Assembly: GCA_004431415.1 (NCBI GenBank)
Contig: QPMI01000093.1
Location: 188,800-252,799 of the forward strand
DNA: 64,000 nucleotides
Direction: 5' to 3'
Source: Cyanophora paradoxa CCMP329
Taxonomy: Eukaryota; Plantae; Glaucophyta
Shown here: one piece after another, positions 1-64,000 of the stretch
How the letters are laid out: every line of letters begins with the position of its first letter
Position numbering within the stretch: the first letter of the stretch is position 1
The notes under the pieces: model-generated
The model's input: the letters and a program-made list of their open reading frames with translations, nothing else
Told to the model about the DNA's origin: nothing
Databases searched by the model: none
Program-made: the position numbers and the translations under genes

Positions 1-3000
1 TCGGTGCACCCGACGGGCCAGTGGCTCGCCTCGGGCGGCGACGACGGGAGCGTCCGCGTGTGGGAGGTCGCCACCGGCCGCTGCCACCGGGTCTTCTCGC
101 TGGGGGGCGTCGTCCAGGCGCGCCGTACCCCCCCTTTCTGTCCGCCCGTACCCCCCAAGCCTTTAACTTTTGATTCGCCGCAGTGCGTCGCGTGGAATCC
201 GAACGCGGCCCTTTGCCTCCTCTCCGCGGCCGTGTACGCTGCCCGTTCGCCTGCCCGTTTGCCGGGGCTAAATATAGCTGGCGGGCGCGCAGGGACAACC
301 GCCTGCTGCTGCTGTACCCCGGCGTGGCGGGCGAGGACCAGCGGCGGGCGACGCGGGCGGTGCTGCGGAGGGGCAGGGCGGCGCGGAGGCCATCGCCCGT
401 CTCCGAGGGCGGCAAGGCGCTCACCAAGTGGGAGCTGAGCGCCGCCGGCGAGGCGGCGGCGGCGAGGCCGGCCGGCGCGGCGGCGGCGGCGGAGGAGGGG
501 AAGGAAGAGGAGGAGGAGGAGGGGGGGGGCGGAGGCGCCGGCGGGGAGCGCGGACATCGCGGAGGGGGTACTCCTCACTCTGACGCACGAGAAGACCGTG
601 AAGCAGGTGGGGCTCAGATCTGATCTGACCCGATCGGATCGGATCAGATTAGATATGATCTGAGCCGACTGCGTCCCCCCCCCCTCAGATCACGTGGCAC
701 GCGCGGGGCGACTACTTCGCGGCCGTCTGCCCCGAGGGTCCGCCCCCCCCCCCCCCCCCCCCCCCCCTCTTCCTTCCTCCCCGCATCCATTTCAACCTAG
801 CAAGCGAACTAGCTATAGTGAGAGAAGAGCTTACGCCGCCCCCTAGTCCCCCTAGTCCATCGCCGGCTAGCTAGCTCACGGCGCGCCTCCGGCCCCCGCG
901 CGCGCGCGCGCAGCGAACACGCGGGGCGTGGTGATGCACCAGCTCTCCCGCTTCGCGAGCCAGGCCCCCTTCAAGAAGGGCTCCCTCAAGGTGCGAGCGA
1001 ACGAAGTCTGCCACGAAGCCCTATACACATACACACATTTCGGCCCCTTCGTATATATACATTTCGGCCCCTCCGGTTCCTTGTAGCTCGATGCTGGCGT
1101 CTATGACCCCTTCCCTCGTTAGTTACTAGCGCGCCACGAAGCCCTCGCTCGCCTCCTTAAGCTTCTTCAGAGTTATATCAGCTAGCCCAGTCCCCTGTCA
1201 TAGCGGAAGGGCTCCCTCGAGGCCCCGCGCCCTTGTAGCTATGACAGCTAGCGTCTATACCCCCCGCCCTCCCCCCCTCCCCCTTCTCTTCTCGAGAGCC
1301 GCGCCTGACGCGGCGCCGGGGCGGGCGGGCGTGCGCGTCGCGCAGGTGCAGAAGGTCAAGTTCCACCCCACGAAGCCCGTCTTCTTCGTCGCCTCCATGC
1401 ACTGTGCGAACGAAGCGCCCCCCCCCCCCCCCCGCCCTCCTCCCCCGCCCCGGCCTCCCGCCCTTAAAACACGCACTGTGCGCCCCCTCCCCCGCCCCGG
1501 CCTCCCGCCCTTAAAACACGCACTGTGCGCCCCCTCCCCTGCCCCGGCCTCCGGCCCTTAAAACACGCACTGTGCGCCCCCTCCCTGCCCGGCCTCCCGC
1601 CCTTAAAACACGCACTGTGCGCCCCTCCCCCGCCCCGGCCTCCGGCCCTTAAAACACGCACTGTGCGCCCCTCCCCTGCCCCGGCCTCCCGCCCTTAAAA
1701 CACGCACTGTGCGCCCCTCCCTGCCCCGGCCTCCCGCCCTTAAAACACGCACTGTGCGCCCCCTCCCCCGCCCGGCCTCCGGCCCTTAAAACACGCACTG
1801 TGCGCCCCTCCCCCGCCCCGGACTCCCGCCCTTAAAAACACGCACTGTGCGCCCCCTCCCTCCCCCGCCCTCCCCCGCCCTCCCCCGCATCCAGTGCCTC
1901 CCTCCTGCCTCCCAAGGATGACCCTTTAGCGCCCCTTCCCTCCCGCCCCTAAGCGCCCCTAAGCCCGTCTCCTTCGTCGCCTCCCCCCGGCCTCCCCCCC
2001 TCCCTCCCTCCCCTGGCCTCCTGCCGCCGCCCCCTCTGACCGACCGCCGCCCGCCCGCCCCGCCCCGCTTCGTCCGCAGATGTCCGGGTGTACAACCTGG
2101 CGAAGCAGGAACTCACCAAGAAGCTCCAGGCTCGCCCTCGATCATCCTAAGATAGATCTAAGATATATCTAAAGATAAAGATCTAGAGCCCGCCCGCTCG
2201 ATCGTTCTTCCCGACGCGATCGATCGATCGCGCCGCTCCGCTCCGCTCCGTTCCTGCCGCTTCGCTTACGCGCCATGGCTTCTGCCGCCGCCGCCGCCGC
2301 CGCCGCCCGCAGACCGGCGTCAAGTGGGTATCCTCGCTGGACGTCCACCCGACCGGTCCGCCCCTTCCCCCCGCCCCCCCCCGCCCCGCTGGGTACAGGG
2401 AAGAGCTCAGGCGTGCTCAGGTGACCACGTGGTCGTGGGTTCGTACGACAAGCGGCTCTGCTGGTTCGACCTCGACCTCAGCACGCGCCCCTACAAGACC
2501 CTCCGGTGCTTGGCTTGTTTGTAGACCGCTTTAGTTGGCTCTGTTCGAACCGCGGCCCAGGTACCACGCGGCGGCGATCCGGCAGGTTTCCTACTCGCCG
2601 GGGTACCCCCTCTTTGCCTCCTGCTCCGACGACGGCACAGTCCAGGCACGTATCCCTCCCAGCTCTCTTTACCCCCCACTCCCCCCTATTCTGACTCCCG
2701 TGCAGGTCTTCCACGGAATGGTGTACGCCGATCTGCTGCAGGTCAGCATTATAATTTCCCGTACCCACGCTCCGCGCGGATCTCACTGGTACCCCCCCCC
2801 CCCCCCGCAGAACCCGCTCATCGTACCCGTCAAGATCCTGAAGGCCCACACCCCAGTGGACCACCTCGGCGCGCCCAGCGCTCATTCGCCGCGTACCCTT
2901 CTTTCCCGTGTCTGATTTTTCGCCGCAGGGGTTCTGGACACTGTGTTCCACCCGACGCAGCCCTGGGTCTTCAGCTGTGGGGCGGACAAGTGCGGCCCCC

Positions 3001-3098
3001 TCCCCCTCCTTTCCCCCTGCCGCCCCTTTCGCCTGATCGCGGTGCGCCCCTCGCGATCGATCGATCGCAGGATCATTCGGCTGTTCGCGAACCACTAG
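1..3098 (+). CDS. BOP1: Ribosome biogenesis WD40 protein BOP1/Erb1, 3' portion, multi-exon
   Basis: Spliced exons give [131 protein letters not shown] and FHPTQPWVFSCGAD; stop TAG at 3096-3098. The 5' end lies outside the window. Confidence 0.95.
1441..1860. repeat. Intronic tandem minisatellite, ~46-bp unit, about 9 copies
   Basis: The unit ccccgccccggcctcc(c/g)gcccttaaaacacgcactgtgcgcccct recurs head-to-tail inside a BOP1 intron. Confidence 0.95.
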
Positions 3099-3703
3099 AC
3101 GCGCGCTCGAGCGGGCGCTAGCATCTCAAGCGTAGATGGTTGCGAGCACCTTGTCTTAATTTAAAACATGAGAGGAAATGCTGGGCCGTCCTCCTGGGCC
3201 TGGCTCCGGATTGGCCAGTTGCATGCTTCACGAATCACGATCGCGGTCATGATCATATGATGATGGCCCAGTGGCTCAGCGGCTCATGTTAATGGTCATG
3301 GCTCATGTTCATGGCTCATGGACTGGCTACTAGGCTAGCATCTAGGCTACGTATATACTAGGCATGGTGACATCATAATCATGGCATGTGCATGGTGCGG
3401 CGCCGGCCAGCTCGAAGCGAGGTACTAGAGCCTCGGAGAGATGCACTGCGGCAGTCGCGCTGAGCAACTTGCACAGATTTAGACTCTGAGATCTAGATAA
3501 CCGGATCTCAGAGTCTGTCCCTTGCAGTGGGATCATCGGATCTTTGTCCTCGGCGGAGATCGAACTCGGCATGGCGTGGTCTAGAAAGCAAGCTACGTAT
3601 ACGTTTACGCGTCTAGAGAGCAGGCGCTTATAGATCTCAGGAACTCGAATGCTCTCCGAGGCTCCAGGAATGCAGATTCGAACGACAGAGCCGCGCCGGG
3701 GGG

Positions 3704-5336
3704 CTACGCGAACATGGAGGCCAGGTACTCGTCGCACTCCTCCTCCGCCGTCCGCTCCTCCGCCGCCCGCCGCGGGCCCCGCCACACCTCCGCAGCCGCC
3801 TTCCCCTCCTCCCCTTCGGGCGCGGCAGCCGCCTTCTCCTCCCCGGCCGCGGCCGCGGCCCCGGCCGCCTGCTGCGGGGGCGGCGGGGGCATCGCCGCCG
3901 CTGCCTCCTTCTCCTCCTTCTCCTTCTTCCCCCCCTTCTTCCGCCGCCCCTCGCCCTCGCCGCCGCTCTCGCCGCTCTCGCTCCCGCTGCTGCTGCCGCC
4001 TCCGCCGCCGGCCGCCTCCCGCCGCGCACGCTTCGCTTTTCGCCTCTGCCGCCGCTCCTCCTTCTCCGCCTTCTTCGCCGCCCTCTTCTCTTCCTTGGCC
4101 ATCTCCGCCAGCTTCCTGCGACCAGAGCAAAGGAGCGCCAGTAAGCGGCCCGCGAGCCCAGTAGACCACCGGGCCCGGCCCCGCTCGCCTGTAGTTGAGC
4201 TTGAAAGCGCACTCCGGGCAGAGCCGCAGCTTCACCAGGGCGTTCTTCCGCTCGTTCGCCTCCACGTACGCGAAGTTCACCTGAGCGGGCGCCCCGCAGG
4301 ATCACTCACCTGAGCCGGCGACGGCGCGCGGTGGGTGGCCCCCAGCGCACCTCGAAGCTCCGCAGCTGCTCACGCCCGTCGCAGCGCTTGTTCCCGCATA
4401 CGAACTGGCCTGCGGGCGGGCCGGGGCGCGTCGGCCGGGCGGAGCGGGGGCGGGGGCGGGTACAGGCGGGCCGGACAGCGGGCGCACCCTTGCCAGCGAA
4501 GACCTCTTTCTCCGTGCGCCAGCGGAGGCCGACCTGCCGCGAACGGGCTTGTGTTTCCGCGCGGGCGAAGCGCCCTGCGCGGCGCGCGGCGCCGCGCACC
4601 TGCCCCGCCTTGTAGTTGCTCAGGTCCGCGAGCGCGAACTCCTTGAAGAGCCGGTCGTAGCTGCGCGGCGCCGCGGCGCGGCGCGTCAGGCGTGCGTGCG
4701 TGCGCGAACGATTTGATATTCGAGCTCACTATCGCCTTGCGAGCCGCTTTTCCCAGGAAGCGTCGGCGGCGTCCTCATCGTCGTCGCGGATAAACCTGCA
4801 GGCAATTCGTTCGTTCGTGAGAGGGCGCTGGCGAGCGGGCGCGGTTCCGCCCGCGCCGCCGCACCTGTGCTCGCGCTGGAGGATGTCCAGATCCGTGCAG
4901 CGGGCCTGCACGTCGGCCTTCGGGACGCTGTTCCCGTAGAACTGCGCGAGCCACGCGTCAGAGACCGCCGCACAAGGCGCCGAGAGCAACACACCAGAAC
5001 GAAGTCGTTCATGAGCTTCACATGGCGCTGGTAGGCCGTGAGGCCCGACCACTGCCCGCCGAAGGGGCCGGCTGCCTTCTGGCGCTCCTCCGCGCCGAGG
5101 CTGGGCAGGTCGGAAGGGCGGGGCGGCCGCGGGGCGCCTCTACGCTGGTCATCTGACTGCGTCGGACGCCCGCACACGACCGCGTAGCTCGTTCCACCGC
5201 CTGAGCGCCTGTCGCCTGCGACGCTGCTGACATCCGACGCAGTCTGCGAGCCGGAGTGAGCGGAGCGCGTGCGGGAGCGCGGCGTGCGCACATCGCTGAG
5301 CACGCCCGACACCCGAGCGTGGCGCGCGAAGTCCAT
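3704..5336 (-). CDS. FRA10AC1: FRA10AC1 family protein (spliceosome-associated), multi-exon
   Basis: Exons give LTAYQRHVKLMNDF, DLDILQREHRFIRDD, SWEKRLARR, YDRLFKEFALADLSNYK, VGLRWRTEKEVFAGKGQFVCGNKRC, LRSFEVNFAYVEANERKNALVKLRLCPECAFKLNY, then a basic tail ending EEECDEYLASMFA. The start codon is approximate. Confidence 0.9.
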
Positions 5337-5953
5337 GTTGAGCCGGCGTCCTCAGCGCCGCGTCTTTCACATACGGAGCCGAGCGGAGCTGCTCTCCGGG
5401 CTCAGAAGTCAAGGCAGAAGTCGTTTAACACACGGATCCCGGAGCGTCGTGCTACTGGCTGCCGCTGGGCTGGCGCGGGGAAGTACGCGTACCCCCCACC
5501 CCCGAAATGCTCGGAAATGGCCATGCATATGGGGACTTGCAATGGCTTGCGATCGTACTTCATCTAATTATAAGTTCAGCGGGCCGGACTAGCGCCACGC
5601 TGTGACGTCGACATGCAGGCCGGGCGCTTACGCCGCCCGCCACAGCATCTTTCTTTGTCTGCGGGGGCTGCTGCGCGGGCGCCCGCTAGTGAAGTTTCAA
5701 CGACGAAGATCGACCCTGCAGCTGGCCCGGCGGCCCACAGGCTGCCCGGGCGCCCAGCGCGCGATCGCATCGCATCGCAGTTAAATTACGACACCGGCTA
5801 TAACAGTGCGCCGAGGCTTGAAACTACGGAGCGGAGGGGACGGGGAGGGGGGGGGGGCCGAGGGGTGGCGGGGAAGCAGAAGGCCGGGGGGCCCGGGGGG
5901 GGCTGGCGGCCCCGGGGCGGGGCCGAACGGGCGGCACGGGCGTAAGGGGGCGC

Positions 5954-11041
<5,088 letters not shown>

Positions 11042-11337
11042 TTTTGTTGCGGATGCTGTCTATGAGACGCGCAGCGCCTAGAGACGGCTCCCCGAACCCG
11101 AGGCCACAAGGAACTTTCGCGGTGTTTCTTACGAACTGTACCCGAACAGCTCGGACACATCGTACCCCCTCCCAGACACACAACAATCCGCGAATGGAGG
11201 GGCGCACGCCGCACGCGGCGGCGTTCGCGACCTCCAGCCCGCCTTTGCGGCTCGTGTCCGGCGTCGCGGGCCACGCGTGGGCGGCCGCAAGCCATGCCCT
11301 CGCTGTGCGCGCCGCCCCGACCCAGCGGCTGCACGCA
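11042..11337. promoter_or_regulatory. Short head-to-head (bidirectional) promoter region between Hsp110 and the SbcD-SbcC fusion gene
   Basis: The divergent start codons (11041 on -, 11338 on +) are only ~300 bp apart. Confidence 0.55.
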
Positions 11338-14300
11338 ATGGCGCCTCCCGAGGTCCTTCTACCACGTACGCTGCAGCGGAGCGCCCCGGGCCACAGCAGG
11401 GCGGTCCTGCCGCCGTCGCCGTTCCTGCGGGGCCTGCCACTCTCGCGGTTCTCGATGGCGCGCTCGAGCCCGAGGGGCCCGTTCGAGCCGCTTCACGGAG
11501 AGCGATCGGGCGCGAGATGCGTGTCCGGCGCGGCGGCCCTGAGGGAGGCTGACGACGATCCCGGGAGCGGCGCTGGCACCGCGAAGAAGCGCGTCGGGCG
11601 CCCCCGCAAGGCGGCCGCCGGTGCGTGCGACGCCTCGAACGGCCGCCGAGCAGCGCGCTGAGCGGTCTCTCCCGCAGCGGCCGCCCCGAGCGACGGCGAC
11701 GCGGCGCCGGCGCAGCCTCCCGCGAAGCCGCGGAGGACGCGCAGGGCGGCCCCCGAGGCGCCGGCGGAGGAGGCGCCGGCATCCTCTCCGGCTTCGGCTC
11801 CGGCGGCTGCGGTGGAGGTGCCGCAGGTGCACGAGGAGGCGGAGCGCGCGGCGGACCGGGCGCGCCAGTGGGTCGTCTTCTCCGACCTCCACGTCTCCCG
11901 CCGCACGCTGCCCACCTGCCTCGAGGCGCGCCCGGCCAAGAACCAACCGCTCAGCTGAGCGCGCTCAGGTGAGTCTGAGCCGGGGCCGCAGGTGCTCGAG
12001 CGGGTGGCGGAGGAGGCGCGGCGGCGCGAGGCCGGCGTTCTGTTCCTCGGCGACTGGTGGCACGCCCGCGGGGCCCTCCCCGTCGACCTTCTGAACGCCG
12101 TCATACGCGCCCTCTCCTCCTGGGAGGCCCGTACCCCCCCCCTCCCCCGCCCGCCCTCTCACCTGACCTGACCTGACCTGAGCGGCCCTGCCCCCGCAGG
12201 CGCCGCTGGTCATGATACCCGGGAACCACGACCAGGTGCCGCACCCCCGGCCCGCCCCGCCGCCCTCGAGCGAGCAGCCCTCACGGGGGTACAGGTGAAC
12301 ATAGGGGGGGAGGAGCACGCTCTGACGCCCATCGCCGCCGTCCACCGCTCCGTGCGCCCGACCCGGCCCGGCCCGCCGAGCTCAGGTGAACTTGATCTGA
12401 AGTCTGAGGCTCGGGTTCTCTCAGGCGATCCTCTTCTCGCGGCCGGCGGCGTGGCGGGGCGCACTCTTCGTACCCTACCGGAGAGACGAGGCCGCCGTCC
12501 GCGAGGCCGTCGGGGGGTACGCCGCCGTCGCGGGCGGGGGTACACCCGCCGCCGTCTTCTGCCACGTCGACATCGTCGGCGCCGCCATGAACGATGCCGT
12601 CCAGGTACCCCCTTTTCGCGTACTCACTGTACCCTCCGCCCCGAATCCGTACTCCCGCAGGCCGCGTACGGGCTCCCTTCGGACATGTTCCCTCCCGGGG
12701 TACCGGTCTACACGGGCCACTACCACAAGCCGCACGTCGTTCCGGGTACACAGATCCGCTACGTCGGCTCGCCCTACCAGGCAGGCCCCGTACCCCGAAA
12801 CCCCCCCCCCTCCGACCCTGATTCTTGCTCCCCCCCCTCCCCCCCCCCCCCCCTTCCCCCCTCCCCGCAGGTATCCTGGAGCGAGGCGGGGCAGGAGAAG
12901 GCCCTCCTGATCCTCGACCGCGACTGGAAGGTGCCTACCCCCCCTCCCGCCCCTTTCGTGTACCCCTCCCACCCTCTTCTCGCAGGAGGCGGACGAGGTG
13001 CCGCTGCGGGTCGGGCCGCGGCACTTCCCCGCCTCGGGGCTGGCGGCCCTGCCGGCCCCTGGCGCCCTCCGCCCCGGGGACCGTGTCCGCCTCCGCGCCT
13101 CGGCCCGCCCCTTCTTCTTTCCTCCTTTCTTCTTTCTTCCTTCTTCTCCCTTATGCTTTGGGCAGGCGGAGGAGCTGGCGGCTCCGGAGGCGCGGGCGGC
13201 GCTGGCGGCGCTGCGCGCGTCGGGCGCCGAGGTGCAGGAGGAGGAGGCCGTGGCGCCCCGTACCCCCGCCCGCATCGCCAACGCCGACTCCCTCGGCCCC
13301 CTCTCGTGCGCGCTCTCCCTGCCCCCGTGCCCCCGTTCCGCCCGGCCCGGGGTACAGGGTCCGATCGCCCGGGGTACAGCGTCTTCGAGGAGTTCGCGAG
13401 GCAGAGGGGCCTCTCCGCGGCCGCGCTCCGCATCGGGCGCGAGATTCTCACCTCCCTCCCCGCCGTGCGCCCCCGTACCCCCGCGCTTCACCCCCCCCCC
13501 CCACCCCGCCCCGCCTCCCAAACCAAAACCATTCGATCCACCCCCCCCATCCCGCAGACGGCGGACAAGGGTGGCGCGACGTCCGGGGGGGTAACGGAGG
13601 TTTCGTTCGAGGAGGTCGAGCTGGAGGGGTACGGCCCCTTCGTGGATCGCGTCGTGTACCCCCTCTCGAGGCGCGGCGTGGTCCTCATCACCGGCTCCAA
13701 CGCCGACGATGAGTCCTGGTACCCCCCTCTCCCCGCCCTTGCCCGTACCCCCCGCCCCTGAAACGCCCCGCCAGCGATTCGAACGGGTCGGGCAAGTCGA
13801 CGCTGCTGATGGCGCCGCTGTGGGCGCTGCGGGGGGAGGCGGACCCCCGCCCGGAGGGCTCCTCCTACAAGGGCCTGAGGAAGGAGATGGTGTCGGACTG
13901 CCCGGGGGCCCCCGGGCGGGCCCGGGTGCGGGTCTCGGCGATGGTGAACGGACGGCCGCTGGTCGTGGAGCGGGTGATGGGGAGCTGCCGGCCCCCGCAC
14001 CAGCTCCGCGTCTCCTACGGCGGCGAGGACCTCACCTGCCAGGGTCCGCCCCGCGCCCCGTTCCTCGGACGGCTCAGATAGAAACCTCAGCGACGGCGCC
14101 TCTTAGAGAGAGCGCCCCGGGACGCCCCGCCCGGGGGGCCTATCTTAACGGCGCTGGGGCGGGGGCTCTTAGAGCTCTCGAGCTCTTAGAAAGAGTGCCA
14201 TGGGGCTTAGCGTAGACCGAAGCCGCCCGAAGGAGGGCGCGGCTCAGAGCTGACGGCGCTGGGGCGGGGGCAGAGGGGCCTAGACCTCGGACGGCGCCTC

Positions 14301-17300
14301 TTAGAGAAAGCGCCACCGCGCCTTCTAAACTGAGGTCTAAACTGAGGTCTAAGCCTAAGCCCGAGTGGCTTGGCTTAGACCTCAGCTTAGAGGGCGCGGC
14401 TCGTCTGACGGCGCTGGCGCCTCTTAGAGAGAGCGCCCCGGGGCGCCCCCGCGCGGCTCAGAGCTGACGGCGCTGGCGCCCGGGCAGAGGTGGCGGCGAC
14501 GCAGGAGCGGCTGGACGCGCTCCTCGACACGCGCCTCCTCACCCGCACCGTCTTCCACGGCCAGGCCCGCCCCCGGCCCCGCCCCGCCCCGGCTTCTTAG
14601 CTAGCAACCGGCGCTGGCTAGCGCTTTATTATCGCCGGGGCCGATCCGGGGCCCCGCCCGCCCCGCCCCTTGCTTAGCTCCCGGGCCGCCCGCCTTCTGC
14701 CCCCGCCCCGCTCCGCCCGAAGAGAGATCTGGCCGCACCATCCCACCCGCCCACCGCTCCTTCTACCCGCCCGCCCACCCTTCCCCGCGCACGCCCCAGC
14801 GCCGCGCGGCGCTGCCCACTGCCCCCGTCCGAAGAGAGATCTGGCCGCACCGTCCCACCCGCCCACCTAGCCCGCCCTGCCGCCCCGGCTTCCTAGTACC
14901 CCTAGCTAGCTCGTACCGGCGCTGGCCCATCGCGATGCGCCGGGCGGCGCTCACGGTCGGGCGGGGGCGTGCGGGGGCGGGCAGCACGCGGCGGCGGCGG
15001 GGCTCCTCGAGGCCTCCGACGCCGCCCTCAAGGACGAGCTCTCCAAGGTACGCTTAAATCTACAGCTTAAACAGCTTAAATCTACTTAGCTCTAGCTCTA
15101 GCTTCTTCAATCTTATTCTCTCCAAGGTACGAGCTCTTAAGGACGAGCTCTCCAAGGCACGCCCCCCGCTTTACTCTTGAATGCAGACGGAATAGCTCCT
15201 TCAATGCGGAATAATTGTATCTGTCTATCTTAAACAGCTTAAACAGCTTAAACAGCTTAAATTTACTCCTGAGCTAGCTTCTTCTTCGATTTCAGCTCTA
15301 GCTTTTTCAATTTTATTCTTGCTTTCGTGCCTTCTGTTTGAGAGCCCTTTGGGCGCAGGTGGTTGACATGGCGGTGTGGACGGAGGGGGCGGAGGCGGCG
15401 GGGGCGCGCCTGAAGGCGGCCCGGGAGGACGTCCGGCGGCTCGAGGGCGAGGCCGCCGCGGGGCAGGCCCTCGCCCGCAGCGCCCTCGACGCGGTCCGCG
15501 ATGGCTGATTCCTTGAAAGATTCTCATTAGACTCTTAGTCTTACTGGCCGCCTTGGTCTCTTAGTCTCTTATATATCTTAAGATTCTCATATGCATCGGA
15601 CTCTGGGTCTTTTCTTCGTGGCCGCGCTGACGCGGCGTTTCGCAGCTCGCCGACTGGCGGGCCAAGAGCGAGCAGTGGATCGAGGCGCACAAGGCCGAGG
15701 CGAGCGAGCGGGCGCCCGTTCCTCCTCCTCGCCGCGGCCGCTGTCGGGCAGGGCTGAGCCGGCGCCGTGGCAGGTGGCGGGGGCGGAGGCGGCGGAGGAG
15801 GCGGCGCTGGGGTCCCTGCCCGAGGCGGCCCGCGCGGGCGGCGATCCCGAGGCGGCGGCGGCGGCCTGGATCGAGGGGCTCAAGGCCGGCTACGAGGCGG
15901 CGCTCGCCGCGGCGCGGGCGGCGGCGTTGCCGGAGGGCTTGGGCGGCGCGGCGCTGCGCGAGGCGGAGAAGCGGGCGGAGGCGGAGGCGGAGGCCGCGCG
16001 GGGCGGCTGGAGGGCTGGCGCGGCGCCGTCGAGAAGCTGCGGGAGCTCGAGGCGCGGCTGCAGAAGGCGGCGGCGGCGGCAGGGAGCTGGGAGGCCGGGC
16101 GCGAGCAGCGCGCCAGGGGGCTGGACGAGGCGGCGGGGCGCGCGCTCGAGCGGCTCGCGGCGGCGGCGGCTACTAAGCTTAAGGCGGGGGCCGAGGCGGC
16201 GCTGGCGGCGCTGGAGGCGCGCCTGGCGGACGCGGAGGCGGCGGCGGCGGCGTGCGCCGAGGCGGAGAAGGCGGCGCTGGCGGAGGAGGAGGCGCGGGCG
16301 GCGGCGGCGGAGGCGGCTTCGGCGGCGGCGCAGGCGGCGTCTGTGGAGGCCGCCACGCGGCACAAGGCGGGGGCGAAGGCGCTCAAAGCTGCGCGGGCGG
16401 GCGAGGCGGACGGGGCGACCTGTGAGCGGTGCCTGCAGCCGGTGGACCCGAAGACGCGGGCCGAGCACGTCGCGCACCTCGCCGAGGCGCGCGCGCCTTC
16501 GCTTCGACTTTCTAGCTGCGCTGACGGCCTCGGCAGGAAGTGAAGGGGCTGGAGAAAGCGGCGGAGAAGGCGAAGGCGGCGGCGGAGGCGGCGGCGGCGG
16601 CGCTGGCGGCCGCCCGGAAGGAGGCGCAGGGGGCTGCCGGGGAGCGGCGCAGGCGGCGGGAGGCGGCGGCGAAGGAGGCGGCGGAGGCGCGGGCGGCGCT
16701 GGAGGGCGGGCGCAAGGCCGCCGAGGAGGCGGCAGCGCTCCGAGCCCAGGCGGCAGCGGCGCGGGCCGAGCCCAACCCGCACGCCGCCGAGCGGGTCCGC
16801 CCACGCGCGCCCGTCCCAAGCGTCCTTTCTAATTTCGGGGCTCCATCTCACTTTGTTGCTTCGCTCTTCCCAGGAAGCGATCGCGGCGGAGGGCCCCCCG
16901 GCCGAGCGCCTGGCCGCGGGGGAGCCGGAGCCGGTTTCCGGCGCGCGCCTGGGGCCGGCAGACCGCCTGAAAGAGGCGAAGCTGGCCTCGGAGCGGGCGG
17001 AGCGGGAGGCGAAGGAGGCGGAGGGCAGGCTGGCCGAGGCGCGCAAGGCCGTGCGGGAGGCGGGCAAGGGCCACCTGGAGGAGCTGCGGGCCCTCCAGGA
17101 GGCGGCGGAGCGCGCGGGGCGGCGCCTCCACGAGGGGCGCGAGGCGGCGGCGGGCGCCGCCGCCGCGCGCCGGCGGGCGGCGGAGGTGAAGGGCCGCGCG
17201 AACGTGTACGCGGCGGAGGCGGCGCGGGGCGAGAGGGCGGCGCGCGAGGCGGAGCGGAAGCTGGCGGCGGCGGAGGCCTCGCTCCAGACGGCCGCGGCGG

Positions 17301-19514
17301 CCGCCTCGGCGCTCAAAGAGGTCGAGGAGGCGTTCGGGCGGGGGGGCGTACAGGTCCGCTAACTCCAAGTCGATTTAGCTCACTTAATAACGAACTTGCT
17401 CATAAATGACTAAATCAAGCTAAGTTAACTATAGCTTACTAAACGATCAAGCTAATTCACGACTGGCTTACTGAACCGACTAACTTTAGTTAACTATAGC
17501 TAGCTAACTAACTAAAGAACTTGCTCATAGTTGATTGACTCAAGCTAAGTTCACCATAGCTAACTAAACGGACGAACTGATAGTGAATTAACTCGCCTGG
17601 GCGGCGTCCATGCCAGGTCCGCCAAGATAACTATAGCTAACTAACCGAAGAACTTGCTCATAGTTGATTGACTCAAGCCAAGTTAACCATAGCTAACCAA
17701 ACGAACGAACTGATAGCGAATCAACTCGACTGACTTTGAGCGTCGCAGGGGTACGTGCTGGAGGCGGCGCTGCAGGACCTGGAGGGGCGGGCGGGGGAGT
17801 ACCTGCACGCCCTCTCCGCCGGCGCCCTCCGCATGGAGATCAGGTCTGCTCGTTATATATACATCTTTCCTTCTCTTTCTTGAGTTAAGCTATGCAAATG
17901 TCCGCCGAGCTATAGCTAAAGTGAAGCAGCTTCAGTGTCTAAAGCGCTAAAGTGAAGTTAAAGTGAAGTTAGTGAAGCTAAAGTGAAGCAGCTTATAATT
18001 TATTAAGTCTCTATCTAGCTAGAAGGCCCAGGCCCACGCCCTTCGGGTTTCTTTCTCTCTGCGCTTTCTGACGCGTGGACGGCAGCCCCGTGCGGGAGAA
18101 GAAGGCGGGGGGCACGTCGGAGAAGATCACCAAGCGCCTCCTCGCCAGGTCCGGGTCCGGAAATCACTCGGAAAATTTAAAATTTGAACAGAAACTTTAA
18201 GAGGCGCGGGCGGGCCCGGGCCGGGGGGTGGGCCCGGGCCCCCGGCCGACGCTCAAGGGGACCCGGACCACCCGAATCGGATTCCGACTTGAGCTGCTAA
18301 ATTTAAACTCTGCTATGGAAATGTAAATCTAATCTGATCCCGGCTCGCGCTGCTAAATTTAGACTTCGTTCGCCTTAAGCTTCGTTCGCAGGCGGGCGGA
18401 CGGGAGCCTGGCGGAGCGGGCGCTGCGGCAGCTGAGCGGGGGCCAGTGGCGGCGGCAGGGCCTCGCCCTGGCCCTCGCCTTCGCCGACTTCTGCCAGCAG
18501 CGCACCGGCATCAGGTCCAACCTCATCGTCCTCGACGAGGTCCGCGTCTCGTTTGTGTTTATAAGTAGCTCTTATTTAGTTCCACTAGGTCTAGGTTCTT
18601 TATTTATTTAGTTTGTAGTTCTAGGTTCTTAAATAGTTCGAACCACATCGTCCTTAACGAGGCGCGGGCATTTCGTTCTTAAGATTTTCTTTGGCTCCTC
18701 TAGGTTCTAGGGTGTAGGGACAAGACCCGGCCAGACCTAGGCCCCCCCCCCCCACCCCCCCAACACACACACACCCACCCCTCCCCCGCTCCACCCCCCT
18801 CCCCCCCCCCCCCCCCCTGGCCACGAAGCCTCTCGGGCCCAGGCTCACAGGCTCAGACCCCGGCCAGGCTCAGACCCCGGCCTTCAAATCCAGAAACCGG
18901 CCCCTCCTCCCAGACCCAGATCTAGACCTAGGCCGCCCGGACATTGGCCCCCCTACCCCTCCCCGCCTCCCTCACCTGATTCTCTTCTCCCTCCCGCCCC
19001 CCCTCCCTCCTCCCAGACCCCGACCTAGGCCGCCCCGTCCTCCACACACCCCCTCACCTGATCCTCTTCTTCCCCCCACTCCCCCTCCCCCCCGCCCCGC
19101 AGGTGCTGCAGTCGCTGGACGCGGAGGGGCGGCAGCGGGTGGCCGGCGTCGTCCGCTCCCTCCCCTACGACTCCATCCTTGTCGTCTCCCACGAGGTGCC
19201 CCAGGCTTCTTTATATAAGCTTAGCTTCGGCTTAGGAGAGGTTCTGATTACAATTAGCCGAGTCCAAATAAGCCCGTCTCTAATTAGCCCGTCTCTAATT
19301 AGAGGTGTAAGCTTATTAGCTTGTAGTTAGCTTCCACTCCCTCCCCTACGACTCCCAGGGGGTTCTGATCTGATCTGATCTGATCTGATCTGAGCCGATC
19401 TGAGCCGATCTGACCTGATCTGAGCAGGTGGACTTCGCGCCGTTCGACCGCGTGGACCGCGTCCTGCGGAGCGGCGACCGATCCTCCGTCACTCTCAACG
19501 CCGGCCACCGCTGA
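11338..19514 (+). CDS. Fused SbcD/Mre11-like nuclease + SbcC/Rad50-like SMC ATPase with a presequence-like N-terminus, multi-exon
   Basis: Phosphoesterase motifs WVVFSDLH, FLGDWWH, MIPGNHDQ, FCHVD and YTGHYHKPH; then VELEGYGPF and Walker A SNGSGKST, an Ala/Glu coiled coil with zinc hook CERC (~16421), signature LSGGQWRR, Walker B LIVLDE, D-loop SLD and H-loop VVSHE; stop TGA at 19512-19514. Confidence 0.88.
17350..17735. repeat. Intronic degenerate tandem repeat, ~120-130-bp unit, about 3 copies, AT-rich
   Basis: The core gaacttgctcata...tcaagc(t/c)aagtt.ac.atagc recurs near 17392, 17517 and 17650. Confidence 0.75.
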
Positions 19515-20007
19515 GCTCCGAAGGGACGCCCATGGTAGGCCCGCGCGCGGCACGCCCTCCGTCAATCTCGACGCCGGCCACCGCTGACGCGCGCCTCTCT
19601 CCCTCCCCTCCCTACTCGCCGTCCTCGGGCTCAGCGGGGGACCGCTGAGCCCGAAGGGGCGCCCGGCCTGTACGTAGTAGTATAGTAGGCCCGCGCGCCC
19701 TCCGGATCCGGAGGGCGGGCCGCCGCGGCCGCTCGAGCTCACCGCTGGCGCCCTTCTTCTCCGCCGCCCCCCCCACTCCCCCACCCCCCCCCCCCCCCAC
19801 CCCCCCCCAACTCGCCGCCCGAGGCGGATCCGCGCCCGGCGGCCCGGCCCGCTGCGTGCGGCCCGGTCGCAGCCGGCGCCGGCCCGCCGGGCCGCGGCCG
19901 CCTTCGAAAAAAAGAACCCAGTCCAGGCCGAGGCGCGCGCTCGCTCCCTTCAGGCCGGCGCCGCTTTGCGTGCGGCCGCGGCCGATCGCGAGCCGTGCAC
20001 ATCCTTA

Positions 20008-20173
20008 AAGCTTTCCATATATACGTATATATAGGCTTTCCATATATACGTATATATAAGCTTTCCATATATACGTATATATAAGCTTTCCATATATACG
20101 TATATATAAGCTTTCCATATATACGTATATATAAGCTTTCCATATATACGTATATATAAGCTTTCCATATATA
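20008..20173. repeat. 25-bp tandem repeat (ctttccatatatacgtatatataag), about 6.5 copies
   Basis: Head-to-tail units start at 20011, 20036, 20061, 20086, 20111, 20136 and 20161. Confidence 0.97.
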
Positions 20174-20203
20174 CCGCGGCCGCGGCCGATCGCGGCCGGC
20201 CGA

Positions 20204-20373
20204 GGGCGGAGCGGGAGGCGAAGGAGGCGGAGGGCAGGCTGGCCGAGGCGCGCAAGGCGGTGCGGGAGGCGGGCGAGGGACGCATGGAGGAGCTGCGGGC
20301 CCTCCAGGAGGCGGCGGAGCGCGCGGGGCGTCGCCTCCACGAGGGGCGCGAGGCGGCGGCGGCCGCCGGCGCC
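20204..20373 (+). pseudogene. Displaced copy of an SbcC coiled-coil exon segment (source 16995-17164)
   Basis: ~170 bp nearly identical to 16995-17164 with a few substitutions; bracketed by a ~43-bp direct repeat (19964-20007 and 20375-20416). Confidence 0.9.
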
Positions 20374-20426
20374 ACTTTGCGTGCGGCCGCCGCCGATCGC
20401 GAGCCGTGCACATCCTTTCCATATAT

Positions 20427-20860
20427 ACGTACCTTGAGCTTCCTTCCTTACCTTTCCCCGCATGCATTCTTTGAGCGGCGCCTTCCGGATCCCCACCCGC
20501 GGCGCCGGCTAGCGCTGCCCCTCAGCGCCGCCCGCTCTCCATTAGCTCGGCGGTCCGTGGCACTTGCACTGCGGCTATCGGCGCACGGGCAGCTCGAGCT
20601 TAAGAGATATCGATAGACCTCGAGCTCCGAGGCTCGATCTGAAGCTCTCGCGATCAAAATCGAACAACAGCGCATACGCATGCCGCAGTGCATATGTGGG
20701 GAGCGGGCTGCGGGCGGGGGCCGGGCGGCGAGCCTCTCGGAGGCTGAGTCTCATAGCGAACACTGTGCATTCAATGATTTCGACATGTACACTGGCATGG
20801 GACAGAAACAGATGGGCCGGCGCCGGATCCGAAAGGCCGAAGCAAGGGGCCGGGAGCTCG
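20427..20860 (+). repeat. Diverged direct repeat, copy A
   Basis: cgtaccttgagcttcctt.cttacctttccccgcatgcat...ccttccggatccccacccgcggcgccgg, gcacgggcagc, gatcaaaa, acagaaacaga and ccgggagctcg occur in the same order as in 27301-27730. Confidence 0.8.
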
Positions 20861-21153
20861 CCGAGTCTATGCCGGTCGAGTCAACTGTAAGCCCGAGTCG
20901 AGCTCGACATGTAAAAGGTTAGAATTAGACAGTACGTATACGTATACGTATGCGACGCGATCGATAGCACGCGTACTATGGTATACGTACGTATACGTAT
21001 ACGTATGCGACGCGATCGATATCTATTATTATGCGGGGTCACCGTGTGCGCGCGGGCCAAAAAGCTGTGCATTCCATCCGAAGCAGAAACAGAAGGGGCC
21101 GGTGGAGTGTGTACTTCGGATCCGAGATGGCTAACTCGAGATGTCGATTTGTT

Positions 21154-22600
21154 TCACGACCACTCCAGCAAAATCGAAGAAAGGGAGGATCGAAGAGAAT
21201 GCGCTAAGGATATATGCTCGGATTCCCAATAGTGAAATTCGACCCATAGACGATCGACAAGACTTATCGTCCCGTCGGCAATCATTCGCCCAAGCACGTC
21301 GTACTCGCTCCCTTCAATGTCCATCTGCACATGCATGCATCGATATCGTTCGAATTCCTATTTATAATCGAAATCGGAAGGAAAACTTGTCCAAGCAAAT
21401 GCATGCACCTTTACGTACACGACGTCTTCCTGGGTCACAGTTTCCCGTAGCACTCGCGAGAAGTCTAACGCCGTGACGTTAACCTGGCCCAGTGGGGCGA
21501 AGGTCAAAAGCTGAAGTTTGAGAGTAAAAGAATTCACAGCGCTAGCCCGCATATAATATATGCATAGCACGTGCATGTATGGCTGTGAGCGCTATTCCAG
21601 CGATATAACGCGAACCTTCACGTGGTCACCGTTGCTCGAGCTCGGCTGTGCATCGGGATGCGAGGAGAGCAGCGAGCTCCCCCAGAAGCTTCGGTGCTCG
21701 TTAACGTTGTCCAAGTAGAGCTCCGCTGTCCCGTCGTAACCGGTAACCTGCGCATGCATTCGAGATCGATATCGTTCAACATAATTATAAATATTCATGT
21801 TGCATCATATGCATCTCATATTTAAATTCAATTACGAGACCGTCGAATCCGGACGCACAGCCGCTGGGACGTGCAACGATATCGATGATATTTCTTGGCC
21901 GAGCGCGCGCTTCGCGAACATTGCGACGAGCTGTAGCTCTCCTTCGAACCGTGGATTGGCCTCCACAGCGTGCTGCGACTGAGGGCATCAAGAGAGATGC
22001 AGCGCTAGCTATAGGGCCCGCTGAGAGCGTGTTTGTGCACGCACCACATGCCAGGAAGGCCCCGCGTCGATATCGATCATGTGCGATCGCGATCGCGAGG
22101 GCGTGCGGTCTGCAGAGGCTTCGATTCGAAGTCCCGATCGAGATTCCAAGAGGCCAAGGAATTCAAGAACGGAGTTGCCGTTGTTAGCCTGCCGTGCATG
22201 AAACTCGATCATGCATGCACAAGCCTTGATCATGAAGGACGCCAGCCCACTGGGCCAAGCCAATTTATTGCAAGGCCTAGGCGCGCTCGTCTACTAGGCT
22301 ATGCACTTCTAGGACAATCACGAGCGCTTTCTTTCTATAACCTAGAGCTAGAGCTATATGTATATACATATATATGCATGTATATATGGATCCGGATTGC
22401 GTTGCAATTGGATCATAGCACCGGTTACCCCGAGGTCGAAGAAGTGCGCGCTCCTATAGCTAGGCCTTGCAATTGCGGTCGATAGCGCTGTGACATTCGC
22501 GTTCGTTTGCAGCGCGGAAGCTTCGAGTGAAATGCTGGCCAAGAGCAATGCCGTCGCCAGGAAATAATGAGAAGGTAGAACTTTGCGCCCGCATGCAGCG
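21154..22600 (-). CDS. FkbM-family (Methyltransf_21-like) SAM-dependent methyltransferase with an N-terminal hydrophobic anchor, multi-exon
   Basis: FLATALLLASISLEASA; HFFDLG|ANNGNS (motif I); AELYLDN...GSSLL; VTALDFSRVLRETVTQEDVVYVK|MDIEGSEYDVLGRMI...RLWVEFH. The start codon is uncertain. Confidence 0.75.
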
Positions 22601-23148
22601 CAAGCTCCTACTATGCGTGCGTATACGTAAACACGAATCGGACAGCTGACGGAGATCCTTCCATGGCCAACTCGTACTCTGTGACCATGAGTGGCGCGGC
22701 TGCAGGCCATGGTGCTGGTTGGTATTGCCAAACGCGCGCGCGTACGTACTAGCCTAGTAGCTATAGCAACTGCCGCCGCGCGCCGCTGCGGATGCGCATG
22801 CAGCAGCCGGACCATTGCCGCAGTGCCGGCGGGGGCCGGTACTACGGTCCAGTCTACGGACCAGTCTACGCCGTGACGGTAGCCGCCGGCGCACTGCCGC
22901 AGTGCCACTGTGCCAGGCTACCAGGCTACTAACTAAGTAAGGCCACGGGTAACCAGCCTACCGCGGCCGGTAGCTCAGCGGCTGCATGCGGCCGCCGGCG
23001 CCGGCGCCGCGCCGCCGCGGCGCCGGGCATGAGATCGAGACTCTCTAAATCTGAGAGCCCCCTGCTAGTACCGTAGTACTGCAGCTACTACTGCTATACT
23101 AGTATAGCTAGTGCCCCCGAAGGGCCCGTACGGATACGGGTACGTATA

Positions 23149-23581
23149 CTGTGAGGCGTACCGTAGACGACTTAAATACCGCGCTGAGTTAAATACCGCG
23201 CTGCCAATTACCGCGCTCAAAATTTTTAGAACGCAGTAATTTGGTTGCGCGGTATTACCCCCTTTGCTAACAAATAATACATTTTCGAAGACGATGGAAC
23301 GCGGTAATTTGGTAGCGCGGTAAAGCGCATACTGGCGCCGAAATTTTAGAACGCGGTAATATGTGGCGCGGTATTTAAGTCGTCTACGGTAGTTAAATTG
23401 CCGCTTAGTAAAATTGCCGAAATTGGCGAATCCAGATTTCTGCTGAGAATCTGCTCTATGGCTAAGCAAATACCTACCCCCTAAGCAATTGCCGTAGTAC
23501 TAAATTGCCGAATTCGGCCTCTCGGCAATTTACGTATACGGGAATTATTTACCACGGCTAAAAAACTACGCCTACGTACAG
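23149..23581. mobile_element. MITE (outer), TA-flanked, imperfect TIRs, interrupted by a nested MITE
   Basis: Left end ctgtgaggcgta[insert]gtt matches the right end aactacgcctacgtacag; TA lies on both sides. Confidence 0.6.
23161..23389. mobile_element. Tc1/mariner-type MITE (inner), 229 bp
   Basis: Perfect 24-bp TIR ccgtagacgacttaaataccgcgc / gcgcggtatttaagtcgtctacgg; TA duplications at 23159-23160 and 23390-23391. Confidence 0.9.
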
Positions 23582-24135
23582 TACCTTATCGGAAATGCTA
23601 TGTAGCTAGTAAGAGCTGATCGGAAGGTCCCGGATTCGATCGGGACCCGGAGTCCTGCAACTTGGCTGCAAGTCTACTTGGTACTTGGGGTGCCAAATGC
23701 ACCGGTACCAATTAAATCCAGCGGCCCGGCGGTTCCGGATCCGTAGTACCGGCCCTACTACCGGGTGGCGGCCGGTGGCAGACTGGCACTGTCTGGCAGA
23801 CTCACACAGTGGCAGTACTACTAGCTATAGGCGACGGCATGCGCTCGGCACTCGCGAGTCGCGAGTCGCGAGTCGCGACTCGGCATGCGCAGGCGACGCG
23901 CCGACTCGGCGACGGCCGCAGGCCGGCGGGCGCCGGGCAGCCTGCCCGCAGTGCCCGCCGGCGCCAGCAACAGCACGTTCACTGCAGCGGCAGTGCAGCC
24001 GCGTTGAGCTCAAGCCGCTGCAGCTGAGCATGCAGGCTCAGCCCGAGCGGCCGCAAGACTGATCATGATCAGTACATTGCAAGTGTGCACAAGCACCTTC
24101 AACTCTCAGTGAATTCATATATAAACATATAGCAA

Positions 24136-27100
24136 ATGATCCGGATCCACAGGAATACAGCGGTTATGCATACGGCCACTGACATCACGAGCTGTATACG
24201 TACATGTGCGCACTCGCGCGCTCGAGCTCAAAATCCGCAACAAGCCCAGCTGCTGCTTCTCGGCCATCTCGCCGGGATCCTGCTTACAACCGTTCTCTGT
24301 GCATATACATGCACAGCAGGATTAGCGCTCTCGCTTCCGCCCGTCAATGGCGACGGGATGCATGTGCCGAGCGGCACAGATCTAGATATTGAAACTGCCA
24401 GCAGCTGCAGCCCTAGGCCTTCGAATTCAAACGATATACCCGTTGCCCTCGAGAATGACCGACGCAGCAGCAGACTTGCATTTGGACCTCACTGGCTTTT
24501 GAACCCCACATGCAATGTGCTCGAAGCCACCCCAGCATGCGCAATAAATCGGTGACTACGGATCCTGCCAGGCTGCGCCTAAAGCTACATATATATATAC
24601 ATATATAACATCTGATCACTCAGTCCGGATCCACGTACCGGACGCTGACTCCGGATCGATATCCACCACGCTGATCCGGCCCCGGGATCCGGCAGTTACA
24701 TTGTGGATACTCGACACTTGCTGCCTTCATTAGCTGCCGCCGCGGGCACAGAAGGACTCGTCTATGTAACCAGCCTTGAAGAAGTCAAACCCCTCGATTG
24801 GGTCGAGGTTTATGAGGTACGGAAGCACCTAATATAAATATTGATCTTCCTTTCCAACAAATCAGATGCAGTGCTCTTCCTGATCGCACATGTGCACGTC
24901 CGATTTCGCAGGCACTGCTCAAGAATCTCATCGCATCGTCGCAACGTGCCAACATCTCGAGCCTGCTTGTATTCACGTCGAAAAGGCTGAGCGACAAGTT
25001 GCTCGCGGAGGGCATCCTTGCCGTGCACCAGCCGTCCCTGCGCTGCATGACGAAGGTGATCATGAGCGCGCCGGTTACAGTGGATTGCACAGAGAATGCT
25101 TCTAACATGCGTACATGTACTTTTCAATTCGTCTGCGCAGCAATTCAATATCCAGAACTATCTTAAGTGGCTGTACGTTTTGAACGTGATTTCGACCGGA
25201 TATGACGTCGTGTATGTCGATTTGGACGTCGCCTTCGCCCGCGGCCGCGCACCGAATTTCTCGCGCGCGCACCACTTCGAATTCGCGTCATCTTCCCCGA
25301 CTGGTCGGAGGTGCACAACGCTGTCTCCTAATCGCGTGGGCCCAATATCGACATCGAATTCGAAGTTCTTACTATCTGCGCTAGCCGGCGCGCTGGCAGC
25401 GGCTTCTTCTATGCGAAAAGCGATCCTGGTACTTGCACTTTAAAAGAGATGAAGCATGCATCGATATCGCATCAGGCTGATCTTTGCATCCCTATCAGAA
25501 ACTGCGCGAGCGATTGCGGAACTCTTGGCTGCGTTCGAAAGCGACGCCGAGGCTGATGAGACGGTGCTCTGGCGCCGCTCGGACGAGGTCTGCAGATCGA
25601 CGTCGACGTCTTCATGCAAATAAATCTACATGTAAAGTCGATTAACGAATCATATGCACAGCATTACTTGAATGAAATTTTGTTGAGTCGGGTAATGCCG
25701 AACCGCACGCTCGATATTCGCTTGCTTCCTGTGGACGAGGTGCACTTGATATATCATAATGACATGATCGATATCAATGTGTATTCGCTGCAAATAATAA
25801 TCAGCAAGTAATAATAATAACTTGTAACCTCCGCACAGGTCGCTTCTGGATTCCACTACTGGCACATGCACAAGTTTAGGAAGGAGGGAAACGAGGTCCA
25901 GCCGTACGCGGTGCACGCAAGCTGGGCTGCGCAGCGATCCAAGGCTCACGCTTTGAGGGAGGTCGGATTGTGGTTCGTTCGCATCCCGTTGAAAAACGTT
26001 GATTAGCCTCGATCTCTCCGATCGCGAGCGCTCATGATCACGTTTCGCAGGCATCTCAATGCCACAACCCGCCAGCGCCGCCTGCTCTCTTACATCCCGC
26101 CGTCCAATCGGAGCTTCGAAACCGAAATGGAAGCTCTCAGGAGCGCGCTTGGCGTGGCTTTCGCCACCGGCCGATCGCTCGTCCTCCCCTCAATTCCATG
26201 CATTCTCAATCCCGTGCACAAAGTATCTACGTACCCGTCTGATCATGCTCATGATTGTTGCTCTACGAACACCAACGCACACGCGTACGCATCTGCAGGA
26301 AATTCAGCTGGGTGACAGCCGCGGACTTTGCTCGCCTTCCGCAATTTTCGAGATTGAATCCCTAATTGAGAACTTCGAAGTTCGGGAACACAATTACCTG
26401 AAAGGTTCTCGCACAATCGTTTTCTTGGAAGCTCCTTACGTGTATGATTGATGCAAGCTCCATTGCAATTACAGAGTTCCCCGTGCCCCTCGAAGAAACC
26501 GCTCGCGTTACCTTCCGACAACACACCACTGATAGCGATGTCCGCGGCCCGCATCTAATTTAATACCGCTGTTTAATTTGATGATTGCGACAGCTCGAAA
26601 GCATCGTCGGGGAGGGCCTTGATGACCATGAGAAGAGATTGCTTATTCTGTCTGGAATCGAAGTGCGAATATTCAAAATCGACTGAACGGTTATCTTTGT
26701 TTCTTTACTCGCTGCACGGGCAAATTCTCGCAGCACGGGTTCAGCTTCTCGGCTCCTGCGCTGAGTATGGGATTCGGCGAGAGGCTGAAACGCGCACTCA
26801 AGTGCAGACCAGAGCAGTGGTGCGAAAACGATTGACATCGATATCCTTGCTGACGGAATCGAACGTCGAATGGCACCGGTCATATAATCGGCTTACTGAG
26901 ATTCGAAACAGGGTCTACGAGGCCTGCCAGGAGGCCGGCATTGCCTGGCCGTACACGCGAACGTGTGAACGTGATGCACGGCCCCTTGTAGCCCAGGGCC
27001 CGCGCCCCAGAGAGGAGCCCCTCAAGAGCATCTTTGCGGAGTCCGAAACCACCCCCGAGCTCGACGACAGTCCGGATCAGTTCGGATCCGCGAATACCGC

Positions 27101-27173
27101 GCTAGGGCTCCCCTCCATTTGCGGAGACAAACACGCTTCTTTCTGGCACACCAAGCGCACACTACAGATCTAG
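24136..27173 (+). CDS. Nucleotide-diphospho-sugar transferase (GT77-like) type II membrane glycosyltransferase, multi-exon
   Basis: N-terminal TM segment LLLLGHLAGILLTTVLCAY; YLKWLYVLNVISTGYDVVYVDLDV (DxD); AGSGFFYAKS; QHYLNEIL; RLLPVDE; YAVHASW...KAHALREVGLW; C-terminal ALRSALGVAFATGRSLVLPSIPC. Ends are approximate. Confidence 0.75.
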
Positions 27174-27300
27174 ATGTAGAAAGGAAATGTATATGTGGAA
27201 AAATAGTCTAATGAATGATTTTATTGCTCTGCCGCGCCGCGCGCAGTGCCTCAGAGCGAGGGCAACCGAGGGTCAACATTCGTTGTCATTAATTTCCATG

Positions 27301-27730
27301 CGTACCTTGAGCTTCCTTTCTTACCTTTCCCCGCATGCATGCTTTGAGCCGCGCCTTCCGGATCCCCACCCGCGGCGCCGGCGTCGGCTAGCGCTGCCCC
27401 TCAGCGCCGCCCCCACTACTCGAGGCTCGGCGAACCGCCAAACTGGCGCCCGGCGCCGCGGGGGTCGGCAGGCTATCGCCGCGGGGGTCGGCAGGCTATC
27501 GATATCGGCCCCGCGATCGGAGCACGCACGGGCAGCCCAAGAAATATTATTGGACCCAGATCTCGACCTTCTCTCGATCAAAACCGCATATTTAGCAGCG
27601 CATGCGCATGTGGGATCCGGAACGGGCGGGGGAGGCTGGGCTGAGATCGTGAACTGCGCGTTCCAACAGAAACAGAAACAGAAGGGGCCGGCGGAGGTTA
27701 TAATTATATAATAATCAGCCCGGGAGCTCG
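27301..27730 (+). repeat. Diverged direct repeat, copy B
   Basis: Same ordered blocks as 20427-20860; the first ~110 bp are nearly identical. Confidence 0.8.
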
Positions 27731-27790
27731 ATGAGGTCGGGGTCGCCGGGGCAGGGCAGGCCCCCCACGGGGGGCGCCTCCCGCAGCCGC

Positions 27791-30286
27791 TCAAGAAACT
27801 CCGCCTGCGGCCCGGAAGGTCAGCTGAAGCTCAAGGGGGGGGGGGGGGGGAGGAGGAGGAGGAGGAAGAGGGGTGTACAAGAGGGAGCTTGAAGGGGGCG
27901 GGGGGGAGGGAGGGGGGGGGGGGGGGGCGGCGGGTTGGAAGGAAGAGGAATGGCAGGGCAAGGCAAAGGGAGCGTGGGGTGAAGCGGACGGGGGGCGGGA
28001 ATCTTTCATTTAGAGTGCTTCTAGAACGTGGGCGCGGGGCCCGGGGATGGGGGCGCGGGGCGGGGCGGGGCGGGGCGCGAGGGGGCCCGGGGCGCGAGAA
28101 TGTGGGCGTGGGGCCCGGGGATTTAGACCATATAAAGGATGAATCTTTGGAGGCGGGGCGGGGCGCGAGGGTGCGGGGGCGCGCCTGCTCCTTGCGCTGC
28201 CGCGGGTGCGCGAGGAGGTACGTGAACGACTGGTGCAGCTTCCGCGCGCTCGTGCTGTTCTCCTGCGCACGAAGGGAGGGTTACAGAGAAAAGAGGAGGG
28301 GGGGTACGGAGCGCACGCAGAAGTACCCCCGGCCGCCGGGCCGCCGGTCGTCCTCCATGAGCGTGATGGCGTCTGAGGCTCCCCGAGCTCAGGTGAGGCT
28401 CGAGCTTCTTTCCTTAGACCTTCAAGGAAGAGGAGCTAAAGGAAGATCCTTAGAATCGAGGAGAAGATTCTCTGGATCTAGCTTCCTTCCCTAAGCTAAC
28501 TCTTAGACTTCCTTTTTCCGTATTATCTACTTGCTTGCGGACCGTAGACGTCCTGGCAGTGGTTGTTGTCGGTGGGCTTGTCGTGCAGGTAGAGGGCGTC
28601 GAAGTAGAAGTTCGCCTTCCGCAGCGCCTCCTGCACCACCTGCGAGAGGTCACGGCCGGGCTCGCCGGAGCGGCGGGGGGAGGAGAGGGGGGGGGGGGGG
28701 GGGGTGGGGGGGCGGGGGCGGGCGGGGCGGGCGGGGGCCGAGGCCGAAGGCGGGGCGGGGGCGGGGGCGGGGCGGAGGCGGGGGAGCCGAGCGGGGGGGG
28801 GGGGAAGGGGGGGGAGGAGGAGGAGGAGAAGGGGAAGGAGGGATGAGGGGGGGGGGGGGGGGCGGGCCGGGCCGGGAGGGCCGGGCGGAGGCGGGGGCGG
28901 GGGGCGGGGCGGGAGGCAGGGGAGCCGAGCGGGCTCGCCGCCGCGTGAGATCGGACCCAGAGGAACTAGGCGGGCCTAGGCGGAGCGGGCGGAGTACGGC
29001 TTTCGTTGGACTTTTCTCGCTCACCGGGGAGGTGTTGTTCCGGGGTACGATGGAGCTTCGACCGTAGAGGAGCACAGCGCGAACGCAAGCGGGGGCCGAG
29101 GGGTCGTCCAGTATCCCCCGCACCCGCGGGTGGCCCGTCCTGCGCCGGCGCGTCGTAAGTCAGAGTGGGCCGGCGCCGCGGAGGGCGGAAGGAAGGGTCG
29201 GATTCTTCGTACACGGCTTCGAAGACGGATTGGACGTCTGCGGGCGCCAGGGGGGTACGTCGGCGGCGGGCGGGCGGGCGGGGAAACGGAGCGGGCGGCC
29301 GGCACGACGCACCGAAGGACTGGTAGCGGTCGCCGGTCTTCATCTCCCAGATCGCGTTGATGATCTCTGCTCGCGCGCGCTCGCGTCGGAATTGTTCGAA
29401 TTGTGAGCGCGAGCTGCGCCCGCGGCTCCAAATGCAAAATAGGCGCACGCTGCTCGTTGTTGGTGAAGTCCAGGACGCGCTTGACGCCCACGTCGAGCGT
29501 GTACACGGCCACCTCCGTCGCGGGGCAGAAGCGCAGCTTGCAGGCGATGAAGGTCGTCAGCCCGCTGCGAGCGTGTGATCGTGAGCGGCAGGCTATCAGG
29601 CACACCCACGGTGTTCAGGTCACACCGCTTTGCGTTGTCCAACCTCGACCGCGCTCCCATCTTCTCGTTCAGCTCGTCGCTGACCATGAAGAGCCACGGT
29701 CAGCGTTCAGCGGGGCCGCGCTGCATGCGCATGCGAGCACAAAGACGCACGAGGAATCGAGGAAGAGGAACAGCTTCTCCGGCCCCGCCATTCTGGAGCG
29801 CGGCGCCGGCGCTGCCGCTCGATGCTAAGCACACCCCCCGGCGCAAACGCGTGCTGTTCAGCTGCGGTGTACACTGCTGATGTCCAAGCTGCGACGGTGC
29901 TCGGCGCTTGCGGCCAACGCGCTCGACTCGACGGCTTGGAGTGCAGCGTCGACTCCGGCGTGCCACTCTGTCACTCTCGATCGCTCGATCGCTCGATGGT
30001 CGGTGCTCGTTTGATCGTTCAAAGCTCGGGAGGGCGATGAGCCCGTGCTACTGTACCCCCATTAAGCTTGGTTCCCGCCCGCGACCGTGAGTTCTGAGCC
30101 TCCGACGGCCAGCTGCAGCTTTGAAATTGGCCTCTTGGGCGTCTGCGCAGCTTTTGAGCCCCAAGCCTTCCAACTTCCAAGCGGACTCGTGGAGGACGCA
30201 TCCAGCCACGCGGCTCGCGTACGGTTGCGTAGGTCTGTGATCGGAGCCTTTCCTTCGTCCCGGATGCTTCGTAGCCTGTCCATCAT
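27791..30286 (-). CDS. Hypothetical multi-exon protein, function unknown
   Basis: Coding-like exons bounded by GT/GC..AG: WLFMVSDELNEKMG, LTTFIACKLRFCPATEVAVYTLDVGVKRVLDF, AEIINAIWEMKTGDRYQSFG, VVQEALRKANFYFDALYLHDKP and ENSTSARKLHQSFTYLL. Ends are approximate. Confidence 0.5.
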
Positions 30287-30387
30287 GCGGAGATAGCACA
30301 GCTTGCGGGTTCTTCCGCGCGCGCCGATGCCGTCGACGTCAGTCGGCGAGCTCACGTAGCTAGGCAAACTCAGAGCAGCCCTCCTCC

Positions 30388-32889
30388 ATGTTTCAGAATA
30401 TACTCCGCGGCGCCGCGAAGCGCTTCGCGAAGAATCTGCTGAAGAAGAACTGGCTTGAGGACGGACTCGCACAGGTCTTCGACCCCGGCGACGTAGAGAG
30501 CGGGGTGCGCCGCGCGCCAGCCCCGCGCTCGTTTGGAGCTTCGCGGCCTAACGCGCGCGCGGCCGCGGCCGCTCGCAGCTTGAAGAGCTGAGGGAGAGCG
30601 CGCGGAAGCAGGCGAGGAGGGCCGGCGCGGCGGCGGATGCGTTCGGGCTCGATGAAACGCACAACGGGCACCACGGGGCGCACGGCTCGCCGCACGGGGA
30701 CGGGCACCACTGCCACCACGAGCACGGCGGCGGCCCCGGCGGCCACCCGCCGCGGCCCGAGGCGCCCCGCGTCGTCGATATGGGCGCCGCCTTCGTCGAG
30801 ATCGCGTGGAGCCCCGTCCAGGTCAGCGCCCTCCCGCCCGCGCGCGCGCGAGCGCCGGGAAAGGGTCGCCGCCCCGATTCGAACCCGGTTCGGGCCGCGA
30901 AGTGCCTGCCGCCGGTGACGGGGTACCTCGTGCTCCTCAACGGGGGTGTACCCCTTTGGACCCAAGCCTCCCCCTTCTGTCGCGTGCGCCGTACACCCCC
31001 CCCCCTCTGTACCCCCGTACCCCCGCCCACGCGCCCGCCCGAAGGTGGAGAACCTCGAGCCCGGGGGGGTGTGCACGTTCGAGGTCGTCGCCCAGAACAG
31101 TGCGTACCCCCCCCCGCCCCCCTCCTCCGCCGCCAACGCGCTGCGCCTTTCAGTGCACGGATTTGGGCCCACGTCTCCCAAGACCACAGTCACGACTCCC
31201 TCCTTGGAGCCCGGCGGAGGTGCGCGGCCGGCCCGCGGCACCCTGTGCTGTCCCCTGTACCCCTGTCCCCTGTCCGACCCCCCGCGCAGCAGAGGATGGA
31301 GATGCCGCCGCCGCCGAGTGGAGCGAGGAGGAAGAGATGGAGGAGGAGGACGAGGAGGAGGCGAGTGGGGCGCGAGAACAGGAGGAGGAGGGGGGGGAAC
31401 AAGGGACGGGCCACGTGTGCTGGACGGGGAGGAGGCCGGGGCCCGCCGGGGGGGGGGAGGACCCCGTCCTCCTCGAGCTACAGTGCGAGGTGCGGTGGCG
31501 GGGTACGGGGTTCCGGAGGGGAGGGGTACAGGCCGCGGGGTACATGCAGTCTAGATCCCGGCTGGAGGCTCTCGGGGCTAGAGACCGGGGCGCTCTTTCC
31601 CGCCTGAAAAGGCTGAGCCGCACGTCCCTTTGGACCCGCTTAGGCCCAGCCCTCCGGATCCCCGCTTTCGAGCACGCTTCGAGTTTCCAAGCCGCCATCT
31701 GAGCTCCGTCTGAGCCTCCGTCTGAGTCTCCATCTGAGCTCCGCCTAGGCCTAGCGCGCCCTGCTCACCACCACGCTGTCTGAGCCGCCACCTGAGCCTC
31801 CGTTTGAGCTTTCTGAGCTGAGCCTCAGGACGGAGAGACGGTGCGGGTGCCGGCGGTGGTGCGGCGTTCCTGCGGGAGCCCCGCGGGGGGCCGCCCCACC
31901 CGCGCCGGCTCGGGCCTACTCGCCCGCATCTGCGAGGGCGAGGGCGAGGGCCGGGAGGAGGCCGAGGGGGATGGAGGAGGGGGAGGGAGGGCGGAGGGCC
32001 CCGCACCCCCCAACAAGCTTAAGCCCCCGGCGGGCCGCAACCGGCGGGGGTCCGTGGTCCGAGCCGTGGCCCTGGCGCCGGGCCCGGAGGAGCTGTGCCC
32101 GCTGGAGCGCCCGGAGCGGGCCGAGCGCTGCTGGGAGCGGCCCGTGGAAGCGATACGGAGCGACCGAGCCATGCTGGAGGCCTGCCCCGTGTTCAGGCTG
32201 GAGCCTCAGGCTCAGGTGAGCCCCGGAGGGGGGGACGGAGCCGGCTCGGGCGAGCCTCGACTCCTTCGGGTCGTGGCGTCGCGCCGGCCCTCCCGCCACC
32301 CCTCCGCTTCGCCCCCTCCCGAGCCGCGGCCGCCGCCGCCGGCCCCTCTCTCGAAGGGTTCGGATCCGCCGGCTCGCGTGCCCTCCGTCTCTCCGCGGCG
32401 GGGCCGCTGCGCCGCCCGCCGGCCGCGCCCGAAGCGGGCGCCCGAAGCTTCCCCCGCCCTCCCATGCTTCCCCTGCCTCGCGGCGCGGGCGCTGCTGGCG
32501 GACCCCTCCGCCGCCGCCGCCGCCGTCCGCGCCTCTGACGCCGCCGCCGCCTGCGCCCGCTCCCACTCGAGGGTGCACGCGTACCCCCCTCCCCTCCCCG
32601 CCACCATTCTCCATCTTCTTAAAGCTTAGCGCCGCGCGTGCGCAGGAGCCGCCGCTTCGGAGGACGGCGAGCCACCCCGAGGGCATCGCGAGCCTGGGCC
32701 TGGGCCTGGGTCCGTCCCCGTGGGACTGGTTCGCCTCCGGGCTCGGCCCCAGGCCCGCCCCGCACCTCCTCCTCCCCCCCGGCGCTGGCGATGGCCGCGG
32801 CCTCCCGGCCGCGGCCGCCCTCGGTCCCGGCTCCGGCCCTAAGACCGCAGCCCTCGCCGGCGGTGGCGGCGCGCCGGGCCGGGGCGTAG
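30388..32889 (+). CDS. Fibronectin type III domain-containing protein with a His-rich linker, multi-exon
   Basis: PPRPEAPRVVDMGAAFVEIAWSP...PVTGYLVLLNG...VENLEPGGVCTFEVVAQN..GFGPTS is a canonical FN3 pattern. The 3' structure is uncertain. Confidence 0.6.
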
Positions 32890-33989
32890 GGACCCCGCGG
32901 CGGCCCTCGCATTAGATCTATTCCGCTTTCCTGTGCCTGCAGCTGCATATGCATGCATACGCATGATATGTGCAGCCTTGCACTGCGGCAGCAGCAACTG
33001 CCGCAGTACGTTCGTGGTACCGGATGATTCGCTAGCGCTCTTAAATAGTGAGTTAGCTTATCCTAGCTATATAGCCGCTGAGCTGTACATATATAGTCGC
33101 TGAGTCATTTAAAGCAGAATACTAATATTAGCATATAATCATGCATATGAGTACTAGTTATGCATATGCATGCATGCGCACTGCGGCATATGTGCATATG
33201 GGTTGAGCTCCGCCGGCGGCGCGCGGGTACGCATGCTAGCGCTAGCCGCTGAGCTGGCCCCTTGGGCTCATGATCAACGGCTTGGTATATATATATCATA
33301 GTATCGAGCGCGGCCCGCGATATATCGATCTGCCGCTGGCCCGGCCCGCGGCCGGAGCTCGAGGCTCGTGATGAGCCTCCGGAGATCCGCTGATCATGAG
33401 CCGGCCCGGTCCGGCGGATCATGCATATGTTCCCGCCGATTAATATTCGTGCATATGCAATGATTTCCCGGAGTCGACGTCCCGCCGGGCCGTCTACGCT
33501 TCAGGACTTGCGAAGTTCGCTAGCTGTCACAGTGTATAGACATGTACAGTCGGACTGTGCACGTGGAGGACTCGGGAGGGTGCAAGGCGATCGTGAAGGA
33601 CATGGAGCACGCGTGCAATAGCAGCCCGCCGGGCCGGAGTACGTACGTAACGTGGGGAACATGTACAGCGCATGCACATGGGGAGGCCTAGGGGAAAGAC
33701 GCCGGCGCGCCGGTCGGCCCTGGGGCGCCAGCAATCGAGTTCAAGCGCGTATTAATTTGTGACATTGCCATTGGATTCAATGATTGCGACATAGAACAGA
33801 GAGATTATTTCAATTGCAATGTGAAGGCTTCTCTCCTATGTAGCGCGCTACGGCAGCTGAAGGCCCGTCGCACGGGCCGCAACTTGCAGAAAGCGACAAG
33901 ACTCTGAGATAGGCCATAGCTAGCTCGTCGAATAATTAAAAATATTTCTCGAGCTTAGCTAGCTATAGATCTAGTGCGCCGCGCGCCAT

Positions 33990-34914
33990 CTAGCAGTCCG
34001 CGAACTCGATCTCGAACGCCGCCTCGGGGCCTCGTCCAGGCTGTCGAACTGCGCGCGATCGAAGGCCACGTCAAAATTCGAAATGGAGCGGAATATATTT
34101 CATTTAGCACGCGGAACCCGGCGCGCGGGGCCTCGGGCCTCGATTTCCGAAAGTTCGCACCTCGATGTCGGCCTCGAGCATGGCGATCGATATCTCCTCG
34201 TCGAGCTGCGCGATGTCCTTGTACTCGGTCCCGTTGAGGGCCTGGGCCGTCGAGTCCACGACCTGCCAACCCGTACGCGTTTAGTTCACGCTAGCGCTTG
34301 TGACTACCGCTCGAACTTCTAAAGCAAAGCGAAAACGAATGGGCGCAGCGCACCGAGGCGAGGGAAACGTCCTTGTTGGAAATGCACCCGCAGTCGTAGG
34401 TGGACAGGGCGACCGCCACCTGCGCGTACGGGGTAAAATAAGTTCGGGCTGCATGTGGGTCGGGCCCGCGGCTCCGCCGCGCGCGCGCGCCTTGTTGTAG
34501 GCGATGTCGATCTCGACGGGGTGGTGCTTGGCGGCGTCGCAGTCGTCGGCAAGGTCGCCGGCAAAGTCCAGCGCGTGGCGGAAGTCCTCGAACTTGAACG
34601 TCTGCACGCGATTCGTACATATTAGTACTCGCAGAGTTTGCGCGGCATGCGCAGCGACGAAGTGCATCGCAAACGTGTTCACACCTTCACGATCTGCTGC
34701 AGCGAGGTGCTGCCATTGGAGATGGTCTCGACGCGCCAGCCGGGCAGGGTGGACGAGCCGATCTCGGCGACCTGGCCGCTGGAGAGAGCGGTGAAGGTCG
34801 GGCTGCACAGACCGCGAGCATAAGCGAGGTGCGCGCGCGAGGGCAATTGCAAGGTCGTGCATACCCGCCGTCCGCGACGGAGTTCACGAGGTCAACGAGA
34901 GCGTCCGACGACAT
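33990..34914 (-). CDS. Pterin-4-alpha-carbinolamine dehydratase (PCD/PhhB/DCoH family), copy 1
   Basis: LPGWRV...LQQ|TFKFEDFRHALDFAGDLADDCDAAKHHPVEIDIAYNK|VAVALSTYDCGCISNKDVSLAS. The last exon is one C short relative to copy 2. Confidence 0.85.
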
Positions 34915-35508
34915 GGCGGCGAGAAGCTTAAGGACTTGGCCGAGAGAGCGTGCGTTAGCTCGAACTGGTCGAACTTGGCAGATGCGAGTGAGCGGCCACG
35001 GATGACGAGGCCTGCAGGCTGCAGGCTAGGGCGACAGGTACCCCGCCAACGCGCTGAGCGGTTCGGACCAAACGCTCCTAAGAGTTTACCCGAGCTGCCT
35101 AGGAGTCTAGTAGGAGGCTAGGCCATCATGATCATGCCATGAGGGCCCGATGAGGCCCATGACTCAGTGACTCAGTTAATCCCATGATGCGCAGGCACTC
35201 AGTGACTTCCTGCAGAATTCATGTTCAATTGCAATTGCAAGGTCCTGTGAAATTTGTTCGGAAAGGCCGGGAAAGCTGTGACATTGCCATTGGATTCAAT
35301 GATTGCGACATAGAACAGAGAGATTATTTCAATTGCAATGTGAAGGCTTCTCTCCTATGTAGCGCGCTACGGCAGCTGAAGGCCCGTCGCACGGGCCGCA
35401 ACTTGCAGAAAGCGACAAGACTCTGAGATAGGCCATAGCTAGCTCGTCGAATAATTAAAAATATTTCTCGAGCTTAGCTAGCTATAGATCTAGTGCGCCG
35501 CGCGCCAT

Positions 35509-36434
35509 CTAGCAGTCCGCGAACTCGATCTCGAACGCCGCCTCGGGGGCCTCGTCCAGGCTGTCGAACTGCGCGCGATCGAAGGCCACGTCAAAATTCG
35601 AAATGGAGCGGAATATATTTCATTTAGCACGCGGAACCCGGCGCGCGGGGGCCTCGGGCCTCGATTTCCGAAAGTTCGCACCTCGATGTCGGCCTCGAGC
35701 ATGGCGATCGATATCTCCTCGTCGAGCTGCGCGATGTCCTTGTACTCGGTCCCGTTGAGGGCCTGGGCCGTCGAGTCCACGACCTGCCAACCCGTACGCG
35801 TTTAGTTCACGCTAGCGCTTGTGACTACCGCTCGAACTTCTAAAGCAAAGCGAAAACGAATGGGCGCAGCGCACCGAGGCGAGGGAAACGTCCTTGTTGG
35901 AAATGCACCCGCAGTCGTAGGTGGACAGGGCGACCGCCACCTGCGCGTACGGGTAAAATAAGTTCGGGCTGCATGTGGGTCGGGCCCGCGGCTCCGCCGC
36001 GCGCGCGCGCCTTGTTGTAGGCGATGTCGATCTCGACGGGGTGGTGCTTGGCGGCGTCGCAGTCGTCGGCAAGGTCGCCGGCAAAGTCCAGCGCGTGGCG
36101 GAAGTCCTCGAACTTGAACGTCTGCACGCGATTCGTACATATTAGTACTCGCAGAGTTTGCGCGGCATGCGCAGCGACGAAGTGCATCGCAAACGTGTTC
36201 ACACCTTCACGATCTGCTGCAGCGAGGTGCTGCCATTGGAGATGGTCTCGACGCGCCAGCCGGGCAGGGTGGACGAGCCGATCTCGGCGACCTGGCCGCT
36301 GGAGAGAGCGGTGAAGGTCGGGCTGCACAGACCGCGAGCATAAGCGAGGTGCGCGCGCGAGGGCAATTGCAAGGTCGTGCATACCCGCCGTCCGCGACGG
36401 AGTTCACGAGGTCAACGAGAGCGTCCGACGACAT
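35509..36434 (-). CDS. Pterin-4-alpha-carbinolamine dehydratase (PCD/PhhB/DCoH family), copy 2
   Basis: Same exons as copy 1; the last exon reads FDSLDEAPEAAFEIEFADC-stop in frame. Confidence 0.85.
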
Positions 36435-38229
36435 GGCGGCGAGAAGCTTAAGGACTTGGCCGAGAGAGCGTGCGTTAGCTCGAACTGGTCGAACTTGGCA
36501 GATGCGAGTGAGCGGCCACGGATGACGAGGCCTGCAGGCTGCAGGCTAGGGCGACAGGTACCCCGCCAACGCGCTGAGCGGTTCGGACCAAACGCTCCTA
36601 AGAGTTTACCCGAGCTGCCTAGGAGTCTAGTAGGAGGCTAGGCCATCATGATCATGCCATGAGGGCCCGATGAGGCCCATGACTCAGTGACTCAGTTAAT
36701 CCCATGATGCGCAGGCACTCAGTGACTTCCTGCAGAATTCATGTTCAATTGCAATTGCAAGGTCCTGTGAAATTTGTTCGGAAAGGCCGGGAAAGCCTTG
36801 AAGCTACCGAGTTCAGGATCTCTGTTCGGATTGCAACTTGCAAAGTTCGTTGTTCGGAAACACTTAAGCTTCGGATCGTACTTTCAAAGTTAGCACTACC
36901 GAAATTCAGGCTCAGCGGCTACTAATAGGCTAGTAGTAGCCTGCTAGGCTAGTAGCCGAGAGTCCCGAGACACAGTCCGAGAGTTCCGAAGTTCGGTCCT
37001 TCGGTCCTGGCTTCGGATCGTACTTTGCAGAAGTTTGCACTACCGACTCGGCGAATTGAGGCTCAGCGGCTACTAATAGGCTAGTAATAGCCTAGTATAC
37101 GTAGTAGCCTGCTAGGCTACCGGGGGTAGTAGCCGAGACTGCTGCCGAGTACTACGCCGTAGTAGTACTAGTACGCCGTGACGGTATACCGGTAGACTCT
37201 GAGACTTAATAGACCCGCGGCCCTCAAGTTGCACAACCGTCACGGCGTTGAACTACTAATTATAATTATATGAATGCACTGCGGCACCACCGTCCGACGG
37301 TCCACTGCCCAGTGCCCACTACTAATGGGCCACTAGTACTCCCCTGGTCTGCCAGTAGACTGCCACAGTCTGCCCACGTGCACAAAGTCCACAGACTGCC
37401 AGGCCAGCGCTGCCCACTGGGCCACCGTGGCTGCGGGCCTGCGGCGTGGCCCGGGCACTGCTGGCCCAGTAGCTGGCACTGACTGGCACTGACTGGCAGT
37501 GACTGCCCACTGGCATGCACCACTGCGCCGAGCTCGAGGGTCTTAGCGACTCTTAGGCTGTCCGACCGTCGGACGGTCGGGCTACTAGTAGTCTTAGCCT
37601 CTTAGGACTCTTAGCACATTGCGCATGATCACGATCGAACTCGGAAGACTCTCGGAGTCGGAACTTTGACTCGGAAGTTAGACTCGGAAGTTGCCAAGTT
37701 GAGAGTCGGAACGCCGGCCCCGGCGGCCCGGCCGGGCCTTCCGCAGGAAAATTAATTAATAAATCATAATTATAATTAAATCGTAGCGCCGCGGCGCGCG
37801 CGCCGACTCGGCGATCGCGACTCTATACTATGATAAGTTCTCACTGTACTACGGTAGCGGTCGTGCCGCCGAGTCATATATATATCATATATAGTATATC
37901 ACTGTATATGCTACCGTAGTACGCCGCCTACGCGCGTACTACGGCCGCGGTATACGACCGCGCCGCGTATACGTATACGTACCGTAGTACGGTACTACGG
38001 TACGCGCGTGCGCCTTAAGCTTGTCGCCTACTTACTACGCAGCCTAAGCTGCGGCCGGCTACAGCTAGTCGCCTTGATCGCCGAATCGACGTCAAGTCGT
38101 CGTCAACTCATTAATTATGCGCAGCTGCGCAGGCTATAGCTACGTATGCGACCAGACGTACAATGTCACATATGCATGTAGTTCCCTGCAGTTGGTAGCT
38201 AGCACTGCAGCCGCAGCCAGAGCGCAACT

Positions 38230-40700
38230 GCAGACCCCACAAGTAGTGCGCCCAGACTCGCTCTCTACGCTCTCCAGTGCGGACGAGGTGCGCGTGCGCG
38301 TGCTGCAGCGCTAGCTCATGATCACGTCACGATGTGTGGTCGAGCTCGAGCCCGCATGCGTCTCACGCAGGTTGAGGAGTTGGGACGCACCGTTTATGGA
38401 GAATGGCCTCTCGCTTCCGGCGTAACTCTGCTGACTGCACTCTGGAAGGCGAGTCCTCGTGTCATCCCTGCAGCTTGAAACTTATATTTGTCATATATCA
38501 TATGTATCTGAATATACATCGAACGTATACTTTACACTTCGCAGACGAACGCGTCGGACCCGAGGAGCTTCGGTGCCGACTATGTTACGATCCGCGGTTC
38601 GGCGATGGGAACTCTTTTGCCTCCATCCGATCATGGTATGCACGTTTGCGTGCATCGCGAAATGTGCTCGTGTGCACACTTGGGCAACTCTCGGCCACTT
38701 GCAACTGGCCTCGCCCCGAATATATGACTGCGACTGCGACGTTCATATGCATTTTCCCATCGCCCCAGATTTCTTTGTGCTTAATTCGATGCGAGCCTTC
38801 TCGGACGCTATTATTATGAGCGGTGCACAGTTGAGGTTCGCGCTCTCCCTTACAAGCTTAAGGGTAATAAAAAACATCTCTCGTCTAAAGCCAAGTGCTC
38901 AGAATGGACACTTGGATTGATTTCGCACTGCAAGGGCGAGCAGCTCGGGGCCTGCTAGAGTGGCGCACACAGCGGCTGCAGAAGACCCGCCCGCAGTGCA
39001 TCATGGTCTTGTCCCGAGGCGAGGTCTGCCCAATGATTCACTGAGTTTCAAAAATCGATTCCGTGAAAACGATTCCAGATGAGATCTAACCACGTGCACG
39101 CCATGCGCATGCGCATGTCCTGATCCGCGGTACTGCAGGATCCCGAATTAACTCTATCCCACCAAGTGTTCAGGCGAGAAGCTTGCAATTGATCTTAAAT
39201 CATTGAATGTCTGTCGGAATTATCATCTTACTTATTCTAGTTTCTGATTCAGCAAGCCATGCGATCGCCCTCTTTGCTTTCTCTTCTACACAGAGACGCG
39301 AAATGTAAAACGAGTGGAGGTTCGCTTTCATTTTCTGTCGCACGTTGATCTAGATCTGTTGTGATTTTACTCCGCGGTCAATCTCACAATGATGATCATG
39401 AGCGCAGAAAGTCGTGCACGACCGAGCGCTCGGCAACGTCCGCGTCGTCGGCGCGGAGCGCCCCTGCATCCGCTCCGCGGTCGACCTTTTAAAGACGGTG
39501 CGGACAATTTCATAACCTAAACCATAACCTCATAACCTTGAACCTCATAACAATTTCATAATTTATAACGTCAAGCTTAAGCTTGAACCGATATTACATA
39601 TATACAAAGCCCTCCCCCCCGGCCCCTCGCAAACATGTGCGGCAGGAGGGCTACGGGGACATCGCAGTCGAGACGGGCCCGACAACGTCGCGGGAGCTGC
39701 TGTCCGCGGGCGGCTTCGACACGCTCCTCCTCTCCATATACGATTCGCCCTTCATAGATCCCGAGGTGCGTTCTAGATCTGTGATGCTTCAAAATCGCTA
39801 GTACTATGTACATGTGGAAGCCGGCTCGCGTCCCCACTTACGCGTGCTTAATATATATATAATAAACAACATGTGCCCAGGCCATCCACCCTTCTCTGGC
39901 ATTCGCGGATGAAAGCCACATCAGAACGTTCTTTGAGCCGAAATATTCGCTTACCGTCGCGCCCTCCACACCCGTCGGTGCGTCATATATTTCCAGAGAT
40001 CTTAAGCACTAATGCTAGGTAGCAAGCACCCTCCAGACTTTTCTGATTTTCGGCACAGGGGCTCGGTGGCACATCCGCCGCTACCAACGCCGTGCTATGG
40101 GCTCAGGCTGGAATCTAGAGCTTCGCAACCAGCTTCTCTAGATCTGGATTCAGATCTCGGCATTGACCTAGCCCTCACTTCGGGCCTCTGTGCCTTTCAG
40201 CGGCTAGTAAAGTGGTGCTCTGTAGTATATACAGCTAGAAGGTACTCCGAGGCTCTACGTATACGCTTGTTCGATACGCTTCCTATTGCCCGGCCGCTGC
40301 TTTTCGTGCACGTGCCGACTGGGCGGGCCTGGTGTACAATATATTTATAATATGATCATGACATGTGCACGTGGTGGGATCGGTGGGAGTTGCGCGCGGC
40401 GCGGAGCCGAACTTCGGGCCCGCAGGGGAGGCGGGGATGCGCGCAATGACCGGGAGAAGACCTACGGCCGCTGCTGCTTCAAATATATATTTATTCACGG
40501 CCGCCTCCGATCCGCCACGAATTCGAAGGCGCGCGTTCGTGCACCCGGCCGCCGCAATTCAAGCCGTACGCGTCTGCGCAAATTAAAGCCCGCCGCGCGG
40601 GGCGCGTCGCGATCGCCGAGAATCTTACTATCTATATATGGGCTTCAGATTCCGTCGACGTCTCATGCTGACTCCATTTGATTTCAGCTGGGCGGCGCTG
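38230..40700 (+). CDS. Possible multi-exon hypothetical gene (or decayed gene), lower GC
   Basis: Short coding-like segments bounded by AG/GT, e.g. VEELGRTVYGEWPLASGVTLLTALWK, EGYGDIAVETGPTTSRELLSAGGFDTLLLSIYDSPFIDPE and AIHPSLAFADESHIRTFFEPKY. No family recognised. Confidence 0.35.
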
Positions 40701-41582
40701 AGGAACCTCTGAACCCCCTGCGTAATTGCAACGAAGCTTTGAGGGCCTCGCGGTCGGAGCTCATGATCATGAAGGGGCTGGAAGGCCGAGTCGCAGAGTG
40801 GCCTTCTAGCTTAAGGCCTTCGAATTCGAATTCCTCTCCCTCCTTGAGTGCTAGCGCTATCTAGGGTGCAACCGCTGGCGCTGAGCTGTGCCACGGTGCA
40901 CGTGCCACGGTGTTGCGCATGCAAGTGACGCGGGAGTGATCATGAAGAGTTCCGAAGTTCATGCACGTACGCGTGATCACGGCCGCCTCCGCCGCGAAGG
41001 CACCCGGCCGCCGCGATTCAAGCCGTCCACCATGGGCAGGGGGCATGGGGCCGGCGCGGGCGCCCAGCGGCCGCGCGGCACGAGCATTTGCATGCCATTG
41101 ATAGTGCATAAATATTGGGAACACCTGCTGCTATCATAGTATTGCGCTCGGGAGTCCTGATTTGCCGAAGTTGGCCCAGCTGCAGTGGGATCTTTCGTTC
41201 ATACAAAATATTGCGTCATATCTAGATCTGGTCATAATTATAGCTTTCCAGATCTAGCTATAAAGTGGAAAACACGGGAAGTTCGAATTCGAAGTGTGAA
41301 ATTTAAACCGACTCTAGATCTGCTACTAGGCTAGGCTGGGCGACTAGGTCTACTAGTACTGGGTCTAGCTATGTAACGCTAGCTATCAGTATAGCGTAGC
41401 CAACTCATTGTTCGTCGAATAATTATCAAAGCATGCGGATCGCGGATCGTCGGACCTAGGCCGGGAGAGCTCGAGGTCCGACCGTCGGACGGTCCGGATC
41501 GCGGCGGCCAACTGGCAAGGATACTGCCCCTGGCGGCCTAAGCATGTGTCCTGCGCTGCGCAAACCGGCTGGCCGGCTAGGC

Positions 41583-42878
41583 CTAGGAGCGGACGGCGGC
41601 GAGGAATTCGCCGCGGAGGACGCTGTCGTCCTTGAAGGAGCCCAGCGTGACCGTCGTGACCGTGGACGCGCCGGTCTTTTGCACGCCCCGCATCACCATG
41701 CACATGTGCCTGCGCGCGGCGCCGGCCGGTCGGCTTAGCTTGCGCTGCCGCTCCGGCCCAGGGGATCCCCCGGACGGGGGACGGGGTGCGAGGCGGGCGA
41801 ATTCGAAGGAGCGCACGTCGCCTCGACCATGACGGCGACGCCCTTCGGCTGGAGGACCTCCTGCACCGCCTCCGCGATCTGCTTCGTCAGGCGCTCCTGC
41901 ACCTGTGCGTGTGGCAAGGGGCGCGCGTCATGGGAGGCGCGCCGCGGCACGCTCTTCATCGGACCTGGAGCCTCCGCGCGAACATGTTGGCGATGCGCGC
42001 GAGTTTGGAGAGCCCAATCACGCGCCCGTTGGGCACGTAGGCGATGTGGACCTTCCCGTAGAAAGGAACCATGTGGTGCTGCGCGGCGCGGACGGCCGGT
42101 CATGAGCAGCCCAGCCAACGAGGCTCGGCGCTCGCGCAGCATCCCTCGGCACCTCGCACAAGCTGAAGATGTCGATGTTCATCACGAGCACCATCTCATC
42201 CGCGCTCTCCTCGAAGATAGCGTTGTTCACAAGATCTGGCACGCAGAGTATACGTAGTGAAATAAGAGATCTAGATCGAAATCTGAATCTTGAACACCGG
42301 ACGCTTACGGATGTCGAAAGAATTTTAAGCTTAAGAATTTTTAATTGCAATCAAATCCAGACTCCTTTTGCAAAATTGAGATCCCGTCGCGCGCACCACT
42401 GACGCTTTCCCGGTAGCCCGAGGTTAGGAACGAGAGCGACTCGGCGACTCGGTGCGGCGTCCTTCGCAGGCCTGCGATCGCGTCTAAGCGAATCAATATC
42501 TGTATGTGGCGAAGCGCGACGGCGCTATATGCATCCATATATATACATACATAGCTATAGCTAGCCCTCTGAAATCGATTTCGGGCGCGCACCTTCGCGC
42601 TCGACGTCCTCGCCGAGGGCTGTGAGCACGCTCGAAATGGAGCTTGCTATTGATGCTTTGTCGGGCTTCAAATACCGATCCCGCGGAGACATCGATATCT
42701 CGTGGGGCTTGACGGCGTCGTGGCTGGAGTTCGGCGCGGGGACGACGTCGGCGGGAGGGGCGGGCGCTGCGTGGTAATGCGGATGGGAGAAGACTGCGTC
42801 GTTCGAGTGCGCCTGCACCGACGTCGACAGTGCCGCCAGACCTAAAGTCACTACGAGAAGAGCAACCCTGAAATTCAT
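41583..42878 (-). CDS. GCH1: GTP cyclohydrolase I (type IA) with an N-terminal signal peptide, six exons
   Basis: LGEDVEREG|[19 protein letters not shown]|[22 protein letters not shown]|[38 protein letters not shown]|[13 protein letters not shown]...GVAVMVEAT|[11 protein letters not shown]...LRGEFL; the Zn ligands Cys/His/Cys are intact. Confidence 0.95.
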
Positions 42879-43050
42879 CAACGCACAACGCGCGGGCTAG
42901 CGCTGCAGCTGCCAGGCCTAGGGTGGGCGGCCGCGGAGGGCGCTAACTGTGCTATACGTACATATACTGGTAATGTAGTATGACACGCGTACCGCGGCGT
43001 ACGTGAACGTATATGAACAGGTGCCACGGTGTTCCGTAAACGTTGACGTC

Positions 43051-43299
43051 CTGTAGAACTAGAAATATTTAGTGGGCTGCATATTTATAGTACTAAATTT
43101 TAAAAGTTTTTGGGCGATCTACTAAATATTTCCCGCCTGCTAAAGCCGAGATTTCTTAGGGGTAGTCCCTTCTCCGCCATACAAAAGCCCTCCGAAGACC
43201 GACGTCGACCTACTAAAGATTTACCAGCTGCTAATTATAAAGTGGCAGTTTTGGCAAAGTACTAATTATTTTCCTGTACTAAATTAACTAGTTCTCCAG
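43051..43299. mobile_element. MITE family X, full copy (249 bp)
   Basis: TIR ctgtagaactag / ctagttctccag, with TA on the right side; homologous to 44364-44550 in inverted orientation. Confidence 0.75.
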
Positions 43300-43746
43300 T
43301 ATTCTAGAACGTAGTATCCACGGCCACTGCCGGGCTGCAGGTGCCAGCCTGACTCAGTGAGGCTGTGCACACTGCACATGCCAGCCAGCCAGTGGTAGCA
43401 CTGGTAGCCAGTGGTACTACGGTACGGTAGGCCCAGGCCCCAGGCTGCGCGTGCACGGGCCGACACGGGGGGTACTGTATGGGGCGACTTCGCAGGAGAG
43501 AAGAGAATTATAAATTAAATTAGCGCGGTACCAAATTACCGCGGTATGTCATGATTCTTTTTTTTGAGAGACTACGGTGGGGCGAACCCCCCGTAGGTAG
43601 TGATTCGGCGCGGTATAAATTAAATATAAAATTTCGGCGCGGTATAAATTAAATTTGGTACCACGGTAATATTGATTAGCCTACTAGCCTATTAGTTGGC
43701 CTACACGTTGGCCAACTTGGCGGCAGCTCAGTCTTGGCCTACCGTA

Positions 43747-44007
43747 CCGTGTAACAGGAAAATACTGGACGCTGAAAATTAGTGGAGCCGGAAATTAGTG
43801 GACTGAAATCTTGACTCAGTCCACTAATTTCTGGCTCCACTAATTGCCTGATGAGAAGCGGCCTCATAGTATACCCCTCAAAATTACCGCACTATACAAG
43901 CCTGAAAGTTTTACGATCCACTAATTTCGGGCTCCAGTATTTCGCCTGTGGGAGGGCGAAGTTTTACGATCCACTAATTTCCGATCTGGTATTTTCCTGT
44001 TACACGG
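43747..44007. mobile_element. Tc1/mariner-type MITE, 261 bp
   Basis: Perfect 19-bp TIR ccgtgtaacaggaaaatac / gtattttcctgttacacgg; TA at 43745-43746 and 44008-44009; internal aaattagtgga subrepeats. Confidence 0.9.
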
Positions 44008-44363
44008 TAGTTAACGTTACGGCGTAGTACCGGGTAGGCCCTACGGAACTACAAGGTACTTCTTGTCTTCGATTCCGGTCCCAATTTCGGAATTTCCGGA
44101 CCGGTGCACTTGGTACGTATATACGTACCGGGCACTGCACGGCGGGCAGTTGGCACCCTTCCGAGTAGGACCTTCCGATCCGCTCTAAGGACCTTCGAAT
44201 TCCAATCTGCTCTTACTGCTAATTTACCAGCTACTACTAGCCTACTAGCTATAGCTACTGAGTTACACGATGACTCTCAGTGACTCAGTGAATCGTCGCC
44301 GAGTCAATGATACGGCACAGTACTAGTACCGGTACGCGCGCGCGCGCGTACGTATATAACTTA

Positions 44364-44573
44364 CTGTAGAACTAGTTTATTTAGTACAGGAAAATAATTA
44401 GTAGTTCGCCAAAACTGTCACTTTAGCAGGGGCAAAATCTTTACTAAGTTAGTAGGTCGGTCTTCGCAGGGGTTTTAATGTATGGCGGAGAAGGGACCAC
44501 CCCTAAGAAATCTCGGCGCTTTAGCAGGCGAGAAATATTTAGTAGATCGCACACATATGCATGCGCAGTACTA
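44364..44573. mobile_element. MITE family X, truncated inverted copy
   Basis: Begins TA-ctgtagaactag; its reverse complement aligns to 43113-43299; homology stops at ~44550-44573, so the second TIR is missing. Confidence 0.75.
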
Positions 44574-45263
44574 AACCCACGACCCACCGTGGCACGCCGA
44601 CCCACTTAACGGACAAGATATTTTTTGGTCGACCCACGGGCCGCCTCAAGCCTTAGATGGTAAGCCACAAGCCTCAGGGCTCAAGGGTAAGCCTTAGATG
44701 GGAAAAGCCCACAAGGGGGCACGCAGCCGCACGCTCCCAGGCTCCCAGCAGGGGTATAAAAACTAAAGCTATAGCTAGTACACTGCCCCGAGAGAAGCCT
44801 TGCATGCACTGCGGCAAGGCCGCCAGCGCTAGCGGGGGCTGGCGCGCTCTGCAGCTGTAGATCTAGCTATAGCTATAGAGTACGTGAACGAACTCTTGTA
44901 TACGTACACCGTATACGTCGACGCCGTGACGTCGCCTACATATACACGTATACGCGTACGTACGCGTCGAGTCGATCTAGACGCGTACGGCGGCGGTGCG
45001 TGCGTATGCCGTTTTTGCGGCATTTACATAAAGCCGGCTCCGCATATATATACGATTAAAGATGATCAAACTTAAACGTGTGTACATCTATATAGGTGGG
45101 CCTTTGTGAAGCGTTGAGCTCTCGAGCTTGCCCCTTCGCTGTCAATGTATTGTTAACCCTCGGAGGTTGATGAGTCACGCGTTGCGGAGGTTGCATTGTT
45201 ATATTGCATTCGGGGAGGCACGGGGACTAACACGTCCGACGTACCCCTCGGGGCCTCCGGCCT

Positions 45264-46757
45264 CTAACTATGCTCAGACTCTAACTGAATGCTGTACCCC
45301 CTCACTGGCCGAAGTGAGACGGTCCCCACTCGAGGTCGGGGTGGGGCCATGGGGGCCTCCGGCGGGGTACGATGCTCCCGCTTGCCAGCTCCATGTACTC
45401 CCCACGGGTTGTCTTCGTTTGCGAGGTCCCTGTAGTTGCCCTTTACGAGATCCGCCGCCGCTTTGCGCCAGCGAACGGCCACGTTGTACGTGTTGTCGAT
45501 GATGTTCTGCACTGTACCCTCCATGGGTATTAGGGACGGCCTATAGTCGACCTGTCTCTCACGCAGGTTCAATTCCCTTTGGTAGTAATCCACTGCGTCT
45601 GGGAGGGCCCTGAGCTCCAACGGGTGCTGGCCCGGGTCCGACGAGCTAATGAGCCCGGAGCGTTGCAGCGCGTTCACAGCCGCCCGCAGCATGATTTTGC
45701 CTACCCCCGCATCGCGTTATTCTGCTCGGGCGTCCCGTACCCCCCTGCGGCCCGTAATCGTTGTAGTAGCTCTCTATTTCGACTGTGGCCGGGCTAGTAC
45801 CAACCCGAGGCTGCACAAAGCCGTACAGCCATGCCATAGCGTCGTTGTCCGCGGAGCGGCCGCTCTCGGGAGAGGAAGAGAACACTTCGATTTTGAAGTC
45901 CCTCGTCCGCCGGTTGACTCGCGTCATTAGGTTGAGGGGTAGCGCGCATTGCCGAATTTATCAGGAAAGAGGCGGTGTAGCTTGAACCATGCTTCCTGAT
46001 CGCCGTACGACATTCGCTCGCGGCTCGCTGAGAATTTCTACCTGTACCCCTACTCGCGGTCGGGTACTTGTAGCCGGGCATCAGCCTCGCGCGCTTGCGC
46101 ATCTCCGCCTCCTCGGGTAGCCAGTTCTTCGGGTCGTTGCTCCACTCCTCCCATTCGCGTATGTCTCGCCCGACGTCACGTGGGGCGGGGGCGTTTATCG
46201 GTGGGGCGGGCGGGGCTGGCAGGGCCTGGCGCCGGGGTTGAGGCCCTGTTCCACGAGTACTCGGGGTACTCTTCCCAGCCCAGGGGTACCAGATTTGCCG
46301 GAATCGGCTCAACTTCGAATTGGGGCTTTTTGGTGTGATACTCATAGTTCGTGACGTACGCCGTCACAGCCGAGCGCAAGCGCGAGAGGTCGCGCAAATT
46401 TACGTCGTCCCATTCCGAGTCCCTTGCCTTCGCGTACCGCTCGAGGATTTGCATGCGAATGTGGTCCGGGAGGGTCGAGAGTATGCTGAGCTTGGAGCCC
46501 AGGGCGAACCAGATGCGCTTGAACTCGTCGATAATCCTGCCCTCGTCGTGGCTCCGGACGTATGAGGCCCCGCCATAGTTGTAATGGCTGTCCAGCCACC
46601 CTGCCCGGGCCAGCTCCAGCACCGGCCAGGGTTGGCGCTGTCGATTCGGTCGCGAGGCCTGCTCTACCACCCAGCGTCTAAGGTCCTTGACCTGATCTAT
46701 GAACTGTGCGATCACGTCCTTGGGCGCTTCCTCTGCATCCGACATTTGCAATTGCAC
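45264..46757 (-). CDS. Viral protein with a C-terminal GNAT acetyltransferase-like domain (ORF broken by homopolymer frameshifts)
   Basis: Adding one G to each of two G-runs (~45740 and ~45705) joins VEIESYYNDYGPQGGYGTPEQNNAMRGVGKIMLRAAVNAL (motif A-like) to LELRALPDAVDYYQRELNL (motif B-like). Upstream ORFs 46176-46757 and 45794-46345 overlap consecutively. Confidence 0.5.
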
Positions 46758-46795
46758 ACATCAAGAAATTCTAAACGCTACTGCGAGACCAAGTC

Positions 46796-47461
46796 ATGCA
46801 TACCGATACAGATTGCGAGACTTGCGAGAACTTGCAACAGGGGAGCGCGGCGTGGCACGCGGCGCGCCGCGAAAAGCTAACTGCCTCGAACTTTGCGGCT
46901 GCGTGCGGCATAAATCCCTGGAAATCCAGGGCCCGCCTCTGGGCGGAGCTAAGCGGCATAGCGGAGGAAAACAACTTCGACAACCCTGCGCTAACCTACG
47001 GGCATGACTATGAGCCCTTCGCGGTCTCTCTCTACAAAACGTCGAACAACAACGTGGACGTGCAACATACTGGATTGCACGAACATAAGGAACTGCCCTT
47101 CCTGGCGGGCAGCCCGGACGGGCTGATTGGAAGCGATCGTATACTTGAAATAAAATGCCCCTACAAACAAGAACTCTACGAAAAGGTCCCAACTTATTAC
47201 ATGCCCCAGCTCCAGGGCCTGCTGGACATAACGGGCCGCGAGTGGGCCGAACTTTTTTGCTTCACTCCTCTGCGCGTGCAAACGTGGTACGTCAGACGGG
47301 ACGAGAGGTACATCAAGCTCATGAGGAAGTGCTTACATCTATTTTGGATGCACGTCAAGGAGGGCACGCCGCCCGAGCCCTACAGCGATCGAATGAAGTC
47401 AGAGAACCTCAGCGAGGAGCAGGCGGCGCTGCGCGAGTTTAAGTCGTACGCCCTCCTCTAG
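46796..47461 (+). CDS. YqaJ-like viral recombinase / lambda-exonuclease family nuclease
   Basis: QGSAAWHAARREKLTASNF, YGHDYEP, LAGSPDGL (PD), LEIKCPY (ExK), YYMPQLQGLL and VRRD; intact 221 aa, intronless. Confidence 0.95.
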   Translation: MHTDTDCETCENLQQGSAAWHAARREKLTASNFAAACGINPWKSRARLWAELSGIAEENNFDNPALTYGHDYEPFAVSLYKTSNNNVDVQHTGLHEHKELPFLAGSPDGLIGSDRILEIKCPYKQELYEKVPTYYMPQLQGLLDITGREWAELFCFTPLRVQTWYVRRDERYIKLMRKCLHLFWMHVKEGTPPEPYSDRMKSENLSEEQAALREFKSYALL

Positions 47462-47843
47462 TGTCCGGACCTTTCCAATACTCTATATGATTATTGGGAG
47501 GGTCCGGACACGTCTCTTGGTCAGACTACTTCTGTCCCAGGTCTTTGGAATCTTAATATAAATTTTCCCGGGACCCGGGACAGGGCTTGGTCGGACTCAC
47601 CGTAGCTTGGTGTAGCTCAGGCCCAGGCCGGGTAGGCGAGTCTGTAATGAATCAGACCGCGCAGGATTTGGTTGAGCTGCTCGGTGCAGGGGGGCGGGAA
47701 GGCGAGGCCGCGGAGGGCCATAGAGACGTAGCGGAAGGGGTGGGGGAGGCGGCCCCTGTTATCCCACATGGCGTCCACTATGGCGTTGTGGACCACTTGC
47801 TCTGGGAGGGCGGGACGGGCCTGCGCGCACCGTTTCAGGGCCC

Positions 47844-50648
47844 TCAGCAGCCCTCGAAGATGTTGGAGTTGGCGTGCACCAGCGGGAGGGAGGGCTGGGA
47901 CGGCGGCGGCGAGCCCGGGGCCGAGCCCTGGGTGGCGAGGGCCTGCGAGGGCGCCGGCTCCAGCTCCATCTCGAACATACCGCCCTCGACGTCGACGGTC
48001 ACGGGCGGCGAGGCCGGGATCGCGCCGGCCTGCTGCGTGGCGGGGACCTGAGCCGAGAAGTTCTCGAGCCGCCACTCGCGGCAGCCCTGGCACTCACCTG
48101 GACGAAGACGGTGCGGTTGGCGACGGGCGGCGTCGGCAGGGCCTGCGCGGGGGCGTCACTCACAGAAGCCGAAGGCGCCGGCCTTGTGGGGCGGGGCGTC
48201 GGGGTCGCGGGGCGTGCTATAGGCCTCCGAGCCCTCCGATTCAGAGTCACTCACCGGGCTGAGAGGGTGGGGTGAGAAGAGGCCGAGGCGGGCCTTCTTG
48301 GCGGGCAGGAGGTGGGAGCCGTTGAGGGCGCAATCGGCGCCGTGGGCGCACCTCTCTCCGTAGGTGGGGCAGAGGGCCGGGGGCGAGGGCGCCGGAGCCA
48401 AGGGCGCCGGAGCCGAGGACGCCGGGGGCTGGAGGAGGCGGTGAGAGGGGCCGAGGAGGAGAGGAAGGGGGAAGGGCGCGGGCACCGGCGCCGGGACGAG
48501 GCCCTCCTCCAGCAGCCGCATCTGCGCCTCCTTCGCCTTCTCGTCGATGCGGGCCTCGAACGTCGCCCAGTTGAAGCCGACGGCGTCCGCCTCCGCCAGC
48601 TCGGGGAGGCCGTGCTCGTCGAACGCCAGCGCGGGCCGCCCGCTGAAGCCGAACGGGGCGGGGGGCGAGAGCGCGTTGTCCCCGACGCCCCAGACGGCGC
48701 TGAACGCCGCATCGTCCCAGCGCGCCTCCGCCTCCGCCTGGCCCTCGTCCCTTGCCTCGTCCACCTCCTTGGCGGAGAGCGACCCGATCTTGATGATGGA
48801 GGCCTGGATCAGCACAAACTCGCGCTGGAAGAATTGGACGAGCGGGATGGTAACTGCGGGAGAGGGGGTGAGCGGGGAGAGCGCGGGGCGCAGGCCAAGG
48901 GCGGGGGCGCAGGCCAAGGGCGGGGCGGACGCACATTCGATGCCGTAGGCCACCTCCTTGATGTAGCGGCCCCGGCGGCCGATCTCCTTGGCCAGCATGC
49001 TGCACTCCTTGCGCGCCGGGTGGCCGTGGCCCCACTCCATGGCGATCATCGCCTTCGCCAGACGGACGCCCTCGATGTGCCACTCGTCCATCAGCGCCTC
49101 CAGCTTGGCGCAGATGCGCATCCAGAAGAAGACGCGCTTGAGCTTGTCGCGGTCGAATTCGGCGTCGCCGCTCTTGCTGCCCCAGTCGCGCAGGTCCGTC
49201 TCCTCCGCCTTCTTCACCTTCTCGTACCAGCACTTGATCTTCTCCGCCTGGCGCTGGAACTCGTCCGCCCGCGCCGTGAGAACGTCCGACTCCTCCTGCG
49301 CTCCGAGGGCCCGGGGTCAGGGAGGAGAGGCGGGCTAAGCGGGGCGGCGGCGGACCGTGTGCGAGAGCTCGCCGACGATCACGGAGATGGCCGCCGAGAG
49401 GATCTCACGGGCGCGGGCCGGCCCGTTTGGGTGGCCCTCGCGCAGAACCTCCTCCAGCTTCAGCACGGCCGTCCGCGCGAGATCGCGGTGGCGCTGGCGG
49501 GTCTCGTCGCTCCGGCCCTGATCCACGAGAAGCTGGAGCTGGGGCCGCATGCCGGAGTCGCAGACGCTGGCGTACTTCAGAAGGGCCGCGCAGGAGAGCA
49601 CCTTCTGCACGCTGACCAGCCAGTACGCGTAGCCCAGCGGGCTCTCCGCGCTCGGGTTCTCCCGACCTGCGGACGCGACCTTAGCGCGCGCAGGGGCAGG
49701 GGAAAGGGGAAAGGGCGGGCTCTCGCGCACGTAAATGTCATCGGCGCAGGAGAGGAACATGTGATCAACGACGTCGAAGAAGCCGCCGGACGGGAGCGTG
49801 CCGACGCCGTGGTACGCGCCTTGGATGGTCTCGCCGGCGCAGATGCCGGCCTGGACGGTGACGGTGTACTGCGAGGCCGGCGGCCCCTCCTTCACGTAGA
49901 CGAAGTTGAGGTCGTACTTCTTGGCGTACGTCGGGTTGATGCGCTTGGTGACGATGACGTAATCGCACCGAACGCCGAGGCCGGACGGGCTGGCCTTCTC
50001 CTTCTCCGTCACCGACGCCAGGCACTGATCCCGCGCGATCAAGAGCTGCAGCGGCCCGCGCGTGAGCAAGCGCGGGCACGCGAGCGCAGGGAAGGGCCCT
50101 CACCCCGTGGGCGCCGCCGCTGCCGGATTTGAGGTCCGCGAGGAACTCCTTCTGCTCCGGAGTGCCGGAGAAGATCGCGCGCGGATGGAAATCGCGATGG
50201 AGCGCGATGCTGTTGAAGCAGCCCGCCGCCGCATTGTCGGACATCAGCAACAGCGCCACATCGCCGTGCGTGAAGCCGTACTTCGCCTTCACATGCTCCG
50301 GCAGCTCGTGAATGCTGTAAGGCACGATCTGCGCGCGGGGCACGCGAGCCGGGGCATGTGAGCCGGGGCCGAAGCGGTGCGGGCGAAACCGCGAACCTCG
50401 TTGAACTTATTCACCGGCGTGAACTGGCCCTTGGTCTTCAAGCGCTTCGGGTGGCCGTCCGTGTTCTGGATCTTCTTCAGCCCGCCGAACGGCTCGAAGC
50501 GCGGCACGCCGGCCGAGTTGAACACGCTATCGCAGGTCATCGCGTTGAGCGCCTCCTCCGCCGACAGGCTGCCGAGATCGCGGGCTATGCTGTCCTGCTC
50601 GCCGGGCTGCTGCTGCTTCGCGCACGAGCGGAAGGTCGCCGCCTGCAT
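47844..50648 (-). CDS. Large intron-containing viral-element protein, function unknown
   Basis: GT..AG introns at 50329-50396, 50046-50103, 49667-49730, 49296-49355 and 48854-48934 join ORF pieces 50289-50648, 49765-50343, 49335-50069 and 48156-49217 into one frame (one extra G needed after 49667). The 3' end is approximate. Confidence 0.65.
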
Positions 50649-50950
50649 CGCGAGTGTTACTGCCCGCGATGTCTCAACGGATTCCGTTCAACGTCGTACC
50701 CCGCTGGCTTGTTCCCTCCCCAACTCGCGAAGACTCAGACTTGAAGCCCGCTTCCCCCCCCTCAAAATGCGTACCCCCTTGGGCTCGAACCCCGGTCGGT
50801 TTCTCGCTTTTTTTTGACTGCCCAGTCCGGCGATGCAATGCAGGCCGCTCGTTCAAATCGGCTGGGAACTTGGCGCCAGAACCTTCGCAGCGCGCGCAGC
50901 ACTCCCAGCAGAGCGCGCGCAGCACCGGCGGCAGCATCGGCGGCAGCAGC

Positions 50951-53900
50951 ATGTCTCGGCTCGCGCTCCCTCCGGAGATCCCGGCTAAGCTGGCGAAGAA
51001 CACGCTGTACGACGTTCTCTGCGTCGGCGACAGCTTCGGCGTCGATTGGACGGTTTCGAGGCCGGCATCAGCGACCAGGCGAAGGAGGCGCAGGCGCGTG
51101 CGCTGGAGGATGGCATGCAGTTCAGCCCGAGCAGCAAGGATGTGCTGCGCAAGACCGAGCTGGCCGAGCGCAAGCGCAAGCTCGCCGCGGCGCGGACTTT
51201 GAACGCCGAGGGTGCCCCCGGCCCGTCGGTGCAGTTCTCCATCGACTCCGTCCTGTCGCGGCTGCGGCTCGCGGAGGTGCTCGCTGCCTCTTTCTCCCTC
51301 ACGCGCCCGGCTCGCAGCGGCTGAGGCGCCGCCGCGCTCGCAGGACGCGGACGTGCGGGCGATGCACGCGGCGCTGAACATGACGGAGGAGAACTTCGAC
51401 ACGCCGAGCAAGCCGAAGCCCGGGCGCGATTCCGACGCCCGCCGGCTGTTCGCGGCGCAGCGCCTGCGGCTGCTCATGGGCGCCGTGCCCCGGCACATCG
51501 CCAAGGGCGAGTGGCGCACGATTGGCCTGCTGGCGGGCCCGGAGGAGTTCTACTTCAACCGCATGGCGGAGGCGGCCCCGCACCTGCTCTGGCTGCTGGT
51601 GCTCAGCTCGGACCCGGCCTACACGCCCGAGGTGCGCCCCGGCCGCCCGTGCAGCCGCGGCCGCCCCTCCCCGCCGACCCCCGCCGGCCCGCAGAGGCTG
51701 GCGAAGGGCATCATGGGCGTCGAGGCGCGCTGCATCATGCGGAACAGCCGCGCGTTCATCACGCGCCACGAGAGCTCGGCGGTCTGGGGCGAGCGGCCGG
51801 ACACCGGCGTCCTCACCGACGCCTACGCCATCCGCATCGTGCTGGAGGCGGCCTGCCGGACGTGCCGGGACCGCCACGGGCGCCAGGGCATCTGCGCCTT
51901 CGACCTGGTTCCTGAGTTCGAGGTGCCCGGCGTCACCATCGGCGACCGCGTGCAGGTGCGCCGTTTCTATTTGGATGCTATTTAGATGCTATTTAGACTA
52001 TTTAGATGCCATTTAAACCCCCTCGCAGGTCATCCGCCGGTGCTCGATGCCGGACTCGCACGGGCGGCCCATGATCCACGGCGCCGTGAAGTACGTGGTG
52101 CCGCGGCGCACCCTCGCCCTCACCTTCTTCGTCCCCGTCTTCGACAAGGCGGCCGCCGCCGCCGCCGCCGCCGCCTCCCGCCCCGCCCCATGCTCGCGGC
52201 CGCGGAGTCCTCGGATTCCGACTCGGATTCCGAGGCGGAGCGCGAGGCCGAGGCCGCCGCCGCGGCCCGGGCGCTGGACTTCACGGAGGAGGAGCTGGAG
52301 CGGGCGCGGAGCCTGCCGCGCGCCGGCCAGGCGATGGCCGCGGCCTTCCAGGCGGCGATCGGCGAGGCGACGGCCTCCGCCTCGGGCGCCCGGGCCGGCG
52401 GCAGCATGATCACGGCGGAGGGCCTCGCGCGCGCCATGCGCGTGGCCCAGGCCCAGGCCCAGGCGAAGGGCAAGGGCAAGGGCAAGGCCGCCTACATCGA
52501 CCTGCGGTTCGAGGAGGAGGAGGCGGGTGCCCCGGCGGCGCGGCGCGATCTCGGCGAGGAGATGGAGGCGGCGGCCCCCAAGGCGGCCGGTGCGCCCTCC
52601 CCGCCCCTAATTTCTGAGCCTAGGGCGTTCCAGAGGCGCAAAGGAATGACCCTGCCCACAGAGGAGGAGCTGGAGGCCGAGCGCGAGATGGAGATGGAGG
52701 CCGCGCTGGCGGCGGCGGCGGACGCGAAGGCCTCGCGCGAGCTGGAGGTGGCGGAGGAGTACGCGATGGAGCTGGAGCGCGAGCGCGAGCGCGAGGGCGA
52801 GCCCGATGCGGAGCTGGCGGCGACGGTGGAGGCGGGGGCGGGGGACACCTTCGAGCCCGAGCCCCCCGTCGACGAGTTCTACCCCCTCCCGCCCTCCCCC
52901 TCCCTCGACGGCGCCCCGCCGCCGCCCATCGAGGAGTTCTCGGACGACGAGCCCGGCGACGCCGGCCCCAGGCCGCCCCTCGTCTCCCCCGCCGCCCGCC
53001 CGCCCCCGTGCCCCCGCCAGCCCCGCCGCCTCCGACGTCTCCTGGCGCCCGAGCGGCAACCCCTCGGCCTTCAGTCCCTTCCGCCCCTCGCAGCCCTCGC
53101 AGCGCCCGCCGCCCTCCGTCCAGGGTACCCCCTCGCCCGCCCATCCCCTCGCCGCCGCGGGGCACGCCCGTCGCCACGCCCGCCTCCTCCCTCGGCCACA
53201 TGCCCCTCCGCCCCTCCGGCCCCCCGCGCCGGCCGCCTCTCCCGCCGGGCCCAGCAGCGGCGCGAGCGCGAGCGGCAGCTGCTGCGCGATCAGCGGGCGG
53301 AGGCGGAGGCGGACCACGACGACGGCCAGGCGTCGGAGAGCGACGGCGAGCCGCCGCGCGCCACCAGGCTGGAGCTGGCGCGGGCGGAGCTGGCGGTGCA
53401 GCCGCGCGAGGCGCCCGAGATCGACATGTCCAAGTACGACGACGTGACAACGTACAGCAAGGACAACAAGTCCAAGAAGGAGGCGGCCATTCAGGATGCG
53501 CTCCGCCTCTTCGTCAAGAACAACGTGCGCCCCGCCCCCTTAGCTGCGCGCCCCGCCCCCTTAGAGGCCGGAGGCGGCCGTGGCCCAGCTGCTTAAGGCG
53601 CTGGGCCCGAGCCGCCTTCGGCCGGTGCGCCCCCCTCCCCGCGTTCGAACCCCGCTAACCCCCTTTTGCCGGCGCAGCGGATCGTGCGCCAGAGACCCTA
53701 CGGCCCGAACTCCCCGCCCACCTTCTACGTCGAGCTCCCGAACCTCTTCGTGTACGACAAGGTCAGCGCGAACAGGCACGCCGGGCGCGGGACGATGAAG
53801 GAGGTCATCCAGCTGCTGGCGATGACCTTCCACAAGACCTACGAGTCCAACCCCGGCTCCTTCGAGTTCACCTTCTCGAAGGAGGTGCTCTCGGGGCGGA

Positions 53901-56117
53901 CGCGCACGTTCGTGGAGGAGTCCCTCCAGCTCGAGGACGTCTGCCCCGAGATGCCCGTCATCCCCGGCTTCGCCTTCGCCTGCGACACGCGTGCGCCGCC
54001 CGTACCCCTGCGCCCCGCCCCGTACCCCGCCGACGCCCCTTGCGCAGATTTCGTGGTGCGGGCGCCGCAGGACAGCACGGGCAGCGCCTGCGTCCTCGTC
54101 ATGACGCACGAGGAGGCACGGGAGCGGTACGCGGGCTACATGAACACCTGCTACATCCAGGGGCGCCTGCCCGCGGGCATCGAGGAGGCGACCGAGACCT
54201 GCGACTGGCCCACCGTGTACGGCATGCTGCACCCCTTCATGCCCAACGTCGTCAAGCACCTGGCGGACAACGGCTACGTGACGGCCGACGAGTTCGGCTA
54301 CGCGGCGGCCGTCCTCTACGCCTTCAACCTCGTCGGGCCGTGGAACTTCTGCGACAAGCCCGTCTTCGACCGGGAGCCGCGCGCGGAGATCGAGCCGCCG
54401 TCCGAGGGCGCCATGCTGCAGTACTGCGGCATCATCAAGGGCCAGTCGGGCACAGGCAAGTCGATGGTGACGCAGATCATGACGGAGTGCCTGCCGCCGG
54501 GCCGCGTCTGCGTCTACCGCCCCTCCAAGGGCTCGGCCTTCTCGGAGCACGGCGGCGAGGAGGCGATCTGCATGGTGATGGCGGAGGGCCTCGACCCTAA
54601 GGCCTGCTCGGAGGAGGAGCTCAAGATGCGCTCCGGCGACGCCTACTCCCGCAACTTCAAGAACGTCCGCGGCGACGATGTGCGCACCAAGGCGACGCGC
54701 AAGGTGCTTGTCATCGTCTGCAACAGCTTCCCGCAGGTGCGCCCGTTCCCCTGCCCCCTTCCCCTTCCCCGGCGCCCTTTCTCACTTGCCCCGGCGCAGC
54801 TCGAGAACCGCATGCTCGAGTTCTTCGCCCGCGTCGTCCTGATCCCCTCGACCACAAGCCGGCCAAGAAGCGCACCTACCTCCACTCCGACATCCGCGAG
54901 AACGAGCTGCCGGCGCTCATGGTCGCGGCCTTCACCTTCGCGTGGAAGATCATCCACGCGCTCTCCGACGGCAAGGCCTCCTGCATCCAGGCCTTCGAGC
55001 CGGCGTGGCTGCGGGCGCAGCGCCTCGGCTTCTGGCAGGAGACGGCCTCCTGTCCCCTCACCCGCTTCATCATCGCCCACTGCGCCGTCGACCCCACCAC
55101 CTACGTCGCCGCCCCGAACACGGAGGGCTACATGACGAGCGTCGCGGGCATCGTCGAGTACATCGCGCGCACGGAGGGCCCCGACACCTCCGCCGCCGTC
55201 GGCGCCGACATCGAGAACGGCCGGCTGGACGAGACCCTCGCCGGCTTCGGCTCCTGGTGCCGCCCCTACTCCTACAAGCTCGGCGGCGTCTGGCAGACCT
55301 ACATCCGCGGCATCGTCCCCAAGGCCCCGCTCTCCCTCGGCGAGAGCCAGCCGGCGCTGGAGGCGATCGCGATCCCCGTCGCCCAGTTCAAGGACCCGGC
55401 GCCCGACGTCGGGCCCTTCCTCGTCAAGCCCCACACCAAGGGCAAGGGCAAGCGCACCCGCAACTCGGCGCCGGCCTTCCTCCCGCCCCAGCCCCCGCCA
55501 CGGCCCCCAGCAGCGCCCCGGCCAGCAGCGCATCGACGAGATGCTGCCGCGCCAGGTCCGGCCCCGCGTACCCCCGCCTTCCCTCCCGTACCCCCCTCCC
55601 CCGCCCCCTCCTGATCCAAGGGCAGGGTACCCCGACGAACGGCGGCGCGGGCCCGAGCGGCTACGGGAGCTCGGCCTCCTCCGCGAGCGCCGACGGCCCC
55701 AGCCCCCTCCCCGGCCCCGGCGCCGTCCTCACCGCGATCCAGGGCTTCGGGGCCCAGCAGGAGGCCGAGCGGCGGGCGCTGGCGGCGCGCCAGGCGCGCG
55801 AGGCGGAGGAGCGGCGCCAGGCCCTCTGGGCCCAGCGCCTGCAGGCCACCATCGCCTTCCGCGCCGAGCTGGACTCCGGCTTCCGCGCCGGCCAGATCGC
55901 CGGGGCGGAGGCCTCGGAGCGCTGGCGGGCGTTCGAGGCGGAGTCGGCGGGGCTGGCGAAGGGCCTCGGCTACAGCTACCGGCGCGTGCCCGTGCTCAAG
56001 GACTACGCGTCGGCCGCGGCGCGGGAGGCCTCGCGGGCGGAGATCGACGCGGCGGAGGAGCAGGCGGCGCGCGAGGAGGCCGAGGACAACGCGCGCTTCC
56101 GGCACCTGCACCACTGA
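50951..56117 (+). CDS. Large D5-like superfamily 3 helicase, intron-containing
   Basis: Walker A IIKGQSGTGKS, Walker B-like ICMVMAE, motif C LVIVCN, Arg finger FFARVVLIP. Introns at 51277-51343, 51632-51694, 51956-52028, 53525-53677, 53991-54047, 54737-54799 and probably 55556-55620. Three 1-bp homopolymer deficits (~51048, ~52188, ~54846). Confidence 0.85.
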
Positions 56118-56166
56118 GGCCCCGAGGCGGTATTTTTTCTCAACCCTCCCTCAATTCGGTCCCGCG

Positions 56167-56355
56167 ATGGCCTTCGAAGCTTATCCTGCCCACTACTCGC
56201 TAGGAGCGCTGGCCGCGACCCTCACCTGGCTCCTCGGCGGCACCCCCACGGCCTCGGCGGTCATAGGCGTGGGCTTCGGCTACGCCGCCAAGTCCCTCTA
56301 CGCCCCCGGCGGCGCCTCGCAGGCGGCGGCCGGCATGCGCCCCGCCGGGCGCTAA
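56167..56355 (+). CDS. Small hydrophobic protein, 62 aa, two TM-like segments
   Basis: YSLGALAATLTWLLGG and AVIGVGFGYAA; tightly packed ORF with a TTTTTTCT motif upstream. Confidence 0.6.
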   Translation: MAFEAYPAHYSLGALAATLTWLLGGTPTASAVIGVGFGYAAKSLYAPGGASQAAAGMRPAGR

Positions 56356-56450
56356 CTTTTCAAAGTTCATTCTCCCCTCCCCCTTTTCCGAGTTCCGAGT
56401 CCGTTGGCGTTCCCTTTTAAATTTTCTTCATTCTCGTTACACGTTCGAAG

Positions 56451-56930
56451 ATGTCGAGCGCGGTAGAGAAGCTGCTGTGCACCGTGTTCAAATCGGATTC
56501 GCGATGCAGCAAGATCGGCGAGGCGGCGAGGGCTAAGGGCGGGGCGGCGGCGGAGGGGCCCAGGGTGAAGGCGGCGGATCCCGCGCCGCCGTCGCTGAAA
56601 ACGATCAAGGGGGCGGGCAAGGGCAGGAGCGTGGGGGCGCTGCCCCTCGTGGCGATCGCGCCGGGGCAGAGGGAGGCGGCGCACGCGGCGACGGCGGCGC
56701 TGGCCGCGCGGCGGCAGGCGGAGGCCTACCCGTGCCTGGGCCGGGGGCTGCACCCGCCGGCCGGCCGCCCCTACGCCGTGAGCGCCTACTTCGACGAGGC
56801 CAACCGGCTGAGCTGCCAGGAGCTGTGCGACAACCGCATGCGGCGCGCCGTGGACGGGCACCTGCCGCTGCTGGTGGCGCTGGGCGGCTCGCTCCTGATG
56901 GTCTGGTACCTGCGCGGCCTGGTCATTTAG
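56451..56930 (+). CDS. Viral-element protein, 159 aa, Cys-containing, C-terminal TM anchor
   Basis: ATG ORF ending HLPLLVALGGSLLMVWYLRGLVI. Confidence 0.65.
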   Translation: MSSAVEKLLCTVFKSDSRCSKIGEAARAKGGAAAEGPRVKAADPAPPSLKTIKGAGKGRSVGALPLVAIAPGQREAAHAATAALAARRQAEAYPCLGRGLHPPAGRPYAVSAYFDEANRLSCQELCDNRMRRAVDGHLPLLVALGGSLLMVWYLRGLVI

Positions 56931-56956
56931 ATAGTTTTTCGAAGTCTAGGTCAAAG

Positions 56957-57358
56957 ATGGGCTGGGTGGACGCCGTGCTGACCAAGGTCTTCGGACCGAA
57001 GAGCGCGCAGCCGCCGCCGAGCTTCAACCTGGCCGCGGCGATCAGCACGACGATCGAGCGCAAGAACAACGAGCTCATCCTAAAGAACGACGGCAAGCTT
57101 CCCTGGGCCGACGTGGCCGCGGGCGCACTCGGCAGCACGCTGACGGGAATCGATCGGACGGGCGCCGCGGGCGTGAAGGTCGGGCAGGCGGTTGCGGCCG
57201 TGCCGGAGCTTGCGATGAAGGGCTGGCACTACGCCAAGATCGCCGCCGGCGTCGCCGCGGTGCTCCTTGCGATCTGGCTCGCGTGGCAGCTGCGCGGCGC
57301 CTACCAGGGCGCGCGCCTGCAGAGCGCCCAGCTCGACTATTTTCTAAAGGCTAGGTAA
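56957..57358 (+). CDS. Viral-element membrane protein, 133 aa
   Basis: MGWVDAVLTKVFG...KIAAGVAAVLLAIWLAWQLRG; starts 26 nt after the previous stop. Confidence 0.65.
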   Translation: MGWVDAVLTKVFGPKSAQPPPSFNLAAAISTTIERKNNELILKNDGKLPWADVAAGALGSTLTGIDRTGAAGVKVGQAVAAVPELAMKGWHYAKIAAGVAAVLLAIWLAWQLRGAYQGARLQSAQLDYFLKAR

Positions 57359-57370
57359 AGCGAGCGAACC

Positions 57371-57743
57371 ATGCGCGGCGGCTCTTCCCCCGTGTTTCCT
57401 TCGCTGAGAACCCGGTGGCGAACGCAGTCGCCCCTACCCCCTGGAGCCCGGAGTGAAGCTGGAGCGTGCGAACGCAGTCTCCGTCAAGAAGGCCAAGCGC
57501 ACGCTGGCGCTGGAAGTCCCGGTCGCGGAGGATACGGAGAAGGTTGCATTCAACAAGCGCAAGACGTACAAGGCGATACGCGAGGGACAGCTGCTGCCCA
57601 CGGACTCGGTTCCCGGGCTGCCGGGCACCACGGCCGGCGAGCTCCTAGTGCGCAACCTGCGCCTGCAGTACGTCTCCCGCCTCCGCCGCTCCAAGGCCAA
57701 GAAGGCGCGCCTGGACTCGGGCGATAGCAGCTCTAGCTCGTAG
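57371..57743 (+). CDS. Basic (Lys/Arg-rich) small protein, probably one ORF with a homopolymer frameshift
   Basis: ATG at 57371 is preceded by ATTTTCTAA; the coding-like frame 57453-57743 reads KLERANAVSVKKAKRT...RLRRSKAKKARLDS. Confidence 0.5.
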
Positions 57744-57770
57744 GGCTCTGTACTGTTGTATTCAATGCCT

Positions 57771-58055
57771 TTACCAGTTCCTGTTCCTATCCCAGAGCAC
57801 GACTCGGGTGAAGGGCACGGTCATAGCGAACATGAACTCGGCGAACTTTGCAAAGTTCATCAGGGTTCCCAGGCGGGGATCCTCCCAGTAGATCGCCTCG
57901 CGCAGCGCCTCGTAGACGCGCATGAGGGAGCGCTCGTTCTCCGTCGCGAAGGCGTCGCCGGGCTCGTCGGGGTCGGGATCCGTGAGCTCGGAGTACTCGT
58001 CCGAGCTGCCCGCGCTCTCGGCACCTGCGGCGGGGTCGGGCGAGGGGTCGGGCAT
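57771..58055 (-). CDS. Hypothetical acidic protein, 94 aa
   Basis: Clean ATG ORF preceded by ATTTTCTAG. Confidence 0.6.
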   Translation of the reverse strand: MPDPSPDPAAGAESAGSSDEYSELTDPDPDEPGDAFATENERSLMRVYEALREAIYWEDPRLGTLMNFAKFAEFMFAMTVPFTRVVLWDRNRNW

Positions 58056-58091
58056 TCTCTACTAGTAGAAGGGCTAGAAAATCACTAGCAA

Positions 58092-58433
58092 TCACGGGCG
58101 CCGGAACTCCATCGAGTCGCCGCGCCAGTACTTGTTGCCGGAGGCGAGCAGCTTCATCGGCTCGCCCGTCGAATCGTGCTTCCAGGCCTCGCCGTCCCAG
58201 AGGGCCGTGCCGCCGTCCTCTAGCTTGAGGCGGTGGCCCGGCTCGAGCCGGTTGCCGTCGAGCATGCGGCCGGCCATGAGCGCCAGGTCCCACTCGGTGA
58301 GGTTGCGCTGCTCTGCGGGGGTGAGGCCGCGCTCGACGCGCTCGGGCTGGCGCGCCTCGCGCTCCATGCGGCTGAGGCCTACCAGGAAGAAGATGGGCAA
58401 CGCAAAGGCCATGAGATCTAGCAGGGCCTCCAT
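58092..58433 (-). CDS. Small protein with an N-terminal TM segment, 113 aa
   Basis: MEALLDLMAFALPIFFLVGLSR...; preceded by CTTTTCTAA. Confidence 0.6.
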   Translation of the reverse strand: MEALLDLMAFALPIFFLVGLSRMEREARQPERVERGLTPAEQRNLTEWDLALMAGRMLDGNRLEPGHRLKLEDGGTALWDGEAWKHDSTGEPMKLLASGNKYWRGDSMEFRRP

Positions 58434-58443
58434 TGGGCAAGAC

Positions 58444-58732
58444 TTAGAAAAGGTTCCGGACCAGGCCCGAGAGCTGCGGGCCCAGGCGCCGGGCGGCGTA
58501 GTAGAGCGCGGCCGCCGCCGCCGCAAGGATCAGAAGGCGCGGCGGGCCGCGCGCCGGCTCCTCCAGGGTCAGGTCCACGGTCTCCGGCCCGCGCGCCGGA
58601 GCCGCCAGGATCTCGGGCTCGGAGCAGAGGGACTTGGGCCCGCGGCGGCGGCGCTGCTTGGGCGCCGAGGCGGCGGCGGTGAGAAGGTCCTCAGGCTCCT
58701 GCTTGATACCTGCGCAATCGGTGAAGTCCATG
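58444..58732 (-). CDS. Small protein with a C-terminal TM segment
   Basis: MDFTDCAGIKQEP...RLLILAAAAAALYYAARR; preceded by AATTTTCCAA. Confidence 0.55.
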
Positions 58733-58799
58733 CTTGCTGGGTACCTTGGAAAATTGTGGGAGGCGTCCGGAGTGTGCGAACGTAGCTCCAATGGGATTT

Positions 58800-60246
58800 G
58801 CGTCATTTACGTCCGCGTCATTTACGTCACGGAGTTTGCCGGCGACTCGGGACTCGGGCCCAACTTCTCCCGGTAAGTTCGAGACTTGAACTCGGCGGGG
58901 GTACCCCCGGTGTCCTAGTGTCCTAGTGTCCTAGTGCTACTAGCTAGGTGGTATCGATATCTAGCTAGCTAGCGCTAGCGCTTGCTTAATTAATTAACCT
59001 GAAGGGTCGCGTCATTTACGTCAGCGTCATTTACGTCACGGAGTTTGCCGGCGACTCGGGACTCGGGCCCAACTTCTCCCGGTAAGTTCGTCACGACCAG
59101 TAGCTACTAGTACCGCTAGTACTACGTAGTACTACTTAGTACTACTTGGTACTACTTAGTACTACTAGCTTAGTACTAGTAGCCACCGATACTGGTACAG
59201 CTTTTATAGATTTAAGCATTCATTCAATGTGAATAACGATAATAGTAATAATAATAACGATAAGTAATAGGGATACCCTATTTTTCCAAGTCTCGAACTT
59301 ACCGGGAGAAGTTGGGCCCGAGTCCCGAGTCGCCGGCAAACTCCGTGACGTAAATGACGCTGACGTAAATGACGCGACCCTTCGGTAACCTCCGCAACCC
59401 TTCAGGTAAATGTCAGGTAACTTCAGTTGAGTTAATTAAGCAAGCGCTAGCTAGCTAGATATCACAGCTCTACCTTGCCCAAGTTGATGGTATCTAGCAG
59501 GGCCTGCTCCTCCAAGTCTGCACCGCCGCCGCCGCCCAGCGCTAGCGCTAGCTCGATACCGCCTCCGGCCTTGATCTCCCTTGGCTCCAGCCACCTGAGG
59601 GGCTCAGGCCACCTCCTCCTGGTGAAGCCGGTATCGTTGCTCTTGTCCAGCTTGAGGTAGCGGTAGGGCGCCGGCGCCGGCCAGTCCGGCCTGTGGCCGC
59701 TTGCCTCCTTGGCTATGTCCTTGGGCCTACGCGGTCGCAGGTCCGCCTTGGCCTTCGCCCTCTGCAAGGGGCCCAGCGCCTTGAACTTCGGTGCCTTGGT
59801 CGCCGGCAGGGCCTTCGGCTGGGGCTTCACCGCCTTCGGCTGCTGAGGCCTTAGCTGCTTCGATTTCGGCATACTTCTTGCTCATAAATGAGAAAAGCGC
59901 CTCGAAGTCGGCCTTTATCTCCTCCTTGGTCCAGGATGTCACCTGATCCGGGTCACCTGAGAACGGCGCATCGAACGCCACGTGGAGCGATTTGCAGGCC
60001 TGAGCTATCATTGGCTCGGGCCAGGCCAGCTCGATCAGCTGAAGGTAGATGTTCAGGGCCTTGTCGAGCTTGGCGCCCTGAGAGACTAGCTGGGAGATAG
60101 CGGGCTCCATGGTACAGCAGAGCTTTAGAAAATGGCGCCAAGTCCAAGTCCTTTTTTACGGGCGAGGCCTGGGCCGGGGCCAGGGCCGAGTCCCAACTCC
60201 GTGACGTAAATGACGCTGACGTAAATGACGCGGACGTAAATGACGC
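58800..60246. repeat. Iteron-like repeat system and a large inverted repeat (candidate replication origin/enhancer)
   Basis: Nine copies of GACGTAAATGACGC at 15-bp period in four clusters (58800-58828, 59009-59037, 59347-59375, 60203-60246). ~80-bp modules occur direct (58800, 59009) and inverted (59287-59385) around an AT-rich core. Confidence 0.9.
59462..60110 (-). CDS. Hypothetical viral-element protein(s): 127-aa ORF overlapping a basic 136-aa ORF (possible frameshift)
   Basis: ATG at 60110 is preceded by ATTTTCTAA; overlapping ORFs 59727-60110 and 59462-59872. Confidence 0.5.
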
Positions 60247-60371
60247 CGAATTTTCAAGTTGCCCTCACCTGAAACTCAGCTGAGCGCTCACCTGACCCTC
60301 ACCTGAACGGCCTCAAAACCGCAGCCCCGCCGCGCCCTCTCCTCACACTTCAAAGCCAAGAGAAATCAAGA

Positions 60372-60581
60372 ATGTGCATCCCCACGTACTTCACCTGCTG
60401 TCTCACCTTCGGCATCTTCGCATACGTCATATACGACGATGAGTTCGACCGAAACACGTTCTACTTCTGCAAGCTCCTTCGCGACATTTCGTCGGAGCAC
60501 CGCAAGGGCGATGAGTATGATTGGATTCAACTGCTCCCCTCAAGAACGAGATCGTACTGTGGAGAGAGAAGTGCATTGTAG
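60372..60581 (+). CDS. Small hypothetical protein, 69 aa, hydrophobic N-terminus
   Basis: ATG ORF downstream of a CACCTGA repeat cluster. Confidence 0.35.
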   Translation: MCIPTYFTCCLTFGIFAYVIYDDEFDRNTFYFCKLLRDISSEHRKGDEYDWIQLLPSRTRSYCGERSAL

Positions 60582-60755
60582 GCAGGTTCAAGATTAGCTC
60601 GATTCGTGTAGCCGTCGTAGAGGATCTGATGGTGAATTGAACACGTGTTTTACCTGAATCACCTGAGCGCTCACCCGAGGTCAGCTGAAGTCGGGTGGGG
60701 CGCCCTTAAATATTTTCTAGCGCTAGGCTGAAGCACACTCTAAGCTAACGCAAAC

Positions 60756-61536
60756 ATGGCCACCGTCCGCAACGCCAACGAGATCGACCCGCCAAGCTCG
60801 CCTTCGAGATCGACGCCACCGGCCGCATCAAGGCCAAGTACGACGGCCTGCAGGGCCTCATGATGTACGCGCCGCCCATGGTCACGATCAACCCGTGCAT
60901 CAACACAGAGCAAGGCAAGGCGTGGAGCGACGAGAAGAAGGCCTTCGTCATGGAAGAAAACGGCGGATTTTACACGCTGGACCTCACCGATCTCAGCGCC
61001 GTCGACGGCCAGACGAACCCAGCCGCGGACGAGTTCCTCAAGCTGCTGGAGGCCCTGGACGCGAAATTCTGCGAGTTCGTGCAGCAGAACCAGGCCAAGC
61101 TCAAGGTCTCGCCCGGCCGCTCCCTCTCCAAGGATCAGATCTCGGTGCTGCAGACCCCCAGCGTGCGCATCAAGGTCGACAAGGAGTCGGGCCAGGCCTT
61201 CTACAAGTACCTCAACATGCGCATCCGCACCCAGACGATGGCGGGCAAGCGCAAGACCGTGCCCGTCGTCGACATGTCCAACTACCTCATCACCGAGCGC
61301 GCCACCATCGGCACCGGAGACCTGGTGGCGGCGCTCATTAAAATCGACACCGCCTACGCCATCCCGAGGGCAAGTTCGGCCTCAAGTGGTCCTTCCTCGC
61401 CGTGCAGCAGTGCAAGGTCGGCGCCTTTCGCTTCGCCGGGCGCGCCCCCGAGCTGGCCTTCAAGCCCTACGACAACGAGGCCGATTTCGAGCCCTACCTA
61501 AACCCCGAGTCTATGTACGCAGCCCCCATGCAGTAG
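60756..61536 (+). CDS. NCLDV-type (T7 gp2.5-like OB-fold) single-stranded DNA-binding protein
   Basis: Restoring one C at ~60789 and one at ~61364 gives MATVRNANEIDPAKLAFE...FYTLDL...FLKLLEALDAKFCEFVQQN...GDLVAALIKIDTAYAIPEGKFGLKWSFLAVQ plus an acidic/aromatic tail, matching the pattern I recall for large-DNA-virus SSBs. AATAAA follows the stop. Confidence 0.7.
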
Positions 61537-61589
61537 CTCGGACGAATAAATTGTGAATTTTTGGTGCAATTGATTACACGCGTTTACAC

Positions 61590-62393
61590 TCAAAGGCCGT
61601 TGAACTTGCCGCCCACCGCCCTGGGCTCCGCCGCCGTCGAGGCCGCCGCCTCCGTCACCTCCTTCATTACCTCCGGGTTCGCGTTCGCCGCGTGCACCGC
61701 CAGCACCGTCTGCACCAGGGCCATCCCCAGGCGCGCCTCGGGCCCCAGGGTCACGTAGCGCGAGTACTTGATCACCAGCTCCTCTAAGATCGGCTGCACC
61801 TGGTCCATCGAAGAGAGCGTCGCCTGCCCGAGCCCGTCGAGCTTCAGGCCGATCGGATCGTACGCCTTGTTCAGGTGCTCCAGCGAGTGCATGCCCGCGA
61901 TCAGAAAGAGGCGCGCCGCCTCCAGCGAACCCCGCGTGCTCAGCTCGCGCTGAATCTCCTCGTACTCTTCCTTCAGCTCGTCCAGCGGCGTGGCCAGGCT
62001 CAGCTTCTTCGTGGACGTAAGCTCGCCCCCGAACGAGCGCCGGTACTGCGCGATCTGTCGCAGGACCTGCTTCTTCTCGTCCACGTCCACCTGCGCCTCG
62101 TCCCGCGGCCGCTCCTGCAGGTCGATTCCCAGCGCCTTTTTCACGCTCTGCTCCTTCTTCTTCGTCATTTCGATGTGCTCCTGCACGCTGAAGCCCGCGC
62201 CCTTGCTCGGCGCCGTCGGCGGCACCGCGGGCCCGTCGCCCGGCAGCGCCATCCTGTCGGCCTTCGGCGCCTTCTCCCCCTTTTCCTTGCCCTCCTTCGC
62301 GGGGCGGCCCTTCTTCCGGGGCTGCGGGATTCCCACGGGGTTCGGCCCGTCCACGGCCAGCGCCTCGAAGCCAAGCATCGCCGAGGGGTCCAT
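61590..62393 (-). CDS. Conserved NCLDV-like protein (DUF5767-type)
   Basis: LDELKEEYEEI...LEHLNKAYDPIGLKLDGLG...ILEELVIKY...GPEARLGMAL...VH resembles the E-x-L-N-x-x-F-D-P-x-x-x-K-L-D-G ... EEL-x-x-KY ... PE-x-RL pattern recalled from mimi/phycodnavirus proteins. Confidence 0.7.
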   Translation of the reverse strand: MDPSAMLGFEALAVDGPNPVGIPQPRKKGRPAKEGKEKGEKAPKADRMALPGDGPAVPPTAPSKGAGFSVQEHIEMTKKKEQSVKKALGIDLQERPRDEAQVDVDEKKQVLRQIAQYRRSFGGELTSTKKLSLATPLDELKEEYEEIQRELSTRGSLEAARLFLIAGMHSLEHLNKAYDPIGLKLDGLGQATLSSMDQVQPILEELVIKYSRYVTLGPEARLGMALVQTVLAVHAANANPEVMKEVTEAAASTAAEPRAVGGKFNGL

Positions 62394-62422
62394 CCTTTAC
62401 GCCTGCCCCTTAGAAATATTTT

Positions 62423-62752
62423 TCACTCCGAGGTCAGCTCGACGAAGAGCTCGATGTAAAGCCAGAGCTTCTCGCGCAGCTCGGGCCCGCTGCCGTAGAA
62501 GAGCGAGCGCACGGCCGAGGCGTACTCCTGCGGCAGCCTCTCGAAAACCGAGTCGTCCTTCGCCTTGATCAATTCCGCCTCCGCGTTGATGTGCCTCCTG
62601 AACAGAACGATGACCGCCGTGGCCCCGATGCCGCGCAGCGACTGGATCTGCGCCCGCACCCCGGGCTCCTTGGCCTCCGGCTCCAGCAGGTCGAGGAAGC
62701 GGCCCCAGCGCGCCTCGATTTGCTCGCCCAGCGTCGCCTCCGTCGCAGCCAT
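62423..62752 (-). CDS. Small helical protein resembling a conserved NCLDV hypothetical family, 109 aa
   Basis: F..HI..E.ELIKAKDDSVF...REKLWLYIELFVEL pattern; tightly packed ORF. Confidence 0.55.
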   Translation of the reverse strand: MAATEATLGEQIEARWGRFLDLLEPEAKEPGVRAQIQSLRGIGATAVIVLFRRHINAEAELIKAKDDSVFERLPQEYASAVRSLFYGSGPELREKLWLYIELFVELTSE

Positions 62753-62771
62753 GCTACGCGTGCTTCAGAAA

Positions 62772-63937
62772 TTAGCGTCCGCCGCTGCCGCTGCCGCTGC
62801 CGCTGCCGCCGCCGCTGCCGCTGCCGCCGCCGCTGCCGCCGCCGCCGAGGAGGGCGTTTGCCGCTTGCTCGTACATTGCCGCCTTGCGCGCGCTGGTCTC
62901 GCGGAGGAGGGTGGCCTGCGCGGTCTCGGTGCCCTTCACGAGAGCCTGGAAGGCGGTTTGAATCGTGGTCTGGCTGCGCTCACCGGTGCCTGCCATTCCG
63001 GCGACGGTTCCCAGGCCCCGCAGCCCCGCAATCGAGCCTAACGTTGCGGTATCCGCATAGGGTCGGCTTCCTACGGCCGGATTCACGACGGCCGGCAGCA
63101 GGTTCTGGTCCGCGTACGGCGTCGCCGTCGCCAGCGCGGGCCCGCGCGTGCCGACCTGATCCATGAGCATCGCCCCGAACGGGTTGCCCCGGCTGAAGTC
63201 CACGTCGTTGCGCCCGTAGGGCTTGTTGACGGCGCTGCTGATGTTGGCCGTCTGCGCGTTGAACATGGGCGAGAGGTCGGGGGTGTAGCCCGCGCGCAGC
63301 CCTGGGGTTCTCCGTCGTCTGCCCGTAGCGGCCGGCCGGCCCGAGCAGGTTCTCCTTCTCGATCTCTTCCATCGTCTTGATCCAGCCGCGCTCGCGCGCC
63401 CACTTCATGACGAGATCATCGTAGTTCATCGGGAAGAAAACCTTCTGGTACTTGTCGAAGCGCTGAATTTCGATATCCTGCTCGATCATGTTTGTAATTC
63501 GCTCCAGCAGCTCGGGGTAATATTCCTCGAGCATTTTGGCGACGCCCGGCTGCTTCAGGTCGAAGGCCGTCATCGCCCACTGGTCGAAATCGCGAATCAT
63601 GATTTCCTTCCGCAGCACGAACGCATTCTCGACGTCCTCCTCGCTGATCTGTCGGCTGGGGTAGGTGTTCTGCAGCTGCTGTCGGATGCCCATGCGCATC
63701 AGCTTCTCCATGGAGGGCGTGTACTTCATCGCGGCAGGGTCTTCGTATTCCCCCGCTGAGCCCCAGGCCACGTGCCTGATCCTCGGCGTGTAGACGTCCG
63801 CCTTTGTCCCATCTACGACGGCACCTCGGGCATGACCGTGCCCGGAAGGAACTTGTTCACGATGCCGTCCATGTCGCCTTCAGGTCGTTCTTCAGCGACT
63901 GGCGCTGCTTCTTAGAGCCCTCCCCAATGTCCATCAT
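62772..63937 (-). CDS. Hypothetical viral-element protein (~390 aa) with a Gly/Ser tail, broken by homopolymer frameshifts
   Basis: ATG at 63937; single-base restorations join the pieces to ORF 62980-63771 (RDFDQWAMTAFDLKQPGVAKMLEEYYPELLER) and ORF 62772-63266 ending GGGGSGGGSGSGGGSGSGSGSGGR. Confidence 0.55.
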
Positions 63938-64000
63938 AGAGTGGCCCTTCGTCATCGTGCCTCGGTTAGGATCCCAGTGGGAAAATTTATTGGTTCACAT

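Follow-up and report, generated by a model that had tools for sequence, protein, structure and literature searches.

The analysed window is a 64,000-nucleotide stretch of Cyanophora paradoxa CCMP329 DNA in which host genes are followed by a repeated element; at least 19 kb of this element lies inside the window, and its right side continues beyond the window end. The features are listed below from left to right, with the supporting evidence in brackets.

41389..42878 (-): GTP cyclohydrolase I gene of the host flank, with introns, outside the element (Pfam E=4.5e-9; single-copy depth of ~100 in run X1)
43111..44553: high-copy non-coding repeat separating the host gene from the element (depth reaching 18,000 in X1)
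44521..45117: single-copy spacer leading into the multi-copy element (exact unitig depth of 119 in X1 and 24 in X6, equal to host depth)
45264..46745 (-): frameshifted ORF or ORFs in the Mriya_1 position, head-to-head with YqaJ (reading frames)
46796..47461 (+): YqaJ/lambda-type PDDEXK exonuclease, intronless (Pfam E=8.1e-30)
47700..50648 (-): predicted intron-containing gene with an uncertain 3' end (GT-AG introns of 68, 58, 64 and 60 nt)
50951..56117 (+): Rep-like gene of ~1,500 aa with 8 predicted GT-AG introns of ~57-153 nt (sister gene models mapped onto the window)
56167..58732: seven short intronless ORFs, four on + and three on - (reading frames)
58800..60246: non-coding repeat region, including ORF 59727-60110 (-) (repeat scan; fold z=-27.8)
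60372..60581 (+): short ORF with an N-terminal hydrophobic segment (hydrophobicity)
60756..61536 (+): SSB, frameshifted in the assembly and homologous to the protein at the gamadvirus PEV_26 position (blastp, HMM)
61590..62393 (-): Mriya_48 (DUF5767), short form (Pfam E=2.7e-13; HMM E=8e-32)
62423..62752 (-): PEV_20-like 109-aa protein (HMM E=2e-4 and conserved position)
62772..63955 (-): Mriya_51-like virion protein, frameshifted here and ~374 aa in sister copies (HMM E=1e-7, alignment)

In the assembly, the element is contiguous with host genes, as an earlier note on this DNA had claimed; in addition to the GTP cyclohydrolase I gene, the flank contains a host gene of the HSP70 family (Pfam E=4e-16). 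That note had placed the start at 44,574, which is too far to the left, as 44521-45117 is single-copy and the multi-copy element begins at ~45,090-45,117. The high-copy repeat in front of the spacer has inverted arms of ~190 nt (43111-43301 and 44362-44553, 84%). The junction, proposed in the note as a point to check, is supported by a single-copy unitig at host depth that enters the left edge in two runs, but no unitig among the short-read assemblies bridges 43079-44521. Short-read depth from ~45,100 to the window end was 15-40 times the single-copy depth in three DNA runs, with single-copy and element unitigs at 98-119 and ~2,000-4,100 in X1, 22-27 and 338-643 in X6, and 5-8 and 152-198 in X4, respectively, and the element/host depth ratio was alike in runs of 2012, 2019 and 2024. 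A few subfamily-specific pieces of the element had a lower depth than its other unitigs. Paralogous gene models of the element occur on 43 named contigs; on seven contigs the helicase occurs together with a virion-block gene, at a distance of 4-12 gene models in six of the seven, and on tig00000342 just five gene models separate two opposed copies of Mriya_51. As to copy number, which the note had suggested checking, the element is a family of dozens of copies, not a single insertion.

Between 45100 and 64000, ~86% of the sequence falls within gene spans, introns counted. The description of this region as densely packed ORFs holds to that extent, but 47.7-56.1 kb is taken up by two long genes for which spliceosomal introns are predicted. 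These genes, divergent and with predicted GT-AG introns, fill the central 8.5 kb and were overlooked in the earlier note; the GC content of this block is 71%, compared with 56-68% in the flanking segments. The many small membrane proteins reported there are reduced to several: a strong hydrophobic segment was present in only 4 of the 14 proteins tested. ORFs 56451, 56957 and 58092 each have a predicted transmembrane segment. The ORFs at 45.3-46.7 kb were considered as Mriya_1 and rejected, similarity to Mriya_1 being absent. Homologues of the adjoining YqaJ were found at 32 of 39 gamadvirus-type loci, with identity of up to 43%.

When exons 1-3 of the minus-strand central gene are spliced, 264 aa remain open, while the unspliced frame ends at codon 120. 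The spliced protein contains HRD and YHG motifs, and we treat a 2-oxoglutarate/TET-like dioxygenase as a lead for its function. An AlkB profile built from five sequences scored 0.6 bits against this protein, a value reached in 6 of 200 shuffles; no TET reference was found among 401 actinobacterial genomes, and a PDB sequence search with the minus-strand exon returned no meaningful match.

The plus-strand Rep-like protein consists of an N-terminal domain without assignment, a low-complexity linker and a C-terminal SF3 helicase, and its gene contains single-base frameshifts within homopolymer runs. Although the Pfam match of the helicase was only a weak AAA_22 (E=0.0014), the ESM Atlas places it nearest to Parvo_NS1/CRESS SF3 helicases (0.88-0.91; top 0.91). 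Judged by eye, the helicase presumably has Walker A, B', C and arginine-finger-like motifs, with a degenerate Walker B. There was no similarity to the one gamadvirus helicase-like protein compared, L040 (P=2.8%, a low-complexity match only). For the N-terminus, the gamadvirus HUH profile gave P=0.1%, with degenerate HUH-like motifs seen by eye only; residues 1-335 had zero neighbours in the ESM Atlas, AlphaFold modelled the N-terminal 885 aa at a pLDDT of 33, and a PDB sequence search with Rep gave no meaningful match. The introns are predicted from gene models and open frames, with RNA support from one joint just downstream and from partial contigs. RNA-type contigs cover 48-58 kb, the RNA type of the six runs that hold them being a guess; none of the listed runs is recorded as RNA. 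One contig of this guessed type, and no DNA run, skips a 74-nt GT-AG stretch at 56128-56203.

The repeat region at 58800-60246 contains a perfect 90-nt inverted repeat (59001-59090 and 59294-59383), a 14-mer present nine times, and five TAGTACTAC sites in the inverted-repeat spacer. We regard this region as a candidate origin or regulatory region. The idea that TAGTACTAC may be a rolling-circle nick site is weak, because two of its seven sites lie in host DNA and most sites of a looser pattern are found outside the array.

The window ends in a virion block preceded by the SSB. The SSB had no meaningful match in Pfam, PHROG or NCBIfam and was modelled by AlphaFold at a pLDDT of 36; it nevertheless matches the PEV_26-position protein at 29 of the 39 gamadvirus-type loci by blastp (best E=1.7e-18; HMM E=2.7e-19). 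The YqaJ exonuclease, SF3 helicase, NCLDV-type SSB and DUF5767-like protein named in the earlier note are upheld. By analogy (PMC11253617), Mriya_48 is a predicted envelope/structural protein. Mriya_51 was matched at 37 of the 39 loci, and among the copies its core is almost invariant and its ends are variable in the alignment, which suggests selection. A sister copy has a capsid-like gene as the upstream neighbour of Mriya_51; this gene is known from one fused gene model (P0222) of that copy and not from the window. The N-terminal ~400 aa of P0222 matched Capsid_N with E=0.001 and 19.1 bits (Pfam cut-off, 24), its comparison with the gamadvirus MCP alignment gave hhalign E=3e-4 at a probability of 39%, and a PDB sequence search returned nothing.

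To place the element, we used 38 IMG/VR contigs retrieved via a DUF5767 alignment, with the gene order of PEV2 in Table 1 of PMC11253617, from which gene labels were assigned by position; representatives of these contigs encode Capsid_N, Pox_A32, Pox_VLTF3 and a HUH-motif protein. Window proteins match five gene clusters of these 20-44 kb viruses, three being mriyavirus core genes (PDDEXK/YqaJ, Mriya_48, Mriya_51) and two gamadvirus-specific (SSB/PEV_26, PEV_20), and the order Mriya_51-PEV_20-Mriya_48 is retained. Profiles for A32, VLTF2, VLTF3, minor capsid, HUH, Mriya_1 and Mriya_50 gave nothing significant in the window (short or variable genes such as Mriya_1 and Mriya_50 may escape such a search), and neither a major capsid protein match nor an integrase was found there; for the capsid, A32, VLTF and HUH genes that the note had proposed to search for, the P0222 match, below the cut-off, is what was obtained. 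PolB, retroviral-integrase and RuvC domains were absent from the 32 window reading frames scanned with Pfam, and the genes present do not form a Polinton-like set. The combination of an SF3-like helicase with no PolB in the window is one expected of Mriyaviricetes (SF3 or SF2 helicase, no DNA polymerase), and the PEV_26 SSB and PEV_20 are those of Gamadviridae, but SF3_hel2 and placement within that clade were not recovered. In trees of Mriya_48, a single gene compared without Yaravirus or Zoravirus references, the short form found here branches outside the gamadvirus clade and outside the long-form group, and it is on this tree that the note's suggestion of a new lineage depends. The note's integrated, mriyavirus-like relative of Nucleocytoviricota is supported by the five homologues, the kept gene order and the capsid-like neighbour of Mriya_51 in the sister copy; membership of Mriyaviricetes is unproven, since the window yielded no HUH, VLTF2/3, RuvC or A32 and its helicase is unlike the gamadvirus one. 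When IMG/VR and JGI contigs were scanned with single proteins, no close free-virus relative emerged, and phage and plasmid tblastn gave no meaningful match. One phage-like YqaJ with 26% identity appeared in the contig scan.

Based on the multi-copy state, the five mriyavirus/gamadvirus homologues, their conserved order and the linkage of helicase and virion block at other loci, we interpret the repeated element as the likely provirus of a small DNA virus related to mriyaviruses, which would replicate in the nucleus and combines an intronless virion module with a predicted host-style spliced replication module (probability of roughly 70%). The two GC-rich central genes would be expressed by host RNA polymerase II and the spliceosome, and the genome would be copied by the SF3 helicase, SSB and YqaJ exonuclease together with a host DNA polymerase, perhaps starting at the inverted repeat of 58.8-60.2 kb. 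As no integrase was seen, new copies might be inserted by YqaJ/SSB-type recombination or host repair. A particle, predicted here from genes, would be built from small membrane proteins together with Mriya_51, Mriya_48 and a double-jelly-roll capsid. Such behaviour would resemble that of a temperate mriyavirus, yet on a separate branch and with a helicase other than the gamadvirus one. A more specific version is offered tentatively: an undescribed, family-level, glaucophyte-infecting lineage of small Nucleocytoviricota-related viruses that would be actively amplifying as 40-90 proviral copies, in which a single spliced parvo/CRESS-like Rep replaced the mriyavirus HUH and helicase, and which may carry a spliced TET-like enzyme against host CpG silencing, with a punuivirus-like latent/lytic split in 20-30 kb.

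The 71% GC and host-like introns of the central block, a helicase that resembles parvo/CRESS Reps and not gamadvirus SF3_hel2, and the presence of both modules on just 7 of the 43 listed contigs would also suit a composite transposon-like element, in which a Rep/SF3-helicase replicon containing introns (47.7-56.1 kb) acquired a mriyavirus-derived block and spreads in the nucleus without particles. We consider this improbable, as both modules are similar in depth, their order recurs at several loci, the near-invariant Mriya_51 core with variable ends suggests selection, and the low overlap is consistent with two partial samples of ~80 copies (32 x 18 / 7). An ordinary member of Mriyaviricetes, Yaraviridae-like or Zoravirus-type, with its HUH, VLTF and ATPase genes beyond 64,000, overlaps with the provirus reading and differs only in novelty. 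In its favour are the three core and two gamadvirus genes, the possibility that 5 kb or more of the element extends past the window (Mriyaviricetes genomes have 35-45 kb) and the lack of Yaravirus or Zoravirus rows in our trees; the spliced Rep-like helicase, unlike the mriyavirus helicase compared, and the five gene models between the opposed Mriya_51 copies of tig00000342, a weak hint of a short right arm, make it distinctly unlikely.

Nucleocytoviruses also have DUF5767 and YqaJ, and methylated viral gene clusters have been reported in the C. paradoxa genome, where endogenous viruses were noted as GEVEs in the available text of PMC12344493. A fragment of such a large giant-virus insertion is nonetheless very unlikely here, because Mriya_48 is a short form outside the long-form group, Mriya_51 and PEV_20 match small viruses only among those compared, and a single GEVE would not be expected as dozens of nearly identical copies with a sharp edge on the left. 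Misassembly with a virus co-sequenced in the culture, for which the repeat at 43079-44521, spanned by no short-read contig, leaves room, is the least credible reading in view of the host-depth unitig entering the left edge, the stable depth ratio over the years and the many assembled contigs with copies; a co-sequenced free virus is unlikely.

Among described systems, Gamadviridae, Pleurochrysis endemic viruses and NCLDV-like dwarf viruses (PMC11253617, 10.1101/2022.07.28.501842) share the five homologues (24-43% identity in aligned stretches), the order Mriya_51-PEV_20-Mriya_48 and the absence of PolB, and one member, Phaglo-G, was found in an algal genome assembly. In contrast to this group, Mriya_48 here lies outside the clade, Mriya_50 does not occur in its usual place, the capsid-like gene of the sister copy, not a minor capsid gene, adjoins Mriya_51, 13 kb separates SSB from PDDEXK, the helicase has introns and is dissimilar to SF3_hel2, and dozens of genomic copies exist. 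Zoravirus (VC102), VC134 and VC218 (10.64898/2026.06.19.733378), compared by description only, are likewise Nucleocytoviricota-related viruses with Mriya48, of 20-30 kb and with HUH in some only, but commonly have RVE or tyrosine-recombinase integrases, none of which were seen here. Parvovirus NS1 and CRESS-virus Rep have SF3 helicase features in common with the Rep-like protein, which differs in its ~1,500 aa, its splicing, its degenerate Walker B and a HUH limited to HUH-like motifs by eye. A similar split, with intron-bearing host-like latency genes beside a virus-type virulence/virion module, is described for the punuivirus GEVE of Chlamydomonas in the accessible part of 10.64898/2026.10.09.758095; that virus is a giant with ~500 genes and a TET gene implicated in demethylation, while the element has ~20 genes, many copies and a putative TET-like function.

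Mriyaviruses have been proposed to resemble giant-virus ancestors; Yaravirus is their sole isolate, and no integration genes are known for them (10.64898/2026.06.19.733378). Finding a deep-branching relative as dozens of nearly identical and apparently transcribed copies in a model alga that is in culture, and for which long reads and a methylome have been published, makes integration without integrase, reactivation, and the joining of spliced host-like replication genes to an intronless virion module testable. Tables S2 and S4 of PMC10120064 list 366 MCP genes from the genome of C. paradoxa, with clusters of 272 and 94, both labelled 'new', and HHpred matches to ascovirus, iridovirus and Pyramimonas-virus capsids; as far as the available parts of that paper go, Cyanophora MCPs are only counted, without mention of Cyanophora in the main text. 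The element may be one of the endogenous viruses counted there, and would then give a host and a gene map to capsid clusters so far only counted.

A Pfam scan of 32 frames recovered YqaJ and DUF5767. At E<=0.001, DUF5767 had 1,498 relatives, among which the best foreign matches were of a short form (220–260 aa), and 34 aligned short-form sequences were used to retrieve 38 IMG/VR contigs of 9–44 kb. Clustering gave these contigs one common gene order, which agrees with that of PEV2 in PMC11253617 (Table 1), and representatives encode NCLDV capsid, A32 and VLTF3 domains and a HUH-motif protein; from the gene order we infer that they are gamadviruses. By blastp against 39 loci (the 38 contigs and one phage-like YqaJ locus), window proteins matched YqaJ in 32, SSB in 29, Mriya_51 in 37, PEV_20 in 4 and Mriya_48 (DUF5767) in 38, the last count reflecting selection since the loci had been fetched with Mriya_48. 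Profile matches in the window had E-values of 6e-54 for YqaJ, 2.7e-19 for SSB, 8e-32 for Mriya_48, 1e-7 for Mriya_51 and 2e-4 for PEV_20. The YqaJ exonuclease, NCLDV-type SSB and DUF5767-like protein of the earlier note were recovered, and the integrated mriyavirus-like virus that it proposed is supported by homologues of five mriyavirus or gamadvirus genes in a multi-copy element. The element is real, endogenous and present in many copies; we consider it likely (about 70%) that it behaves as a temperate mriyavirus would, and it is a candidate member of Mriyaviricetes.

The same note had called for HMM searches for capsid, A32 ATPase, VLTF2/3 and HUH; the ATPase, VLTF3, VLTF2, minor and major capsid, HUH, Mriya_1 and Mriya_50 profiles gave no significant match within the window. 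The capsid gene of this copy probably lies just past 64,000. In P0222, a gene model from a sister copy, a ~400-aa upstream gene is fused to Mriya_51; this upstream part matched Capsid_N at E=0.001, below the cut-off, and, across 87 columns, the alignment of gamadvirus capsids (E=3e-4, P=39%).

In a FastTree phylogeny of 172 Mriya_48 sequences, the window protein fell on the short-form side, as did an ENA protein that is 76% identical to it, both outside the smallest clade containing all 38 IMG/VR sequences. A quick IQ-TREE run on 60 rows (12 of 38 IMG/VR, 30 of 49 short and 16 of 83 long forms) placed the pair between two groups, one gamadvirus-like (SH-aLRT 98) and one of long forms (99). By these tests, which cover one gene without Yaravirus or Zoravirus sequences, the element is not a gamadvirus. 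The right-edge gene matched only Cyanophora paradoxa EukProt gene models. Relatives beyond EukProt were the ENA protein (P0045, 3.4 kb contig, 76% identity in Mriya_48) and a Logan protein (P0223, 2.7 kb contig, about 50% identity in Mriya_51), which may come from a free virus or from a different glaucophyte.

Endogenous viruses of broadly this type are already known, also in the C. paradoxa genome. PMC10120064 lists 366 C. paradoxa capsid genes in two clusters labelled 'new', PMC12344493 describes GEVEs and 32% CpG methylation in this species, and PMC12220804 mentions a C. paradoxa PLV. The accessible text of a PLV framework preprint does not mention Cyanophora, and its supplements may bear on the element. 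No description of this gene content was found in the accessible literature on Cyanophora or glaucophyte endogenous viruses or on DUF5767. The suggestion of a new lineage is supported in part: the general kind is known, the lineage, copy number and spliced Rep-like module appear undescribed, and in the trees of this one gene Mriya_48 lies outside the IMG/VR clade.

The central block (47600-56120, GC 71%) contains two divergent genes with predicted introns. The plus-strand gene encodes ~1,500 aa in sister models, requires 8 GT-AG introns when mapped on the window, and resembles Parvo_NS1/CRESS SF3 helicases in its C-terminal part, in keeping with the SF3 helicase reported earlier. It matched neither the one gamadvirus helicase-like protein compared nor gamadvirus HUH. 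Candidate HUH-like motifs in its N-terminus were read by eye against the consensus, without statistical support. At 52026-52200, in the Rep N-terminal region, the sister model P0035 has ~35 more residues between two short repeats, which the window copy lacks. Four candidate introns were recognised in the minus-strand gene; with the first two spliced out, 264 codons stay open, versus 119 unspliced. Its product shows HRD and YHG motifs and is a tentative candidate for a dioxygenase; an AlkB profile of 5 sequences scored 0.6 bits, a value reached by 6 of 200 shuffles. An inverted ~80-nt segment (48501-48580 / 51036-51114, 77% identical) is common to both genes, and the ~30-aa motifs that it specifies in the two proteins resemble each other.

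Contigs of run X15, which we guess to be RNA, cover the central block. One of them lacks a 74-nt stretch with GT-AG ends (56128-56203), a gap that occurs in none of the DNA runs. RNA-type contigs also skip two stretches with CT..AC ends at 56907-57127, which suggests a spliced antisense transcript across small membrane-protein genes. At 58800-60246, a 14-mer with TGACG half-sites occurs nine times near the starts of adjoining ORFs; it may resemble bZIP-bound promoter elements.

At least half of the 56100-64000 words were present in 14 of the 24 runs listed, all 14 from one organism. Four runs were compared in depth against 41000-60900. Single-copy unitigs had depths of 98-119, 22-27 and 5-8 in DNA runs X1, X6 and X4, and long element unitigs had ~2,000-4,100, 338-643 and 152-198, apart from a few subfamily pieces of lower depth; this indicates ~15-40 near-identical copies of the main subfamily. 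By hand tally, element gene models occur on at least 43 named contigs, one of which may be that of the window itself; at least 32 of those listed carry virion-block genes, at least 18 the helicase and at least 7 both, all lower bounds as one cluster entered the tally with 15 of its 22 members. On six of seven listed contigs carrying both modules, 4-12 gene models separate helicase and virion-block genes. Many window frameshifts fall in C or G runs with one extra base in short-read contigs (at least 12 of 65 rows); these are likely long-read errors, not assignable copy by copy. On tig00000342 (P0003, P0222, P0235, P0240), two copies of the virion block appear to run in opposite directions, five gene models separating their Mriya_51 genes; they are either arranged head-to-head or an artefact of the assembly.

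Host DNA makes up the left 43 kb of the window. It has short introns, and HSP70-family and GTP cyclohydrolase I genes are among its contents. One feature separates the latter gene from the element:

43111-44553, high-copy repeat with inverted arms

This repeat is non-coding and MITE-like, with arms of ~190 nt and an inner hairpin (43777-43845), and short-read contigs show many rearranged variants. The element had been described as contiguous with host genes. An exact single-copy unitig in X1 and X6 covers 44521-45117 and stops where multi-copy sequence starts. No unitig of the four runs crosses 43079-44521, which leaves the connection to the host gene supported but unbridged.

In the host GCH1 region (41628-42636), alternative bases reach ~40-45% of depth in DNA runs, therefore pointing to two alleles or paralogues; the genome paper (PMC6704402) favours haploidy for C. 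paradoxa. Also in the host part, 1.52 kb is duplicated head-to-tail at 33758-36796 (99.8% identity), by recent duplication or assembly artefact, and short gene fragments are duplicated at 87-95% identity (16995-17164, 20204-20373, 19954-20552, 27298-27432).

Follow-up and report, generated by a model that had tools for sequence, protein, structure and literature searches.

Host-style introns in two divergent genes of a multicopy, probably viral element of Cyanophora paradoxa

A cluster of virus-like genes in a 64,000-nt stretch of the Cyanophora paradoxa CCMP329 genome (contig QPMI01000093.1, positions 188,800 to 252,799; hereafter the window, numbered from its first letter) raises the question of whether two large genes are truly interrupted by introns of the host type, as a sequence-only reading had claimed, and whether these introns separate genes read by the host nucleus from intronless genes under a viral promoter. 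The gene array of this element spans 45264..63955 within the window, and the element itself starts at about 45.1 kb and runs beyond base 64000. It is multicopy and carries genes for YqaJ, DUF5767 and an SF3 (D5/P4-type) helicase. On balance, we favour the view that it is an endogenous DNA virus, likely small and from the neighbourhood of Nucleocytoviricota and PLVs, whose helicase and orphan genes are spliced in the host manner and which likely runs two programmes.

Splicing of the helicase and orphan genes

45264..63955, no strand: gene array of the element, from ORF lists and from paralogue models that keep this order on other contigs
50951..56117, + strand: SF3 (D5/P4-type) helicase gene, from profile match and RNA joints
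51277..51343, + strand: helicase intron 1, 67 nt, joint in 3/4 RNA-like runs
51632..51694, + strand: helicase intron 2, 63 nt, joint in 3/4 runs
51956..52028, + strand: helicase intron 3, inferred, 73 nt, GT..AG, with stop and frameshift
52590..52661, + strand: helicase intron 4, 72 nt, joint in 3/4 runs
53525..53677, + strand: helicase intron 5, 153 nt, joint in 4/4 runs
53991..54047, + strand: helicase intron 6, 57 nt, in frame, joint in 4/4 runs
54737..54799, + strand: helicase intron 7, 63 nt, in frame, joint in 4/4 runs
55556..55625, + strand: helicase intron 8, 70 nt, joint in 4/4 runs
50649..50950, no strand: divergent intergenic region, presumed bidirectional promoter, 302 nt between ATGs
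47844..50648, - strand: orphan gene, 746 aa, 9 coding exons, spliced frame open, model P0109
50329..50396, - strand: orphan intron 1, 68 nt
50046..50103, - strand: orphan intron 2, 58 nt
49667..49730, - strand: orphan intron 3, inferred, 64 nt
49296..49355, - strand: orphan intron 4, 60 nt
48854..48934, - strand: orphan intron 5, 81 nt
48429..48485, - strand: orphan intron 6, 57 nt
48143..48254, - strand: orphan intron 7, 112 nt
48033..48097, - strand: orphan intron 8, 65 nt

Splice joints were read from unstranded RNA-like contigs of three studies. Four RNA-like runs cover the helicase side, and three RNA-like runs plus one DNA run cover the orphan side. Among the joints listed (15 of 35 and 15 of 113, respectively), RNA-like joints support 14/16 coding introns at their coordinates, and splicing is therefore real. 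All 20 listed joints resolve to GT..AG, as do both inferred introns, which are the ends of U2-type spliceosomal introns. Every orphan intron other than intron 3 has its joint in 3/3 RNA-like runs and at depth 0 in the DNA run, and DNA contigs are unbroken across helicase introns 1, 2 and 6. Certain frameshifts within exons are due to single-base indels in the assembly and do not mark introns. At least 6-7 introns had been claimed for the helicase gene and at least 5 for the divergent gene; eight are found in each, seven as joints and one inferred. The two ATGs lie 302 nt apart, in line with the proposed shared upstream region of about 300 bp, whose role as a bidirectional promoter is presumed.

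The helicase gene extends from ATG 50951 to stop 56117 and encodes about 1,516 aa in 9 exons separated by 8 coding-region introns, with RNA contigs that extend back to about 50830. Its intron 3 is not among the joints listed (15 of 35); one contig piece ends at 51951, and 2/10 helicase models (P0057 and P0058) join across it. The segment 53525-53677 was also considered as two introns flanking a 36-nt exon, which is ruled out by a listed joint that skips all 153 nt. Against a profile of 13 phage SF3 primase-helicases, the paralogue P0057 scores 21.0 bits (maximum of 500 shuffles, 2.4), and 13.9 bits (shuffle maximum 7.1) once three query-tied rows are dropped. Walker A, Walker B, the sensor Asn and the Arg finger align in order to the SF3 profile; intron 7 sits between the sensor Asn and the Arg finger, and the spliced form fits the profile gap-free. 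Additionally, 12/13 weak tblastn matches (E 4-8) are annotated as primase/helicase, and Pfam returns AAA_22 only, below cut-off. No family match to an N-terminal primase domain is found on P0057 or P0058. The middle of the protein is long, acidic and proline-rich, and the predicted fold of the helicase stretch has a pLDDT of 33, too low for use.

The orphan gene extends from ATG 50648 to stop 47844 with 8 coding-region introns, and its spliced frame is open to the stop bar one single-base break; model P0109 matches it at 728/746 residues. At intron 3, contig pieces end at 49661/49662 and 20/21 models join across, and the sequence of intron 6 is retained in 9/21 paralogue models. Searches of the orphan against Pfam, PHROGs, NCBIfam, PDB, phages and plasmids return nothing significant, ESM Atlas gives no usable match, and the predicted fold (pLDDT 33) is too low for use. 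An EEP-family lead (0.78-0.80, below the 0.9 mark) is not accepted. An HxD...H pattern prompted the idea of a 2OG-Fe(II) dioxygenase (JmjC/cupin or TET); profiles and Pfam fail to support it, with -2.6 bits against Cupin_8 (180/500 shuffles equally high) and no match to 2OG-FeII_Oxy_3 or in Pfam, and a search for TET/JBP sequences as the basis of a further profile gave none. The orphan and the helicase share a 38-residue segment (18/38 identical, E=1e-6); most likely, the orphan is a nuclear regulator or a replication partner of the helicase.

The 16 coding introns measure 57-153 nt (mean 74), with donors GTGCG (8), GTGAG (3), GTCCG (2) and other (3), the acceptor GCAG in 14/16, and a stop or frame shift in 10/16. 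The lengths, the GTGCG/GTCCG-like donors, the GCAG acceptors and the disrupted frames thus all agree with the sequence-only reading, as does the resemblance to host introns: nine host introns identified by eye in the window average 69 nt, with CGCAG acceptors in 7/9, and the published host mean is 86 bp (PMC6704402). The intron sequence of at least 6/16 is found in models from other loci, and these introns are therefore older than the spread of the copies. Of the free relatives proposed for comparison, none was found among the viral or metagenome contigs searched.

Small genes, their motif and overlapping RNA

46796..47461, + strand: YqaJ-like exonuclease, intronless, Pfam PF09588 E=7.5e-30
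60756..61536, + strand: SSB-like ORF, intronless, TTTTCTA upstream, unspliced RNA contig 60753-61582
61590..62393, - strand: DUF5767 protein, intronless, TTTCTA upstream, Pfam PF19071 E=2.7e-13
56130..56203, + strand: intron just 3' of the helicase stop, joint in 3/4 RNA-like runs
47270..47830, - strand: three introns beyond the orphan stop (47642-47830, 47380-47600, 47270-47336), 3/3 RNA-like runs, 0 in DNA run
56910..57128, - strand: two introns antisense to small + ORFs (56910-56982 and 57029-57128), 4/4 and 2/4 runs

The large genes contain 16 introns in 6,789 coding nt, whereas 16 small ORFs contain 0 in 7,928 nt (binomial P=4e-6); at the large-gene density 18.7 would be expected, the absence being judged from the joints listed (15 of 113 and 15 of 35). 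The small genes are thus intronless, as claimed, but their proposed WTTTTCTA motif has only 4 sites in its strict form. The looser TTTCT, a motif picked after viewing the sequence, lies on the sense strand upstream in 11/18 ORFs, some of which may not be genes, and on the antisense strand in 2/18 (2,000 shuffles: mean 0.89, maximum 5). It lies upstream of neither large gene, and neither TTTTCT nor TTTCTA occurs within 150 nt of either large-gene ATG. TTTTCTA has 5 sites against 2.8 expected; 17/100 shuffles reach 5, and since this count is not above chance the signal is one of position and strand. The 43-kb host part of the window holds 0 TTTTCTA sites.

The small-gene tier is not silent: several small genes have unspliced RNA contigs in the same cultures, including the DUF5767 gene (61562-62753). 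The ORF at 60756..61536, tentatively labelled SSB-like, has no Pfam, NCBIfam or PDB match. YqaJ and SSB proteins normally serve as replication helpers, yet here both lie in the intronless tier, and the SSB-like ORF carries the motif despite its replication-type label. A strict early/late split, as the sequence-only reading had it, is therefore opposed by these two genes, and a latent/productive division fits better; the splicing itself and the separation of introns and motif on different gene sets stand.

Spliced RNA also extends over the small genes. The intron at 56130-56203 removes the motif and ATG of the small ORF 56167, and the RNA with the introns at 47270..47830 runs antisense into YqaJ. 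In the antisense RNA at 56910..57128 the longest open frame lacks a Met, and this RNA is probably non-coding; alternatively, it may represent the 3' end of a gene on the minus strand that carries the motif. Such spliced antisense RNA implies that the spliceosome reaches small-gene DNA too, and if a motif-bearing gene at 56.9-57.1 kb is itself spliced, Pol II reads that tier as well.

Origin of the element and a proposed two-programme model

Orphan paralogues form 21 clusters (40 sequences, 19 named contigs) with 69-92% identity over the query. An orphan model lies within three gene numbers of a helicase model on 8/10 helicase-model contigs, and small-gene paralogues lie near orphan models on 9/19 contigs. 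The two large genes are hence part of a repeated element, recurring as a pair among the same small genes, and not ordinary host genes. A more diverged copy lies behind P0060 (62%). DUF5767 and YqaJ, both also listed for the algal giant virus CpV-BQ1, point to nucleocytoviruses, and the SF3 helicase is a further viral marker. Capsid, packaging ATPase, integrase and VLTF genes are not seen within the window, which covers the left part of the element, and its ORFs give no Pfam or PHROG match to MCP, A32 ATPase, VLTF2, VLTF3, RuvC or HUH. The helicase matches are all from the host, with no relative elsewhere; separately, the relative searches returned a single YqaJ match at 26% (L001). For this element, the literature searched yields nothing beyond general accounts of endogenous viruses in the host.

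We propose that in the integrated state host RNA polymerase II would read the divergent promoter, as a latent or immediate-early tier that would supply the helicase and a partner protein. The motif genes would form a productive tier that a viral factor would activate, be it one of the element itself or the polymerase of a helper giant virus, given that the motif core resembles the CroV/mavirus late TCTA. Spliced read-through and antisense RNA over adjacent motif genes may hold them off. A bolder version, which we regard as speculative and unlikely as a whole, would make the element a compact temperate glaucophyte virus with a host-spliced replication/latency module whose read-through and antisense RNA silences the productive genes, in a lineage whose replication genes prokaryotic callers have missed, and with the orphan as a latency regulator of new fold.

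The introns could instead have been gained after integration in one founder copy whose two expressed genes were undergoing domestication, the copies then spreading by duplication or transposition rather than infection and the intronless genes being silent relics. This fits with the failure to find a free relative, with or without introns, among the contigs searched, with the long-held view, in the available text of bioRxiv 10.64898/2026.10.09.758095, of introns in endogenous giant viruses as erosion, and with the tendency of viral genes in this host to be methylated (PMC12344493). However, the small genes are intact and near-identical, with 5-22 cluster members each (22 for DUF5767) and the motif retained, most genes in either tier have a high GC3, with CpG o/e about 1, and more distant DUF5767 relatives at 56-76% are present in other assemblies, so that we consider a founder-copy origin unlikely. 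We find it quite unlikely that a single nuclear programme operates, with host Pol II transcribing all of the element, the motif serving short genes as a core promoter element, only the two long genes retaining introns, and no split in timing. The spliced RNA that crosses the small genes by read-through or in antisense, their own RNA contigs and the overlapping UTRs common in this host (PMC6704402) would be expected of it, but neither the lack of introns in the small ORFs nor the absence of TTTTCTA from the host part of the window would. A non-viral nature is, in our estimate, very improbable, be it that of a plasmid- or transpoviron-like element lacking a capsid or of a separate mobile cassette in which the two genes are carried inside another element. 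In its favour, the window holds no morphogenesis gene, and no relative of either large protein turned up outside this host; against it, the gene pair recurs at the same position among the same small genes on 9 contigs, DUF5767 and YqaJ point to nucleocytoviruses, and the element runs past the window.

Comparison with known systems

Among small viruses, Mriyaviricetes and NCLDV-like PLVs (available parts of bioRxiv 10.1101/2024.02.29.582850 and 10.64898/2026.06.19.733378) share with the element a small-genome style and an SF3 helicase with a divergent N-terminal part. The element has their combination of SF3 or SF2 helicase and PD-(D/E)XK nuclease, the mriyavirus enzyme being described there as homologous but not orthologous to YqaJ, and gamadviruses have a T7-like SSB. 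No MCP, ATPase, VLTF2/3, RuvC or HUH is seen in the window, nor, in the left part of the element that it covers, the jelly-roll capsids, packaging ATPase, integrase or terminal repeats of PLVs; the available text of 10.64898/2026.06.19.733378 lacks the word 'intron' and describes mriyaviruses as without integration genes. Surveys of small endogenous viruses assumed them intron-free (PMC10120064) and rely on prokaryotic tools for gene calling. Such tools would miss a helicase in 9 exons, and we infer that missed spliced helicases could account for some of the groups reported as lacking replication genes, such as VC40 in the accessible part of 10.64898/2026.06.19.733378.

Mavirus and type 4 EMALEs of Cafeteria, as far as the available text of PMC8547959 goes, are likewise small, multicopy and endogenous, with an AT-rich TCTA before genes that matches the CroV late promoter; the likeness is of four letters only, no virophage genes are seen, and the element shares the high GC content of its host. 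Dinoflagellate introner-bearing PLVs (PMC12166617, accessible portion) also have spliceosomal introns in small endogenous viruses, but theirs are transposon-made, whereas the 16 introns here are mutually no more similar than shuffles (best pair 37; shuffled maxima mean 31, up to 46).

Mirusviruses, pandoraviruses and some chloroviruses, in the available part of PMC12768974, have viral genes interrupted, as here, by short GT-AG introns (about 80 nt), but in large or giant genomes, unlike the element. According to the same text, introns are limited to early genes in intron-poor demutoviruses and pandoraviruses, and in intron-rich mirusviruses it is the late morphogenesis genes that are enriched in them, contrary to the pattern proposed here.

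The nearest precedent for the split is the punuivirus of Chlamydomonas reinhardtii, an integrated algal virus which, in the accessible text of bioRxiv 10.64898/2026.10.09.758095, bears host-like introns on one gene set and a viral motif on another, a separation also found here. The principle is therefore already known; no compact endogenous element with this split was found in print. The punuivirus has 617 kb, 506 genes, 61 of them with introns (2.5 per gene), and its own RNA polymerase, and its timing and virions are demonstrated there, whereas the element is a compact array, with no polymerase seen, in which just two genes, one of them for a replicative helicase, have 8 introns each. Further traits of the punuivirus type are expression of intron genes before, and of motif genes during, virion production, 6mA at latent promoters, and virion proteins among the products of motif genes. 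With just two spliced genes in a culturable glaucophyte, the element would allow a test of the latent/productive split known from the 617-kb virus, and of whether a virus becomes tied to the nucleus by gaining introns.

RNA joints and introns of the two large genes

The element, a multicopy and likely viral gene array, contains two divergent large genes that share one segment:

50951..56117, plus strand: helicase gene, about 1,516 residues
47844..50648, minus strand: orphan gene, 746 residues
48501-48560 and 51055-51114: segment duplicated between the C-terminal part of the orphan and the N-terminus of the helicase

The stretch is present in 20 of the 24 sequencing runs listed, six of which are guessed to be RNA (word shares 0.49-0.62), and joints were read from contigs of five of these six RNA-like runs (three studies) and of one DNA run. 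At 44001-44667, depth is 0 in the RNA-like runs and 1,838 in the DNA run; the former thus behave as RNA. The sequence-only reading had assigned host-style introns to both genes, and among the joints listed splicing is found there in several runs. Specifically, ten CT..AC joints in the orphan (among 15 of 113 joints listed) occur in three of three RNA-like runs with a depth of 0 in the DNA run, seven lying within the coding region and three beyond the stop; seven GT..AG joints in the helicase coding region (among 15 of 35 joints listed, with no DNA run) are each present in three or four of four runs. GT-AG ends are resolved for all 20 listed joints. DNA contigs are uninterrupted across 48405-49578, 51112-51967 and 53665-54328, and we infer two further introns at 51956-52028 (helicase) and 49667-49730 (orphan). 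The listed orphan contig pieces (48254-49662) are identical to the window, the helicase 5' contigs carry 12-24 mismatches and derive from other copies, and one-base differences between window and short-read contigs explain several exon frameshifts. At 56724-56861, RNA-like contigs of 4/4 runs have 35 different letters in place of 136 nt, probably a variant copy.

The 16 coding introns measure 57-153 nt, and retention of ten would disrupt the protein, in line with the earlier claim that several hold stops or shift the frame. They are dissimilar to one another, which rules out an introner family. Helicase intron 7 interrupts the stretch from the sensor Asn to the Arg finger, where the spliced protein aligns gap-free to the SF3 profile; homologues therefore lack this segment rather than keeping it as coding sequence.

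Identity, copies and host surroundings

Judged from its sequence, the plus-strand gene encodes a D5/P4-type SF3 helicase. The one Pfam match, to AAA, is below threshold, and tblastn (E up to 10) returns 13 phage records, 12 of them annotated as primase or helicase. P0057, a paralogue model from another copy, scores 21.0 bits against a profile of 13 phage primase/helicase proteins (shuffle maximum 2.4) and 13.9 bits once three query-tied rows are removed (shuffle maximum 7.1). Among 1.84 billion representatives, all ten helicase matches come from the host and none from outside. For the orphan, sequence searches, also against the PDB, found no family, fold or relative outside the host, and a dioxygenase assignment was rejected after failing profile tests; 728 of its 746 residues are identical to paralogue model P0109. 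The one segment common to both proteins has 18 of 38 residues identical (82% over 60 nt). With a possible alternative 59-nt GT-AG intron (47821-47879, minus strand), the orphan would end in an additional 67-residue exon; a marker peptide of that segment is present in 7 of 21 orphan paralogue models, and the listed RNA joints at the orphan 3' end are of the other form.

The orphan search yields 21 clusters; their 40 sequences are spread over 19 named contigs, of which one may be the present locus. An orphan model lies within three gene numbers of a helicase model on eight of ten helicase-bearing contigs, small-gene paralogues lie near the orphan on 9/19 contigs, and the cluster of the small gene DUF5767 has 22 members. 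That the two are ordinary host genes is contradicted by this recurrence together beside small-gene paralogues: helicase and orphan belong to the element. Comparison across copies, as earlier suggested, finds six of the 16 introns at other loci, in gene models that wrongly retain an intron (the other ten are not seen in this way); at least these six are therefore older than the spread of the copies.

The left 43 kb of the window is GC-rich, intron-rich host DNA, and ORF lists place a dense gene array from about 45.1 kb to the window end, its proteins having near-identical counterparts whose EukProt accessions belong to the glaucophyte Cyanophora paradoxa. By eye, nine introns of one host gene (11.6-13.6 kb) average 69 nt, with GTGCG, GTGCC, GTACC or GC donors and a CGCAG acceptor in 7/9. 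This nuclease/ATPase-like gene (11000-14600), which we take to be SbcCD-like, has GC-AG introns in 2/9 cases (by eye). Host DNA also contains a tandem duplication at 33758-36250 (spacing ~1,520 nt, pieces 100% identical), and a host GTP cyclohydrolase I gene (41735-42878, minus strand; PF01227) adjoins the element. Directly left of the element lies a 1.4-kb AT-rich unit (43111-44553) that has an internal palindrome and whose 198-nt ends are inverted (84%); it is probably a non-autonomous DNA transposon rather than the viral end. For the species, PMC6704402 gives a long-read-based assembly with 9.2 introns per gene (mean 86 bp).

Intronless small genes and the limits of a two-tier split

The 16 small ORFs (7,928 nt) contain no introns among the joints listed, against 18.7 expected at large-gene density (P=4e-6 for all 16 introns falling within the large genes), which bears out the claim that the other viral genes are intronless; the listed unspliced RNA pieces (unstranded) cover at least 4,088 of these bases. 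TTTCT, a motif picked after sequence inspection, lies within 50 nt upstream on the sense strand in 11 of 18 ORF starts and antisense in two (2,000 shuffles: mean 0.89, maximum 5), and TTTTCTA in 5/18; over the whole window the motif shows no excess above chance, and neither TTTTCT nor TTTCTA occurs within 150 nt of either large gene. Because ORF 60110 has the motif upstream and no same-strand gene end nearby, the motif appears to be a promoter rather than a terminator.

The longest intronless gene in view (62772-63955, minus strand) belongs to a family of 348-374 residues (P0037, P0040) that gave no match in the family search and, we assume, resembles a conserved protein of PLV-type viruses. 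Additionally, an 82-90-nt unit occurs at 58800-59383 and 60159-60246 in three near-identical copies and a partial fourth, two forming an exact inverted pair around a 203-nt AT-rich spacer, with 17 TGACG sites within 1.6 kb; the repeats, which found zero matches among viral contigs, resemble a replication origin or bZIP-type enhancer.

The proposed two-tier programme, with spliced early genes and intronless late genes, stands as an intron partition but not in its strict form. YqaJ and an ORF that we take to be SSB-like, a label for which a search gave no support, lack introns, counter to the simple picture, and spliced RNA crosses small genes: orphan RNA extends antisense into YqaJ; a helicase intron 12 nt beyond the stop excises the motif and ATG of ORF 56167, its contig carrying on into ORF 56451; and two introns on the minus strand are antisense to ORFs 56451 and 56957. 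Such RNA could be repressive read-through, the 3' end of a Pol II-read motif gene, or ordinary overlapping UTRs, described as numerous in Cyanophora paradoxa in PMC6704402.

Proposed mechanism and known systems

Splicing and the intron/intronless partition are demonstrated. We propose that, most likely, the integrated element's 302-nt divergent promoter is used by host Pol II, the spliceosome matures the helicase and its partner protein, the orphan, and a viral or helper factor afterwards turns on the motif genes; the polymerases, the order of expression and the orphan's role are our inference.

No capsid or ATPase gene lies within the window, and no published description of the element or its introns was found in the literature searched. 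Supplement-row columns of PMC12220804 apparently count 156 PLV-type elements in glaucophytes, which may or may not include the present one, and endogenous giant-virus regions are reported for C. paradoxa in PMC12344493. The motif core TCTA equals the CroV/mavirus late motif of PMC8547959, a likeness of four letters only. Introns in early genes are named for pandoraviruses and some demutoviruses in the mirusvirus paper (PMC12768974). The punuivirus preprint (bioRxiv 10.64898/2026.10.09.758095) describes the same division into intron-bearing and promoter-motif gene sets, with intron-rich latency genes, among them a TET gene that carries eight introns, versus promoter-bearing virulence genes. Taken together, the arrangement is real and RNA-supported; its principle is already known, and its compact form appears to be new.
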